DNA of 64,000 nucleotides from a virus (IMGVR_UViG_3300044451_000434:100108-164107); one strand, 5' to 3'; positions 1 through 64,000 are shown, counted from the first letter of the stretch. A program made the numbers and translations. The notes: generated by a model not told the origin, from the letters alone.

Positions 1-1034
1 TCGTCTGTGGTTTTTTGCACATTAGACATGACCTTTACAAGATCGCTGACATACTCCATAGAAACTGCCTGTTTTTGTGCCATCATGGACCTAGCAACAC
101 GTTCAAGCAGATTCATTGCCTCATTCAATTCCCCAATCTCTTGTCGACCAGCCACCTTTTCCATTCCACAAACCCCGTCCTTGCAGAATGTTTCCTCTGC
201 CACCTTGCTGAAACCCTCATTTACGGCTCTAACTTTCTCAACAAGGCTAGCAATCTTTTTGCGAACACCTTCTGGATTCAATATTTCATGAACTAGACAA
301 TCGTGACATGCTGGGTTGACCACAAAACTGTCTTCTATAAATTTGACTCCGAAATTATGTTCAAAAATCTGTTGATCTTTGTGGATGTGAACTTTCTTTT
401 CATCCTTTTTGCATCCGCAAACTGGACAGGGTTCTTCACTAGCGTTAGGAGATTCATGATACTTGCAGAGATGTTCGCCATTGAATCGCTTCTTCTTACG
501 TTCTTTGATGTGTGAGCAAAATTCTTTTGCTGTCGCGGCTCTGTGATGGCATATACTGCAGCATGAATACTGCACCTGACAACCCATCGATGTGCCATTC
601 ACATATCCCTGTTCTATTCCTCTAGCAAGCCTAGGAAAAGCAACGCGATCAACCATATTGATGGTATATATGCCGCCTGCGGCATCGTCGTACCATGCAT
701 GGACAACCTTGCCCCTTGCCTTCTCAATATCGTCATTTTGGTGGTTGACAAAAACTGGAACCCCGATGAATGTTTTGGCAGCATGTTTCAGTTCAGTCTC
801 GCTAAACCAGTCACCATTGTCATTAACCTCATCCTTCTTTATAGCAAATACTTTGACAAATAGATGATCAGGGTGCTCCTTAACGGCTGCAGTTATGTCG
901 AATCCATTCAGATCAACACCAACCTTAGCCGCCTGCTTCTGCAATACATTAGTGTTGAATTCCTCCCAATCCTCAGGTACATTAAGAGCAGTAACCTGCC
1001 TGACTCCGGAAATGGCAAACTTGTTGGGAATCAT
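1..1034 (-). CDS. Prohead (capsid maturation) protease, 3' end truncated by window edge
   Basis: My translation from ATG at 1034 is open to position 1: MIPNKFAISG...VNDNGDWF...VFVNHQNDDIEKARG...GTSMGCQVQYSCCSICHH...EHNFGVKFIEDSFVVNPAC. NH, TSMG and E-x-S-x-V-x-x-PA motifs fit phage prohead serine proteases; lies just downstream of the portal. Not in the ORF track because it has no stop in the window. Confidence 0.8.
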   Translation of the reverse strand, partial: MIPNKFAISGVRQVTALNVPEDWEEFNTNVLQKQAAKVGVDLNGFDITAAVKEHPDHLFVKVFAIKKDEVNDNGDWFSETELKHAAKTFIGVPVFVNHQNDDIEKARGKVVHAWYDDAAGGIYTINMVDRVAFPRLARGIEQGYVNGTSMGCQVQYSCCSICHHRAATAKEFCSHIKERKKKRFNGEHLCKYHESPNASEEPCPVCGCKKDEKKVHIHKDQQIFEHNFGVKFIEDSFVVNPACHDCLVHEILNPEGVRKKIASLVEKVRAVNEGFSKVAEETFCKDGVCGMEKVAGRQEIGELNEAMNLLERVARSMMAQKQAVSMEYVSDLVKVMSNVQKTTD

Positions 1035-1444
1035 GCCTTCAATGTTCTCGGAATTTTCACATCGAACAAATGGTTCAATGTGTAGTTGAATTGATTCTTA
1101 GGATATGGTATTCTGTATTTTTCTGAAAGAAAAGACAGAGCAGAATATATATTGCTAAAATATTTGCCATACGGACTGTATACTTTCGACTCAAATTTTT
1201 GCCAATCGAATGGCAATTTTTTGATGCCTGCGAAAAATGACTTCTTGAGATCTCTAGTTCTTGCTGGCGAGCAGACAACATAATAATCTGAGTTGGTGGT
1301 ATAGTCGTGTCCCTCCCACCTATGGTACGCCCCAGGACCAATATCCCTCTCGTATCTCTTCTTGAGAGGCTCCGTGCGCTGCGTGTATGCCTCTTCCCAA
1401 GTGATGTTGCGGTCACGTATCCTGCGTGCTGAAATCTTCAGCAT
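1031..1444 (-). CDS. Hypothetical protein between portal and protease
   Basis: ORF 1031..1507; internal ATG at 1444 (MLKISARR) reduces overlap with the portal; stop overlaps the protease ATG (ATGA). Confidence 0.65.
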   Translation of the reverse strand: MLKISARRIRDRNITWEEAYTQRTEPLKKRYERDIGPGAYHRWEGHDYTTNSDYYVVCSPARTRDLKKSFFAGIKKLPFDWQKFESKVYSPYGKYFSNIYSALSFLSEKYRIPYPKNQFNYTLNHLFDVKIPRTLKA

Positions 1445-3623
1445 GGGATTCACCTGCTGGCAAGAAAATTTCTGCCACATCTGTGGAAATGACACGGGGC
1501 TCTCCATTATATAAAGATGCAGCAGTTTTGCTCAAAATCCTCCGCTCTTCTATCGCTTCTCTTATATTTGACATGACAACTTGAGAAACTTCATCCGCTC
1601 GACTGTTGAGAGCGTTCTCTTTTATCCTTATAACCCTCCACCCGAGTTGCGCGAGCTTAATGTCCCTTGCTCGGTCACGCTCGATGGCTTCTGGGTCTGA
1701 ATGCCACATTTCTCCATCTGCTTCCAAATCGACCCCTATTTGGGGATATGCAAAATCTAGAAGGAAAGGTTGTCTCTGACCGGGCATGTACTGCTTAAAT
1801 TGTGCAAAAAGTGGATAAGGAACCGCAAGTTGGTTGAGAATAGATGCCAATTTCTGCTCAGGCTTTGTCAAAAATATCTGCGTGGGTTGTGAATGCTTAG
1901 GCATATCTTTTGTCTTGTAACCCTTGCCCTTTTTGAATATCTTTCCAGGCAAAACAGATGCGACTGACGCCATAGGCGGAACTCCAAAGTCGCCACCAGG
2001 AGCAGGGGCTGCGGGCGGAACGCCACCAGGAGGAGAAATCCCCAAATCCATTGGCGGTGCTCCTGACCCAATGGGCGCAGGAGCGGATGGCATGCCTCCG
2101 CCCATGCCTCCCAACCCTCCAAGATCTCCAATTCCTCCCCCGCCAATGCCACCAGAGCCGCCACCTGAAGTGGCACCAAGAACTTGGCCTCCAGCACCAG
2201 CCATAACCTGTTCTTCCCTCATGCGTGAAATCTCAACGTCGAAGTCTATGTCAAACATATCAAGTAACTTTTGTCTGCTGATAACCGTCTTGTCATACAA
2301 CTGCAGGATCTTGTTCAAATATTCAGAGTTGTCACGTAGGCGAAGATCGTTCCACTTTATTTTTGGATACAACCACACGGTTTCATTCAACTGCTTCGAC
2401 TTTGCCGTATCAACAAAACCCTGCATTTGAGCAACAGGCAAGAATATGTTTCTCTCGGCCCAATGCGCCAATTCCATTCGCCAAGTTTCAAGTCTTCTGA
2501 TGAGAGTCTCCACGCCGACAGCAGCACCAGAATAAGCCTGCATCTCTCCGTTGAGCAAGGTTTGATTGAGCATCAAACCGTCAAGCATCTCCTTGCCAAT
2601 ATATTCCATCTGATTGCTTATGTCATGGATTTTCCCAGTTGCACCCTCCCAAGTCATCTCGAATGCGTTGTGAGTAACAATGGTCAAATTTGGATCATTT
2701 GCGACTGCAGCTAGTTGAGCCTGCACATCTGCAATATCCGTCTCATTTGCAGGGCGCTCGGCAGTTCCCACCTTAACTATTCTTATTGGCAATATATGGC
2801 GCTCTGCCACGATCCAGTTCGCTGTCATCAACTTGGTTTTGTATGCAATCGTCATGAAGAGTCGACGCAGCAATGACTCTCCATAAGTTCCATAAGGACT
2901 CCCCTTGTGTCGCAAATGACTCACGCAGCGCGGACTGAGAGGTATGGCCTGCCCAGCAGCAACAAGATCACGAATCTGCGGAGATATCTTGTCATAGACA
3001 TCCTTCGGCTTCTTCTGCTGAACCACTCTACGCAAATCATCATCTGGCAGCATGGCAATTGTTGGGTGGTCAGCAAGTTGCGTGTTTTGAACCTCAACGA
3101 AATCTGGATTGAGAATCATCAGTCTTTTGAATGTTCCACCAGGATGATTGCACACCCTTCCATCGGGAAGTGTTGCTTTGCCTCCACACACTGGGCAGTC
3201 TATTTCCAAAAACACAAAAACATCACCAAGTAAAAAATATTCGTGTGATATCTTTCTGAACCAGTAATCAAGGTTGAGTTTTTCGATCATGTGCTCAAAA
3301 TAGTTTAAGACCTTTCGATCTCTGCATTCTAATTTGAATCCATTCATAGGAAATGTTGCATAAAAATCTATGCCACCAGCAGCCTTAGGCTCGTTTTCAT
3401 AATAAAAACGTGCCCACTGGTAAACTTCTTTACGCCTGCTTGCAATCTGCCAACTCTGTGGCGTATGCAGGGGAGAGAAAAACATCGGTTGGGTGAATAT
3501 GGTGGATACATTCCCGCCCACATACTGAGCCGCTTTGGTCAGCGGCAACGGAACTATTGTTCCGTTTGCATACATCTTGTTGTCCGCAACGAATTCACTA
3601 CTTGTTTTTTTCTTGTTTGCCAT
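1413..3623 (-). CDS. Portal protein with Gly/Pro linker and C-terminal DUF559 (Vsr-like) endonuclease domain
   Basis: Portal-like blocks WARFYYENEP...IDFYATFP, YFLLGDVF, LNPDFVEV, YGESLLRR, PIRIVKVG; position between terminase and protease. C-terminus TKPEQKL...FLLDFAYPQIGVDLEADGEMWH...DRARDIKLAQLGWRVIRI matches the DUF559 pattern. Confidence 0.85.
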   Translation of the reverse strand: MANKKKTSSEFVADNKMYANGTIVPLPLTKAAQYVGGNVSTIFTQPMFFSPLHTPQSWQIASRRKEVYQWARFYYENEPKAAGGIDFYATFPMNGFKLECRDRKVLNYFEHMIEKLNLDYWFRKISHEYFLLGDVFVFLEIDCPVCGGKATLPDGRVCNHPGGTFKRLMILNPDFVEVQNTQLADHPTIAMLPDDDLRRVVQQKKPKDVYDKISPQIRDLVAAGQAIPLSPRCVSHLRHKGSPYGTYGESLLRRLFMTIAYKTKLMTANWIVAERHILPIRIVKVGTAERPANETDIADVQAQLAAVANDPNLTIVTHNAFEMTWEGATGKIHDISNQMEYIGKEMLDGLMLNQTLLNGEMQAYSGAAVGVETLIRRLETWRMELAHWAERNIFLPVAQMQGFVDTAKSKQLNETVWLYPKIKWNDLRLRDNSEYLNKILQLYDKTVISRQKLLDMFDIDFDVEISRMREEQVMAGAGGQVLGATSGGGSGGIGGGGIGDLGGLGGMGGGMPSAPAPIGSGAPPMDLGISPPGGVPPAAPAPGGDFGVPPMASVASVLPGKIFKKGKGYKTKDMPKHSQPTQIFLTKPEQKLASILNQLAVPYPLFAQFKQYMPGQRQPFLLDFAYPQIGVDLEADGEMWHSDPEAIERDRARDIKLAQLGWRVIRIKENALNSRADEVSQVVMSNIREAIEERRILSKTAASLYNGEPRVISTDVAEIFLPAGESHAEDFSTQDT

Positions 3624-3650
3624 GAGATAATACCCTGTAGTGGTTTTTCG

Positions 3651-3839
3651 TCATGATGCCTGCACAGCAACAATCTTGGCTATAGATGCACCACAGTTAA
3701 TACAATTGGACGCTGTTGGGTTGTTGCAACCATTACAAACCGGACAATTTTTCTTCCAGCCTGCCATTGGCTTTTTTTTCTTGCCATCACTAAAAGGGGT
3801 CGAAAAGGGGTCAAATGCGGCGGTTTTAGATGCTGTCAA
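3651..3839 (-). CDS. Small zinc-ribbon protein
   Basis: CPVC-x9-CINC; coupled to upstream gene. Confidence 0.65.
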   Translation of the reverse strand: MTASKTAAFDPFSTPFSDGKKKKPMAGWKKNCPVCNGCNNPTASNCINCGASIAKIVAVQAS

Positions 3840-4807
3840 CCCTTTTTTTTTGATGCAGAAAAATTAAATGGGGCGAAAGTAACGCGACCATCGTTGCCCT
3901 TCAAATCTCCGCGTGCTGCAGACATCCTGGCTTCAAAAGAACGAAACTCAGGAATAAATGGACGTGAACTGCCATCAGCTGGCACACGCAGATCATTACC
4001 GACTGGTATAACCTTATTTACCTCAAAACGATCCTCGATGTAACCGCCGCCCGAAAGACCATGATCTCCATCGAAAGGACGATAATACTTGTCCATCACA
4101 TTGCCACGCCACAATGTTTCAAAATCTATGTCGTAAATACCACCGAAGAAAAACTGATTGCTTTTGTTACGCTCGAGAGCAGAGAGATTGCTCTCCACAT
4201 CTCTTATGATCGGACTTGGTCGAACCTGTGTTGGACCAAAAATAACAGTTTTGTCCATATCACCATGTGAGGCCTGCTTGGTCAAGTTGAAAACATTTTC
4301 CTTGGAAGCAGTCTTGACTGTTTTAATACTCTTCGCAACCCGCTCCGCAAGGATAGCAATCTGCTCATCTGAAGCTTCCACTACCCTGTCAACGGCAGTT
4401 GCTGCTTTTTCAATTGCATCCACTGGAACCACAGATGGAGAAATCATATCAGAATATATTAGGAATGCCCTGTCAACAACATCAGCAGAACTTTCTGAAT
4501 TTTCATCCTGCTGATAAAAATCTTTAAGAGCCTCTTCAAACATGGAGGCGTTAGGTGATGCGCCGAGACGAGGGGCGAAAAAACCATTCCACACCTCATT
4601 GTAACCAGATCCAGGCTCGTTTTCCCTTCTGAAACTATTCAGGAAATCAAACATTTCCGTGTGATTTGAGAATGACGGCAACTCCACTTGTTCCAAGCCC
4701 GCAGTCTGTGGGGCAACCGGATTCGTGGCAAGTGGGTATTCAGGTATGAGCGGCTGCTCTACCTCCGTCGTTCTTGTCTGCGCAAATTTGGAAAGATTGA
4801 ATTTCAA
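3836..4807 (-). CDS. Hypothetical head-module protein
   Basis: 323 aa in coupled operon; MKFNLSKFAQ, VKTAS, FNLTKQAS motifs. Confidence 0.75.
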   Translation of the reverse strand: MKFNLSKFAQTRTTEVEQPLIPEYPLATNPVAPQTAGLEQVELPSFSNHTEMFDFLNSFRRENEPGSGYNEVWNGFFAPRLGASPNASMFEEALKDFYQQDENSESSADVVDRAFLIYSDMISPSVVPVDAIEKAATAVDRVVEASDEQIAILAERVAKSIKTVKTASKENVFNLTKQASHGDMDKTVIFGPTQVRPSPIIRDVESNLSALERNKSNQFFFGGIYDIDFETLWRGNVMDKYYRPFDGDHGLSGGGYIEDRFEVNKVIPVGNDLRVPADGSSRPFIPEFRSFEARMSAARGDLKGNDGRVTFAPFNFSASKKKG

Positions 4808-5445
4808 TTGGATTTCTTGCCTTTTAGCGCTTCAAACATTCTTGTTACGGCACCAGCATCAGAAGACGAATATCTTCTTGACGCATGCCTCGATGCCAAA
4901 GAGTCAAACATGGAAGCAGCCATATCTTTGCTGTTGACTGGAGACTGTGGCTGGGCTTCTTGACGTTCGGCGACAGGCAGAGCAACCACGGGAGCATCTT
5001 TGATGTGGGAGAATGCCTCCTTGTCAAAGATGCTGACAGAGTCTTTGCGAATGAGACCTCTGCCGCCAGATTTGCTAGAAAGAGATGAGACATGAGCGGC
5101 CATCCGCTCCGCAGAGGTAGGCAAGGGCTCTTCCTCTTTGAAAGCATGCTCCTCAACGCTATCCGCAGCAACCCGTGGAGCAGGTGGATCCTTGAACCCA
5201 AAAAGTGTGTCTGATGCAGCTTTTACTCTAAGACTCCCAATATGACCACCTGCATCAATGGTGTGTGAACCTAAAAGTTTATTGCGAATTAATCCGCCCC
5301 TAGAAACCTCTGCCTCATGAGTGCCAGCCACCTTGCGGGCAAAACCTTCAAGCCAAGAGGGCCTGTAAGGCTCGTCGGCCAATTTTTCAACCTTGTCTCC
5401 AAAAAGCTCAGACCGACCTTCATTTTGATTCTTGAAAATTCTCAT
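4804..5445 (-). CDS. Hypothetical head-module protein
   Basis: 213 aa; 4-nt overlaps with both neighbours. Confidence 0.7.
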   Translation of the reverse strand: MRIFKNQNEGRSELFGDKVEKLADEPYRPSWLEGFARKVAGTHEAEVSRGGLIRNKLLGSHTIDAGGHIGSLRVKAASDTLFGFKDPPAPRVAADSVEEHAFKEEEPLPTSAERMAAHVSSLSSKSGGRGLIRKDSVSIFDKEAFSHIKDAPVVALPVAERQEAQPQSPVNSKDMAASMFDSLASRHASRRYSSSDAGAVTRMFEALKGKKSN

Positions 5446-6053
5446 ATTCGGAAACCTGCTTTCTTCAGAGCATCTGCTATGGCAGATTTTCTCATCACGA
5501 AGGCATCATGATGTGCCGAAGCAGCCTTTGTTGGGGCATCTCCTGCAAGATCTGCAAACGAATCATTTTCAGTCGAAGGCTTGATGGCTTCGGGCTTTTT
5601 GCTGCGGAAATTAACTAAATAGTTCCGCCCCTCATGGCTCATTTCTCCATCCAATCCAAACATTGCACAGATCTGACGGCCAATTTCTGAAGCCCTAGAC
5701 TCTGTGATGCGAGACTTTTCAGTCGCCGAAGGTATCATGAAAGACCCACTCAACTGACCTGATCCAATCGAAGATCTCTGCTGAAATATTTTTCTAGAGA
5801 TCTTCGGGTCTGTCAAATGCCTTGGCTGAACACCAAGATCTTCTAAGACTGAAAAAACATGCTCCCTCAAAGACATATCCATTCCCCCGTTCGATGCAGG
5901 CGCCTGATCCTGTGACGGGGCGGATAGAGGAGCTGAACTGCCCGTATCCATATAGACAGACCCTATGTCAGGCTGGGGTATCTGTTCATCTGCCAACTTG
6001 AAAAGTTGGCTCTGCATATGCCTGCGTCGACCTACCGGCAGGAAAGACATCAC
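5442..6053 (-). CDS. Hypothetical head-module protein
   Basis: 203 aa; abuts both neighbours. Confidence 0.7.
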   Translation of the reverse strand: MMSFLPVGRRRHMQSQLFKLADEQIPQPDIGSVYMDTGSSAPLSAPSQDQAPASNGGMDMSLREHVFSVLEDLGVQPRHLTDPKISRKIFQQRSSIGSGQLSGSFMIPSATEKSRITESRASEIGRQICAMFGLDGEMSHEGRNYLVNFRSKKPEAIKPSTENDSFADLAGDAPTKAASAHHDAFVMRKSAIADALKKAGFRI

Positions 6054-6737
6054 TCAGTTCTCCGTGTCAAGAACAGCGTCTATAAATTCCTTGGGCCAAA
6101 CATTGGACCAATATGAACGGAACTTGCCCTTCTGCTTTTCAGTGAGATTGGCTATCTTTACAAACTTCGGAGACCTAGACGCAGCCTTCGCTGACCAACC
6201 GGCCTCCTCGGTCATACCGCTAACTTCTTCAGCATCGTCGGCAGCATAAGATGTGCCGCATGCCTCGCATGAGCCTGACTCCTTTGAGTCATAGCCACAC
6301 CCAGTGGCAGAAACAGCACCCATAGCCTCTGCGATTGCCTCGTCAGTAGAGTCGTCTTCAATTTCCACATCGGTATCGCAATCCTCCGCCAAAACGAGCA
6401 AGACTTCATCGTCATTAACCTTGATCACATCGGCAACCTTGACGGTGTGATACGATTCTGCTTCCTTCTTCTTCTTCTTCTTATATTTGGCGAGTTGCGG
6501 AGAAACCGCGCCCTTCACAGTCTCCTTGCCAACAGATTTTTTTTCCTCATTACCCTCACGCTCCTCGATCTTCTCCCTGATGAAGGCGGGCAATTCTTTC
6601 TTAGCCTCTTTCTTAAATACTTGGTGCGCATCGACTGCAGATGCCTGCTTTTTCATCCCTCCTGCGACATCCTGTATGATGTCATTAAAACTGCGGGACG
6701 GACCACTAACTGAAATTTTGTTGCTGAAGAACTTCAT
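6054..6737 (-). CDS. Hypothetical charged protein (possible scaffold/core protein)
   Basis: AAGGAG RBS; Lys-rich then Asp/Glu-rich segments; several K-x-A motifs. Confidence 0.75.
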   Translation of the reverse strand: MKFFSNKISVSGPSRSFNDIIQDVAGGMKKQASAVDAHQVFKKEAKKELPAFIREKIEEREGNEEKKSVGKETVKGAVSPQLAKYKKKKKKEAESYHTVKVADVIKVNDDEVLLVLAEDCDTDVEIEDDSTDEAIAEAMGAVSATGCGYDSKESGSCEACGTSYAADDAEEVSGMTEEAGWSAKAASRSPKFVKIANLTEKQKGKFRSYWSNVWPKEFIDAVLDTEN

Positions 6738-6774
6738 AATTGCTCCTTTGTTGCTCTTTTCTCTCGAACCTTGA

Positions 6775-7365
6775 TCACATCCCGTCAGGGAGTGATGTTT
6801 TAGTGATTTCCCATGCCTCGTCTCTCAAGCAGGAAGCTGCCACACGCAGCCTGCCTGCAGTCGAAGGATCTTTCGACTGTATATAAGAGGCTACTCTGCC
6901 CATTTCGTTTGAACATCGAACCATTCTGTCAGGAATAGCCATTGAATGCTCTGCTACAGCTTCAGGAATGGCAATCCCCTTCGGAGTACCAGATGCCACC
7001 TTCGTCTCAATTATGGTCTGAAGGTTAAAATCTCCACCCATAGGTTCCTTTTCCCATGATTCACCCGAAGACGCATACTTATTCCAAGTCTTAACATCAC
7101 CAGAAATAGCAGACACGTATTCGCTATGACACTCACTCCATGCCTCCTGAGGGCGCATGCCTTGGGCACGCTTGTGTCTAAAACATCCCTGCCAGCATCT
7201 GCTGTTGCGTACAGCAACCCCCTGTATGCCCATATACTGAGCAGTCTTGACCATACATAGATCAGATGCAACCTTGTCAAGCACGACCGCCTGCGGTTTA
7301 CTGCCCTTGGCGTCAAGTCCGTTGGCGATGAGAACGATGTCCTTGATGATATCTGATATTTCCAT
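6775..7365 (-). CDS. Hypothetical head-module protein
   Basis: 196 aa; N-terminal IANGLDAKG...LDKVAS...VKTAQ. Confidence 0.75.
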   Translation of the reverse strand: MEISDIIKDIVLIANGLDAKGSKPQAVVLDKVASDLCMVKTAQYMGIQGVAVRNSRCWQGCFRHKRAQGMRPQEAWSECHSEYVSAISGDVKTWNKYASSGESWEKEPMGGDFNLQTIIETKVASGTPKGIAIPEAVAEHSMAIPDRMVRCSNEMGRVASYIQSKDPSTAGRLRVAASCLRDEAWEITKTSLPDGM

Positions 7366-7369
7366 GACT

Positions 7370-8374
7370 TTAGGTAACTACAAATTTACGAGTAAATGTC
7401 CTGCTTGGGAAAGAAAATCTAACGATTCTATTCAACAAATAATTTCTCGGCTCGCCAACGGTAGTGTCCCACGAAACAACCACCTGCCTGCGACTGGCTT
7501 GAGAAAAATGCATATCATGTGGTTCAATCTCTCTTGAAATCATTTTGCCACCCTCTGTCAAGTATTCCACAAGCATTGACTGTCTGTTTACTACAGACCA
7601 CCTGACTGCATCGCCAACTCCTGAAAAATTGGGAATTGGAATAGACGTAGAAATCGCAGAATCTGCTCCAGATCTAGCTGGATCTGTGGTTATTTCGACC
7701 CTATCTACGGGAACCTTGTCTGCCTGAGGCGGCGGGATTGAGGCAGCGATCTCCCCTTCAAAAGGCTGGAAAACCTTTTCTGGATCTACGATTTCGGGCT
7801 TCAAAGATGTTAGGGGCATTTTTTGGGCAATCTTATAACTTCTACTAAATATGCAACAGGGCGGATTTTCCTCTCTGCTGAGATAACACTCATCTCCAAC
7901 CCTAAAACCATTTTTGGAAAGCCAGCCATCAGGCAGTTCAACAGCCAAGTTGCATGGCTCAGAGGCCGCAACAGATGTCAAGTCGTGGGGCTTTATCCTG
8001 CCAACCGTCACAATTTTACCTGAAGGATTTACAAAGACCACGTCCAATGGCAAAAATGTATTCATGCCCCAAAAACTATGTCGATCTGGTCGGTCAAACA
8101 CAAAAGCCATACCATGACCGTCTTCCAATTCATGTCTGAACATCAAACCCCTCTCTCTCAGGTGTGGTTTGTCTGCCAACTCAACCACAACTCTAGAAAA
8201 CGGGCTATGCATATTCGGAGACAAAGAAGCCCCCACGAACAAGTCGATCAGCGAAGTCCTCGCACTCATTTTCATCATCAAATTCGAGACGATATCCAGA
8301 TCCATGACGAAAAACATCGGCTCCGGCACCGCGAGCCTGCCTAACCGCTTTATCCAAGTTCCAAGCACGCTCAA
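7370..8374 (-). CDS. DUF192-domain + C-terminal WYL-like domain protein (start uncertain, possibly ~8278)
   Basis: RGLMFRHEL...GMAFVF...SFWGMNTFLPLDVVFV...AVELPDG is DUF192-like; VEYLTEGG...SREIEPH...VVSWDTTVGEPRNYLLNRI is WYL-like. Confidence 0.75.
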   Translation of the reverse strand: MSVLGTWIKRLGRLAVPEPMFFVMDLDIVSNLMMKMSARTSLIDLFVGASLSPNMHSPFSRVVVELADKPHLRERGLMFRHELEDGHGMAFVFDRPDRHSFWGMNTFLPLDVVFVNPSGKIVTVGRIKPHDLTSVAASEPCNLAVELPDGWLSKNGFRVGDECYLSREENPPCCIFSRSYKIAQKMPLTSLKPEIVDPEKVFQPFEGEIAASIPPPQADKVPVDRVEITTDPARSGADSAISTSIPIPNFSGVGDAVRWSVVNRQSMLVEYLTEGGKMISREIEPHDMHFSQASRRQVVVSWDTTVGEPRNYLLNRIVRFSFPSRTFTRKFVVT

Positions 8375-8419
8375 AAGATCCTGAGAGTCTAGATGGTCTG
8401 TCTTTCAGTATTAAAATTC

Positions 8420-8782
8420 TCATCGACGTGATATTCCTGTTTTAGCTGTGTTCTTGATGGCAAAAACACAATCGTCATCGTTAAGAATAACCGCTTCTAG
8501 GAGCCGCTTGCCACTTGCGGTAATCTTTATCATTTCACCTTGCCATTCTGCAAATCCCAAACTCTCTAGATTGATCAACTCGTCAGTTCTCAAGCCAAAA
8601 GGTCTTTTGAATGTGAGAGGCTCCAATCCAGCTTCGCCAGACTTGAAAAGTGAATATAAGACCTTTGCTGCCTTGCCTTTAGGATCACCGAATCCAGATA
8701 TTGCAGACCCCGATCTCTCACGCATAATGAAATCAAGGATAGAACTGTTTGCTACTTTTGGATTCATCCCAAATGCCTCCAC
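8420..8782 (-). CDS. Hypothetical protein, possible winged-helix (likely start ATG 8767)
   Basis: LINLESLGFAEWQGEMIKITASGK resembles a wHTH wing. Confidence 0.55.
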   Translation of the reverse strand: MEAFGMNPKVANSSILDFIMRERSGSAISGFGDPKGKAAKVLYSLFKSGEAGLEPLTFKRPFGLRTDELINLESLGFAEWQGEMIKITASGKRLLEAVILNDDDCVFAIKNTAKTGISRR

Positions 8783-9519
8783 AGGTATTCCCTGTACTTG
8801 TACGGACTTTCATTTTTCGCGTTATCTATAAGATATGGCTCTGTTGCCAACTCTCTCCAATAAAACCCAGGTCTGAAACGAGGTTCATTGTATGCTTCAG
8901 TCCAAGAGCGATATCTGTATTGACTCTTGCGAGCGGTCGAATCACCCTCAATGCTCTCCTCTATATCCCTCCATGGAATCACGCGATCACCCATAGGAAG
9001 ATCTAGACGACCGTATGGACCATCCATAACAGAAGCAGTTTTTTGGGGGGATGAAGCACCGAACAACCCGTGCTTATATGAAAGGCGTGCAATCATGTAC
9101 TCATGAAGAGATATTTTGGAAAGCAGCGCAGATATTTCTGAACAAGTAGGAGTTGGCAGTTTTGCCACATCGAATGAAGCCATAAAGTTTATTATAATTT
9201 CATGCTTCATCTGATCATTTAGCCGATCCTTGGCTGACATGGTGCACAACCCTTCAAGAGCACACACAGCCATTCTTGAACCAACTACAGAGCATGAACC
9301 CGCAGAGGGAATAGATTCAAGAATGCTGCAAAGTGCTGTCCACAGGTCTTCAAGCACAAGAGCCAATTCATCGGCCCTTTTGGAGAGTGCTGATGGGTAA
9401 TCTGAAGCAAGAACCTGAATCTGAATCTGTGGATCAAAAACAACATCAACGCCAATCTCAACGCCGAGTCGTGCGAGTTCGATCTTAGCCTGATCAGGAC
9501 TTATCTTTGGAGTTGCCAT
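8764..9519 (-). CDS. Hypothetical protein
   Basis: 251 aa with AGGAG RBS; QKTAS precedes an aromatic-rich C-terminal segment. Confidence 0.7.
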   Translation of the reverse strand: MATPKISPDQAKIELARLGVEIGVDVVFDPQIQIQVLASDYPSALSKRADELALVLEDLWTALCSILESIPSAGSCSVVGSRMAVCALEGLCTMSAKDRLNDQMKHEIIINFMASFDVAKLPTPTCSEISALLSKISLHEYMIARLSYKHGLFGASSPQKTASVMDGPYGRLDLPMGDRVIPWRDIEESIEGDSTARKSQYRYRSWTEAYNEPRFRPGFYWRELATEPYLIDNAKNESPYKYREYLWRHLG

Positions 9520-9655
9520 CGCACTTTGCTCCTACCAAAGAACTAGAATAATCCTTGTCGTAGATAAGGGTGAAATAACGGCACAAATTCTTGTGGTTTT
9601 TTATTCGCAGATTCTTCAGCACACGAGTTAATTTGTCCGTTGCGATTCTGACCAT

Positions 9656-10177
9656 TCAACCTATCTCCGTGTTCATCATCCCAAAAATGGAATCATCAAC
9701 AATTGCTGCTTTAGATTTTTTAGTTCGGAACGATTTACGTGTAACCTTCTTTTCGGATTGTGGTTGTTTGTCTTTATTTACACACTCATGCTCGCTAGCA
9801 GCATCGGAAGAAACCGAAGCCAAGGGAGAGGAGCATGACAGATATCCGACACTCACTAGTTTCATAGCAGTCTCCATATTTGGATCAGACTTTTTCAGTA
9901 TGAAACGCTGGTTGGGGGCCAATGTTCTCTTCAAAAAAGCGACCATGATACCACCCCCCTTAACATTCAAAAACTCTATTTCATCCTCGGATGTCTTGCT
10001 AGACACCCCCTCATCCGCAGAATCAAATGATATGTAGCCTTTCTTCTTAGCCCACAACACATCCTCGTGAGATGCCAATTCGTCTGGCAAATCAACAACA
10101 ACACCAGGCTTGAACTTCTTTTTTATCGAAGATAAAATCAATTCACCCTTTAGTGTTTTAGAAACTATTACTTTCAT
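9656..10177 (-). CDS. Hypothetical protein
   Basis: 173 aa; ATGA coupling with upstream gene. Confidence 0.7.
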   Translation of the reverse strand: MKVIVSKTLKGELILSSIKKKFKPGVVVDLPDELASHEDVLWAKKKGYISFDSADEGVSSKTSEDEIEFLNVKGGGIMVAFLKRTLAPNQRFILKKSDPNMETAMKLVSVGYLSCSSPLASVSSDAASEHECVNKDKQPQSEKKVTRKSFRTKKSKAAIVDDSIFGMMNTEIG

Positions 10178-10620
10178 ATCTTTCTCCTCCTGTGTAACAT
10201 TTTTTCCATGCTGCCCGAATTAGGAGCAGCCTCAAATATGGCTCTTCCACGAGAAATTGGAGACGACGGGTCTGCCCATGTTCCATCAGCAGTTCCCTCT
10301 CCATATTCAGTCTCGCCTTCAAGTCTTTCTCGACCCGAGAACGGACTCTCTGGATCACCATAGTCAAAATTGTGATGATATTCTTCCTTATGCTCGCTAG
10401 GGCCCTGTTCCCAAAGCATGAAGTCAGCAGCCATGTCAGGTGGGTCTTCGGCAACACCCTGAGACATGGGCGTTGTAATTTTATTACCCTCTCCGCTGTT
10501 GGGGCCCCGATACAATTTGTATGGATCAACCCTATCAAAGGGGTGAAGAAATGTATTTGGCACAGTTGTACCAAGGTTGGCAACCTTGACACGCCAACTG
10601 TAGCTCTCAAGGTTAAGCAT
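10174..10620 (-). CDS. Hypothetical protein
   Basis: 148 aa; coupled in operon. Confidence 0.65.
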   Translation of the reverse strand: MLNLESYSWRVKVANLGTTVPNTFLHPFDRVDPYKLYRGPNSGEGNKITTPMSQGVAEDPPDMAADFMLWEQGPSEHKEEYHHNFDYGDPESPFSGRERLEGETEYGEGTADGTWADPSSPISRGRAIFEAAPNSGSMEKMLHRRRKI

Positions 10621-10623
10621 CAG

Positions 10624-11316
10624 TCACCCAATATCCATATAGGAAGACAATATGTTTTTCTTACGACTGTTCAACTTCAATATTTCAGATGCTTCATCCT
10701 TGTGCAACTGCCTTTCCTCTGAAGCAGCAGCAAGCCTGATTTCAAAAAGTCTTCTGTCAATCGAAAGTAGATTTGACTGAGCTTCCTTTATAACGACATC
10801 TTTACCTATATTCTTGAGATTTGATGGCGCATCTTCAATAGGAAGATAGCCAGTGTTACTTATACGCCCTGCTCTGTTAGCAACAAGCGAATCTTCTATA
10901 TCCACAGGATCAACATCAGGACTACCAGTATTGAAGTGCAGCGAAAACAGATCTCTCTCGCCCTTCTTTGCCTCTGCGTATGCATTCCTGAATTTCTGGT
11001 CGAAAGCTTCACTTGTCATGTTTATATCAGAAACAGGAGAAGAATCGCGAGATTTACGGGAAACAAGATCGCTATCCTCGCCTGAAGAATACTCATCGAG
11101 GCGTGCCTCAACAACCCTTGTGGCATATTTTTCATCCCGCTCTGCCAACATCTGAGCAACCGACTTGTCAGCTTCGTCGCCATGAGATTCATCTATTGCC
11201 CGAGGAAGACTCGTGTCATTTATGAACGATGTCTCGTTGTCTTTCCTGTTCTGCTCCAAAAGTTGTTCTCTTGATGCAGATTTAATCAAACCCATACGTC
11301 TCAAAAAGTTAAACAT
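10624..11316 (-). CDS. Hypothetical protein downstream of terminase
   Basis: Start chosen at ATG 11316 (MFNFLRR...IKSAS) after GAGGAG RBS, just past the terminase stop. Confidence 0.7.
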   Translation of the reverse strand: MFNFLRRMGLIKSASREQLLEQNRKDNETSFINDTSLPRAIDESHGDEADKSVAQMLAERDEKYATRVVEARLDEYSSGEDSDLVSRKSRDSSPVSDINMTSEAFDQKFRNAYAEAKKGERDLFSLHFNTGSPDVDPVDIEDSLVANRAGRISNTGYLPIEDAPSNLKNIGKDVVIKEAQSNLLSIDRRLFEIRLAAASEERQLHKDEASEILKLNSRKKNILSSYMDIG

Positions 11317-11318
11317 TT

Positions 11319-13202
11319 TCAGCTCCTCATGTCCTTTGCCACCCTTTGACCTAAACCAACACCATACGGAACACCCTGCATAGATCTCCACACGGTTTGA
11401 TCCGCACCCATAGTTACTGACAATCTAGCCAGTCTACCTTGCGGCAAACGAGATTGATCCTGATCGGACGTGACAAAACAGGCTCCGGCAAGGGCGTCGA
11501 CAAGATCATCTGTTCTGACCATTCCGTCCCTCTTTGCAAAAACTCTATATCCTGTAGGCATGTATTTTCTTTGCAAATATAACATTTCATTCTTCAAAAG
11601 ATCGTGGTGTGGTATCAATAATTTCCCGCTAGAAGCCAAATCATAAAGATAATCATAAATAATTACTTTGTAGCGTTTAGTAAAGCGCGTCAATTTGGCA
11701 GGGATTCCCTTCGCTTGCAAACTTTTTATACTCGCTGCTGAGTTCCATTGGTCAAATGACACCTGGGAAAAATAAAATCTTCTGCTCAATTTAATTATAT
11801 ATGACTCTATCTCTTCATTTACTATGGGTTTGTCTTTAGAAGGTTGCCAAAACTTTATGTGGTCAATAACTATCTTAAAATCCATCTTACCAGTATCTTT
11901 CTTTATAAATTGTTCTCTATGACAGACCACAAGGGCATAATTATGACTTGAAGTGGCTGGATCAAGATGACAAAAATACATTTGACCAGGCTCTCCATAC
12001 TCTTTTAGTTGCAGAGATGGCTTAAAACAGGCCTCGACTATATCCCTTGAAAAAAAAGACTGCCCAGCTGTACCTGCAAATTCGGCGCCAAATTCCATGC
12101 CAAACTCTTCTTCCTGCATTTGGGAAAACATAGTTCGCAGCCCATCTCGACTCTGATTTATATTGACGACCCATGTTGGTAACCGCAAAGACATTCTCTG
12201 TGGAACATTTGGCGAAGTTTTGAACAATTCGTAAAAAACACCCTCTTTTCCACGAGGGCTAGAGATGCATACGATCTTGCCGTCGTAAATAAATTTTTCT
12301 TGCTCTATTCCCTCTTTATCGATGTACTTCTCTCTACGAACATATGTCGCAGTGGCAGGTGCCAAAGTTCTATATATCGCCTCTCCACCGCTTGATCCAG
12401 GTGTCTGCTTGTAAAGACCAATCTCATCGAGCATGAGGCAGTAGCAACCTATACCTGCAAGAGAATCAGAATTTGAGTGACCTGACCTGATGACCACAGA
12501 GCCAGGAGAAATCGGAAGATCCCTTGATCTCATCTCTTCGTTTCTTTTTCTGTCTGCAGGAGTCATAAGGTATATGGTGTCCTGAAGAATCCCATCTTGA
12601 CTGATCTTGTCAGAAAAATACACGCTCTTAAAAACTTTATCCCTAATTTCTTGAAAAAGTATTTCTGCCTGCTTGGAAGAGTTCGCGATAGTGATGATGG
12701 TAAATGGAGCACCAGTGCTTAACCCGTACAGCGCGTGAGGATCTCCGTTTGGGGACTCAATTAACCTGAGAGCCTCATAAAGCGCCAAAATAGATATGAC
12801 AAAATCCTTTCCAGAACGACGCCCCCACACAAGCACCAATTCCTGAAAAAGATTTCCGCTTTCATATTTTTTTAGAAGATCACCCTGTTCAAAGTCAGGG
12901 TCATCAAGACCATGCTGTTTGCACAACTCAATCTCTTCATCAGTCAATTTTAGGTCTTCGTTGCCCTTCGTGCCCCTATAGAAAGCTTTAAGTGCAATTT
13001 TCTGGAATGGAAACAACTCAATCGGAGTTGGCTCATAATGGCTCATGCCCAAATATTCACGACTCTCAATAAATTCAACTATTGAAGGTATTTTCCCCGA
13101 TGAAGATATTTGACCGCCTGTCTCGTTTTCAAGAGATTGACGAAAAGCCGTCAACTCAGCGATAAGTGGATTGTTTTTGGAAGGACGACCGCGCTTAGCC
13201 AT
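11319..13202 (-). CDS. terL: Terminase large subunit
   Basis: Walker A WGRRSGKD, Walker B LMLDEIG, coupling motif ISSP, nuclease motifs HLDPA, FDQWNS, DDLVDALAG. Confidence 0.93.
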   Translation of the reverse strand: MAKRGRPSKNNPLIAELTAFRQSLENETGGQISSSGKIPSIVEFIESREYLGMSHYEPTPIELFPFQKIALKAFYRGTKGNEDLKLTDEEIELCKQHGLDDPDFEQGDLLKKYESGNLFQELVLVWGRRSGKDFVISILALYEALRLIESPNGDPHALYGLSTGAPFTIITIANSSKQAEILFQEIRDKVFKSVYFSDKISQDGILQDTIYLMTPADRKRNEEMRSRDLPISPGSVVIRSGHSNSDSLAGIGCYCLMLDEIGLYKQTPGSSGGEAIYRTLAPATATYVRREKYIDKEGIEQEKFIYDGKIVCISSPRGKEGVFYELFKTSPNVPQRMSLRLPTWVVNINQSRDGLRTMFSQMQEEEFGMEFGAEFAGTAGQSFFSRDIVEACFKPSLQLKEYGEPGQMYFCHLDPATSSHNYALVVCHREQFIKKDTGKMDFKIVIDHIKFWQPSKDKPIVNEEIESYIIKLSRRFYFSQVSFDQWNSAASIKSLQAKGIPAKLTRFTKRYKVIIYDYLYDLASSGKLLIPHHDLLKNEMLYLQRKYMPTGYRVFAKRDGMVRTDDLVDALAGACFVTSDQDQSRLPQGRLARLSVTMGADQTVWRSMQGVPYGVGLGQRVAKDMRS

Positions 13203-13545
13203 TAAATTTCCTCAACCTGTAACCAATAGATGAAATACAATCCTTAAAATCAACCTCTTGTCCGATGTTTTTTATTGAGGCTGCTGCATTGGTCTCCAAA
13301 AGAATTCCTGTTTCCCCATCAACCCTCCAAAAAAAGAATCTGTCTAAACGCTCAGGATCCATCATATAAACATATTTCATCAAATTTTCTGGTATAGATG
13401 AACAGGCTACACATGTCGGTTCTGCATTTGAAACTGCAACACAAGACCAACAAAATATGTCATTTCTATCAAGCATTTTGGTAGAGATAGCGGCCTTCAC
13501 AATCTCTGCCTGCTTTAGAGGCATCACCACATGGAAGACATCCAT
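13195..13545 (-). CDS. Hypothetical protein
   Basis: Likely start ATG 13545 (MDVFHVV) after GGAGAGGTGG; upstream part of the track ORF looks non-coding. Confidence 0.55.
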   Translation of the reverse strand: MDVFHVVMPLKQAEIVKAAISTKMLDRNDIFCWSCVAVSNAEPTCVACSSIPENLMKYVYMMDPERLDRFFFWRVDGETGILLETNAAASIKNIGQEVDFKDCISSIGYRLRKFNG

Positions 13546-13720
13546 GAGACCACCACCTCTCCCAAAAACATCTACCCAAAAACGCCAGAAATACCTCCAC
13601 AAAAACAATATGTACTTGATGCTCCTTGGGTAGACTTTGAGATTATGGCTATCTTGGAGACTGCTCATGCGGCACATCTTTCTCAGCATACAAGCGCCAA
13701 TAGAACACAACTCCGATACA

Positions 13721-13864
13721 CTATCGGTCGCAACTATTATCGCCAATATGCAATCGACCTCGTAGAGAGATATTGAAGTTGGCGTATGCGTCTCGGTCAT
13801 TGTTGTGGTTGCAACTTTGACATACGAAGCGCCTGTCGCGTGACTGAGTATATTCACAGGCAAT
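13721..13864 (-). pseudogene. Relic of the C-terminus of an IS200/IS605 TnpB-like gene
   Basis: Frame without a start reads IACEYTQSRDRRFVCQSCNHNNDRDAYANFNISLRG, matching the TnpB ending YTSQ...F-x-C-x-x-C...DRD-x-NAA-x-NI. Confidence 0.5.
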
Positions 13865-14151
13865 TTAAACTTTGTTCATGTTCTACTGAGGTGGCTGCCT
13901 GTGTCAAATATTCCGAATCAGCACTTGAAGATTGAATGTGAAGTTTTGTCAACATGATGCGAATATGTGCGGAATTTCTAGCGATTGCTTTTTTTTGAGT
14001 TCAGTTGCATTGGCGCATTTTCTTCTATGAGAAAAGAACCGTTAGTTAGAGTTTTAATTGTATTGACGCTGTGCTGCAAAGCACTCAAGTCTTTTTCAGT
14101 TTGTTCCGCAGAAACTTCATCTGATACAGGAAAAATTCTAGGATTTGGCAT
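13854..14151 (-). pseudogene. Small tail-associated gene apparently frameshifted at an A8 run
   Basis: ATG 14151 reads MPNPRIF...QLNSKK then TAG at 13978-13980; removing one A from the run at 13989-13996 gives a 98-aa ORF ending at 13854. Confidence 0.4.
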
Positions 14152-14168
14152 TTAGTTTACTTTCGTGT

Positions 14169-14597
14169 TTAGTTCGCAAACATTTCAAATGTATCAAACT
14201 GAACACCACCAAGTGATACGATAACTGTATCAGGATCACTGTCCGAGGCAAAAGTGATCCATTGCCCATTGGAAACTGTTATTTCAAAACCATCGGGTGG
14301 AATTGTATCCATGGAAGGTAGAATAAATGTTGGTTCTGATGGGCCCACACCTAGTATCCCGAAATCTTGTGTGCCCGCAGGTTGAGAGTTTGTTACTTTG
14401 TAGTACAGTTGCGATCTAGAATTGTCGTAGTAGACCGTGAAAGTTACTGGCTGATTTATGCCCTTAATCTGCCTGGAAGAACCGTTGTACTGAGTACCAA
14501 ATCCCGTATCGGTAGTTCCAACATCTGCCCATTGAACAGCATTGGGAGTCACATCCCTAACATTGGCGTGGCCTCGTAAACCCACAATGTGTCTCAT
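14169..14597 (-). CDS. Tail-fibre-associated protein
   Basis: 142 aa, beta-rich, ATGA-coupled to the fibre gene. Confidence 0.65.
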   Translation of the reverse strand: MRHIVGLRGHANVRDVTPNAVQWADVGTTDTGFGTQYNGSSRQIKGINQPVTFTVYYDNSRSQLYYKVTNSQPAGTQDFGILGVGPSEPTFILPSMDTIPPDGFEITVSNGQWITFASDSDPDTVIVSLGGVQFDTFEMFAN

Positions 14598-16261
14598 GTT
14601 CCTAGTGCTCCTGCAAGATTAAATGTGTTGGCAACATAGGCAACAAGAGAGGCGGATGCGTGTTGGCCTGCGGTTTTGGTGTAAGATCCAAACGAGTTAA
14701 TTGTGGTTCCTGATGCAGAGAAAGTTACTTGACCTGCTCCCAATTGAATTACGGTAACACTGTAACCGGCACCAAGTCCACTAGGAACAGTAACCGTGAT
14801 TGAACTCGCGTTGTTCATTGTGATTACTTTACCGTTATCTGATGCAGCAAGTGTGTATGTTGTGCCTGTTTGAGCATTTATTCCACTAGAAGAAAGTGCG
14901 TAAGCAGAGGCATTTACTCCACCTGGCGCGGTCACAGTTCCGTAAATAGTGGCAGATGTTTGTGAGGTGGCACCAATCACGGCGGTGTTGCTGCCTAGAC
15001 CCACAGCCTCAGAACCAATCACAATTTCAGAACTTGGAGCATCACCGCTTGCCCGCGAGTTATAACCAATGTAGATGTTATTTGTGCCGCCAGAGGTATG
15101 ATTGGTGTTGCTGCTTGTTTTATAACGAGCAGCACCACCACCGATTGCGGTGACGCCCGTTCCGCTTGTAGCGTTTCTTAAAGCAGAATTACCAATCGCG
15201 GAGTTGTCTGAGCCATTTATAGAAAAGAGTGCTTCTGCGCCCACCGCAGTGTTTTGTTGGCCTGTGGTGAGCGTGTAGAGGGCATTAATGCCGATTGCTG
15301 CGTTGTACGATCCAGATGTGTTGCTTAGCATTGAGTTGTAGCCGATGCTCACATTGCCAATGGAAGTCACAGAGGCACTTCCAAACAACGCTTGATATCC
15401 GATGGCAGTATTCGTTCGTGCCGTGGTGGCTCGATACATGGCGCTCGTACCAACGGCTAGATTGCCGTAGGCAGTAGTGGTGCCGTCGCCGTTGAGATTC
15501 AACAATGCTTGGGAACCAATCGCCACATTGTCAACGCCTGCGGTGTTAGCAGCCAAACTTGAAGAGCCGACACCAACATTGCGAGCACCCGTCGTATTGG
15601 CGTTGACGGCAGAAGAACCGATGGCAACATTCGTGCTGACATCTCCTGCACCGCGACCGACTCGCAATCCGTTTACGAAACAATCCTTTGCCACGCCAAT
15701 ACCGCCCGAGACAACAAGTGCGCCCGTGGTACTGTTACTGCTCGCCGTTGTCGCCGCAGCCGTAAGCACGCCCGCGAAGTTGCCCGTGCCGCCCACGAAC
15801 AGCGCACCCGACACACCGATGCCACCTGTCACAAGAAGCGCACCCGTTGTGGTGCTCGTGCTCGCCGTGCCGCTTGTCGCTCGCAGTTGACCACCTGCGG
15901 CAACAGTGCTAGAGCCCGTGATGGCACCGTCTGCGTCGATATTGCCTGTTGAGGTAACGCTCGAAAACTCTGCGAAAGTAGCGAAGATATCTCCAATGAC
16001 CGTTAATGTATTATTTGCCGTAACTGCACCGTCAAATATTTTTTCTCCAACAATAGTTTGCGTTGTTGCTATGGTGACTAGATTTTCCGTCAGGTCAGTT
16101 GTTGCTGACAGCTTTTTGACTGTACCGCTAGTGTTTTTGATGAAGAGCGCCTCGTCTGCAACGTTGATTGCAATTTCTCCAAGTTCTAGTGTGGCATCTG
16201 GCTGCGAAGAAGCATAAGTGGAGTACAGGTGCTGAATTATACTTTCTCTAGTTACTGGCAT
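14594..16261 (-). CDS. Tail fibre / receptor-binding protein
   Basis: N-terminal LELGEIAIN anchor; STTTGAL-x-V-x-GG-x-G repeats; about ten N-x-A-[IV]-G-x-x-A-L repeats; C-terminal INAQTGTTYTL...IQLGAGQVT domain. Confidence 0.85.
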   Translation of the reverse strand: MPVTRESIIQHLYSTYASSQPDATLELGEIAINVADEALFIKNTSGTVKKLSATTDLTENLVTIATTQTIVGEKIFDGAVTANNTLTVIGDIFATFAEFSSVTSTGNIDADGAITGSSTVAAGGQLRATSGTASTSTTTGALLVTGGIGVSGALFVGGTGNFAGVLTAAATTASSNSTTGALVVSGGIGVAKDCFVNGLRVGRGAGDVSTNVAIGSSAVNANTTGARNVGVGSSSLAANTAGVDNVAIGSQALLNLNGDGTTTAYGNLAVGTSAMYRATTARTNTAIGYQALFGSASVTSIGNVSIGYNSMLSNTSGSYNAAIGINALYTLTTGQQNTAVGAEALFSINGSDNSAIGNSALRNATSGTGVTAIGGGAARYKTSSNTNHTSGGTNNIYIGYNSRASGDAPSSEIVIGSEAVGLGSNTAVIGATSQTSATIYGTVTAPGGVNASAYALSSSGINAQTGTTYTLAASDNGKVITMNNASSITVTVPSGLGAGYSVTVIQLGAGQVTFSASGTTINSFGSYTKTAGQHASASLVAYVANTFNLAGALGT

Positions 16262-16300
16262 GCATAACCCTCAATTGTACCACAAAATTATACGATCAGA

Positions 16301-18457
16301 TCAGGTGAAGATTCCACCCCTGATGTTGGCAATAAGTGTTCCAACCGTGTATCCGGTTGCGCTAGTGTTGACGGTGGTGCTAGGTTCCGATTGAGAATCC
16401 ACAAAAAGCCTGAACTTGCCGTCCGAAGCGTCTCGGAAAAGACCGCAATATAGGTCTAGCGAGCCACTTGTGTCATAGAGACCGTAGAAACCGATATCAA
16501 CACTGTCAGCGGTACTGTTGCCATTAGCGAGTTTTATGAGTGGGTCCTCAACCGACAAGATCGAGGTATTAACTGTGACGGCGGTTCCGTTGACAGTTAG
16601 ATCACCAGTCACGGTCAAGTTGTTTCCAACTGTAGCATTGTAGCCAAATGCAACAGTGCCGCCTGCAGCAGATCCTATGTTCACATTTGTGGTTGACCCA
16701 GATGCTCCGTTTGCACCCATATTTATTGTATTGGTGAATCCATTTCCGGTAGCACCGTTGGAAATTCCAGTGGTCGCGCTAGATGCCCCATTATACCCAA
16801 AACCAAGTGTGGTGGCTGCACCGAAGGCATTCACCGTTGTTGCAGTAGTATTAAAGACATTCTGGGTCGTTGCGTTCCCAACAAGTGTACCACCGCGAAG
16901 GTTGATTGTTGCTGTTGTGGAATCACCCATGGTGATGGCGGTGGCTGCGCCACCGATGTTCAGAGTTGTTGCTGTACCGTTAAGCAGATTGAATGTTGCG
17001 GCTGATGTTGTGAGGCCTCCGCCATTGACGGCGAGGTCACCAGTGATCGTGAGGGTGTCCGTCGTCTTGTTATAGGTTAGACCAGAGTCTCCACCTAGGG
17101 CGGAACCTCCGTCATTGAACATCACTTGGGTGTCGGAACCAGCTACAAGAGCAACTGTGCCAGTGGCATCGGGCAGGGTGATCGTGCGGTCGGCGGTTGG
17201 GTCGGCAACAGTGAGGGTGGTCTCAAAACCATTAGATGTTACGCCCTCCCATATGATGTTCACGGGGGTTACAACAGGAGTTAGATCATCTGTTTGTTTT
17301 GTACCCAAATATATGTCACCACCCAAAAAATCTGTAGTTGATCCATTTCCAGAATTTACTTTTATAAGTGGAACGCTTCCTTCAAAAAAAACGGAACTAG
17401 TAGTGCTCAACGCGAGTGTACCCGTGGGCGCAATCGTAATATAATTAGAACCACTGTTTGTCGTTACATACGCGTTTGTATTGCCAAGCTTGAGGGTTGA
17501 ATTTCTTATATGTGCTACTCCTGTGCTAGTGGAACCAATTGTAACGGCTGTGGCTGCGCCAAAGGCATTTACAGTTGTTGCAGTGTTATTAAAGACATGC
17601 TGTGTCGTTAAATTGCCAACAAGGGTGCCGCCACGGATGACGGTGGTGGCTATTGTTGAATCACCCATGGTGATGGCGGTGGCTGCGCCACCGAGATTCA
17701 GGGTGGCAACCGTACTGTCCAGCAGATTGAATGTTGCGGCTGATGTTGTGAGGCCTCCGCCGTTGACGGCGAGGTCGCCTGCAATGGTGAGGGTGTCTCC
17801 GTTGACGGCGAGGTCGCCTGCAATGGTGAGGGTGTCTGTCAACGAGTTGTAGGTCAGGCCATTACTGTCCACCCTCACTGCGGTGGCGCCAGAGGTGGCA
17901 TTGGTGAATGCTATGTATGCAGTTGTGGTGGCATCATCATTTGTGACGCTCACGTTCGTGGCGGTGCCTGTGCTTGACCAGCTGAGGACACCGTTGCCGT
18001 CCGTGGTCAGAACCTCTGCCGCATCACCATCATTTACCGGCAGGGTGAATGTGTATGCTGCATTCGAAGTGGTGGCAGTAGGCGCCTGGAGGATCACCGT
18101 TCCACCACCGTTGCCACGAGCTGTGAATACTATTTCACTCGTTGTCCCGAGGGTCAAGTCCCCGGTAAGCGATCCGCCGGAAAGCGGCAGATAATTTCCA
18201 GCAAGGCTTTTTACGGCATACTGGGTTGCCAACTTATTGTTTTCACTGCTGACACTCGACCAGTTGATGGCTGCTTGGTCTTCGATGATCGCACCAACCC
18301 AGTTGGAAGTGTTGTTGCCGCCGGAACCTACGAAAAGCTTCTTGTTACTACCTGACCCGTTGGCAAAAGCCAACTCGCCATCATACAGATCAGAAGGGGC
18401 TGTCGTTGCAGAAGACCCGTACAGGACGGTTATCAGTGATTCTCTTGACGTTGGCAT
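16301..18457 (-). CDS. Tail fibre protein
   Basis: Thr/Gly/Ala-rich; N-terminus paralogous to 14594..16261 (MPTSRES/MPVTRES, GELA/GEIA); internal duplicated block; PTADRTITLPDATGT motif. Confidence 0.85.
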   Translation of the reverse strand: MPTSRESLITVLYGSSATTAPSDLYDGELAFANGSGSNKKLFVGSGGNNTSNWVGAIIEDQAAINWSSVSSENNKLATQYAVKSLAGNYLPLSGGSLTGDLTLGTTSEIVFTARGNGGGTVILQAPTATTSNAAYTFTLPVNDGDAAEVLTTDGNGVLSWSSTGTATNVSVTNDDATTTAYIAFTNATSGATAVRVDSNGLTYNSLTDTLTIAGDLAVNGDTLTIAGDLAVNGGGLTTSAATFNLLDSTVATLNLGGAATAITMGDSTIATTVIRGGTLVGNLTTQHVFNNTATTVNAFGAATAVTIGSTSTGVAHIRNSTLKLGNTNAYVTTNSGSNYITIAPTGTLALSTTSSVFFEGSVPLIKVNSGNGSTTDFLGGDIYLGTKQTDDLTPVVTPVNIIWEGVTSNGFETTLTVADPTADRTITLPDATGTVALVAGSDTQVMFNDGGSALGGDSGLTYNKTTDTLTITGDLAVNGGGLTTSAATFNLLNGTATTLNIGGAATAITMGDSTTATINLRGGTLVGNATTQNVFNTTATTVNAFGAATTLGFGYNGASSATTGISNGATGNGFTNTINMGANGASGSTTNVNIGSAAGGTVAFGYNATVGNNLTVTGDLTVNGTAVTVNTSILSVEDPLIKLANGNSTADSVDIGFYGLYDTSGSLDLYCGLFRDASDGKFRLFVDSQSEPSTTVNTSATGYTVGTLIANIRGGIFT
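17760..17837. repeat. Perfect 39-bp tandem duplication (DTLTIAGDLAVNG x2)
   Basis: ccgttgacggcgaggtcgcctgcaatggtgagggtgtct occurs at 17760-17798 and 17799-17837. Confidence 0.95.
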
Positions 18458-18600
18458 GGTTTTTTATCCTTAAAGTTTAAATTATGCGTTAATCTCTATA
18501 CATTTTTTTCGACAAAATACTTCCATGTAGATTTTTTTTACCAAACATGCCTGAAAATCGCTATAATAAATTGTTTTTTAATGCTACATTCTCACCGTAC

Positions 18601-20397
18601 TCATTCAACAGTTATGTTGCCCTGCGAACTGATCACATTCCATTCTGTGTTTGCGACGCTGCATACTAGTTCGACGCAATCTTTTGGATCGTTGCTCGCT
18701 AGATATCCCGAAACACCAACGGTTGTATCCATGTTTCCAAAATGGATGATCTGACCGTGGTTCTGTGCAATACGCCATGTGTTTTGGAGACCACTCACCC
18801 TCACTATTTTGCCCACCGCAGAAGAAGAAGGTAGTGTGAGAACGAGCGTTCCTTCATTCTTGTTGGCAAAAACTCCGGTGTCAACCGAAAGACCCTGATC
18901 GTCTGTGACGACGCTCCAGATAATCATGCCACCGCCTGTAACGGTCGACCAAGACAACTCGGCGACTGAGTCATCCACCGAAGCAATGGTGAGAACTTGG
19001 TTTGTCGAACCAATCGATGGGGGCATGACATATGTGGAATCAGATGGCAAGGAAGACGGAGCCCTAACCGCCACGCAGCTTGAAGAATCTGCATCTGCAA
19101 GACGAACAGACCCGACCGCGTCGAGCTGAAGATTACCATCGGACAAAATCGCAAAAGTTCCAGATTTGTCTGGAAGTGTCAGAGTTCTGTCAACTGTTGG
19201 TTCTTCTGTCTGGATCGTTGTTTGGTACGAGTTGATCGTGCCGCTGTCAAAAACAAGATTGCTACCGATGATGCGTATGTCACCATCGCCCACGACACGT
19301 CCCTGATCGTCAACCTCAAATACCGTATGACCGTCAATGTCTCTCACCTGAAATGCTGTCGAGCCATCGAAGGTTGTCGCACGGATTGCGAGTGAGCCAC
19401 AGAAGCTGACATGCTGACAATTGTTTGAATAGGGGTCATAATAAGGGTCTTCTGCAGGCCAAGACCAGTTATGAAACCAACCTGCCCTAGTAATCTTCTG
19501 TCTTGTATATCCGTCGAGATAAGCGGCATCAACCCCATATATCAGTGATCCATCTGCAGATTGGTACTTGAGAAAACTTTCGAAGGTAGGAACATCTCCT
19601 GCTCCGTTGCCAACATCTCTAGTTGCAGCCGTACCAAGCCCGAGCGTGGTTCTCTGGGTGTAGGCATCGGGATCATCAAGCAGAGCCTTGCCTGCTACCG
19701 TGATATCTCCGCCGAGTTTGGATGTTGAAACCACTCCGAAATCAATCGTCCATGTGGATCCAAAGTTACTGACGGTAATGTCGCCCTTGTCTCCGTCTGT
19801 GATGCCTAAGCCACCAGACGGAGAAGATGCCACCCATGCAGAACCAGTCCATGTGGGAACCTGCCCAGATGTTGCACCACTCTGTGCTATTTTTGATAGC
19901 GGCACGGAAGACACGGAAACTGTTACTGCACCATCATTGGATGATGACACGGATATGGTTCCGTCTTGGTTTGACAGACCATCAAGTCTTGGGGGAGACA
20001 AAAGCCGCCAAACTGTGCCGTCCCACTGCCATTTACGTCGGCCGTGAATGATGATCTGACTGACTACCTGAGACTGGGCCAATACGAGCGGCGTGGTGGC
20101 TGCAGAAAGTTGTAAGAAGTCTCCCTCAGAACCGAACTCGACCCACGCAGACCTTCCCTGTGAATCTGTGTACCACACTGCCTCCCTGCCGGTTACTGGA
20201 TTTATCCAGCGTTCTCCTGAATACGGCGATGGAGGGGGAGTGGGCGATATTTCAGTATGCTGACTACTAGCGGCGCCGGGAACCCACTTTTCTTGAGCTT
20301 GGTTCCACACCAGAGTGTTTCCATCCTGCGGCTGCTGTCTTGCTATATCAGCGAGATCTCTCAGTCTCGAAATCTGTACATTTGGAGGTATAGCCAC
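18601..20397 (-). CDS. Mosaic tail fibre / virion structural protein
   Basis: Fibre modules LVWN...KWVP, GQVPTWTGSAW, DGDKGDITVS, QRTTLGLGTAA, PTVDRTLTLPDKSGT. Confidence 0.8.
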   Translation of the reverse strand: MAIPPNVQISRLRDLADIARQQPQDGNTLVWNQAQEKWVPGAASSQHTEISPTPPPSPYSGERWINPVTGREAVWYTDSQGRSAWVEFGSEGDFLQLSAATTPLVLAQSQVVSQIIIHGRRKWQWDGTVWRLLSPPRLDGLSNQDGTISVSSSNDGAVTVSVSSVPLSKIAQSGATSGQVPTWTGSAWVASSPSGGLGITDGDKGDITVSNFGSTWTIDFGVVSTSKLGGDITVAGKALLDDPDAYTQRTTLGLGTAATRDVGNGAGDVPTFESFLKYQSADGSLIYGVDAAYLDGYTRQKITRAGWFHNWSWPAEDPYYDPYSNNCQHVSFCGSLAIRATTFDGSTAFQVRDIDGHTVFEVDDQGRVVGDGDIRIIGSNLVFDSGTINSYQTTIQTEEPTVDRTLTLPDKSGTFAILSDGNLQLDAVGSVRLADADSSSCVAVRAPSSLPSDSTYVMPPSIGSTNQVLTIASVDDSVAELSWSTVTGGGMIIWSVVTDDQGLSVDTGVFANKNEGTLVLTLPSSSAVGKIVRVSGLQNTWRIAQNHGQIIHFGNMDTTVGVSGYLASNDPKDCVELVCSVANTEWNVISSQGNITVE

Positions 20398-20510
20398 AAA
20401 GGATGTTTCATAAAAAATGAGTCTTTTCCCCCGTCAACAAACTTCTTCATATGGATAAGTTGATGAATTTTAAAGATTTTTCCGTTTTCGAACACCCAAA
20501 GGACGAAATA

Positions 20511-28945: not shown

Positions 28946-30741
28946 GTGGTTGCTATGGTGGTCGTTTCAAACCACTCCCCCACCTTTGTCCTGTCAAGAA
29001 TTTGTCTAACCATCACCCTGCCTCTTTCAGACATTTTCAAACTAGATCCAGAAGTTGAGTTCATTCTTATTTTTGCGCCAACTCTACCAGAGAATACTCC
29101 CAATTGAGGTATTTCTTTCATCTTACCTGAATATATTTCATACTTCCATCTGCTATGGGTGTTGTAACTTTTCAATTCGTCGACCAGGTCTCCGTCTTCG
29201 TTGTACACCCTCGCTTGAAAGTGTATAAATCCAAGAGCCCCATCCATGTCCTTCAGGGGAAACTCTGCAGTCCAAGTTCCTGGCTTCTCCACATTTATTG
29301 TTTCCTTTATCAATTGTGGACCTCCAGGAGTATATGATATAAAAGATGCAGAAAGTTTTTGATTTGCATTTAAAATGAACTCAATAAATGAGGGTTCAAT
29401 ATTTAAATCTGATTGACCATACGATATTTGAGATATAAAATGATTGTAACCCATCATCAAAAAAGAAAGTTTGCCCTTCGTGCTTACAACCCCGTTGTAT
29501 TTTGAAAAAGATGTTACAGTTTCTTTCATTTTTAATTTAAAAATAGAATCTACAATGTCGGTTGATGGTCTTAAAAAATTATTAAGAAATGAGTCTATCT
29601 TCTTTCCGCTCCTGTCCATCTTGGCTGCTATCTGTGATACCATGAACATGGTTTCTTCCAACATTTCCACGCTGTTCAATTTAAAATTTGCCACAGAATT
29701 TTTGACATTGAATTTTCCAAACGGACATCCTATGCATCCAAACGATGTGTCTAATATAGGGCTTGAAAGACACCAGGCCTCTCCACATGTTTCCTTTTTT
29801 GATACTGATATGAACATGGCTGTTGGGTGTGGAGCCCCTCCAAACTCATCGTACTGCCCATATGGATCCTGCTGCACATATGGGTCAATCATATCCGCAG
29901 GTGGTGGACCAACTGAGCCAATTATAAAACTATATCCAGCAGATGCGGCAGACACACACGGTGAAAAACCGCCATCTGACGGTCTCACCTTAGACAGGGA
30001 TCCTCCATCGGCATTCACAAATATTGCCCTCTTGTCAAATCCACTTACGAAATAAGATTCATTAGCCTCTTGCAAACCCCATCCATAAAAGAAACTGTCT
30101 CCTGAAATATAAGGGAATGAAGAGTCATAAGGTATTGGCTGTTCGACCGATCTTCTGTATGAAGGAAACATTTCAGGTGCTAGTCCATTTTCAAACTCCT
30201 GTAAAGATTCAGATAAATAATTACTTTTCTTTCCTCGAGGTGCGTGTGGGTCAAGTAGTAGACTTCCATACACATCAACCCCAGCAAGGTTTGAAACGGC
30301 CTGGTCAATCAACTTTTTTGATTGAGAAAAGGTGGGCATGTCTAATGAAGATGCTGGTATTATATTCAACTCATAAAGTTTAGATGCTCTGTAATTCCCA
30401 GAAGCGTGGAAGGCTTCGTTTATTTTACCTGGCTTAAATGGGTATGGACTTGACAGCCGCGAGCAGGATGAAATGTACCCACCATTGTGGATGAACGCCA
30501 CTGGCACCCGAAATCCGAGTACAAATGCACTTACGCCTTCTCTTCCTGCGTTTCTTAGGGGAACTTCTACGGTGTTCCTGAATTCTTCATAAGAACCCAG
30601 AATTGAATCTGTTGAACAGTCTAACTGAACGGCTCTAGATGAAGGGACGCCAAGGGCAGCAAGATATAAATGCGCTAGTTCTCTACTTTCAGAAACGTTC
30701 GCGTTGTACCCAACAATAACCTTAAAATATTCAGGCATCAA
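28942..30741 (-). CDS. TIGR03790-like protein
   Basis: N-terminus VIVGYNANVSESRELAHLY...EEFRNTVEVPLR...VLGFRVP resembles TIGR03790-family proteins. Confidence 0.55.
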   Translation of the reverse strand: MMPEYFKVIVGYNANVSESRELAHLYLAALGVPSSRAVQLDCSTDSILGSYEEFRNTVEVPLRNAGREGVSAFVLGFRVPVAFIHNGGYISSCSRLSSPYPFKPGKINEAFHASGNYRASKLYELNIIPASSLDMPTFSQSKKLIDQAVSNLAGVDVYGSLLLDPHAPRGKKSNYLSESLQEFENGLAPEMFPSYRRSVEQPIPYDSSFPYISGDSFFYGWGLQEANESYFVSGFDKRAIFVNADGGSLSKVRPSDGGFSPCVSAASAGYSFIIGSVGPPPADMIDPYVQQDPYGQYDEFGGAPHPTAMFISVSKKETCGEAWCLSSPILDTSFGCIGCPFGKFNVKNSVANFKLNSVEMLEETMFMVSQIAAKMDRSGKKIDSFLNNFLRPSTDIVDSIFKLKMKETVTSFSKYNGVVSTKGKLSFLMMGYNHFISQISYGQSDLNIEPSFIEFILNANQKLSASFISYTPGGPQLIKETINVEKPGTWTAEFPLKDMDGALGFIHFQARVYNEDGDLVDELKSYNTHSRWKYEIYSGKMKEIPQLGVFSGRVGAKIRMNSTSGSSLKMSERGRVMVRQILDRTKVGEWFETTTIATT

Positions 30742-31229
30742 CTACCTGTTGATCCAAAACCTCCAGATCCCCTCCCTGACTGAGAAATGGAATCGCATAC
30801 GAATTCCGCCGCCATGGGCATCATGGGCACAAGTTGAGCAATTCGGTCACCTTTCTTGTATTTCTTCATAATTTCAGGGTTATTTTGATTTCTGATTGGT
30901 CTAAATGCGGCAATTATGTTTCCCCTGTAACCAGGATCAATAAGACCAACAGAGTTGCCCATCACCAAGTCTGTTTTGCAAACGCTACTGCGCGGGAACA
31001 GCAGCAAACATGCACCAAGAGGATCGCATTTTACGCCAGTGTTATACTTTATTAGATCTACCGATCCGTCATGACCAAATATCACATCCCCATCATCAAG
31101 AGCCACTAGATCCCATCCAGCGTCATCTGGGTGAGATTTTTGAGGAGGGGTTGCACCCTCTTCAAGTTGAACTTTGATAAAGTGCTTCAGGTTCAAAGAT
31201 GTGAAAGATACATTCATATAATGATACAT
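30738..31229 (-). CDS. dut: Trimeric dUTPase
   Basis: Motifs AGWDL, PRSS, GLIDPGYRG, GDRIAQL, RGSGGFGSTG. Confidence 0.95.
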   Translation of the reverse strand: MYHYMNVSFTSLNLKHFIKVQLEEGATPPQKSHPDDAGWDLVALDDGDVIFGHDGSVDLIKYNTGVKCDPLGACLLLFPRSSVCKTDLVMGNSVGLIDPGYRGNIIAAFRPIRNQNNPEIMKKYKKGDRIAQLVPMMPMAAEFVCDSISQSGRGSGGFGSTGS

Positions 31230-31238
31230 TTTATATCC

Positions 31239-33779
31239 TCAGTTGCACTTGGTCCAACCACAAGACCTGCAGGTTACGCAGCCTTCCTGTCTGATCAGGC
31301 TGCACTTATCTTTATTTTCACAAGTTGCGCAAGTCTCTCCCGTAACTTCTGTTCCATCTGGGATGTATTTCTTCAAGGCTCGTGCAACAGACCTGCTGAA
31401 ATTGTTCATGTCTCCCTGAACCTTTTCAAGTTGCTGAACAATAAATTGTATATCTGCACCATGACGCAGGGCAGTCGAAATTATCCTTGTGAGGGCTGCT
31501 TCATCATCAGTTTCCTTTTCATTCAATTTGCTTATTGAAAGTCTGTTGTCAAGTTTGTCTACAAGGTCGATTCTGTATTTGCCCCTAGCTTCCTTCGTTG
31601 TCAGTCCTGAAATGAAAGACTTGGGAACCATCAACTCCTTGCCTCCTCCATCTGATTGGTTTGGGAGAGCAAAAACCTCATATGGCTTACCCTTAAGGAG
31701 CCCAACAAACACCACGAATGGCGACCCTTTAACCTGAATGTGATGAATATCGCAAGCGAGAGTCTCTGGTCTCTTGGGAGCTTTGGTGTTGATGATTTCT
31801 TCGTTCTTTGCGGCAGACGCCTTCTTCTCATCCACAAGAACGCCAGTTCTGCATCCATCGCGATAGATGGTGATGCCCTTGCACCCAGCCTTCCAGGCAG
31901 TTCTATATATCTCATCAACCGCATCAACCGTGACATCATTTGGCAGGTTTATGGTGGAACTGATGGCGTGATCTATATGCTTCTGAACAGAAGCCTGCAA
32001 CTTAACTCTCTTTTTCCAATCAAGTTCAGATGCAGTACTTCCTGCCCATGGGCTCTTGGCTATATCATCTTCTCCTGTGACATCCACCCACATCTTGACC
32101 TTTGGAGGATACACTTTAAACTCCATCCAATGGTCACCATTTTGGTCAACGAAATCGGATCGGAATCCAATGTCTCCTGGATTCCCCTTCTTTCTGCGGA
32201 TGTATGGTATTACCATAAACTGGGGCTCAATGCCAGAACTTGTCTGCGTCAAGATAGAAACCGATCCACATGGGGCGGTAGTTAGAAGAGCGATATTGCG
32301 TCTTCCATATTTCTGCATGTCGGCATAAAGTTCTGTATCTTCAGATTTTATTCGGTTTAAGAACGGATTGTCGGACTCCTTATCTGCATCCCAAACTGGG
32401 AAGGCTCCAATCTCCCTCGCCATGTCAACGCTGCTCCTGTAGGCAGACAATTTCATGGTCTTGTATATCTTTGTGATTGTAGATATTCCATCATCTGAAG
32501 TGTATGGCATTCCCAAAGCTGCAAGGGTGTCTCCAACAGCAGTCAATCCTGTTCCCGTTCGTCTCCCGTTTGATGCAGCACTCCTGATGTTTTTCCACAA
32601 CTCAATTTCCCGCTGACGAAATTTGATTTCTTCAGGATCTTTACTGACCTTATCAATTATTCTGTCGATACATTCGATCTCAAGATCCACCAAGTCGTCC
32701 ATCAACCTTTGGCACACGGCAACATGCTCAGAGAATAACTTGAAGTTGAATTTGGCTTTGCTAGTGAAAGGATTTTCAACATAACTGAAAGCATTCAAAA
32801 GCATCAGACGGCAAGAGTCAAATGCAGACAACGGAATTTCTGAACATGGATTCGTACTGATTGTCTCAAATCCATCAGACGAATAGCAATCAGCAGGGCT
32901 TTCCTTGATGATGTTGTCCCAGAACAGAAGACCAGGCTCAGCCATGTGGTGTGCATTTTCAACAATCAAGCGCCATATCTTCTTGGCATCGACACTCTTT
33001 CTGATCTTTGGCTCTTCCGAATTACACGGCCACTTCTGCTCGTATTCTTCTCCTCTGTCGACTGCCTCTAGGAAATCATCATAAAGCATGACTGAAATGT
33101 TAGCCCCTGTGACCTTTGTCGGGTCTCTCTTCATGACCGTAAATTCTTCGATATCAGGATGGTGGACATCAAGCGTCAACATGAGTGCACCACGTCGACC
33201 TGCCTGTCCAACCTCTCTGATAGAATTCGAAAATCGCTCTGCGAAAGATATCACACCGGTGCTTGTACGGGCGGCGTTTCTTGTGGAACTGCCGTTCGGT
33301 CTGAGGTTTGAAAGATTTAAACCAACTCCTCCACGACGCTTGCTGATCTGAACTAAGCACTCGTCTGCGGACATTATTGACCCATAAGAATCGTGCGGAG
33401 ATGCAACAACATAGCAGTTACTCAGGCTAATGTACTGCTGGTTATTGCCAATCCCGTACATCGGAGATCCCTGTGGCACTATGTATTTAAAGTGATCCAT
33501 CAGACTAAAAAGAAATTCAGCAGAATATGGATTCTTGAACTTTTTAGCCTCTATGCGTGCGAACTCTTTTGCGATCCTCCAGTGCATGTCCTCTGGGGAC
33601 CTTTCAAACAGGTTATTATTTCTATCTCGGAGGGCATATTTGTCCACGAATACTTTTGCAGACAAGTCATCTCCACCGAAGTAGACTGTGCTTGCAGTAA
33701 GAGCCTCCTGATAAGAATATGCAGCCGTTTCGCACGAGCCACATGAACCCCCGCCACAACATTTGTTTTCGTTTTTCAT
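31239..33779 (-). CDS. nrdJ: Class II (adenosylcobalamin-dependent) ribonucleotide reductase
   Basis: PQGSPM, SNCYV, RRGALM, TNPCSEIPL..C, TAPCGSVS, KGITIYRDG; C-terminal Cys cluster; no class I beta subunit nearby. Confidence 0.92.
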   Translation of the reverse strand: MKNENKCCGGGSCGSCETAAYSYQEALTASTVYFGGDDLSAKVFVDKYALRDRNNNLFERSPEDMHWRIAKEFARIEAKKFKNPYSAEFLFSLMDHFKYIVPQGSPMYGIGNNQQYISLSNCYVVASPHDSYGSIMSADECLVQISKRRGGVGLNLSNLRPNGSSTRNAARTSTGVISFAERFSNSIREVGQAGRRGALMLTLDVHHPDIEEFTVMKRDPTKVTGANISVMLYDDFLEAVDRGEEYEQKWPCNSEEPKIRKSVDAKKIWRLIVENAHHMAEPGLLFWDNIIKESPADCYSSDGFETISTNPCSEIPLSAFDSCRLMLLNAFSYVENPFTSKAKFNFKLFSEHVAVCQRLMDDLVDLEIECIDRIIDKVSKDPEEIKFRQREIELWKNIRSAASNGRRTGTGLTAVGDTLAALGMPYTSDDGISTITKIYKTMKLSAYRSSVDMAREIGAFPVWDADKESDNPFLNRIKSEDTELYADMQKYGRRNIALLTTAPCGSVSILTQTSSGIEPQFMVIPYIRRKKGNPGDIGFRSDFVDQNGDHWMEFKVYPPKVKMWVDVTGEDDIAKSPWAGSTASELDWKKRVKLQASVQKHIDHAISSTINLPNDVTVDAVDEIYRTAWKAGCKGITIYRDGCRTGVLVDEKKASAAKNEEIINTKAPKRPETLACDIHHIQVKGSPFVVFVGLLKGKPYEVFALPNQSDGGGKELMVPKSFISGLTTKEARGKYRIDLVDKLDNRLSISKLNEKETDDEAALTRIISTALRHGADIQFIVQQLEKVQGDMNNFSRSVARALKKYIPDGTEVTGETCATCENKDKCSLIRQEGCVTCRSCGWTKCN

Positions 33780-33824
33780 TTTTTCTCCATATTTCTTCTG
33801 ACAAATTAAGGTCTGATTACAAGA

Positions 33825-34490
33825 TTACGCTCTTACAGACGAAGATCTTTTTCTAATCATAGAAAGATATTTTTCTCTCCCTATTGCATATTTATAAAAT
33901 TTCCTTGTTGAATCGTAAACCGCTTCTGGATGGGGTGATAAGTTTTGCACTTCTTCCTGTGTGAAGTTTGTGAATATCCATTTTAGTCCGTTAACGCACA
34001 ACCTTGGTGTGTGCGGCTTCCAATCCCTGTTATTTCCGTAAAAGTCTGTCATGCGACCTTTTAAAATGCAATCCATGCCTAGCAAAAAGATAGGTTTGCA
34101 TCCAAGAGCCGCTGCAAACTGCACCGCCAATGGCCCCGTTGATCCTCGTCCATGAAGCACAGAAGGGTTAGAACTTTTGTGAAATTTTTGTCCACGAATA
34201 ACAAAGTGAGAAAATTTATTTCCTGGATCTGCTTTTGGCGTACATACGCACACTCCATCAAATCTTTCAAGATCCACTCTACAATCTTTCATCAACTCAG
34301 GATCTTGCCACATCAAAAAAGAAGTCTTTATAGCCCTATAAGACCTGTTGATCCCTATAGTAAGGAACGGCTCCACCATGGTGAGGTTGATATTAAGAAG
34401 AGAAGGAGCATTGCCTATGATAAAACATGGTGTTTCATAAAAAATTCCAGTCAATTTTGACAGTATAAATTTTTTCTCTTTTGCTGACAT
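33825..34490 (-). CDS. DUF115/MptE/Maf-like protein (possible sugar transferase)
   Basis: CFIIGNAPSL, TIGINR, ST...A...LGCKPIFLLGMD. Confidence 0.65.
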   Translation of the reverse strand: MSAKEKKFILSKLTGIFYETPCFIIGNAPSLLNINLTMVEPFLTIGINRSYRAIKTSFLMWQDPELMKDCRVDLERFDGVCVCTPKADPGNKFSHFVIRGQKFHKSSNPSVLHGRGSTGPLAVQFAAALGCKPIFLLGMDCILKGRMTDFYGNNRDWKPHTPRLCVNGLKWIFTNFTQEEVQNLSPHPEAVYDSTRKFYKYAIGREKYLSMIRKRSSSVRA

Positions 34491-34493
34491 GTA

Positions 34494-35375
34494 CTATGCT
34501 CTGTTGACTAAAACCCTCACATATTCAGATGTCTTAAGTTTTTTAAGAGCTTTTTTATGTATTTTAACAACATAAGAAAGATCAATTCCTAACTTTTTAG
34601 ATACCTCTTCTTTAGACATATTCTCTGCATATATCATGCTGCAAATCCTGCCTGCAAGAACCCCTATCTCCTTGCTGATCTCTAAAAACATTCGGTTTGA
34701 TGCATCTGTCTGAGAACAGGCAGTATTATCATCTGTTTTAAGAAGTATATCTTTAGAATCATGATTGTTTTTATCTTGAATAAAGATAGATATCAATCCC
34801 CTCGGAGTTCCGTCTTTCACAACCTTATCTGGTTTCTCAACTCCTGCTTCAGTCAAAATGTAAATGAGTTCGTTATCGGTCGGCTGTCGTCCATTCATCG
34901 TGATAAACTTTTCTTTATATACATCTAATATTGCCTGTCTTTGTCTGACCAGCCTAGGGGACCAAGTCGATTTTCTCATCTCATCATACATGGACCCAAA
35001 AAGTCTATATGTGGCGAATGTTTCAAATTTATAACCCTTGCTTGGATCGTATTTTTTTATGGCGTCCATGAGTCCATTTGCGGCGTAACTTTTTAGATCT
35101 TCCTTGCTGTGCTCTGGATGTTTGTAGTGCATCAATTCTGACAATTTATCAACGATATCATAGTTCTCTTCTGCTATGCGATTTCTAAGAATTATGTATG
35201 CATGCTGAAATGCACTGCCCGCACCCTGTAACTCTTTCAGTCTTACCCAACAATCAAGCGGAGTTTCTTTACGCTTGATTGTTCGATTTTCTCTTCTTTT
35301 TGGATGAGCTGTTTTCAAATTTAAGTCAATCTTTCCTTGGCAATAACTTCCATGCTGCAAATCCAACTGCGCCAA
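34494..35375 (-). CDS. Sigma-70 family factor, FliA/WhiG-like (start uncertain)
   Basis: Region 2 GLMDAIKKYDPSKGYKFETFATYRLFGSMYDEMR; region 4 MSKEEVSKKLGIDLSYVVKIHKKALKKLK. Confidence 0.88.
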   Translation of the reverse strand: MAQLDLQHGSYCQGKIDLNLKTAHPKRRENRTIKRKETPLDCWVRLKELQGAGSAFQHAYIILRNRIAEENYDIVDKLSELMHYKHPEHSKEDLKSYAANGLMDAIKKYDPSKGYKFETFATYRLFGSMYDEMRKSTWSPRLVRQRQAILDVYKEKFITMNGRQPTDNELIYILTEAGVEKPDKVVKDGTPRGLISIFIQDKNNHDSKDILLKTDDNTACSQTDASNRMFLEISKEIGVLAGRICSMIYAENMSKEEVSKKLGIDLSYVVKIHKKALKKLKTSEYVRVLVNRA

Positions 35376-35619
35376 GTATTGCAGTAAAAATGATTACATT
35401 AAAGCATGTCGATTGCACAGTGGATTCATTTTTAAATTCTTTTGATGATGTCGCGAGTGCCCGCTCGTGCTCTCCTTCATTCTCAAAATGAGCTGACTGC
35501 ATAACCTGCTTGACATTTTCTTCTTGCTTCAATTTAGCTTTGGCTCCCAACACCTCGTTATCTGAAGCACAGCATGAACTCATAACTATAGCTATGATAA
35601 TCATTATGACGATTCTCAT
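35326..35619 (-). CDS. Putative lipoprotein with C-terminal TM helix
   Basis: MRIVIMIIIAIVMSSC signal with lipobox-like Cys; C-terminal VIIFTAILGAVGFAAW then KLLPRKD. Confidence 0.55.
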   Translation of the reverse strand: MRIVIMIIIAIVMSSCCASDNEVLGAKAKLKQEENVKQVMQSAHFENEGEHERALATSSKEFKNESTVQSTCFNVIIFTAILGAVGFAAWKLLPRKD

Positions 35620-35621
35620 TG

Positions 35622-35966
35622 TCAGCTGTTCTTATCTATAGTGTTGAGAAAATCGATCATATAGAAACTTATGGCAGATGCGACTAGTCCGCTAAATGGC
35701 CAATATGACCACCCAGTCATAGACTTGCCAAACCACAATCCCCACATGAGTTCAAGCACGCCTGCCATCCAAAAGGAACAACAAACAGTGCACTCGAGCA
35801 ATTTTGCTGCATAACTTATGCGCAACTTTGTCATCATCCACCTGATGAAATTGCTTATGTGGCTCACTGGTGCTTCATCGCGCTTTTCAACAAGCACCGT
35901 TGCCCCAGCCACCCCAAGTAGGGCAAAACCCAATAACGACACGATATCTTCACCATTCATATGCAT
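35622..35966 (-). CDS. Small membrane protein (DUF1360-like)
   Basis: Three hydrophobic segments, LLECTVCCSFW motif. Confidence 0.6.
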   Translation of the reverse strand: MHMNGEDIVSLLGFALLGVAGATVLVEKRDEAPVSHISNFIRWMMTKLRISYAAKLLECTVCCSFWMAGVLELMWGLWFGKSMTGWSYWPFSGLVASAISFYMIDFLNTIDKNS

Positions 35967-36222
35967 CTATCATATACCTCATGCTTTGTATCCAATTTTC
36001 TATTGCTATTTCGCCACGCAACTCCATCCGCTTGGCAACAACCAAAATTGGAGAATTTTCCCAAACGCACACTTCAAAAACTAGTCCACTTTTTACGAGC
36101 ATATATGAGCATCTGTCCGCAGGTGTCCCTATAGGTGTAAAAAAAAACATCTCTCTCTGTTTTGGCCAATTTTTCCGACCATGCATGACCACCGTATAAA
36201 ATACATACAGATCCAAATACAT
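35950..36222 (-). CDS. Hypothetical protein
   Basis: Short ORF heading the minus-strand operon; start may be ~36187. Confidence 0.45.
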   Translation of the reverse strand: MYLDLYVFYTVVMHGRKNWPKQREMFFFTPIGTPADRCSYMLVKSGLVFEVCVWENSPILVVAKRMELRGEIAIENWIQSMRYMIDAYEW

Positions 36223-36270
36223 CCTGTCTAATGGGTAGGTGATAATGCATCATTATAGAAATTATATGAC

Positions 36271-36672
36271 ATGGAAGATGTAAAAAAATTAAAAATAATA
36301 GATTGTATTGGAAGAATTATTCCTGATTGGAGCGCAACTGACTTGTTCTCTCTTCCGCTGCCTTCAAATTACAATATTGGAAGAGAAATGCCACAAGGAA
36401 TTGTTTGTCATCTAGGTTTACACCCTCCATCGAGCGGATCATTTTTCAAGGTGAAAATTTTGTATAAGCCAAGAATACTTCACGATAATGTTCGTGATGA
36501 ATATGAAAAGTTGAGCAATATAATAGCTTCAGGCATGAAACTTGATCCTGGATCTAAAATTCCTAATTTTGTAAAACATGGAGATTTTGACGGCATTTGG
36601 CTCAGCGCACCTCGTACTCTTGTTGTGGTAAATCCCAGTAAATTCAGGATCTCTTCATACGGAGTAGGGTGA
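36271..36672 (+). CDS. Hypothetical protein
   Basis: 133 aa, first gene of a + operon. Confidence 0.6.
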   Translation: MEDVKKLKIIDCIGRIIPDWSATDLFSLPLPSNYNIGREMPQGIVCHLGLHPPSSGSFFKVKILYKPRILHDNVRDEYEKLSNIIASGMKLDPGSKIPNFVKHGDFDGIWLSAPRTLVVVNPSKFRISSYGVG

Positions 36673-37241
36673 TGTATAATTTAAAAAACAAAACACCATC
36701 AGAAAGTTACAAAGACCTTCTGCATGTCGACAATGGGGGCAACGGAGTCTCCGACCATGAACATATCCCTGTAAGGGATGGCGCAGGGAATGTCACTGGC
36801 ATCAGTTTGGGCGCTAGTAAGGTTTCAATTGACTTCGGAGGTGGACTAGCATCAAATGCAGTTTTTGTATCTCAGATGCACATGTGTGAATCAAAAACTC
36901 ATCAGTTATCAGATGTTTTAAATATAGATCTTGCGACCGATTCTGCCAAGTTGATAAATTATGAGGGCGATGCCAATGAAACGACAATAAATGTTTCTTT
37001 CTCTTCTTTGGTGGACATTTCAGGATCAGACACTGGAATTTTTGCCGAAACAAGATTAGTCATATCTGCAGGCCAAGATATAAGCATAAGTTTTTTGAAC
37101 GAAAATGGCGATACATTTGCCACCGTACAGTACACTTGGCCAAATTATCTTTCTTTTAAGATCGCGGGCTTCTTAGAGTCTGCAACTTCAGATCCTGTTT
37201 TCTTCATAACTGAAACAGAATCGTTTAGCCGCCCAAATTAA
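36669..37241 (+). CDS. Putative virion structural protein
   Basis: NLKNKTPSESYKDLLHVDNG...VRDGAGN start resembles phage fibre/structural N-termini; beta-rich. Confidence 0.55.
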   Translation: MMYNLKNKTPSESYKDLLHVDNGGNGVSDHEHIPVRDGAGNVTGISLGASKVSIDFGGGLASNAVFVSQMHMCESKTHQLSDVLNIDLATDSAKLINYEGDANETTINVSFSSLVDISGSDTGIFAETRLVISAGQDISISFLNENGDTFATVQYTWPNYLSFKIAGFLESATSDPVFFITETESFSRPN

Positions 37242-37245
37242 ACTA

Positions 37246-38811
37246 GTGATGGCAGTTTCAGGTAAAACAAAAGAAATAGTTGAAGCTCTGCTTCTCCCTC
37301 ATGAAACTAGGGGCGCAACAATTGGCTCTGCGGATGTTGTCCTAGCTTCGATTAATATGACATCTAATTTTAAATGCCTACTGATCTATGACTCTACCAT
37401 AAGTGACGCAGAGGCTCTCAAGTGCAGAACCCTAGTTAGGTGGCTTATGCGACCCACTGGACATTCGCTAAAGCAACTTGCTACCCCCGATAAGCATATT
37501 TTCCTAGTCAACTGCAAGCCTGCAGACGAAGACACGATTTTGAATTTTTTAGAAAACGGAGGGTCTTCTCTTCATGTGTTTTCGGGATGGTCAGATATTA
37601 TTTCTTCATCCATACTTCTGTGTGTTAGAGCCATACTTCACAGGATAGATGAAACCAATTCTAATTTCAGAACTTCTCTGAGCGCAGAGGTTGAAAGATT
37701 AGATAATATAGGGGTCTTTTCAACATCTGCTACTGGAGAGATGAAAGATACAATATTACTTGCTTCTTGGGTCGCTCGTCGACTTCTTCGCAAATTTGGA
37801 GAGATTGAGAATTTAGACACGCTTATCTTTGATGGAGATAACCCGTCATCGGTATCTCCATTGGTAGATGAATGGGTAGACAATCTCTTCGGAGAAGATT
37901 CAGAATTTCATGGGATAGACATGCTCCAATTGAGTGCTGTTTGTAATGACTTGATAATTCACGATATTAATGGACGCGTATTTGACGGGGGAGGAAATTC
38001 GCTCGCCTTAAATTTGAACATGAACAACAGTGGAGGCAAGGCTTCTGAAATAAATTTGGGATCTTTTACTTCGGCCGTAAAAAGCAACGCCAACACTAAG
38101 TTGATATACACATCACACAATGTGATACCACCTCCAAATTCTCAATCTCTCGTTCGTGAAGCAATTGTCAGTCTAAATCTTGACAAATTTGACGGCGCCC
38201 GAATTAAGGTGGCAGATGAGGCGTGCTGTATAGGGATAGAAATCTACAGTAAGACATTCAACACATCGCAAAGTGGCAAAGATTCAGTTCGCGGATCTTA
38301 CAATCCAATAAGAAACGAATGGGTTTATACGGATGATTCTAACAATATAATCTCAACTCCGTCCCTAGAAGAACCATTCTATTCATATGTTAATTTTGAT
38401 CCTACTGATCCCATTAATACAATACTTCATATTCCTGTTTTTAGGCGCAACTCCCCCTCCCCTATTCCTCCGCCAACATGGAGAGAATTCATACTTATAC
38501 TTGAGTATCAAGGTCAGGTCAGTAACAATTTTTTTGTTAATTTCTATCAGTTTGACATCCAGCCACCTTGGAGTCCTTCTCCAAAATGGCCATGCCTTGG
38601 AGCATTATCAGAGAATATAAACTTTTTCGATTGGCAACCAAAAAATTCTACTACTGCTGTTTATTCAATTCGCCTATTAAATCATACCCTGTGGGATCTT
38701 GATGCTGAAGCACGTCTTGATCCGGCTCAATACGCAAGCATGACCGCATCATATGGGGCATTTAAGTCTTTTAGTCGTAAGATATTTAGCAAACTTCTGT
38801 ATACCAAATGA
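37246..38811 (+). CDS. Hypothetical protein
   Basis: 521 aa ORF. Confidence 0.75.
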   Translation: MMAVSGKTKEIVEALLLPHETRGATIGSADVVLASINMTSNFKCLLIYDSTISDAEALKCRTLVRWLMRPTGHSLKQLATPDKHIFLVNCKPADEDTILNFLENGGSSLHVFSGWSDIISSSILLCVRAILHRIDETNSNFRTSLSAEVERLDNIGVFSTSATGEMKDTILLASWVARRLLRKFGEIENLDTLIFDGDNPSSVSPLVDEWVDNLFGEDSEFHGIDMLQLSAVCNDLIIHDINGRVFDGGGNSLALNLNMNNSGGKASEINLGSFTSAVKSNANTKLIYTSHNVIPPPNSQSLVREAIVSLNLDKFDGARIKVADEACCIGIEIYSKTFNTSQSGKDSVRGSYNPIRNEWVYTDDSNNIISTPSLEEPFYSYVNFDPTDPINTILHIPVFRRNSPSPIPPPTWREFILILEYQGQVSNNFFVNFYQFDIQPPWSPSPKWPCLGALSENINFFDWQPKNSTTAVYSIRLLNHTLWDLDAEARLDPAQYASMTASYGAFKSFSRKIFSKLLYTK

Positions 38812-39075
38812 TCATCGGATGGGCATCATGGAATGCGCCAAAGATTTTGCAGCAGCAATTGGTATTTTTCCGGTCTCTTTCAGCGCAGCACATATTTCAT
38901 ATTCATTATTTGCGTGCTCTACAACTGATGCAATCTTTATGGCGTCGTCATCGGATATGCTGACTCCGACACAACTTGCTATCAATTTCTTTATGTTTTT
39001 TGGAGACTTAGCCAACATGGATCCATGCATATCTGCTATCCTCTCCAACTGTCTCTGATACCAGTTATTTTTCAA
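38812..39075 (-). CDS. Hypothetical protein
   Basis: MKNNWYQRQLERIA start; coupled to SOD. Confidence 0.6.
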   Translation of the reverse strand: MKNNWYQRQLERIADMHGSMLAKSPKNIKKLIASCVGVSISDDDAIKIASVVEHANNEYEICAALKETGKIPIAAAKSLAHSMMPIR

Positions 39076-39698
39076 ACTACCCCCTCCGACATGAGTATTC
39101 TGTTTTCCACTTCTTTCCAGTTGACCACCTTCCAGAAATTTTCAACCCAATCGTTCTTGCGATTACGCCTGTCAAGATAATACGCATGCTCCCACAAATC
39201 GCATCCCAATACTGGGTAGCCAATCCCTAGACCAAGAGGATTGTCTTGCATTTTGGTCTGCACTATGTCAAGAGTTTTATTTCGCACCACCAACCAAACC
39301 CACGAGCTGCCGAAAGAATCAGAACAAGCATCAAAAAATTCAGACTGCATGCCATCAATATTACCAAATGATTCTTCAATCATTTTATTCAGCATATCTC
39401 TTGGCTTGTCTGGATTGGGTGTCATCATTGGCCACCATATCTGATGGTTGAAGACACCGCCTGCGTTGTTTCTTATTTTTAGCCCCTTGCCGTTTTCGGC
39501 CGACCCAACTTCGACGACAAGCTTTTCTATGTCCAGTTCAACTAGAGACGGTTCATCTGCAATAAGTTCGTTAAGTTTGTCGCAGTAGGCCTTGTGATGT
39601 TTTTGGTGATGAAGACGCATGGTTTCTGAACCTATGTGCGCATCCAAATCTCCGTATCCATATGGCAATTGTGGAATTGTGTGCTTTATGATTGGCAT
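39072..39698 (-). CDS. sod: Fe/Mn superoxide dismutase
   Basis: LPYGYGDL, HHQKHHKAY, NNAGGVFNH, FGSSWVWL, QDNP, DLWEHAYY. Confidence 0.95.
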   Translation of the reverse strand: MPIIKHTIPQLPYGYGDLDAHIGSETMRLHHQKHHKAYCDKLNELIADEPSLVELDIEKLVVEVGSAENGKGLKIRNNAGGVFNHQIWWPMMTPNPDKPRDMLNKMIEESFGNIDGMQSEFFDACSDSFGSSWVWLVVRNKTLDIVQTKMQDNPLGLGIGYPVLGCDLWEHAYYLDRRNRKNDWVENFWKVVNWKEVENRILMSEGVV

Positions 39699-40136
39699 TC
39701 ATGTTCCTGTAGATGGAGTTGCTCCACCTGGAGAACCGCTAGCGGGTGCAGGAGTCTTTGGCGTCTGCGGACCAAGCTCAAGACCATACCATCCACGTAT
39801 CACAGGTGGATCCTTTGTCAGATCTACATCAAGTTGCGATGGAAATAGTCTAGAGCCGTCTGCCTGACATGCATCCATGAGTGCAGTTTCAACTGAATTA
39901 TTTCTGCTCTGGAGCGCCCTCCTGAACAGAATATTGAGTTTCTTCAGGTGATTTTTGTCGTTATTTGTATCTTCGTCAATAAGGGACGCATCGATTCCTG
40001 AAACGGTGCCTGCGACTCCACCTGCTCCACCAGGAGCCCCACCGGGTGAAGCTCCCGTGTCTTGAGAAATTTTCTCCATGCCAAAAGAATAACCTATTCT
40101 TAGCCAGTCTCCATAAGACAACTTTACATGCTTCAT
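39699..40136 (-). CDS. Hypothetical protein with shared W-x-x-I-G leader
   Basis: MKHVKLSYGDWLRIGYSFGMEKISQ. Confidence 0.7.
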   Translation of the reverse strand: MKHVKLSYGDWLRIGYSFGMEKISQDTGASPGGAPGGAGGVAGTVSGIDASLIDEDTNNDKNHLKKLNILFRRALQSRNNSVETALMDACQADGSRLFPSQLDVDLTKDPPVIRGWYGLELGPQTPKTPAPASGSPGGATPSTGT

Positions 40137-41611
40137 ATATCCATCTTTTCAAGTTTGTCATACACCTTCACGAGGTAGATGCACAGTTGCAAATTGCCGA
40201 GGGCTGTAGAATCCCGTCCACCACCTATCCTTGTTTTGTTTATTCTCAAATCTTTATTTTCTTTGTCGATGACAAACATTTCAGAATTATACTTTTTAAA
40301 AAAATCAAGCAGTCGATCCTTGGCAGCTTTCAGGGTCTGCACGGCCAATGGCGTTTTGCTGATTTCTTTTAGTCTTGCTGGGAAACTTGGATTTTTGCAC
40401 ACGATGTCAATAATGCTCTGCATGTGGGTTATGACATCATCAATGTCAGTCATTTGTTCTCTGTTTATCTCGGCAACCATAGCCTTGCCTTGGGATTCGT
40501 AATTCCTCATATGAGAATATCCCTGCAATCTAGAATGGACAAAAGCAGGCATGTCTTCGATGTTGAGCTCTTCTATCTTGGTAGGAACCTGCTTCCTGAG
40601 AGTTTCAACATCAACAGGATCTTTAGGAGTTGGAGTTCTGTCTCTTTTTCTTTGTCGTTCCTGAACTATTTTGTCTGCAACATCAGCCAAGAATGACAGC
40701 ATGCCATCAACCTTGTTTTGCGCGTCTAGTTCGTCGTCACCATTCTGTATCAGGTTGCTTACTAGGTTGCTCAGATTTATCTGACGCGCTCTCACCTGTG
40801 CTGCCAGTAGGTCTTCTTTCCCAGCAAATTTTGAAAGAAAGTGAACTATAATATTTTCAAAAGTGGAGAACATACTTTTATTTTTTAATGCATCAGCAAA
40901 TGCAGCTTCGACACCTTGGGAGAAGTCTTCCTGCAATTGAACCCTCAGCTCGGCTCCAGTGGAGCCCTTTCGGGCTTCTGCTGCTGCTAATTGAGCTTTT
41001 AATTGAGTCTTTCTGTCTTCAGCTAACTTCAGAGCAGCGAAAACCATTGGGCACCACGCCCGAATACCTCCACTACGACCCGCCTCTTCAAGGCCATCCA
41101 TAAAATTATTGTGCTTACGTATTATTTTGTTCAGCGTCGCCATTTTGATTTTCTCGGCATCAACGTGTATATCTTTTGCTTTTGTAAACAGCGGATCATT
41201 TTGATCTATGATGCGTATTTCTTGATTTGTGATATCGAATATTGTGAACTTGTCGCCTTGTTTTTTGTCACTTTCTCGCTTCAATATGAAATAATACACA
41301 TCTATTCCATTTGGTCCCGGGGCCACCTTGAACTGGTGATGTTCCAAATAGTACCATGTAGGAAGCAAGAGATTCTCTATATCATGAGGCAGCCAAGGCA
41401 TGTGCTGCCTGATCAATTCGGCAAGCGTTTTTTTTCCACCCAAAATCATTTCATGCAGATTCTTTGTGAACAGGGGAATCACCACGCCCGATCCTCCTCC
41501 TGAGGCAATCTGCCCACCTATATCGGTTGCCACCCCTGGAATTTTCGAACGCGCATAATCAGGACTGACTTGAGCAACCACAACTTCTATATTGTTGTTT
41601 AATCTTTTCAT
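40133..41611 (-). CDS. Hypothetical helical protein
   Basis: 492 aa, ATGA-coupled at both ends. Confidence 0.75.
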   Translation of the reverse strand: MKRLNNNIEVVVAQVSPDYARSKIPGVATDIGGQIASGGGSGVVIPLFTKNLHEMILGGKKTLAELIRQHMPWLPHDIENLLLPTWYYLEHHQFKVAPGPNGIDVYYFILKRESDKKQGDKFTIFDITNQEIRIIDQNDPLFTKAKDIHVDAEKIKMATLNKIIRKHNNFMDGLEEAGRSGGIRAWCPMVFAALKLAEDRKTQLKAQLAAAEARKGSTGAELRVQLQEDFSQGVEAAFADALKNKSMFSTFENIIVHFLSKFAGKEDLLAAQVRARQINLSNLVSNLIQNGDDELDAQNKVDGMLSFLADVADKIVQERQRKRDRTPTPKDPVDVETLRKQVPTKIEELNIEDMPAFVHSRLQGYSHMRNYESQGKAMVAEINREQMTDIDDVITHMQSIIDIVCKNPSFPARLKEISKTPLAVQTLKAAKDRLLDFFKKYNSEMFVIDKENKDLRINKTRIGGGRDSTALGNLQLCIYLVKVYDKLEKMDI

Positions 41612-42444
41612 GCTAAACTGAAGCCTCCGATAAGGTTGTTTTTGGACAACTGATCCAAATCTGACTTATTTTCGTCGATTTTTTGATCAATATTTGTTAT
41701 CTGTTCCCGAATTTGATTGATTGTATCCTCAATCTCCACGCAGTCAGAACTTTTAGACTCATCGCCCTGCCTGCATGCGACATTGTATGCCTGCTGTTTG
41801 GCGTCTAGTTGTCTTTGCAGATCAGCTAGTTGATCCGCCATCTTCTTACTGCCTCCTTTTAGCGCCTCTTGAATTCTTTTGGTTTGCTCTGTATTCGTAT
41901 CCATGGTCTGCATGGCAACCCCCTTGGCCTGCGGAGAATTCATTCGTCCAGTTGGTATCATCGGTTGCTGTTGTTGCGCTGATTTGATCCACCCCGCATT
42001 TTTGCCGATGCGGATCCAATCCTGTTTGGTCATGGCAAGCTTCAGTTCGGGTGGAGCATTCCACCTACTGTTGTCTTCTATCGGCTCGATTTGTTCCTGC
42101 GTTTGTTCCCGCCAACTACTAGAATTAGAATAAGTCGAACGCAACCCTCTTTTTAATTTATTAAAATCTTCTTTGTCATAATTTTTATAGATTTCAAGGC
42201 ATTTATTTTCAAGCGCTTCTTTGACTTCTTTAGTTTTCAAGAATTTAGTATTAGAACTGTCAAAGTACAGTTCTGGTTCTACTTGATAGTCTCTCGAATT
42301 TTTTTTGTTTACGACATACAGCGTTATGGGGAAAGTTAAAGAAACCCCAGAATCAAGCAGGTCTTGTACTGCTTGTATAATCATGCTTTTATCCACTGCA
42401 GCGTCAGTACGTTTTAATTCATCACTTGCTTTTTTGTTGAACAT
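41608..42444 (-). CDS. Hypothetical protein with internal W-x-x-I-G module and coiled coil
   Basis: MFNKKAS start; MTKQDWIRIGKNAGWIKSAQ internally. Confidence 0.75.
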   Translation of the reverse strand: MFNKKASDELKRTDAAVDKSMIIQAVQDLLDSGVSLTFPITLYVVNKKNSRDYQVEPELYFDSSNTKFLKTKEVKEALENKCLEIYKNYDKEDFNKLKRGLRSTYSNSSSWREQTQEQIEPIEDNSRWNAPPELKLAMTKQDWIRIGKNAGWIKSAQQQQPMIPTGRMNSPQAKGVAMQTMDTNTEQTKRIQEALKGGSKKMADQLADLQRQLDAKQQAYNVACRQGDESKSSDCVEIEDTINQIREQITNIDQKIDENKSDLDQLSKNNLIGGFSLA

Positions 42445-42446
42445 GT

Positions 42447-42836
42447 TTATCCTATTGCGTCTTCTATGTTGAGTTCAAGGTCTTCCACAAGAACTTTCAT
42501 AATTGCATAAAAGGTTTCTTCTTTATTTCCACGAGACTTCACCTTGACCTCTACAACATTCATCTCATCTGATGGATGATTCACACTTATGATTTTTACA
42601 TTTTCATATGTATTGAGAAGCTGCGGCAAATGCATTTTTAGGCTTTTAGGCGGAGAGTAAACAAATGTGAACTCAAACACATCGTCATCGTTTTCCTGAG
42701 ATGAATCTAGGAAAAGATTTCTTTTAGCTGGTTCTCCAGACATGATTAATTTCCAAAGTGGGTCGTTATGATCTCCTGCCTTGATTGCAGTGCGGACAAT
42801 AGAAGACGGATCTTTTATGGAGAATATTCTGCGCAT
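42447..42836 (-). CDS. Hypothetical protein
   Basis: 129 aa. Confidence 0.65.
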   Translation of the reverse strand: MRRIFSIKDPSSIVRTAIKAGDHNDPLWKLIMSGEPAKRNLFLDSSQENDDDVFEFTFVYSPPKSLKMHLPQLLNTYENVKIISVNHPSDEMNVVEVKVKSRGNKEETFYAIMKVLVEDLELNIEDAIG

Positions 42837-42885
42837 AATTCTTTTTACGAATCATATGTATCATTTCCTCTGCCGATGAAACCGT

Positions 42886-43662
42886 ATGCAAAATTGGTTA
42901 CTTTACAGAACCCATCAAAATGATGAAAAAACACAGGGTAGGTTTGACGAATTGAGCCATCTTCTCAGAGGGATGGCTAATGTTGTGTGGATGTGCGACG
43001 GAGATTCAGTCGGAGGGTGCCAGTATGGGGGTGTGTTGGGTAAAAATTCATCGACATTTACGAATACGGATTATAAAATTAGGCAAACCTGGCCCAAAAT
43101 ATTTGAAACATACGATTCTTGCCCGCAAAACACGCCAAGAGTTTTTCCCAAGGGTGGCGGACCAAAAAGACCAATCAAGTGGGTGTTGGGGCATCTTCCA
43201 GCCCTACAGTGGTGGAGAGAAAGTGGGAGACCAGAGGGTAGGTTTATGGTGTGGGAGCATGATTTGTGGTGGGACGCGCCCTTCAGGGCTGCTCAGGCCC
43301 TGGCTCCAGCTTTTTCTCACCACAAGTTTCTTGCCCAACCGGTAAAAACATACAGACCTGGCCCTGATGCCATACAGCCACCCAATGTGCGTCCTCCGAA
43401 ATGGCTGAAGGACACCACCATATGTCACTATACTGCCACCGTGATGTCGGCAAGACTCATGGCGTCGCTTGATGAAATCAGTGAAGAGGGTTGCTGGGGG
43501 CACTGCGAACTTTTAGTTCCGTCCGTTGCTCACCATCATAAAAATGGTGGAGGTGCAGCTTCCTGGATGGCCGTGGCAGAGCATCCTGCCCTGCGACCAA
43601 TCATACACCGATTCCCTGGTCAGTCTCCTGATAAAAAACCCCAAAGATTATTCATTCGCTGA
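42886..43662 (+). CDS. Hypothetical protein, possible GT-A glycosyltransferase
   Basis: VWEHDLWW and CELLVPSVA echo INEYDTWW and NEMRIGSAA in the N-domain of 51675..53294. Confidence 0.5.
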   Translation: MQNWLLYRTHQNDEKTQGRFDELSHLLRGMANVVWMCDGDSVGGCQYGGVLGKNSSTFTNTDYKIRQTWPKIFETYDSCPQNTPRVFPKGGGPKRPIKWVLGHLPALQWWRESGRPEGRFMVWEHDLWWDAPFRAAQALAPAFSHHKFLAQPVKTYRPGPDAIQPPNVRPPKWLKDTTICHYTATVMSARLMASLDEISEEGCWGHCELLVPSVAHHHKNGGGAASWMAVAEHPALRPIIHRFPGQSPDKKPQRLFIR

Positions 43663-45709
43663 GTCCCTCAAGGTTCAGTATCCCTGCAGCTATCCACTGT
43701 GAGCAGTTGGAAACAACCCCGTTGCCGCACTGCTTGTAGCGCTGCGCGTTGCTGATGGCAACGATGCGACCATCCTCTTCTGCTCCGAATTCATTCCAGT
43801 CATGAGGCCAACCCATCAGGACGCAGCACTCAACGGGTGTCAAACGACGCACGACCATGCGCCCCTTGTTGCTGACTGCCTCAGTCTCTGCCCTAACCAC
43901 CGCATGAGTATCTCGCTCTCCAGTATCAAATGCGTTGAGAGTGTTGCTGTGATCTGCAGGAACCCATGACTCGTCGTCTGTGCTTGTCTGTGCCCTAGCA
44001 GACTTACGGAACACATCCGACTGGCTGATCACGCAGTCACTCGAGTCTTTTCCCGTCCTGAGTGAGTGGTGCATTTCTTCAGAAAGTTTCTGATTCATGC
44101 CGTCATATGCCAAGACAGGGTTGTCCTCATTTTGCACTATGCATTTTCCTTCATTAACATACTGACTCCCAACGCCTTTGTAGTCTCTTGACGCCAAGGT
44201 TCCTACAACCTCTTGATGGTAGTGCTCATTTTGAGCAATATAGGTTTGGGCATGGTGACTGGTTGGGGCAGGCTGCATGGCCTGGAGGGCATTAGCAACC
44301 TCCAATGGTGTCGCACTGAAATTGTTATTTTTGGCATCTTCGCGTATGCTGTATGCTTGAGCAATTTCTTGACCAGATATGGCGACGTGATTTGCGGAAT
44401 CTCCAAGACCACCTGCAGTCAACGGTGAAACAACATCTGAGCTGCAAGATTCTGCGCTGCCAGTGCGCTGATCCCTCGTGAAAAATCTTGGCTGAAATGC
44501 AAGGGCTTCAACAGCATCTGGCTGCATCACTCCTTGTGGAGAAGAGCCATCAAGAGCATATGCATCGTTTGACACACCTATGCCGTTGGCTCCCGTCTGC
44601 CCAAGTCTGAAGGCCATGGTATCTTCAGGCTGCTGTGCTATGACTGGGTGGTTGAACTCGTGCACACCTGCACGACCCATGCATGATCGCAGAGCACCAA
44701 CCTCATCTGTGGGGACGATGCCCGTCTGCTGGTTTACATACCTAAATCCCTGACACGGCACATGTTCTATGACTGCAGCAAAATTACCCTTGTCTGGCAT
44801 AAATTGGTCATGACATCTGGTTGTCAGGCTTGAGGATTCATCTCCTGCGTCCCACCATTTCCCCTTGCCTTCTTCGGCAAAGAACTTTGCCTTGCCGACC
44901 TCTTGGGCTTGGCCGCCTTCGCTGAAGGCTTCTGTGATTGCTTTGACTTTTTGCTCGCTGAAGATGCTTTCTGCCCTTCCGAGATTGACTGTGGAGATGT
45001 CTCCGTCCTGCTCACCTGCTGGTTGAGGGCTTCTTTCAGCAACTGGGGCAGGAGCTTGCCCCTGCGCTCTGCACGCCTCAATATGCCTACGCAAGCTTTT
45101 TTGCTGAGCCTGTATTGGCTCAAGTAGCCCGAGCACCCTGGCTGAGCGGGACTCTGTAGGATCTCCGACAACTTCACGCGAGGCAACGACAAAGATTCGC
45201 CTTCGTCTTTGCGCAACTCCGAAGTAACGGGCATCAAGCACTCGGTAGGCGATGTCAGGATACCCGCTGTCTGCCATTTCACCGAGGACCACTCCAAAGT
45301 CTTTTCCTTTGTTGGAGCTGAGGGCTCCCGAAACATTTTCCCATACCACCCAGCGAGGACTTTTGGCCCGAACAAGTCGAATGAATTCATGAAATAATCC
45401 TGACCTTTCTCCTTCTAGACCTTTTCTTTTTCCAGCCACCGACAGATCCTGACACGGACTGCCGCCAACTATGATGTCAACATCGTCAAGGTCTTCAGCA
45501 GCCACCTTGGTGATGTCTCCGAATATCTTCGTGTGTGGGTGCTGTTTGCGCAAGACCTTTTGGCAGGTATTGTCCCATTCCACAGCCCAGCACAGCTCAC
45601 AGCCCTCTCGCATGAAGCCAAGGCTGAATCCGCCCACCCCCGCAAACAGGTCTCCCACCTTCAATTTCTTCTTTCTAGCATTGTCAAACATAAGACGATT
45701 CTCCAGCAT
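43652..45709 (-). CDS. C5-cytosine DNA methyltransferase with expanded variable region
   Basis: Motif I DLFAGVGG, IV GSPCQDLS, VI WENV, VIII QRRRRIF, IX RRLTPVEC, X YKQCGNGV. Confidence 0.95.
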   Translation of the reverse strand: MLENRLMFDNARKKKLKVGDLFAGVGGFSLGFMREGCELCWAVEWDNTCQKVLRKQHPHTKIFGDITKVAAEDLDDVDIIVGGSPCQDLSVAGKRKGLEGERSGLFHEFIRLVRAKSPRWVVWENVSGALSSNKGKDFGVVLGEMADSGYPDIAYRVLDARYFGVAQRRRRIFVVASREVVGDPTESRSARVLGLLEPIQAQQKSLRRHIEACRAQGQAPAPVAERSPQPAGEQDGDISTVNLGRAESIFSEQKVKAITEAFSEGGQAQEVGKAKFFAEEGKGKWWDAGDESSSLTTRCHDQFMPDKGNFAAVIEHVPCQGFRYVNQQTGIVPTDEVGALRSCMGRAGVHEFNHPVIAQQPEDTMAFRLGQTGANGIGVSNDAYALDGSSPQGVMQPDAVEALAFQPRFFTRDQRTGSAESCSSDVVSPLTAGGLGDSANHVAISGQEIAQAYSIREDAKNNNFSATPLEVANALQAMQPAPTSHHAQTYIAQNEHYHQEVVGTLASRDYKGVGSQYVNEGKCIVQNEDNPVLAYDGMNQKLSEEMHHSLRTGKDSSDCVISQSDVFRKSARAQTSTDDESWVPADHSNTLNAFDTGERDTHAVVRAETEAVSNKGRMVVRRLTPVECCVLMGWPHDWNEFGAEEDGRIVAISNAQRYKQCGNGVVSNCSQWIAAGILNLEGLSE
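44824..45390 (-). CDS. Nested alternative-frame polypeptide (M.EcoHK31I beta-like)
   Basis: 188 codons inside the MTase on the same strand; AGGA 7 nt before ATG; KLSEIL...YRLSKKACVGILRRAERRGKLLP motif. Confidence 0.65.
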   Translation of the reverse strand: MNSFDLFGPKVLAGWYGKMFREPSAPTKEKTLEWSSVKWQTAGILTSPTECLMPVTSELRKDEGESLSLPRVKLSEILQSPAQPGCSGYLSQYRLSKKACVGILRRAERRGKLLPQLLKEALNQQVSRTETSPQSISEGQKASSASKKSKQSQKPSAKAAKPKRSARQSSLPKKARGNGGTQEMNPQA

Positions 45710-45765
45710 AAACTTTCCTAAGTACCTGAACGGGTCCTCCTCAGAAAGTTGCTACAAGATAAATC

Positions 45766-47517
45766 TTACGATGAGACCTTCTGCCCGGCAACCCGTTCTA
45801 GTTTTTGCACCATTATTTTGGCTTCTTTAGGTTCAGGCGTTTTATTTTTGATTGTCTGAGCCATTAAATTGAGGCGCTCTTGGGGATTTTCCACTGCGCT
45901 GAGATATGGTACGAGAACTCTACTTACATCTGCCAGTTTTGATCCATACATCAGCATATCTAGTATGTGTGCCTCCATTTGAGTCCACCGATTGCCTCCA
46001 CCTGGTTTTTGTCTATAGGAATTCCTCCCCCTCATTTGTCTTTCGTATGTAGCCTGTATTGTATGTAGATTGCCTGTTTCAAAGACATGTTTCAGAACGT
46101 CAGGGGCCTGCATGTTCTCTTCGTTAGCAAGGACGTAGGGTTTCGCTTTCTCTAGGTCCTCAACCATGGTCTGAAGAGATGTGTCTATATTGTAGTTATG
46201 CATCATATAACCATCACGCTTAATGGCCGTTTCAAGAAGAGACGAGAAATCTTTAAATGGAGCTTGTGACGCAGCGGTTAATATCTCTTTCCTCCAGTGG
46301 GTATCTGCGAGCGTTTGCTTTAATTTATTCCACACAGAAAATGTTGTGTCTAGAAAATGCTTCTGCTGTAATTCTTTTTTTAAATGATCGGCTCTTTTGA
46401 CAACTTGTATTGCCCTAGTACGGATATCATTAATTGCGTACTGGAGAGCTTGTACTGCCACTGCTGCCCCATTTTTAGTCAACACTCCATGTACAAGAGG
46501 CTTCAGGGCTCCTTCCCAGTCAAAATTGCCATCTTTTATTTGCTCTTTTGCTTTTTCTTGAAGTTCATAAAGCGCATCTGTTTCTGCTATTGGAGTTTGA
46601 TTAGACTGTAGTTCAACTAGCAGCGTCAAGGCTAAAGATCCATCCCCATTTTTCATGAGATCAGCGATGATTGTTTCTTTCTCTTTTGGAGGCAAAACCT
46701 TCAGATAAGCCACGGCTTCCAAAAAGCCATCTGATCTGCACTGACGCATATAAGATGACAATTTGTCCTTCCACTTGTCAGCCTCATGGTAGACGGCAAG
46801 TATACATATTGCTCTTTCGCATTCACTCAAAGGGGTATTTGTCATGTTGGTGAAGCCAGACGCCGAGTTACTGTGTGGAGCCATAAATGCCCACTGTTTT
46901 CCATCCCGAACAAATAGGAACACCTCGCCGCCATAATTTTTTAACTGCTGTTCCGGGTTATGTCCTCTCATACCTACTATACAAAAGCGCTCAGGATGGT
47001 CTATAAGTTGATGCTGTTTTTTAACATCGTCATATACATAAACTCTCATTGCCGGGAATTGATTTAGGGAAAAACTGCGAATCATTTTCATCTTTCCTCC
47101 AGGGTCAAAAACATCGTGCTCTTGACTTTTTAGTCTCTCTCTGGTTTTGTTTTCCTGTACATCCACAGCTTGAAGGATTTCCGTAAGGCTTTGGTATGCG
47201 TCAACCGGTTTAGGAAGGCCGAGTTCCACCGTTTTTATTTTATCCTCATGGGCTTGTGCCTCTAGTTCAAATTGATGTAAATCTGGTATCTCATTATTCA
47301 TCATCACCCTACAAAAAAACAATTTGTACTTGAGTTTGAAAGTTTTAATTTTTTTAATAACATCATCTGGTATGTTCTCGTCTTTTGCTTTCTGAATCCA
47401 TTCTTCTGATGTCGATGCCAACTTTGCTGCCCGAAACCAAGATGGAATGTTTTTCGATGCTTGCTTTGCTGCCTGAATACAAGATGCGCTGCTTTTAGAC
47501 ATTAGCTTGCTCCTCAT
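45766..47517 (-). CDS. Hypothetical protein with K-x-A leader
   Basis: 583 aa; N-terminal AKQAS...SWFRAAKLAS. Confidence 0.75.
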   Translation of the reverse strand: MRSKLMSKSSASCIQAAKQASKNIPSWFRAAKLASTSEEWIQKAKDENIPDDVIKKIKTFKLKYKLFFCRVMMNNEIPDLHQFELEAQAHEDKIKTVELGLPKPVDAYQSLTEILQAVDVQENKTRERLKSQEHDVFDPGGKMKMIRSFSLNQFPAMRVYVYDDVKKQHQLIDHPERFCIVGMRGHNPEQQLKNYGGEVFLFVRDGKQWAFMAPHSNSASGFTNMTNTPLSECERAICILAVYHEADKWKDKLSSYMRQCRSDGFLEAVAYLKVLPPKEKETIIADLMKNGDGSLALTLLVELQSNQTPIAETDALYELQEKAKEQIKDGNFDWEGALKPLVHGVLTKNGAAVAVQALQYAINDIRTRAIQVVKRADHLKKELQQKHFLDTTFSVWNKLKQTLADTHWRKEILTAASQAPFKDFSSLLETAIKRDGYMMHNYNIDTSLQTMVEDLEKAKPYVLANEENMQAPDVLKHVFETGNLHTIQATYERQMRGRNSYRQKPGGGNRWTQMEAHILDMLMYGSKLADVSRVLVPYLSAVENPQERLNLMAQTIKNKTPEPKEAKIMVQKLERVAGQKVSS

Positions 47518-47832
47518 GACTTTTTCATCTTTCTGTCAAGGGTGATGCTGCGATGTATATTTACATCCGATTTTATTATAGTACATATAATTGAAGGAAC
47601 CGTTAGGCGCATGGGTACACAATCATTTATTTCAGATAACAATTATGACCTCCAAACTTAAAAAAAACTTCCTAAAGTTAAAATTTTCGTGGTTTCATGA
47701 TGTGAGGATTTAGATGGTATGTTTCGGCCGGCATTTGGTAATACCTCTTTAAGATGAACATCAAAGGAGCGGAGGGGGTGTCGCTGCAACTTTTGATTTT
47801 CATCAGATACTTCAGTTCAGTAAAGAAAAAAG

Positions 47833-48303
47833 TCAGTTCTTTGCGGAAGCAAGCTTGAGTTCGGACGAAGGATTCCATCGCGCGGCAGATCCTGAAGATC
47901 TCTCTTCTAAGCCCCCCCCCAAAGCCTTGCTTATTGAAGACCACAAAGATTTTTTGGGACCAGCTTCACCGAACTCCCGAGTAGACCCTCCTGCAGCCCC
48001 AAGAGCCGCTATGAGTTTATTTATTTCTGGTGTTTTTTCGCCACCTGTAGATACATATTTTCTGAGCAATTTGTAAGCATCTTGGTTATCGGTAGTGGAT
48101 CGCAACATGGTTTTAGCAACTGCATCTGCGCCCTTCTTCTTCACCAAATCTGTTGCTAATCCGACTAGTTTTTCAACGGCGTATATTTTTGCCCATTGAT
48201 TTGCTCCCCTAGCTAGGTACGGCAGGGCAGCCCTGAGGAGCGGACCAATCGCTGCAAAAGCTTCTTTCTGCATCATGGTATTTTTACTGTTAATTTTTAT
48301 CAT
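47833..48303 (-). CDS. Hypothetical protein with amphipathic helix after QKEA
   Basis: QKEA-FAAIGPLLRAALPYLARG; C-terminal LKLAS. Confidence 0.65.
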   Translation of the reverse strand: MIKINSKNTMMQKEAFAAIGPLLRAALPYLARGANQWAKIYAVEKLVGLATDLVKKKGADAVAKTMLRSTTDNQDAYKLLRKYVSTGGEKTPEINKLIAALGAAGGSTREFGEAGPKKSLWSSISKALGGGLEERSSGSAARWNPSSELKLASAKN

Positions 48304-48356
48304 GATGTGTTATTTATTTTAAAAGGTTCTATTTCCTGCCCCGAGAAATTCATGAT

Positions 48357-48893
48357 ATGCTTCATATAAGAGCAAATTATTCAAAAGCTGTTCGATATTT
48401 TTCAGTTGATATTGAGGCTGACGGTCCATCTCCAGCGGTTGGATCGATGATTGAACTGGGGTGCGTTGCCGTAGACGATCCGTCTAGAAGATTTTCTGTA
48501 AAAATGCGTCCAGACAAGGACGCCTTCAACCCGCGCTCACTTGCCATTTCAGGTTTCACGAGGGAGCAGACCATGAGATTTGAAGATCCCAAATCCGCCA
48601 TGGAGTCCTTCAACAGGTGGATATCTGAAAACTCTCATGGTAGCTCCCCTATTTTTGTCAGCGACAATGGATTCGACTGGTCTTTTGTTGACTTTTATTT
48701 CCACAAATATGTGGGTCAAAATCCTTTTGGACATTCCCCAAGAAATCTGCATGACCTCCATAAGGGTTTCAGGAGGTCTCTGTCCAAACGAATTTCCGAA
48801 GAGCGTGGCAAGCCTCCGCATTCTGCCGTTAAAGACGCCGAAATGAATGCAATGCACATGAGGAGGCTGATGGAAGAGGGGCTTGAGGGCTGA
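48357..48893 (+). CDS. DEDDh 3'-5' exonuclease (Rv2179c-like)
   Basis: SVDIEADGP, NGFDW, HSAVKDA. Confidence 0.85.
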   Translation: MLHIRANYSKAVRYFSVDIEADGPSPAVGSMIELGCVAVDDPSRRFSVKMRPDKDAFNPRSLAISGFTREQTMRFEDPKSAMESFNRWISENSHGSSPIFVSDNGFDWSFVDFYFHKYVGQNPFGHSPRNLHDLHKGFRRSLSKRISEERGKPPHSAVKDAEMNAMHMRRLMEEGLEG

Positions 48894-48908
48894 GCGTAGA
48901 ATTATCTC

Positions 48909-49793
48909 ATGCACACGCATGAAGATGAAAAACTTGTTGACATTATGGGGGGCAGATCAAGAATCGAGGAACAGGTTTTTGACCATGGGTTTGTAGCACT
49001 TGTCGACCTGATGCCAAGGCTAGTTCCTGAAGGCAAGACTGCAGATTACGCCATAGCCCAAGCTGCAAGAACAAGTTATGGACACGGCACCAAGAAACTA
49101 AACGAGGACGAGGGTCTGATCCGCTACCTTATGCGGCATCGGCACACCACCCCGTTTGAATTCTGCGAGGTCAAGTTTCATATCAGAATGCCAATCTTTG
49201 TGGCCCGCCAGTGGATCCGTCACCGCACCGCAAATGTGAACGAGTACTCGGCACGCTACTCGGTGGTCCCCGACCAGTTCTACACTCCAAGTGGCGATGC
49301 GGTAAAGCAGCAGAGTGCCACCAACAAGCAGGGCAGGGGGGATAGTCTTCCTCCTGAGGCAGTTGAATCATTCATAGAGTCCTGTGACTTCATATCATCT
49401 GAATCATATTCAAAGTACATGGAGGCAATAAATGGCGGCGTGGCCAGGGAACTCGCCAGGATAATCCTGCCTGTGAACGCCTACACAGAATGGTATTGGA
49501 AGTGTGATCTTCACAATATTTTTCATTTTTTACACCTCCGGATGGATCCCCATGCGCAGATGGAGATCAGGGTGTACGCAGATTCCATGTACAGATTAAT
49601 AAGGCCGTTCTTCCCAATTGCATGTAAAGCCTTTGAGGACTATAGGTTACATTCAATTCACCTGACTGCTCTTGAGGTGGAATCTATCAAAAATGGTCAG
49701 CCCATACAGACCTCAAATCGGCGGGAGGCTTCAGAGTGGGAAGCCAAGATGTCGGTGCTTGGCCTGGTTGGCAAAGGTTCTCTAGGCGTATAA
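48909..49793 (+). CDS. thyX: Flavin-dependent thymidylate synthase
   Basis: HTTPFE, ARQWIRHRTANVNEYSARY, ARELAR, HAQMEIR. Confidence 0.96.
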   Translation: MHTHEDEKLVDIMGGRSRIEEQVFDHGFVALVDLMPRLVPEGKTADYAIAQAARTSYGHGTKKLNEDEGLIRYLMRHRHTTPFEFCEVKFHIRMPIFVARQWIRHRTANVNEYSARYSVVPDQFYTPSGDAVKQQSATNKQGRGDSLPPEAVESFIESCDFISSESYSKYMEAINGGVARELARIILPVNAYTEWYWKCDLHNIFHFLHLRMDPHAQMEIRVYADSMYRLIRPFFPIACKAFEDYRLHSIHLTALEVESIKNGQPIQTSNRREASEWEAKMSVLGLVGKGSLGV

Positions 49794-49867
49794 TGGTAAT
49801 AATTCACTTCAACCCCTTTTTTGTCTAGACGACAAACAAGGTTACAAATCTCAACAAAGGAGAAAAC

Positions 49868-50623
49868 ATGAAGAGATCTATTTTTGGTTCGGCAGTAGTA
49901 TTAGCAGCAACTTCGGTTGCTCTTGGATCCCAGCAGCCACAGGCGCCAGCAGGAGGTGGGGTAGATGCCCTCTCGCTTAGCAATTTCAGCTTCAGCGAAA
50001 ACATCAATTTCTACAACCTGAACACGGGGAATGTCACCGAGTTTCTGCAGAAGGTTGACTATCGGTTTAGCGACAAGCTTGACCTACACCTTGTCCTGCC
50101 AGTGTACACAGATGGGAGCACTGGCGCAGGCATGTTCACCCTAGGAGCTCAGTATCAGTTGTTGACGGCTCCTGTGTCGTTTGTTGACTCCGTCGATTTC
50201 GGTCTAGACCTGAAACTGCCGACCGACTCTGCAGGCTTCGGTGGCAGCGGTGTCAACCCCGTCCTCAATGCGGGCGTTGATGGCAAAACCCCGATTGATA
50301 AGTTGATCTACTCCACCAGCGCAAGCTGGGAGTGGAACACAAACGGCGACTACCTCCCCATCTTCGGTGGATTTATCACCAATAATGTGCTGGATGTCGA
50401 TGCCTCGCTCAACTATGAGGTCATCAAGGATCTCAGCGTGGTCGCCAACTACAACTTCTGGTACCTAGACAGCGGTTCTAGCCTGAACACAATCGGGCCG
50501 GGTCTAAACTGGTCCATGTGCGACAATGCTTCTTTTGACTTCGCGTGTGACATCCCATTCGCAAAGTATCATACAAACAATCTCGACCTCGTGGTCAGGT
50601 TCGGTTTGAGTGTCAAGTTCTAA
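49868..50623 (+). CDS. Outer-membrane beta-barrel protein
   Basis: Sec signal peptide, alternating amphipathic strands, C-terminal VRFGLSVKF ending in Phe; AAGGAG RBS. Confidence 0.75.
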   Translation: MKRSIFGSAVVLAATSVALGSQQPQAPAGGGVDALSLSNFSFSENINFYNLNTGNVTEFLQKVDYRFSDKLDLHLVLPVYTDGSTGAGMFTLGAQYQLLTAPVSFVDSVDFGLDLKLPTDSAGFGGSGVNPVLNAGVDGKTPIDKLIYSTSASWEWNTNGDYLPIFGGFITNNVLDVDASLNYEVIKDLSVVANYNFWYLDSGSSLNTIGPGLNWSMCDNASFDFACDIPFAKYHTNNLDLVVRFGLSVKF

Positions 50624-50647
50624 AAAATTCAAGAAAGAGAGAGAAAA

Positions 50648-50800
50648 ATGGAAAACAAGAACTCATGCTCCGTCAAGTGCCCAATGGGTGGCTTCTGCTG
50701 GAAGAATCCGGTTCACTGGTTCTTCGGTCTCGCAGTCCTGCCTTTTACGATTGATGGCGTCAAGGTTATTTGGGCTGCGCTGAATAACATTGCTAGCTGA
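50648..50800 (+). CDS. 50-aa Cys-rich membrane peptide (below track cutoff)
   Basis: MENKNSCSVKCPMGGFCWKNPVHWFFGLAVLPFTIDGVKVIWAALNNIAS; purine-rich RBS; followed by a terminator. Confidence 0.65.
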   Translation: MENKNSCSVKCPMGGFCWKNPVHWFFGLAVLPFTIDGVKVIWAALNNIAS

Positions 50801-50826
50801 TTAGCAGTCTATTTTGAAGCAACCAT

Positions 50827-50861
50827 GCGGGGGCGTCGCAAGACGCCCCCGCTTTGTCTTT
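50827..50861 (+). terminator. Intrinsic terminator
   Basis: GCGGGGGCGTC-GCAA-GACGCCCCCGC 11-bp stem then TTTGTCTTT. Confidence 0.85.
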
Positions 50862-50924
50862 GAGGAGGACACATGTGGTTTCAGTTGAAGCATATTTAGT
50901 TAAATAGGGCAATTAGTCAGCATC

Positions 50925-51476
50925 ATGAATCGAAGACCTTTTGCATTGAGAGATTCTATTAGTCAGGAAATGGGCCTGAGAAGTATGTGTCAATTTGTAA
51001 AACAAGTTAAAGGGGACATTCCTACCATCGTAGAGGTTGGTGTCTTCTGCGGAGAAAGCACCAGAATTTTTGTGGAAGAGTTTTCAAACTCTAAGATCAT
51101 GTGCATTGATCCATGGACAGAGGGATATGATCCGAATGATCCAGCCAGTAATGTGGATATGCATGCGGTTGAAAAGAGGTTTGACATGTTCGCAAAAAAA
51201 CATAAAGCAGTATGCAAATACAAGGGAATATCTTCCGATTTTTCTGCCCTGCCAGAATTCAACAAAGTTTCAATGTGCTATATTGATGGTTGTCATACAT
51301 ATGATGCTGTAAAAAACGACATCAAGTTTTGGCTTCACAGATGCGAACATGCTATATGCGGCCACGACTACGGATTTAAAAATCACTGGCTTTCACCGGT
51401 CACTGACGCCGTTGATGAAATGGTTGGCAAGCCCGACCGTGTATTCAGCGACGATTCATGGATCAAAATTCTATAG
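50925..51476 (+). CDS. Class I SAM methyltransferase (Methyltransf_24-like)
   Basis: VEVGVFCGES, IDPW, YIDGCHTY, CGHDY. Confidence 0.85.
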   Translation: MNRRPFALRDSISQEMGLRSMCQFVKQVKGDIPTIVEVGVFCGESTRIFVEEFSNSKIMCIDPWTEGYDPNDPASNVDMHAVEKRFDMFAKKHKAVCKYKGISSDFSALPEFNKVSMCYIDGCHTYDAVKNDIKFWLHRCEHAICGHDYGFKNHWLSPVTDAVDEMVGKPDRVFSDDSWIKIL

Positions 51477-51674
51477 TTGACAAGAAAATCAATATTGCTA
51501 TTTCTGTTTTTAGGTTTTTTCACATGCGAAATGGTTGAGCCACCCGTTAGGTGGTCTAAAATCACCTCATCCTCCCTAACGGTGATTAAATTGCGTACTA
51601 GCGAGGTTGTGACACAGTACCTTTCCGTCTTAGCCAGATTCTTTGACGATAAATAATGAAGCAGGAACACTAGC

Positions 51675-53294
51675 ATGGGCACCAAGGGTTGGAAGCCTCT
51701 CCATCTTTTTCTCTATCACAAGAATGATCAGGCTACAGTTGCCAATTATGAAAAACTGTGCATTGAGGAGGGCGAGGATAACATTCAGCCCATCTCTGAC
51801 TGCCAGTCATTCCTTCCCCGCACATTCAGGGCAGATCAGCTCAAATGGATGTTCCCACATTGGGACAGCTACTGGATGTGTGACGGTCTAATTTACAAGT
51901 ATATACTCAATAACAAGGACAGGGTGGAATCTTCTTCTGTCGTCATCATAAACGAATATGACACATGGTGGCAGTGCAAGTCGTCTGAGTGGATGCCTCA
52001 ACTGATGAAGGGCTGCGATATAGCGGCATCTAATGTCCTCACATTCGGTAAAGATGGCTGGGTGTTCTTTGACAAGCACAAGCATTTGGACTTCGCCAAG
52101 CAGCTGAGAGGATTGGTTCCATTCTCCGTGGTTTGCGTTCGACCGGAAACTGCGGTTGGAATCGCAGAGTTGGTTAGGGATGATGCTAGATTCCATCCGC
52201 TCTACAACAATGAGATGAGGATAGGGTCTGCCGCCAACATGCTTGGGGCACGCATAGCCTTGCTGCCTAAACATATAGGGCAGAATGTTCAGTGGCATGG
52301 CTGTCAGTACAAAAGTGATCCTGGAATATATCATCCAATAAAGGTGCTCGTGAATTCAGGCAAAAAGCCCGTACTGCAAAATGAAGTAGGCGGATTCAAG
52401 CGCTCAATAGTCAAGAAAGCGTGCCAAACTAGGAGTAGTAAATTGTCCAAAAATCCATCTGCACAAGAGTTCGGAATCTTCACTGCCGCCTTTTATGGAT
52501 CAAGCGAAAAATGTGAAGCCGCCGCATCGAGATTGCGATCTTCAGTGGAAAGATTTGACTGCGAACTAATAGTTCTTAAGGGTGATAGCTCTCACTCTTT
52601 GCAAGACATGAAGATAACAAGACTACTGCGCATGATCAAGGCCATGGACCAAAAATGGCTGATGTGGGTAGACTGTGGAGACACATTCTGTCTACAAAAC
52701 CCAAAAATATCACTCAAATATCACGAGGCATGTGGTAAACAAATACTAATGGGTGCAGAAAAAAATTGCTGGCCCGAGGGGAAATTTTGGACTCAATATC
52801 CAAAGCCGTTGCATAACAACACGTCTATGGAGTATTACAGATTTCTAAATTCTGGGGTTTTTGTTGGATTGCGGACTGACATCATAAGACATTTACAGCT
52901 TTTGGAGGACATTATGTCTGAGAACGCTGATTTGATGGATCCATGGAGAACCGACCAGGCAATATGGACCAGATTGTTTCTTGAACAGGAGAAACGGAGC
53001 GCTTCGATTGCTCTAGATACAAGATGTGATTTGAGTATCAGTACAGCCGACTTGACCATCGATATTTTTGAGCCAAGTGCAAGAACGGGAACTCCGTGTT
53101 TGAAAATACCAGCCACCGGAGGAAAGCCGATTATGCTTCATTTCAATGGAAACGATAAACACAATGTCGATAAAATAGAGAAGTTAGTTTCTCTCGCAGG
53201 GGCGGGCGCTTATCTCTCCCGATTTAGGCCGCAGCCGTTGGCTGGCACAGTTAGTTCTGATTTCAAAAGGCAAATCAAAAAGGTTAGCACATGA
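51675..53294 (+). CDS. Two-domain glycosyltransferase; C-domain PLOD/LH3 GT-like
   Basis: WVDCGDT, MGAEKNCWP, RFLNSGVFVG, DQAIWT, LDTRCDL, LHFNG. Confidence 0.75.
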   Translation: MGTKGWKPLHLFLYHKNDQATVANYEKLCIEEGEDNIQPISDCQSFLPRTFRADQLKWMFPHWDSYWMCDGLIYKYILNNKDRVESSSVVIINEYDTWWQCKSSEWMPQLMKGCDIAASNVLTFGKDGWVFFDKHKHLDFAKQLRGLVPFSVVCVRPETAVGIAELVRDDARFHPLYNNEMRIGSAANMLGARIALLPKHIGQNVQWHGCQYKSDPGIYHPIKVLVNSGKKPVLQNEVGGFKRSIVKKACQTRSSKLSKNPSAQEFGIFTAAFYGSSEKCEAAASRLRSSVERFDCELIVLKGDSSHSLQDMKITRLLRMIKAMDQKWLMWVDCGDTFCLQNPKISLKYHEACGKQILMGAEKNCWPEGKFWTQYPKPLHNNTSMEYYRFLNSGVFVGLRTDIIRHLQLLEDIMSENADLMDPWRTDQAIWTRLFLEQEKRSASIALDTRCDLSISTADLTIDIFEPSARTGTPCLKIPATGGKPIMLHFNGNDKHNVDKIEKLVSLAGAGAYLSRFRPQPLAGTVSSDFKRQIKKVST

Positions 53295-54352
53295 CTAAGA
53301 AGCTTCACATACTCAGCACTGGCGTCCTAGCAAATGATCCTCTGATTGAATGGGGAGCAGAGAATCTCAGGGCAAGTACGGTGCACCAGTCCTTTTTGGC
53401 AGACTGGACAATCGTCACTCACAACGAAGAGCGTGCAGACAAATGCGTACACCAGGCCAGGTCCGCGCCGCTCGACGTGACCGTGATGATAGACGAGGAG
53501 AGCAGGACGGACAGGACAAGCGCTACACGTAGAGCCCTCCTTGAGTTTCCTAAGGGAGAGTTGGTATGGATGTTTCCAGAAGGACTGATACCCTGTCCTC
53601 AGGCAGGTCTTAAGATGAGGGAGGCGGTTGAGTCGTCATTTATGATCGCATATGAGGGAGAAAAATGTGGAGGCCTTGACCATATTGTGTTTGATCGGCC
53701 TTCTGATGATATTCTTGCAACAAACAAGTCGATGCTCGCATTCTTTGACAAAATCAGGAAGAAGGGTAAATCAAGACCTGCTGATGATGTTGTTATTACA
53801 AGAGGAGCCACAACAGATCTCGAGCGTCTTTCAGTCATATATTGGACTTTAAAATACCATCAACATCACTATACTGATGTTTATGAAAAGTTGCTACAAG
53901 GAATGCGATTCGATGAAATATCTTTGCTAGAAATCGGCGTTGCCCAAGGGGCAGCCCTGCGCACCTTTAGAGACTTTTTACCCAAGGCAAATGTGTTTGG
54001 ACTAGATATTTACCCCGAGTCAGTGCTGAAAGAACCTAGAATCAAGGCCATCGTAGGCGATTCTACCGAGCAGCAAACTGCAGAAGAATTACTTGCACTC
54101 AACAAAGGCAAAAATTTCGATGTAATCATAGATGACGCTAGTCATTATGCAGAACATCAGGTTCAGACATTTGAAAAAATGTGGAGTACGCTTTCTTCGG
54201 GTGGTATGTACATGATAGAGGATATATGGGGAGTCGACATACTTGAGAAAGGCATTACGGAATCAGTGCCTGGAGTCACAATTGAGAAGTTCGACTTGCG
54301 GAATAAATCTGGATACGGAGACTCTATGATATTCCTTATGCGTAAACCCTGA
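53291..54352 (+). CDS. SAM-dependent O-methyltransferase (C-terminal domain)
   Basis: HHYTDVYE, LLEIGV, FDVIIDDASH, GGMYMIED. Confidence 0.8.
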   Translation: MTKKLHILSTGVLANDPLIEWGAENLRASTVHQSFLADWTIVTHNEERADKCVHQARSAPLDVTVMIDEESRTDRTSATRRALLEFPKGELVWMFPEGLIPCPQAGLKMREAVESSFMIAYEGEKCGGLDHIVFDRPSDDILATNKSMLAFFDKIRKKGKSRPADDVVITRGATTDLERLSVIYWTLKYHQHHYTDVYEKLLQGMRFDEISLLEIGVAQGAALRTFRDFLPKANVFGLDIYPESVLKEPRIKAIVGDSTEQQTAEELLALNKGKNFDVIIDDASHYAEHQVQTFEKMWSTLSSGGMYMIEDIWGVDILEKGITESVPGVTIEKFDLRNKSGYGDSMIFLMRKP

Positions 54353-54359
54353 CTGATAG

Positions 54360-55493
54360 TCATTGGATCAGGGCATCAATAAATCCGTAGGGCTCTCCCA
54401 ATTTTGGTATTTCGTATCCAACTATGACATCACCTAATTTCCATCGGTATCGGTTTTTATACCCGTTACCCCAGTCGATTTCCATTCCATCTGGTATCGA
54501 TTTCCAAAATGCAGGTGCAACCGTGCCTGCAGGTGGGTTAGAGATTATCCGCACAGAATTATCGGAAACGATTGAAAACTTAGGACGCTCTAGAAGCTTG
54601 AACGGGTGATGCCTTCCAGCATGCCAATAGGCCAAGAACACACCCTGCTGCATGGGCTTTTCGATATAATCTCTTGCCTTGAACCCCTTGAATAACTTAG
54701 AGAACAGGCAGTCAATCATGTCGTCATGCGTGTTGAAAGGGGCCTTTTTAACCGTTCTGAGCACGTCCTGAAGCGAAACATTCCATGCGGTGTCGGTCCA
54801 ATGAATGTGCCACAGTCTTCCCTGATCATGAAATCCGTGGTAGTCTAAAAAATTAGGCCATTGCTGACAGTTGCATTGAGACCCATTTATGTGGTTTGCC
54901 CCTACTAGCCATGCCAGCATAGACGCCTGAAGGTCACATGGGGTTGGTATTCCCACCGTATCTTGATTTAAAAATGGAGAAAATCTATATATGGCTTTGG
55001 ATTCATCCGATCCATTTATTCTCTTTACTAACGATTTGTTCATCACAGAAATCTCATACCCAAGCCACATCTCACATAGGTCGCGTCCTCCTACGAAGGA
55101 TCCAGCATGTTTTTTAAATTCTGATACCCACGACTCGGGAAAATGTCTTCCTGGCCAGGCAGTCCACAGGTGCGGCTTTGGATTATCTATGCCATGACGA
55201 AGACAAGATACCATGTGGTCTACATCCGTAAGCGAATCATCGTCACAGAACACAACCAAATCGGAATCCTCGTCTAACATTCCCTCGGCTATCAACTTGA
55301 TATGCCTATCGGCAACTCTCGTATGGCTCCAATCTATCCATTCCCACGCAGGAGGGAGGGTGTCTGGCCTTTTTCCCTCGCCAATAAAACGTATGTAAAC
55401 ATCGTGACCTGTGTTTTTGATGCCGCCATGCTGCAGCACCTGATGGCGCATATGAAATTTACTAGATGATATGATGTTAAATGAAACTTTCAT
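54360..55493 (-). CDS. Putative GT-A glycosyltransferase (paralog 1)
   Basis: FCDDDS acidic motif; WLGYE, TPCDLQ, LWHIH shared with next gene. Confidence 0.6.
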   Translation of the reverse strand: MKVSFNIISSSKFHMRHQVLQHGGIKNTGHDVYIRFIGEGKRPDTLPPAWEWIDWSHTRVADRHIKLIAEGMLDEDSDLVVFCDDDSLTDVDHMVSCLRHGIDNPKPHLWTAWPGRHFPESWVSEFKKHAGSFVGGRDLCEMWLGYEISVMNKSLVKRINGSDESKAIYRFSPFLNQDTVGIPTPCDLQASMLAWLVGANHINGSQCNCQQWPNFLDYHGFHDQGRLWHIHWTDTAWNVSLQDVLRTVKKAPFNTHDDMIDCLFSKLFKGFKARDYIEKPMQQGVFLAYWHAGRHHPFKLLERPKFSIVSDNSVRIISNPPAGTVAPAFWKSIPDGMEIDWGNGYKNRYRWKLGDVIVGYEIPKLGEPYGFIDALIQ

Positions 55494-55495
55494 GA

Positions 55496-56617
55496 TTACT
55501 TAAAAAACAGACACATCATTGTTGACACTTTTGTGGTATTATAATTGCATGTTTTATATAAATATCCAACATATCCACCTGACATTTGCCAGCAAAACTT
55601 GTACACATCACCGTCGGTTTCTACCAAAAAGCCATCATCACAACTTTGCCATTTTGAAAGCACATTATTCCAAAAAACATCTCCATGGTTTTTTTCACTA
55701 CAAGAGAACTTGACAGGAAGTTTTGCATTTATCATGCTTCCTCCTGTCCAAGGAGCGAAGAACATACCCAAGTCGTATTCCTTATCTATGATAGATTTAG
55801 CTTTGATACCAAAATGCAACTTTGGAAAAAGATGACCAACCAATTCTTCTTTATTAGCAAATGGACCCGAGACCAAAGCTCGACCGATGTTTTTTTTATT
55901 ATGTGTTTCGCTTCTTCCCACTCCATGTATGTGCCATAGTGATCCACTGTTGATTAACCCAGAATAGTCTAAATAGTGAGGATGCTGATGGGCCATCGAT
56001 TTGGACTGTCCTACATGTTTGGCGTCCAACAGCCATGCCAATACAGATATTTGTATGTCACATGGAGTATTAGATGCGGTTGTTGATCCATCCAGGTAGG
56101 AAGAAAAATCAAAAACTCTTTTAGCCAATTCGGATTTGTTCATAAGTGATGCAAGTTTATTGTTCACAAGAGCAGCTTCATATCCAATCCAAAGACTGTT
56201 TCTCTCCTTTCGTGGCATGAGATTTTGCACAGACCGTTGCAAAGCATCGAACCAGTGTTGATGGCATATTTCTCCCAGCGCAGGGGTCCATATGCAAGAA
56301 GTGTCTTGAGAGCAGGTGCTCAGAGCATAATTCACCATGTGATCGATATTTGTGGCTGAATCGTCATCGCAGAACAAATGAAAATCGTAACCATCATCTA
56401 GCCCATGATTGGCAATCATGTGGATGTGGCGGTCAGCCACCCTGATGTGGGACCAGTCTAGCCAGTTCCAATCGCTTGGTACGCAATTAGGTTTTAGACC
56501 CTCACCCAAGACATTAACACAAACATCATGTTTCTTAAAACGCAATCCGCCACATGAAAGCAAATTAATTCTGTCTGCGTACTTGCTCGATCCAATGACA
56601 TTAACAGCTATCTTCAT
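55496..56617 (-). CDS. Putative GT-A glycosyltransferase (paralog 2)
   Basis: DWSHIRVADRHI, FCDDDS, WIGYE, TPCDIQ, LWHIH. Confidence 0.6.
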   Translation of the reverse strand: MKIAVNVIGSSKYADRINLLSCGGLRFKKHDVCVNVLGEGLKPNCVPSDWNWLDWSHIRVADRHIHMIANHGLDDGYDFHLFCDDDSATNIDHMVNYALSTCSQDTSCIWTPALGEICHQHWFDALQRSVQNLMPRKERNSLWIGYEAALVNNKLASLMNKSELAKRVFDFSSYLDGSTTASNTPCDIQISVLAWLLDAKHVGQSKSMAHQHPHYLDYSGLINSGSLWHIHGVGRSETHNKKNIGRALVSGPFANKEELVGHLFPKLHFGIKAKSIIDKEYDLGMFFAPWTGGSMINAKLPVKFSCSEKNHGDVFWNNVLSKWQSCDDGFLVETDGDVYKFCWQMSGGYVGYLYKTCNYNTTKVSTMMCLFFK

Positions 56618-56623
56618 AAGTCT

Positions 56624-57466
56624 TCACCTCAAGTAGTCTTTCACAAAACCATCTTCGCATATATCCATCTTGACCACTCTGTCAAGATTGTCAGCTATTG
56701 CATGCATTCTTTCTCTGTAAATGTCATAATTTAGTATAGACAAGTCAGTTTCTTTGTTGAGCAATATGATTCCATCCATATTGAAATGTCTTCCAATTGA
56801 CGGGTTTCCAATATATATTGGAATTGTGCCCGTGGCAAAACAGTCAGTTATTTTTTCAGTGAAGTAGTCAGAGTAACAGGAATTCTCTATCACAACACTG
56901 AACATATAGTCTTTGAGCCCATCTAGCTTTGAAGCATGGTGATAAAACTCCCCAGACTTTACGCCTATCTGTCTACTCCCACAGGCACCGCCAAAAAGTT
57001 CAAGTTTGTCTTTTAGTTTTTCAGCCCATTTTAGCCTTCTCACATGGCCGGGTGTCATGTTTACGGTAGAGCAAATCATCGACATTCTTTTGCTTTTTGG
57101 ATATATCTTACATTCAGACTCAATCGTCCATGGCGTGTTGCTCGCAGGAAGACTTTTTAGAAAAAAACATGGGTCTAATGCCACAAGTTGGTCATCGCAA
57201 GTGAACATGGCTTTGTAGGAATTTTTATAGCAAGGTAGATTGTCAACAACATGTTGATGGAGTTCAGAGAGCACTCCCCTAGATTTTAAAAACCACCCAT
57301 ATTTGTTGTTGTGCTTTTTGCTAAGCAAGCCATCATATATGCCACGGTCTATGTAAATCTGTATGTCTCGCTGCTCGCGTGTCCATCGGAATAGTTTTGG
57401 CTTTCTTTTTCCGCATGAAGAAAATTCCGGAAAGAAAGGGAAGCCAATTCCTTGTATTTCTAGCAT
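56624..57466 (-). CDS. GT10 (alpha-1,3-fucosyltransferase-like) glycosyltransferase
   Basis: YMFSVVIENS...YFTEKITDCF..GTIPIYIG. Confidence 0.85.
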   Translation of the reverse strand: MLEIQGIGFPFFPEFSSCGKRKPKLFRWTREQRDIQIYIDRGIYDGLLSKKHNNKYGWFLKSRGVLSELHQHVVDNLPCYKNSYKAMFTCDDQLVALDPCFFLKSLPASNTPWTIESECKIYPKSKRMSMICSTVNMTPGHVRRLKWAEKLKDKLELFGGACGSRQIGVKSGEFYHHASKLDGLKDYMFSVVIENSCYSDYFTEKITDCFATGTIPIYIGNPSIGRHFNMDGIILLNKETDLSILNYDIYRERMHAIADNLDRVVKMDICEDGFVKDYLR

Positions 57467-57472
57467 TACGTT

Positions 57473-58012
57473 TTACACCATTCTATCTTTTCGGAATAGC
57501 CAGCTAGAGTCTCCGAATGTAGCGTGGGGCTGTCCTATTGCTTTTATCACTGCTGCCGAAACAGTAGGCATCCACGTGAAGTCGTGCCCAGAAATGATGT
57601 ACTTGGCACGAGGTTTCCAAAAAGCAATATCAGATGCAACGCAATCCGGAAGGTGACATCCGTCTATGTATACAAAATCCACGCTCTGCAGATTCTGATG
57701 ACTTGCAAAGTCAGAGGATGTGCCTTTTAGTTTTATGATGCGAGAATAGTCACTGACAAGAACATCAAAAGTCTCTTCTGCGACATCAAGTGCATATTGG
57801 GAGCGAGATGAAGGATCAGTGTCGTCATATCCAGCTTTCCATGGGTCAATTCCATAGACGGTCGCGTTTGGGAACTCCTCGCTGAATATGAATGTTGACT
57901 CTCCGGCGTGGGCGCCAACATCAACCACGGAACTGATGTTGAATCCATTATCCTTCACCCACCTACACAAATCTCTCAAACCCGAATCTAGAAAACCAAA
58001 TCTCATCGGCAT
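57473..58012 (-). CDS. Class I SAM methyltransferase, paralog of 50925..51476
   Basis: VDVGAHAGES, IDPW, YIDGCH, SGHDF, FGDSSW. Confidence 0.85.
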   Translation of the reverse strand: MPMRFGFLDSGLRDLCRWVKDNGFNISSVVDVGAHAGESTFIFSEEFPNATVYGIDPWKAGYDDTDPSSRSQYALDVAEETFDVLVSDYSRIIKLKGTSSDFASHQNLQSVDFVYIDGCHLPDCVASDIAFWKPRAKYIISGHDFTWMPTVSAAVIKAIGQPHATFGDSSWLFRKDRMV

Positions 58013-58138
58013 GTCAGATCTCTTTCTGTATAGTTGTTATCGGCAAATCGACTTTGTATTTGGATAAATGCAAAAATCAACAATGATTAGGTCATAGATG
58101 AAGATCGTTTTGCATTTATTTGCTAGCATGATGGCAGA

Positions 58139-58174
58139 TTCTATTTCCCCTGCCATTTCTATTTCCCCTGCCAT
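58139..58174. repeat. 18-bp tandem duplication
   Basis: ttctatttcccctgccat x2. Confidence 0.9.
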
Positions 58175-58204
58175 CCTAATCTCACCCTAGCGAATTTTTA
58201 CCAA

Positions 58205-58235
58205 TAAAAATGGCTCCAGGAGAATTCCTGGAGCC
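58205..58235 (-). terminator. Intrinsic terminator
   Basis: GGCTCCAGGA / TCCTGGAGCC 10-bp stem (58212-35) followed by ATTTTT on the minus strand, after the 58256 stop. Confidence 0.75.
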
Positions 58236-58255
58236 CTAGCAGCCGAAGCTTTGTG

Positions 58256-58558
58256 TCAGCGCATGGTGTTCTGCGTGGCTGCTGCAGCCTCAGCCTCGCT
58301 GACAATCTGATACACCTTGCGCAGCACAGCCACCCACTGGCCCTGCATTGCCACATACATCTCGCGCTGAACCCAGATCTCAGCCTGCGAGTTCTTCAGC
58401 GCAAGGCGCAACGCCTCTGCTTCCTTCGCCCTCATCTCCGCCCTTGATCTTGCCTGCTCTAACTCGTTCATGATCGCCTTGATGCACTCCTGCTCATCCT
58501 GGTCAACCTGCTGGAACCCTGCTGCACGTATGCGGTTTTTTAGTTGTCCGTCAATCAT
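58256..58558 (-). CDS. Hypothetical coiled-coil protein
   Basis: 100 aa. Confidence 0.65.
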   Translation of the reverse strand: MIDGQLKNRIRAAGFQQVDQDEQECIKAIMNELEQARSRAEMRAKEAEALRLALKNSQAEIWVQREMYVAMQGQWVAVLRKVYQIVSEAEAAAATQNTMR

Positions 58559-58583
58559 GATTAAATTATACGCTCATCGACAA

Positions 58584-58657
58584 CGGGACTGGCGGGACTC
58601 GAACCCCCAACCTGCCGCTTAGAAGGCGGCTGCTCTTTCCAATTGAGCTACAGCCCC
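58584..58657 (-). tRNA. tRNA-Arg(TCT)
   Basis: GGGGCTG-TAGCTCAATTGGAAAGAGC-A-GCCGC-CTTCTAA-GCGGC...GGTTCGAGTCC-CGC-CAGTCCC-G; CCA not encoded. Confidence 0.93.
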
Positions 58658-58664
58658 GAATTCA

Positions 58665-59039
58665 TCAGCAGCAAGATTTGCAGAGTGTCATGTACCACGA
58701 ACCATCTTTGATCATGGAACTAGGCACTCCGCATACCTCACAGATCACTCAAGACATTGACTCTGCCATTTTTATCATGCCATCGATCTCCTGCGGTTGC
58801 CGACCTGGCGTGTACACCCTCAGGGTTCCAAACTTCTCCTCCACCTGCACCACAGAAAAAAGTTCCTCTTCTGGCTCCTCCATGTGACCCTCAAGAAGAG
58901 GATCTAGCAACTTGAAAAGCCGATCAAGGAGCACATCCCATCTAGTGCCGCAACTGATGTCAGCATCTAGCAACGGAGACCTGTCGTGCCACCTCGACCT
59001 TAGATCTTCTTTGGACTTGATCTCTTCACTGTCGTGCAT
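58665..59039 (-). pseudogene. Conserved phage EKFG-x-LR-x-Y protein interrupted by in-frame TGA at 58749-58751
   Basis: After the TGA the frame continues VICEVCGVPSSMIKDGSWYMTLCKSCC, the Cys-rich tail expected for this family. Confidence 0.6.
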
Positions 59040-59055
59040 GCAGTCATGTCTCCAA

Positions 59056-59128
59056 TGACACCTCTGGGGATCGAACCCAGGACTTAACGGTTAAAAGCCG
59101 CTTGCTCTACCAGCTGAGCTAAGGTGTC
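59056..59128 (-). tRNA. tRNA-Lys(TTT)
   Basis: GACACCT-TAGCTCAGCTGGTAGAGC-A-AGCGG-CTTTTAA-CCGTT...GGTTCGATCC-CCAG-AGGTGTC-A. Confidence 0.93.
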
Positions 59129-59134
59129 TTGTGA

Positions 59135-59566
59135 TTAGCGGGTGCTCCATTTTGAATTTTGATCTCCACCCTGGTCGGATGGCGGCGAACAATAAAGACC
59201 TCTGTGCAAAAAGTGCTCCTCATGTCGTGTAAAGCCAAATGTTTCTTGGGCGAATTTCATGACCTCATCAGAATCAAAATGCCTGCATGAGTACACATCT
59301 AGGGTGATAAATCGTGTGGGCTCCATAGAATGTATCTGAATTCCGCTCTCCACAAGTGGAACCCATACGCTCACCCCGCTTTTGTCGGGAAACATCTCCA
59401 CACCCCTACTTCTTGGTCCGTGGATAACGAATGGAGCAGACATCTTGGTCATCCCAAGCCTGTCCACTAGAGTTTCTAGGAACCTGTAGTGCAGTTCAAG
59501 GTCGTTTGCCGCGCCCTTTTTGTTGTTGTACATGTCTAGAAGATACGAGTATCCAAAGGGTATCAT
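59135..59566 (-). CDS. speD: S-adenosylmethionine decarboxylase proenzyme-like
   Basis: GVSVWVPLVES-GIQIH...ITLDVYSC; Glu-Ser autocleavage site. Confidence 0.8.
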   Translation of the reverse strand: MIPFGYSYLLDMYNNKKGAANDLELHYRFLETLVDRLGMTKMSAPFVIHGPRSRGVEMFPDKSGVSVWVPLVESGIQIHSMEPTRFITLDVYSCRHFDSDEVMKFAQETFGFTRHEEHFLHRGLYCSPPSDQGGDQNSKWSTR

Positions 59567-59713
59567 ACCTTCTACATCTCCTGTATATTTTTCGACTTGA
59601 GTCTTTCCACCTCAATTACCAACTGCTAGACAAGTATGTGGGCATCCTTCACCAGTCTTGAAAGCCGTGATGACTCCACCTCTGAGCGGAGCAACTTCCT
59701 GATGGTGGATATT

Positions 59714-60211
59714 TCACTTGGATTGAGGTGACTCAGCGGCATCTTCGGTCTTTGCACGGACAAACTCCTGTCGGGGCATGTATGGGAAAGACACCTCTCT
59801 TGCCTCGACGCCCTGAGGAGTGTTCTGATCTGAAATGAGCACCACAGCATGGGCATCGAACGAGGTTCCATCCGCCCGACGGAATACATGAACGCAGCGG
59901 GTGTTCTGCTGTTTTCCCTCGACATCAGCAGGATGCCATTCATCTTCTGCCCCCGTGAGCGGGGTGATGACCTGCATTTGGGAGAGACGACCGAATAGAG
60001 AAGACGCAAGCCACCTGCTTCGGTCGTCTCCAGGAAGTCCATCAAGGATCTCAAGCATCCTCAGCACTGACCTCTCGATGCGTATGATCCAGGGGTCTGT
60101 TGCGGAGCCCTGTCCAGCAGACTCTCTTGCCGTGGTGGCAGTTTTAAACTCCGAACGGGCAAAATCCGTAAGCATCGATGCGTTCAATTCCTTTACAACT
60201 TCAGTTGTCAT
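59714..60211 (-). CDS. Hypothetical phage protein
   Basis: GAGGAG RBS; ITPLTGAEDEW...QNTRCVHVFR...VSFPYMP. Confidence 0.7.
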   Translation of the reverse strand: MTTEVVKELNASMLTDFARSEFKTATTARESAGQGSATDPWIIRIERSVLRMLEILDGLPGDDRSRWLASSLFGRLSQMQVITPLTGAEDEWHPADVEGKQQNTRCVHVFRRADGTSFDAHAVVLISDQNTPQGVEAREVSFPYMPRQEFVRAKTEDAAESPQSK

Positions 60212-60564
60212 GACTGTTTCTCCTCATTTTTGTTGATGATTTCTTCAATAATATTACGATATTCTTTGACCCCACTGAGACCCGTGATCCGCCGTCTCTC
60301 CTGTCCGCCGTACCACAAGGTGACAGTGGGCAAAGCCTGTATGGAGTTTTTCCTAGCAAAGTCAACATTTGAATCACAGTCTAGCTTGACCACGCGGGCA
60401 CGCCCCGCGTATTCGGTAGCGAGTTGGTCCATGGTGGTGGCGAGCATTCGGCACGGACCGCACCAGTGCGCCCACCAGTCAACCAATACAGGTACATCAG
60501 ACTTTATGACAAGTGCCTCAAAGTCGGCAGCGTCTATCTTATGGGCTTTGTGCTGCGTGATCAT
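60208..60564 (-). CDS. trxA: Thioredoxin
   Basis: PVLVDWWAHWCGPCR, ALPT; ATG 60564 preferred over GTG 60621. Confidence 0.92.
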   Translation of the reverse strand: MITQHKAHKIDAADFEALVIKSDVPVLVDWWAHWCGPCRMLATTMDQLATEYAGRARVVKLDCDSNVDFARKNSIQALPTVTLWYGGQERRRITGLSGVKEYRNIIEEIINKNEEKQS

Positions 60565-60576
60565 GTCACCAATCTT

Positions 60577-60850
60577 ACGACCGTGGCGTGTCAGTTCTGG
60601 ACGGCAAGCAAATTTTTCCACTCTTTGGAACCGCTAGGTCAAAGGCCCTTTTGATGCCCTCTTTGCTAGACTCTGGAGCCACCCTGATAATCCCCCTGAG
60701 TCTGTCGAGCCAGTTTGCAACCGCATCTAGATACATCTAGAGGATGGTGTGTAGGATACTGACGGGTTGCTCATGCACATGTCCACGGCAAGTTTCTCTA
60801 GCGCCGGCCATGGCTTGCTAGAGTTTGGCATCTAGTTTGATATAGTCGTG
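60577..60850. ncRNA. Candidate structured ncRNA / cis-regulatory leader upstream of thioredoxin
   Basis: GC-richer intergenic block with nested helices and two long-range crossing pairings; flanking genes are on minus. Confidence 0.55.
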
Positions 60851-60937
60851 CCCCCGTGCGCCCCATGTGGGTAATTGTTAAGAATGAGTGGTATGTTTTC
60901 GGAGGTCAAAAGTTGAATGAACTTGGTCTGCTGGTAG

Positions 60938-61948
60938 TCATCGATGCAAATCCATTATGATGTCTATCTCATCTTGCAGTTCTGATATCTTCTTTTCGCA
61001 ACATTTGGCATCCCCACAGTTACGAAAGTCGGGGATCTCCAATTTGTCCAATTCATGATGAAGGTCGTCAGAGCGCATGTAACCTTTTGCATCTGATATC
61101 ATCATTGCTGCCAAGTTCTCGCTGTCTCTGCATATGTCTTCCATGGGCATATTGTAGTTAGACTTTGCTCTCTTCCACCAACTTGCGGCATCGGCGCCCT
61201 TGAGTTGGTGGTGTGATGTCATGTGCGGCTTCTTTCCAACTCTATTCTTCTTCTCTGCAGTTCTCTTCTGTCTTGTTGCTCTTTTCTTTTCATCATCGGT
61301 CATGCCGTGCGATGTTGATGGGGTCTGGCGAGACACTTTTTTAGATGGACGACATTTTGGGTACGCCCCCTTTGAGGCATCACTTCTTCCACAGGGCGGG
61401 TGCTTGCCATCCTCGTCTCTGCGCGATATGTCAACCCACTTCTCCTTGAACCATCTATCAAGGCTAGCAACCTTACCCATGCTGTCTTTTACCTCTTCGT
61501 ATGTCTCAGAGAATACTGCGCTATCGATTCTGTAGAAACCCCTATCTCCGTCCCGCATCAGTTGGTCCCCTGGTTTGAGCACCATGTCTTCCCCCCATGA
61601 TGCCTTGAAGCTTATCTCTTCTGGCCCCCTATACAGGGCCGCATATCTGATGTCCCCTTTGGGTCTGATATCTCCACCAATTTCCCCATCGTACTTGTTA
61701 CTGAAATTATCCTTATCAATGACATATACTTCGCTCTTGGGACCAGATATGAGTATGTCCCCCGGCATCCCCTCCTTCGAGGTCTTGTCGAGGTCGGTCA
61801 CTATCCTCTCCTTGCTCATCAGCACCGTGTAGGTGAGCGGCTGCATATTATCGTAATCGGCATCAGGCATATATCTGTAATTGATAGTTAATTTCTTCCT
61901 GACAGGTCTGAATTTAAGTTTTGACGCTATTTCTTCAATGTTTGCCAT
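60938..61948 (-). CDS. Modular protein: two PGDYG-like repeats + basic RWFKEKW module
   Basis: EGMPGDILI...FSNKY and LKPGDQLM...FSETY; then LDRWFKEKWVD...PCGR...YPKCRP. Confidence 0.75.
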   Translation of the reverse strand: MANIEEIASKLKFRPVRKKLTINYRYMPDADYDNMQPLTYTVLMSKERIVTDLDKTSKEGMPGDILISGPKSEVYVIDKDNFSNKYDGEIGGDIRPKGDIRYAALYRGPEEISFKASWGEDMVLKPGDQLMRDGDRGFYRIDSAVFSETYEEVKDSMGKVASLDRWFKEKWVDISRRDEDGKHPPCGRSDASKGAYPKCRPSKKVSRQTPSTSHGMTDDEKKRATRQKRTAEKKNRVGKKPHMTSHHQLKGADAASWWKRAKSNYNMPMEDICRDSENLAAMMISDAKGYMRSDDLHHELDKLEIPDFRNCGDAKCCEKKISELQDEIDIIMDLHR

Positions 61949-62109
61949 GCGACCCTCTGTGTATTAGTATTTATATAAATTAATTATACACACCTTTAAG
62001 ACGCGTTAAGATCCTTTTATCAATATGTATTCATAGAGTGACATTACTATTTTTTATTTGTTGCCGTTTGAAGAATGTGCTGATGCACCCCTTCAAGAAA
62101 AAAATAAAA

Positions 62110-63132
62110 TTACAGATTTATTATTTTGCTGTCGAATATCCCTGCCGACCTCAAGCCAGAAATAAATGATTCACCCATTGCCCCTGGGCCCCATGTGCTG
62201 AGGGCAAACATTGAGCATTTTTCCCTGTCAAGTTGCATAGCAAGCATAGCAGACTTACGAAGATTGCTGTCACAAAATCCTGTTATGCCGTCAGCGATGC
62301 TCTCGTCAGTTGCTTTGTTTTTAAAACCAACAGAAGGCAGTCCACAGCATGCAGCTTCCAAGCAGACAAGACCAAGCGTGTCAGACATGCTTGGAAATAC
62401 AAGACACCTGTGCCTACGCATCTGATCTGCTAGAGAAAATTTGTCAAGCCTTCCGAGCATTCTTATGTTTTTGTGTTTTAGCATCTCATGATGCTCCATA
62501 GGACCTGATCCTGCAATTGAAACAAGAAGCCCGACATTAGCTAGTTCTCTTAGATGTTCTAATCCTTTTTCGGGAGATATTCTGCCTGCAAAAAGCAATT
62601 GTCCATCCAATTCAGAATATTCATATTTAAAGCATCTGTCCACGCCTCCGCGTAATACTGCAGATTTTTTCCCCCCAAGTGAACACGCAAATGAGTCTTT
62701 TGAGTTTCTGAAGAATCTGACATCAACTTTTGCTGTCCTTTTCGTGAGCCATCTTCCGAAAAGACCCCCTAATATTGGGATCATATTATTGAAAATAGAA
62801 TCCCAATCTGTGTGACTGCATGAACTGGTTGTTATACCCCTCTTTTTTGCAATTGTTAGACCGCATAGTCCCACTATCCCCTCTGTAGCAATATGGACAT
62901 GTTCAGGTTCAAATAAGTCTATCTTATTTTTCACAATCGACCATGCCGATAGCGGCGTGGCAATCGATAAGCCCGGACTGAATCGACCAGCAGGTATGCA
63001 TTTTATCCCTTCAAGATCAACCACCTGAACTTCATGTCCCATAGAAGACAACTCCGATGAGAGCCTGCTGACACCGACTGCAACTCCGTTCATCTGTCCC
63101 GAGTCAGTGTCTGTGACTATAGAGATCTTCAT
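62110..63132 (-). CDS. GT4 glycosyltransferase (Agt-like)
   Basis: MKISIVTDT...NGV, VHIATEG, FAGRISPEKG, VFPSMSDTLGLVCLEA; ATG 63132 overlaps the upstream stop. Confidence 0.88.
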   Translation of the reverse strand: MKISIVTDTDSGQMNGVAVGVSRLSSELSSMGHEVQVVDLEGIKCIPAGRFSPGLSIATPLSAWSIVKNKIDLFEPEHVHIATEGIVGLCGLTIAKKRGITTSSCSHTDWDSIFNNMIPILGGLFGRWLTKRTAKVDVRFFRNSKDSFACSLGGKKSAVLRGGVDRCFKYEYSELDGQLLFAGRISPEKGLEHLRELANVGLLVSIAGSGPMEHHEMLKHKNIRMLGRLDKFSLADQMRRHRCLVFPSMSDTLGLVCLEAACCGLPSVGFKNKATDESIADGITGFCDSNLRKSAMLAMQLDREKCSMFALSTWGPGAMGESFISGLRSAGIFDSKIINL

Positions 63133-63872
63133 TTCGGTTTCCAGTGGTGTATTTCTAGGCTGCCATCGTGCGTCTCCCCGACCCACGAAGCATGTTCCAC
63201 CCAGTCGCCGCAATTGATGTAGGTGATTCCATCGATAATTCTCACCTCTGGATTGTGGATGTGCCCGCATATGACCCCGTCATAACCACGTCTTTTTGTG
63301 ATCGAAGCCATGGCGTTTTCCCAGCCAGTCATCCAATTAACTGCTCTTTTCACCTTGCGCTTGACGAACTTACTTGCCGACCATGGCTTCATTCCGCAGA
63401 GCCTCCGAGCCCTGTTGAGAAACTTTGACACCACCACTAGCATGTCATAGGCATGGCTTCCGAACACCGCAAGCCATGGTGCTAGCCTCACGGACGCATC
63501 TATCATGTCACCGTGGGTGACAAGAAACCTCCTCCCATCTGCGCACAGGTGGACGGTTTCAAGGGGTATCAGGCTGATGCCCGCGAACTCATCCGCAAAC
63601 TTCGCCCATTCGCGCATGAATTCGTCATGGTTTCCTGCCACCCAAAATGTCTTGCGCCCTTTACGTGCTGCCTTGAGAACCTTGATAATCGGTCGTGAAT
63701 CTTCCACCCTCCACCTCCACCTCCTGCGCAGGCGCCACCAATCAACGATGTCCCCCACGAGATAAATGGTTTCGGCATCAAGCGAATCGAGCCAGTCTGC
63801 TATTTGATCAACTTCAGCCCCGTCACTACCCAAATGCCAATCGCTTACGAAAACGGTTCTGAATTTGGGCAT
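63129..63872 (-). CDS. LpxH/PlcP-like metallophosphoesterase
   Basis: FVSDWHLG, YLVGDIVD, GNHD, THGD, CGHIH, YINCGDWVE. Confidence 0.88.
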   Translation of the reverse strand: MPKFRTVFVSDWHLGSDGAEVDQIADWLDSLDAETIYLVGDIVDWWRLRRRWRWRVEDSRPIIKVLKAARKGRKTFWVAGNHDEFMREWAKFADEFAGISLIPLETVHLCADGRRFLVTHGDMIDASVRLAPWLAVFGSHAYDMLVVVSKFLNRARRLCGMKPWSASKFVKRKVKRAVNWMTGWENAMASITKRRGYDGVICGHIHNPEVRIIDGITYINCGDWVEHASWVGETHDGSLEIHHWKPK

Positions 63873-63876
63873 GTTA

Positions 63877-63999
63877 TCACATTGGGGTAATTTTCCAACC
63901 AGATGCAGTCTTCACCCATTCGTGTGATTCCGCTGTTCTTCCGCCAAAAAGTCCTTTTAATCTACTGAAGAAACCTGGTTGACGGGCTCTATCTGTTTT
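63877..63999 (-). CDS. 3' end of a gene starting beyond the window
   Basis: ...PGFFSRLKGLFGGRTAESHEWVKTASGWKITPM*. Confidence 0.6.
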   Translation of the reverse strand, partial: KTDRARQPGFFSRLKGLFGGRTAESHEWVKTASGWKITPM

Positions 64000-64000
64000 G

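What the first reader, a model, noticed from the sequence alone, without database searches (positions are those of the whole stretch)
1..64000. Proteome-wide K-x-A-[SQ] motif: candidate prohead-protease cleavage code
Seen: about 20 otherwise unrelated hypothetical proteins carry K-x-A followed by a small or polar residue, often near the N-terminus or at domain joins: SKFAQ/VKTAS/TKQAS (3836), KKQAS/VKIAN (6054), DKVAS/VKTAQ (6775), YKIAQ (7370), QKTAS (8764), IKSAS (10624), IKTAS/IKTAQ (23003), SKQAQ (25116), SKTAQ (26267), NKKAS/IKSAQ (41608), AKLAS (45766), GKVAS (60938), VKTAS (63877). The protease itself has KKIAS, SKVAE, EKVAG right after its catalytic domain. Established: T4 gp21 and phiKZ gp175 cut many head proteins after short Glu motifs. 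Inference: this protease cuts after K-x-A, a different specificity, and the motif marks a large set of packaged/ejected proteins. Caveat: the motif is short and has background hits (EKKAS in NrdJ).
Basis: partly seen in the sequence, partly recalled or inferred. Interest (0 to 1): 0.82.

Follow-up and report, generated by a model that had tools for sequence, protein, structure and literature searches.

The report
Lys-x-Ala cutting code in megaphage heads
A relative of the giant Bacillus phage G marks its capsid protease, a 1,904-residue protease-led scaffold protein, its portal and several small head-region proteins with a conserved Lys-x-Ala-(Ser/Gln/Gly) motif. This is most likely where its own capsid-maturation protease cuts, but the motif is confined to head-assembly proteins, not proteome-wide, and no cut has been measured.

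Summary
K-x-A-[SQ] is enriched on the 164-kb contig (78 observed, 26 expected) and ranks 2nd and 3rd of 8,000 a-x-b-c patterns. The enrichment is not proteome-wide. It sits in:
- the 1,904-aa protease-led ORF that crosses the window start (23 vs 1.8);
- the portal (3 vs 0.4);
- twelve small genes at 3836-11391 (16 vs 2.2);
- weakly, the 21-28.5 kb block (8 vs 2.5).

Capsid-to-neck, tail, terminase and metabolic genes are at background, so the sites at NrdJ and 60938 are probably chance.

Lys and Ala stay fixed while the middle residue and the flanks vary, in 30 related fusion proteins and in orthologues of the portal and of the 3836, 6054, 6775, 7370, 8764 and 23003 products. Conserved sites bracket the protease domain itself. 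Unbiased scans put K-x-A-S first in the head modules of two cultivated relatives, phage G and Tunturi_5.

The protease has the invariant His/Ser pair and an assemblin-like predicted fold. Its relatives cut by a P3-x-P1 rule, so I read the motif as Lys(P3)-x-Ala(P1)|Ser.

No cleavage has been measured. The scan has already reported this code in related megaphage genomes.

The parts
1..1034 (-). N-terminal 344 aa of the 1,904-aa protease-led ORF (whole ORF = contig 95427-101141, window -4680..1034). The protease domain is about aa 36-262. The body outside the window carries 22 more K-x-A-[SQ] sites.
   Evidence: PHROG 18299 'head maturation protease' E 2.5e-15 and phrog_2774 E 6e-31. 34% identical to phage G gp19. 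23 sites vs 1.8 expected.
738..746 (-). N-H98-Q, the candidate catalytic His
   Evidence: H98 is invariant in 17 relatives. By eye it lines up with the HK97 gp4 FFNH motif.
582..596 (-). G-T-S149-M-G, the candidate catalytic Ser
   Evidence: S149 is invariant. By eye it lines up with HK97 gp4 GMSVGF. An intein is inserted just after this motif in relatives L028-L038.
927..938 (-). K33-Q-A35-A36, the candidate N-terminal self-processing site of the protease
   Evidence: K33 and A35 are invariant in 17 relatives, and P1' is S in most. The site lies in a segment of the model with pLDDT <50. The same place reads VKTAA in phage G gp19 and GKTAA in Tunturi_5 gp331.
246..257 (-). K260-I-A262-S263, the candidate release site at the C-terminal edge of the protease domain
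   Evidence: A262 is nearly invariant. It aligns to LKIAS273 of phage G gp19, and KKVAS264 of Tunturi_5 gp331 lies at the corresponding distance from the N-terminus.
147..158 (-). K293-V-A295-G296, a second site after the protease domain
   Evidence: K-x-A-G is present in 28 of 31 fusion proteins. K293 and G296 are nearly invariant.
1413..3623 (-). Portal protein (736 aa) with a C-terminal DUF559-like domain
   Evidence: Pfam Portal_Mu and PHROG 16240. 3 sites vs 0.4 expected.
3525..3536 (-). Portal K30-A-A-Q33, the candidate cut removing about 32 N-terminal residues
   Evidence: K 0.85, A 0.73 and [SQGN] 0.88 in 33 orthologues, with P2 = A/N/C/T/M. Phage G portal has RKMAS54 just before the conserved core.
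3836..4807 (-). 323-aa protein of unknown function. Sites: K7-F-A-Q (4778-4789), K165-T-A-S (4304-4315), K177-Q-A-S (4268-4279).
   Evidence: K177 site: K, A and [SQ] are 100% conserved in 26 orthologues with P2 variable. K7 site is partly conserved. K165 site is not conserved.
6054..6737 (-). 227-aa protein of unknown function. Sites: K30-Q-A-S (6639-6650), K184-A-A-S (6177-6188).
   Evidence: K30 and A32 are 100% conserved in 16 orthologues with P2 = Q/T/E/V.
6775..7365 (-). 196-aa protein with five sites. The conserved one is K40-T-A-Q-Y-M-G (7237-7248).
   Evidence: 5 vs 0.18 expected. K40, A42 and Q43 are 100% conserved in 11 orthologues with P2 = T/K/Q/E. The K31 site is not conserved.
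7823..7834 (-). K181-I-A-Q in the 334-aa DUF192+WYL protein (7370-8374)
   Evidence: K 0.92 and A 0.92 in 12 orthologues. Domains.
9031..9042 (-). K160-T-A-S in the 251-aa protein (8764-9519)
   Evidence: K 1.0 and A 0.89 in 9 orthologues with P2 = T/I/V.
23003..23971 (+). 322-aa Gly/Ala-rich protein outside the head module. Sites: K5-T-A-S (23015-23026), K84-T-A-Q (23252-23263).
   Evidence: K5, A7, K84 and A86 are invariant in 13 homologues down to 43% identity.
41974..41985 (-). K154-S-A-Q in the 278-aa protein (41608-42444), directly after a W-x-x-I-G module
   Evidence: Invariant in 6 homologues, but inside a fully conserved block, so uninformative. The N-terminal NKKAS (42424-42435) is not conserved.
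31815..31826 (-). K-K-A-S in the ribonucleotide reductase: a background occurrence
   Evidence: Pfam Ribonuc_red_lgC E 1.5e-82. The surrounding region is at background.

Best explanation
K-x-A-[S/Q/G, sometimes A/N] is the recognition site of the phage's own head-maturation serine protease. That protease has the HK97/assemblin fold and forms the first ~260 residues of the 1,904-aa ORF between the portal and capsid genes.

Most likely Lys is P3, Ala is P1, and the bond cut is Ala|Ser.

Inferred sequence of events inside the procapsid:
1. The protease trims its own N-terminus (K33-x-A35).
2. It frees itself from the 1,640-residue scaffold-like body (K260-x-A262, K293-x-A295).
3. It cuts that body at about 20 further sites, including one 25 residues from the C-terminus.
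4. It removes short N-terminal peptides or segments from the portal and from a limited set of small head-region proteins.

Shown here: the enrichment, its restriction to head-assembly proteins, positional conservation, replication in distant relatives, and the catalytic residues and fold of the protease.

Inferred: that the motif is cut at all, by this protease, at this bond, and that the products stay in or leave the capsid.
For: Enrichment and its location:
- 78 vs 26 on the contig. K-x-A-S and K-x-A-Q rank 2nd and 3rd of 8,000 patterns.
- Confined to the fusion ORF, the portal, the genes next to the portal and one further block.
- The flanks of the 23 fusion sites are unrelated, there are no internal repeats, and codon choice is ordinary.

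The same pattern in relatives:
- All 30 complete related fusions carry 7-21 sites vs 1.2-2.1 expected.
- 105 representatives of at least 1,000 aa carry 910 vs 168; 81 are individually significant at P<0.01.
- The motif is sharp. After K-x-A the next residue is S 304, Q 122, G 100. Before x-A-S, K 304 against 55 for the next most common. Between K-x and S, A 304 against 38.

Conservation:
- Motif K and A are conserved at 0.56, against about 0.3 for the flanks and for other K and A residues. Mann-Whitney P = 8e-4 (K) and 1e-4 (A).
- Many sites are kept in 13-29 of 31 sequences with P2 free.
- The same holds in orthologues of the portal and of the 3836, 6054, 6775, 7370 and 8764 products, and in the 23003 family.
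- Sites bracket the protease domain in fused forms and in the free-standing forms, phage G gp19 and Tunturi_5 gp331.

Independent replication:
- Unbiased scans put K-x-A-S first in phage G gp1-21 (12 vs 2.2, P 3e-6; gp22-65 at background) and in Tunturi_5 gp327-333 (10 vs 1.3, P 1e-6).

Placement and the enzyme:
- Sites are enriched in the first 40 residues.
- H98 and S149 are invariant.
- The AF2 model's best Foldseek hits are all herpesvirus proteases and T4 gp21.
- Homologous proteases use a P3-x-P1 rule. SPN3US gp245 cuts after A-X-E with Ser preferred at P1' (PMC10052503). T4 gp21 cuts after I/L-x-E (PMC12991175). Herpesvirus assemblin cutting (V/L/I)-x-A|S is established knowledge, not read here.
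Against: - No cleavage product, N-terminus or virion proteome is available for this phage, and I found no published cut sites for phage G.
- The Foldseek hits are weak (E 0.01-0.03) and Pfam gives no protease family.
- In the AF2 model of aa 440-1400, only about 6 of 17 sites lie in or at the edge of low-confidence segments. That matches the 34% of residues that are low-confidence, so sites are not preferentially in linkers.
- HK97 itself cuts after Lys (FNK|SLGS), so the cut could be after Lys rather than after Ala.
- A closely related fusion (87% identical overall, 94% in the protease domain) has K-I-S-S where the window has the last K-I-A-S.
- The mycobacteriophage I3 protease fusion shows no such enrichment.
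- About a quarter of the representative fusions are not individually significant.
Confidence: 0.72

Rival explanations
1. The motif is cut, but by another protease: a host enzyme, or a second phage protease such as the zinc peptidase next to the terminase in phage G (gp2) or a phage ClpP. The head protease would then have a different, unseen specificity.
For: Phage G annotates a zinc-dependent peptidase in its head region and encodes ClpP/ClpX found in virions (PMC12484599). An earlier report of this scan assigned a different polyprotein tag in another phage to a neighbouring zinc protease.
Against: No homologue of phage G gp2 appears on this contig at BLASTP E<1e-3, though the contig is a fragment. 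The motif follows the head-protease clade through fused and free forms and brackets that protease's own domain, as self-processing sites do in T4 gp21 and SPN3US gp245.
Confidence: 0.08
2. The motif is a short docking element that is not cut. It would bind the capsid's inner face, the portal or the protease, for example to recruit proteins into the procapsid.
For: It is restricted to head-assembly proteins and is often N-terminal. Many sites lie in predicted helices rather than linkers. A second short motif co-occurs with it.
Against: A docking role does not explain 20 or more copies in one chain. It does not explain conserved copies exactly at both edges of the protease domain, or one about 25 residues from the C-terminus. 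Three fixed positions in a four-residue motif with a small residue at the third fit a protease subsite pattern.
Confidence: 0.1
3. The motif is a modification sequon. Candidates are O-glycosylation of the Ser by one of the phage's glycosyltransferases, or a Lys-based modification or crosslink.
For: A glycosyltransferase gene lies near the capsid gene, and earlier notes describe four such genes on the contig. Ser is the commonest fourth residue.
Against: Several of the best-conserved sites have invariant Gln or Gly at the fourth position: K-x-A-Q in 27 of 31 fusions, K-x-A-G in 28 of 31, and KTAQ in the 6775 and 23003 families. These cannot be O-glycosylated. The capsid, decoration and tail proteins, the usual glycosylation targets, lack the motif.
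Confidence: 0.04
4. The pattern is chance, composition or shared ancestry with no function.
For: Outside the head set the motif occurs at background. Some listed sites are not conserved.
Against: No shuffle in 1,000 reached the observed count for the fusion or for the 3836-11391 set. Independent top ranks in phage G and Tunturi_5. Motif K and A are more conserved than other K and A residues of the same protein.
Confidence: 0.02

Closest known systems
Herpesvirus assemblin (UL26 / UL80a protease-scaffold precursor; release and maturational sites (V/L/I)-x-A|S)
   Same: - The protease sits at the N-terminus of a scaffold-bearing chain.
- Candidate sites lie right after the protease domain and about 25 residues from the C-terminus.
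- Ala sits at the position before Ser, and a second fixed residue lies two positions upstream.
- The AF2 model's best structural hits are herpesvirus proteases.
   Different: - P3 is Lys, not a hydrophobic residue.
- About 23 sites rather than two.
- The body is about 1,640 residues with Zn-ribbon-like Cys clusters and unknown folds.
- Bacterial virus.
- The assemblin site rule is quoted from established knowledge, not read here.
T4 gp21, phiKZ gp175 and SPN3US gp245 prohead proteases (cut after I/L-x-E or S/A/G-x-E)
   Same: - One protease processes itself, the portal, the scaffold or core and internal head proteins, mostly by removing N-terminal propeptides.
- P3-x-P1 rule with Ser favoured at P1' (PMC10052503; PMC12991175).
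- T4 gp21 (5jbl) is among the structural hits.
   Different: The P1 residue is Ala rather than Glu and P3 is Lys. The enzyme is sequence-related to the HK97/phage G type. Cleavage here is predicted, not measured.
HK97 gp4 (MEROPS S78) and Bacillus phage G gp19
   Same: - The NH and G-x-S-x-G catalytic motifs line up by eye with HK97 gp4.
- 34% identity to phage G gp19.
- The gene lies between portal and capsid genes.
- Phage G gp19 carries the same sites at the same two places.
   Different: HK97 makes its mature capsid protein by a cut after Lys (FNK|SLGS) and its capsid protein carries its own delta domain. Here the capsid protein has neither a delta domain nor a site, and the protease is fused to a giant body. 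Pfam Peptidase_S78 does not hit.
Protease-punctuated phage polyproteins reported earlier in this scan, and polyvalent proteins (Iyer et al. 2017, PMC5512222, cited in those notes)
   Same: A long head-associated chain carrying many copies of the presumed cutting motif of the phage's own head protease.
   Different: Those cases use L-x-E-type or [L/F]SSG tags and join recognisable enzyme modules. Here the modules have no known fold. No small gene of this contig is found as a module in other fusions. Sites are not concentrated in linkers.

Membership tests
HK97/assemblin-fold prohead serine protease (MEROPS S78-like, clan SH) | Conserved catalytic His and Ser in N-H and G-x-S-x-G type motifs | tested here: met
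   H98 and S149 are invariant in 17 relatives. They line up by eye with the HK97 gp4 motifs.
HK97/assemblin-fold prohead serine protease (MEROPS S78-like, clan SH) | Assemblin-type fold | tested here: inconclusive
   AF2 model mean pLDDT 68.7. All top Foldseek PDB hits are herpesvirus proteases and T4 gp21, with probability up to 0.97, but E is only 0.01-0.03 and TM about 0.2-0.4.
HK97/assemblin-fold prohead serine protease (MEROPS S78-like, clan SH) | Profile match to a curated protease family | tested here: inconclusive
   PHROG 18299 'head maturation protease' E 2.5e-15. No Pfam family at E<=0.01. No PDB sequence match.
HK97/assemblin-fold prohead serine protease (MEROPS S78-like, clan SH) | Gene placed between portal and major capsid genes | tested here: met
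   Order on the minus strand: portal at window 1413-3623, then the fusion, then a small gene (candidate decoration protein), then the capsid gene at contig 93857-94765.
Protease-scaffold fusion (herpesvirus UL26 type) | Protease and scaffold in one chain, with a release site after the protease domain | tested here: inconclusive
   The single 1,904-aa ORF and the conserved K260-x-A262 and K293-x-A-G sites are shown. Scaffold function of the body is inferred only, from its position, its acidic and helical regions, and a capsid protein without a delta domain.
Protease-scaffold fusion (herpesvirus UL26 type) | Cut near the C-terminus that releases a capsid-binding tail | tested here: inconclusive
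   The window protein and 9 relatives have a site 23-27 residues from the end, before a conserved S-[LM]-F-[RS]-L tail. Others have the last site 6-411 residues from the end.
Prohead-protease cleavage code (as T4 L/I-x-E, phiKZ/SPN3US S/A/G-x-E) | Mature N-termini or fragments mapped experimentally to the motif | not testable with these tools
   No proteomic data for this phage. The phage G papers I could read give no cut sites. Gonzalez et al. 2020 is not held.
Prohead-protease cleavage code (as T4 L/I-x-E, phiKZ/SPN3US S/A/G-x-E) | Motif over-represented in head proteins only, conserved in position, and present in the protease itself | tested here: met
   Replicated in phage G and Tunturi_5.
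Cargo polyprotein (modules joined by cleavable linkers) | Sites concentrated at boundaries between folded modules, and modules exchanged as separate genes | tested here: not met
   About 6 of 17 sites lie in or next to low-confidence segments, against 34% of residues. No contig protein matches any of 150 representative fusions at E<=1e-4.

The most novel reading that the evidence does not exclude
K-x-A|S would be one half of a two-part loading-and-release system of phage-G-type megaphages. A second short element, [ILMV]-[ST]-x-x-[DEQ]-W-x-x-[IA]-[GA], is repeated in the disordered part of the fusion and found at the N-termini of several small proteins. It would target proteins into the procapsid, and the K-x-A cut would then release them. 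On this reading the 1,904-aa chain and the marked small proteins form a predictable internal-head or ejected proteome that can be read directly from the sequence of uncultivated megaphages.
Probability: 0.25. Interest if true: 0.78.

Novelty: new variant of a known kind. Interest (0 to 1): 0.6.

Why it matters
Maturation by a head protease with a short P3-x-P1 code is well known for T4 and phiKZ-type phages. For the phage-G lineage, which includes the largest cultivated phage and many lake and soil megaphages, I found no published specificity.

A Lys-x-Ala|Ser rule would give three things:
- a way to predict from sequence alone which proteins of uncultivated megaphages enter the capsid and how they are trimmed;
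- an explanation for how a capsid protein without a delta domain is served by a 1,900-residue disposable scaffold;
- a case in which a bacterial-virus protease shares the Ala|Ser preference of herpesvirus assemblin.

It can be tested at once in two cultivated phages, phage G and Tunturi_5. The finding is not unique to this window, because the scan has already reported the same code in related genomes.

Tried and rejected
- DNA similarity to known phages: none.
- Pfam on the protease domain and on ten motif-bearing small proteins: no families for the protease or most others. PDB sequence search: none.
- Internal repeats as the source of the 23 sites: rejected, BLASTP self-comparison finds none.
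- A DNA-level motif as the source: rejected, synonymous codons are mixed as elsewhere.
- 'Beads on a string' reading: not supported. Sites are not enriched in low-confidence linkers, the body has no PDB fold match, and no contig protein recurs as a module in 150 representative fusions.
- Extending the code to mycobacteriophage I3, which has the same gene order and a 1,408-aa protease fusion: no K-x-A-S enrichment, only a weak hint of [KR]-x-A-[AG].
- Orthologues of the 23003 product in five larger related contigs: none found, as these are fragments. The word-index protein search then gave 14 homologues.
- Literature: searches for a K-x-A phage protease motif and for Tunturi_5 found nothing relevant. 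The phage G proteomics paper gives no cut sites and its supplements are not held. Gonzalez et al. 2020 could not be read.
- Whether the cut follows Ala or Lys cannot be settled by sequence. HK97 cuts after Lys, while the P3-x-P1 rule of the other relatives favours Ala.

Full report
**What the window is.** The window is the last 64 kb of a 164,107-bp viral contig. Its major capsid protein (contig 93857-94765, minus strand) is 50% identical to gp27 of Bacillus phage G. Weaker matches are to a 485-kb uncultured phage, to Tunturiibacter phage Tunturi_5 and to cluster-C mycobacteriophages. The contig is therefore a fragment of a phage-G-type large phage.

On the minus strand the head module reads, in order:
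- small genes at 11391-3836;
- portal at 3623-1413 (Pfam Portal_Mu, PHROG 16240);
- a 1,904-aa ORF at window 1034 to -4680;
- a small gene, probably a decoration protein;
- the capsid gene (PHROG 2522, E 2e-66).

**The observation.** In a crude set of 160 ORFs (52,748 aa) covering the whole contig, K-x-A-[SQ] occurs 78 times against 26.4 expected from per-protein composition. In an unbiased scan of all 8,000 a-x-b-c patterns, K-x-A-S (54 vs 18.9) and K-x-A-Q (24 vs 7.6) rank second and third, behind a poly-Ser pattern.

The enrichment is not proteome-wide. With 1,000 shuffles per group:

| Group | Observed | Expected |
|---|---|---|
| 1,904-aa ORF | 23 | 1.8 |
| Portal | 3 | 0.4 |
| Twelve genes at 3836-11391 | 16 | 2.2 |
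| 21-28.5 kb block | 8 | 2.5 (P 0.006) |
| Capsid-to-neck genes | 3 | 3.0 |
| Giant tail genes | 15 | 9.9 |
| 11.3-21 kb | 1 | 0.5 |
| 28.5-64 kb | 9 | 5.6 |

The one at 63877 lies in an ORF truncated by the contig end. Excluding the fusion, sites are concentrated in the first 40 residues: 13 vs 2.7 expected, and 2.8-fold above the rest of the same proteins. My start codons are those of the longest ORFs, so this figure is approximate.

**Trivial causes.** The 23 sites of the large ORF have unrelated flanks, and BLASTP of the protein against itself finds no repeat. Codons at the motif's K, A, S and Q are mixed in the same proportions as elsewhere in these genes, with Ser using both TCN and AGY. 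Selection therefore acts on the peptide, not on a DNA word.

**The protease.** Residues 36-185 of the large ORF match phrog_2774 (E 6e-31), and residues 56-185 match PHROG 18299, 'head maturation protease' (E 2.5e-15). Residues 71-263 are 34% identical to phage G gp19, which a 2025 paper lists as the head maturation protease (PMC12484599). In 17 relatives His98 (V-N-H-Q) and Ser149 (G-T-S-M-G) are invariant. By eye they correspond to the F-F-N-H and G-M-S-V-G-F motifs of HK97 gp4.

An AlphaFold2 model of aa 1-300 has mean pLDDT 68.7 and a disordered N-terminus of 39 residues. Its best Foldseek matches in the PDB are all herpesvirus proteases and T4 gp21. The scores are weak, with E 0.01-0.03. 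Pfam gives nothing. I accept the assignment as a prohead serine protease of the HK97/assemblin fold, with the fold only moderately supported.

**Relatives of the fusion protein.** A scan of IMG/VR gave 37 loci at 47-94% identity in the protease domain. All 30 complete ORFs are 1,797-2,371 aa and carry 7-21 K-x-A-[SQ] against 1.2-2.1 expected.

Across them the motif is sharp:
- After K-x-A the next residue is S 304, Q 122, G 100.
- Before x-A-S the residue is K 304, against 55 for the runner-up.
- Between K-x and S it is A 304, against 38.

An exhaustive HMMER search of 1.84 billion representatives found 2,678 relatives of the protease domain. The best 150 are mostly 1,500-2,700 aa long. The 105 of at least 1,000 aa carry 910 sites against 168 expected, and 81 are individually significant at P<0.01.

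**Positional conservation.** In a MAFFT alignment of 31 fusions, many sites are kept with a free middle residue:
- K-[LVGITK]-A-S in 28 sequences;
- K-[TEILQ]-A-S in 29;
- K-[EQKR]-A-Q in 27;
- K-x-A-G in 28.

At the window's 23 sites, K and A are identical in 0.56 of the 28 sequences that remain once the two closest relatives (87% identical overall) are left out. The flanking columns are at 0.27-0.40, and other K and A residues of the same protein at 0.33 and 0.28. Mann-Whitney gives P = 8e-4 for K and 1e-4 for A.

In orthologues from the same loci, K and A are fixed at these sites:
- portal K30: 0.85 and 0.73, with P2 = A/N/C/T/M;
- K177 of the 3836 product: 1.0 and 1.0;
- K30 of the 6054 product: 1.0 and 1.0;
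- K40 of the 6775 product: 1.0 and 1.0, always K-x-A-Q-Y;
- K181 of the 7370 product: 0.92 and 0.92;
- K160 of the 8764 product: 1.0 and 0.89.

Other sites in the same proteins are not kept. These include K31 of 6775, K165 of 3836 and portal K591. Not every occurrence is functional.

Outside the head module:
- Both sites of the 23003 product are invariant in 13 homologues down to 43% identity.
- NKKAS of 41608 is lost in homologues, and its IKSAQ lies in a wholly invariant block.
- AKQAS of 45766 is lost, and its AKLAS is only partly kept.

**Sites around the protease itself.** K33 and A35 are invariant, in the disordered N-terminus. The K260-x-A262 site, right after the last strand, has a nearly invariant A262, and the K293-x-A295-G296 site has nearly invariant K293 and G296. 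The free-standing proteases of phage G (VKTAA at 42, LKIAS at 273 of 300 aa) and Tunturi_5 (GKTAA at 32, KKVAS at 264 of 287 aa) have sites at the same two places. This is the pattern expected of self-processing. SPN3US gp245 removes its own C-terminal propeptide (PMC10052503), and T4 gp21 is limited by autoproteolysis (PMC12991175). In the window protein and nine relatives, a last site lies 23-27 residues from the C-terminus, before a conserved S-[LM]-F-[RS]-L tail. In the others the last site is 6-411 residues from the end.

**Independent replication in cultivated phages.** In phage G, an unbiased scan of gp1-gp21 puts K-x-A-S first (12 vs 2.2, P 3e-6) and K-x-A-A third. gp22-gp65 are at background, 4 vs 2.3. 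In Tunturi_5, whose capsid protein is 31% identical, the scan of gp327-gp333 again puts K-x-A-S first (10 vs 1.3, P 1e-6). The carriers are the 'DNA ejection protein' gp328, the protease gp331 and the 528-aa gp332 between the protease and capsid genes. The 485-kb uncultured phage shows the same clustering upstream of its capsid gene. Mycobacteriophage I3 has the same gene order and a 1,408-aa protease fusion but shows no such enrichment. The code therefore belongs to the phage-G branch, not to all relatives.

**How it most likely works.** Homologous head proteases read two residues spaced by one and cut after the second:
- A-X-E in SPN3US, with Ser preferred at P1';
- I/L-x-E in T4;
- (V/L/I)-x-A|S in herpesviruses (established knowledge).

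K-x-A-[S/Q/G] fits this rule with Lys at P3 and Ala at P1, so I infer a cut between Ala and the fourth residue. HK97 itself cuts after Lys (FNK|SLGS), so a cut after Lys cannot be excluded.

On the favoured reading, the mature protease is about aa 36-262. The remaining ~1,640 residues include Cys clusters, Pro/Ala-rich and acidic tracts, and a helical C-terminus. They would be cut into more than 20 pieces. The capsid protein has no delta domain and no site. The body is therefore most simply a giant disposable scaffold or core, possibly with pieces that stay in the head.

The 'modules joined by linkers' picture is not supported:
- In the AF2 model of aa 440-1400 (mean pLDDT 64), only about 6 of 17 sites lie in or next to low-confidence segments. 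That is the same as the share of such residues.
- The model has no PDB fold match.
- No protein of the contig recurs inside any of 150 representative fusions.

**Rivals.**
- Another protease reading the motif is possible, but it would not explain why the motif follows this protease clade and brackets its domain.
- A docking role does not explain the number and placement of copies.
- A glycosylation sequon is contradicted by invariant Gln or Gly at the fourth position of the best-conserved sites.
- Chance is excluded for the head set.

**Novelty.** I found no paper describing this specificity. The key phage G capsid paper could not be read. This scan has already reported the same code in related megaphage genomes (e1-5632285, e1-5376602, and first-reader notes e1-5894712 and e1-5376587). 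This window is therefore a further, independently tested instance.

What this report adds:
- a region-by-region limit on the claim;
- the sites bracketing the protease in both fused and free forms;
- the replication in Tunturi_5 as well as phage G;
- the survey of 105 representatives;
- the negative tests of the linker model.

Noticed in passing
L028:8363-10600 and L038:8819-10600 (relatives; absent in the window): In relatives L028-L033 and L035-L038 the protease domain is interrupted just after the catalytic G-T-S-M-G motif by a ~400-550-aa intein. It has a Hint domain plus a LAGLIDADG homing endonuclease.
   Followed up: partly
window 23003-23971 (aa 16), 23994-24629 (aa 9), 39699-40136 (aa 6), 41608-42444 (aa 138), 11319-13202 (aa 481); fusion ORF aa 567-693 (contig, outside the window): A second short motif, [ILMV]-[ST]-x-x-[DEQ]-W-x-x-[IA]-[GA], occurs 6 times against 0.055 expected in shuffles. 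It has the same pattern as the T-E-x-Q-(L/F/W) repeats in the disordered part of the fusion. In 23003 it follows a K-x-A-S site, and in 41608 it is followed by IKSAQ. It may be a capsid-targeting element.
   Followed up: partly
window 3525-3545 (portal), 7228-7248 (6775 product); homologues of the 23003 product: The extended form K-x-A-Q-Y recurs. It reads K-x-A-Q-Y-x-G in the portal and the 6775 product, which are otherwise unrelated, and K-T-A-Q-Y in homologues of the 23003 product (the window copy has KTAQQ).
   Followed up: partly
window 1413-1770 (portal aa 619-736): The portal protein ends in a DUF559 / MTES_1575 endonuclease-like domain, an unusual fusion for a portal.
   Followed up: no
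window 7370-8374: A head-region gene encodes DUF192 (E 4e-25) fused to a WYL domain. A conserved K-x-A-Q site lies between the two.
   Followed up: no
window 297-560 (protease aa 159-246): Eight invariant Cys plus conserved His form what look like two zinc-binding clusters, inserted in the protease domain after the catalytic Ser.
   Followed up: no
window 23003-23971: The 322-aa protein and its homologues contain Gly/Ala-rich hydrophobic stretches resembling membrane segments. It may be a membrane-active ejected protein.
   Followed up: no
L001:4790-5545 (contig 94790-95545, minus strand): The gap between the fusion ORF and the capsid gene holds a minus-strand ORF, probably starting at MALIPVHH. 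It is likely a decoration protein. The 211-aa plus-strand ORF there is probably spurious.
   Followed up: no
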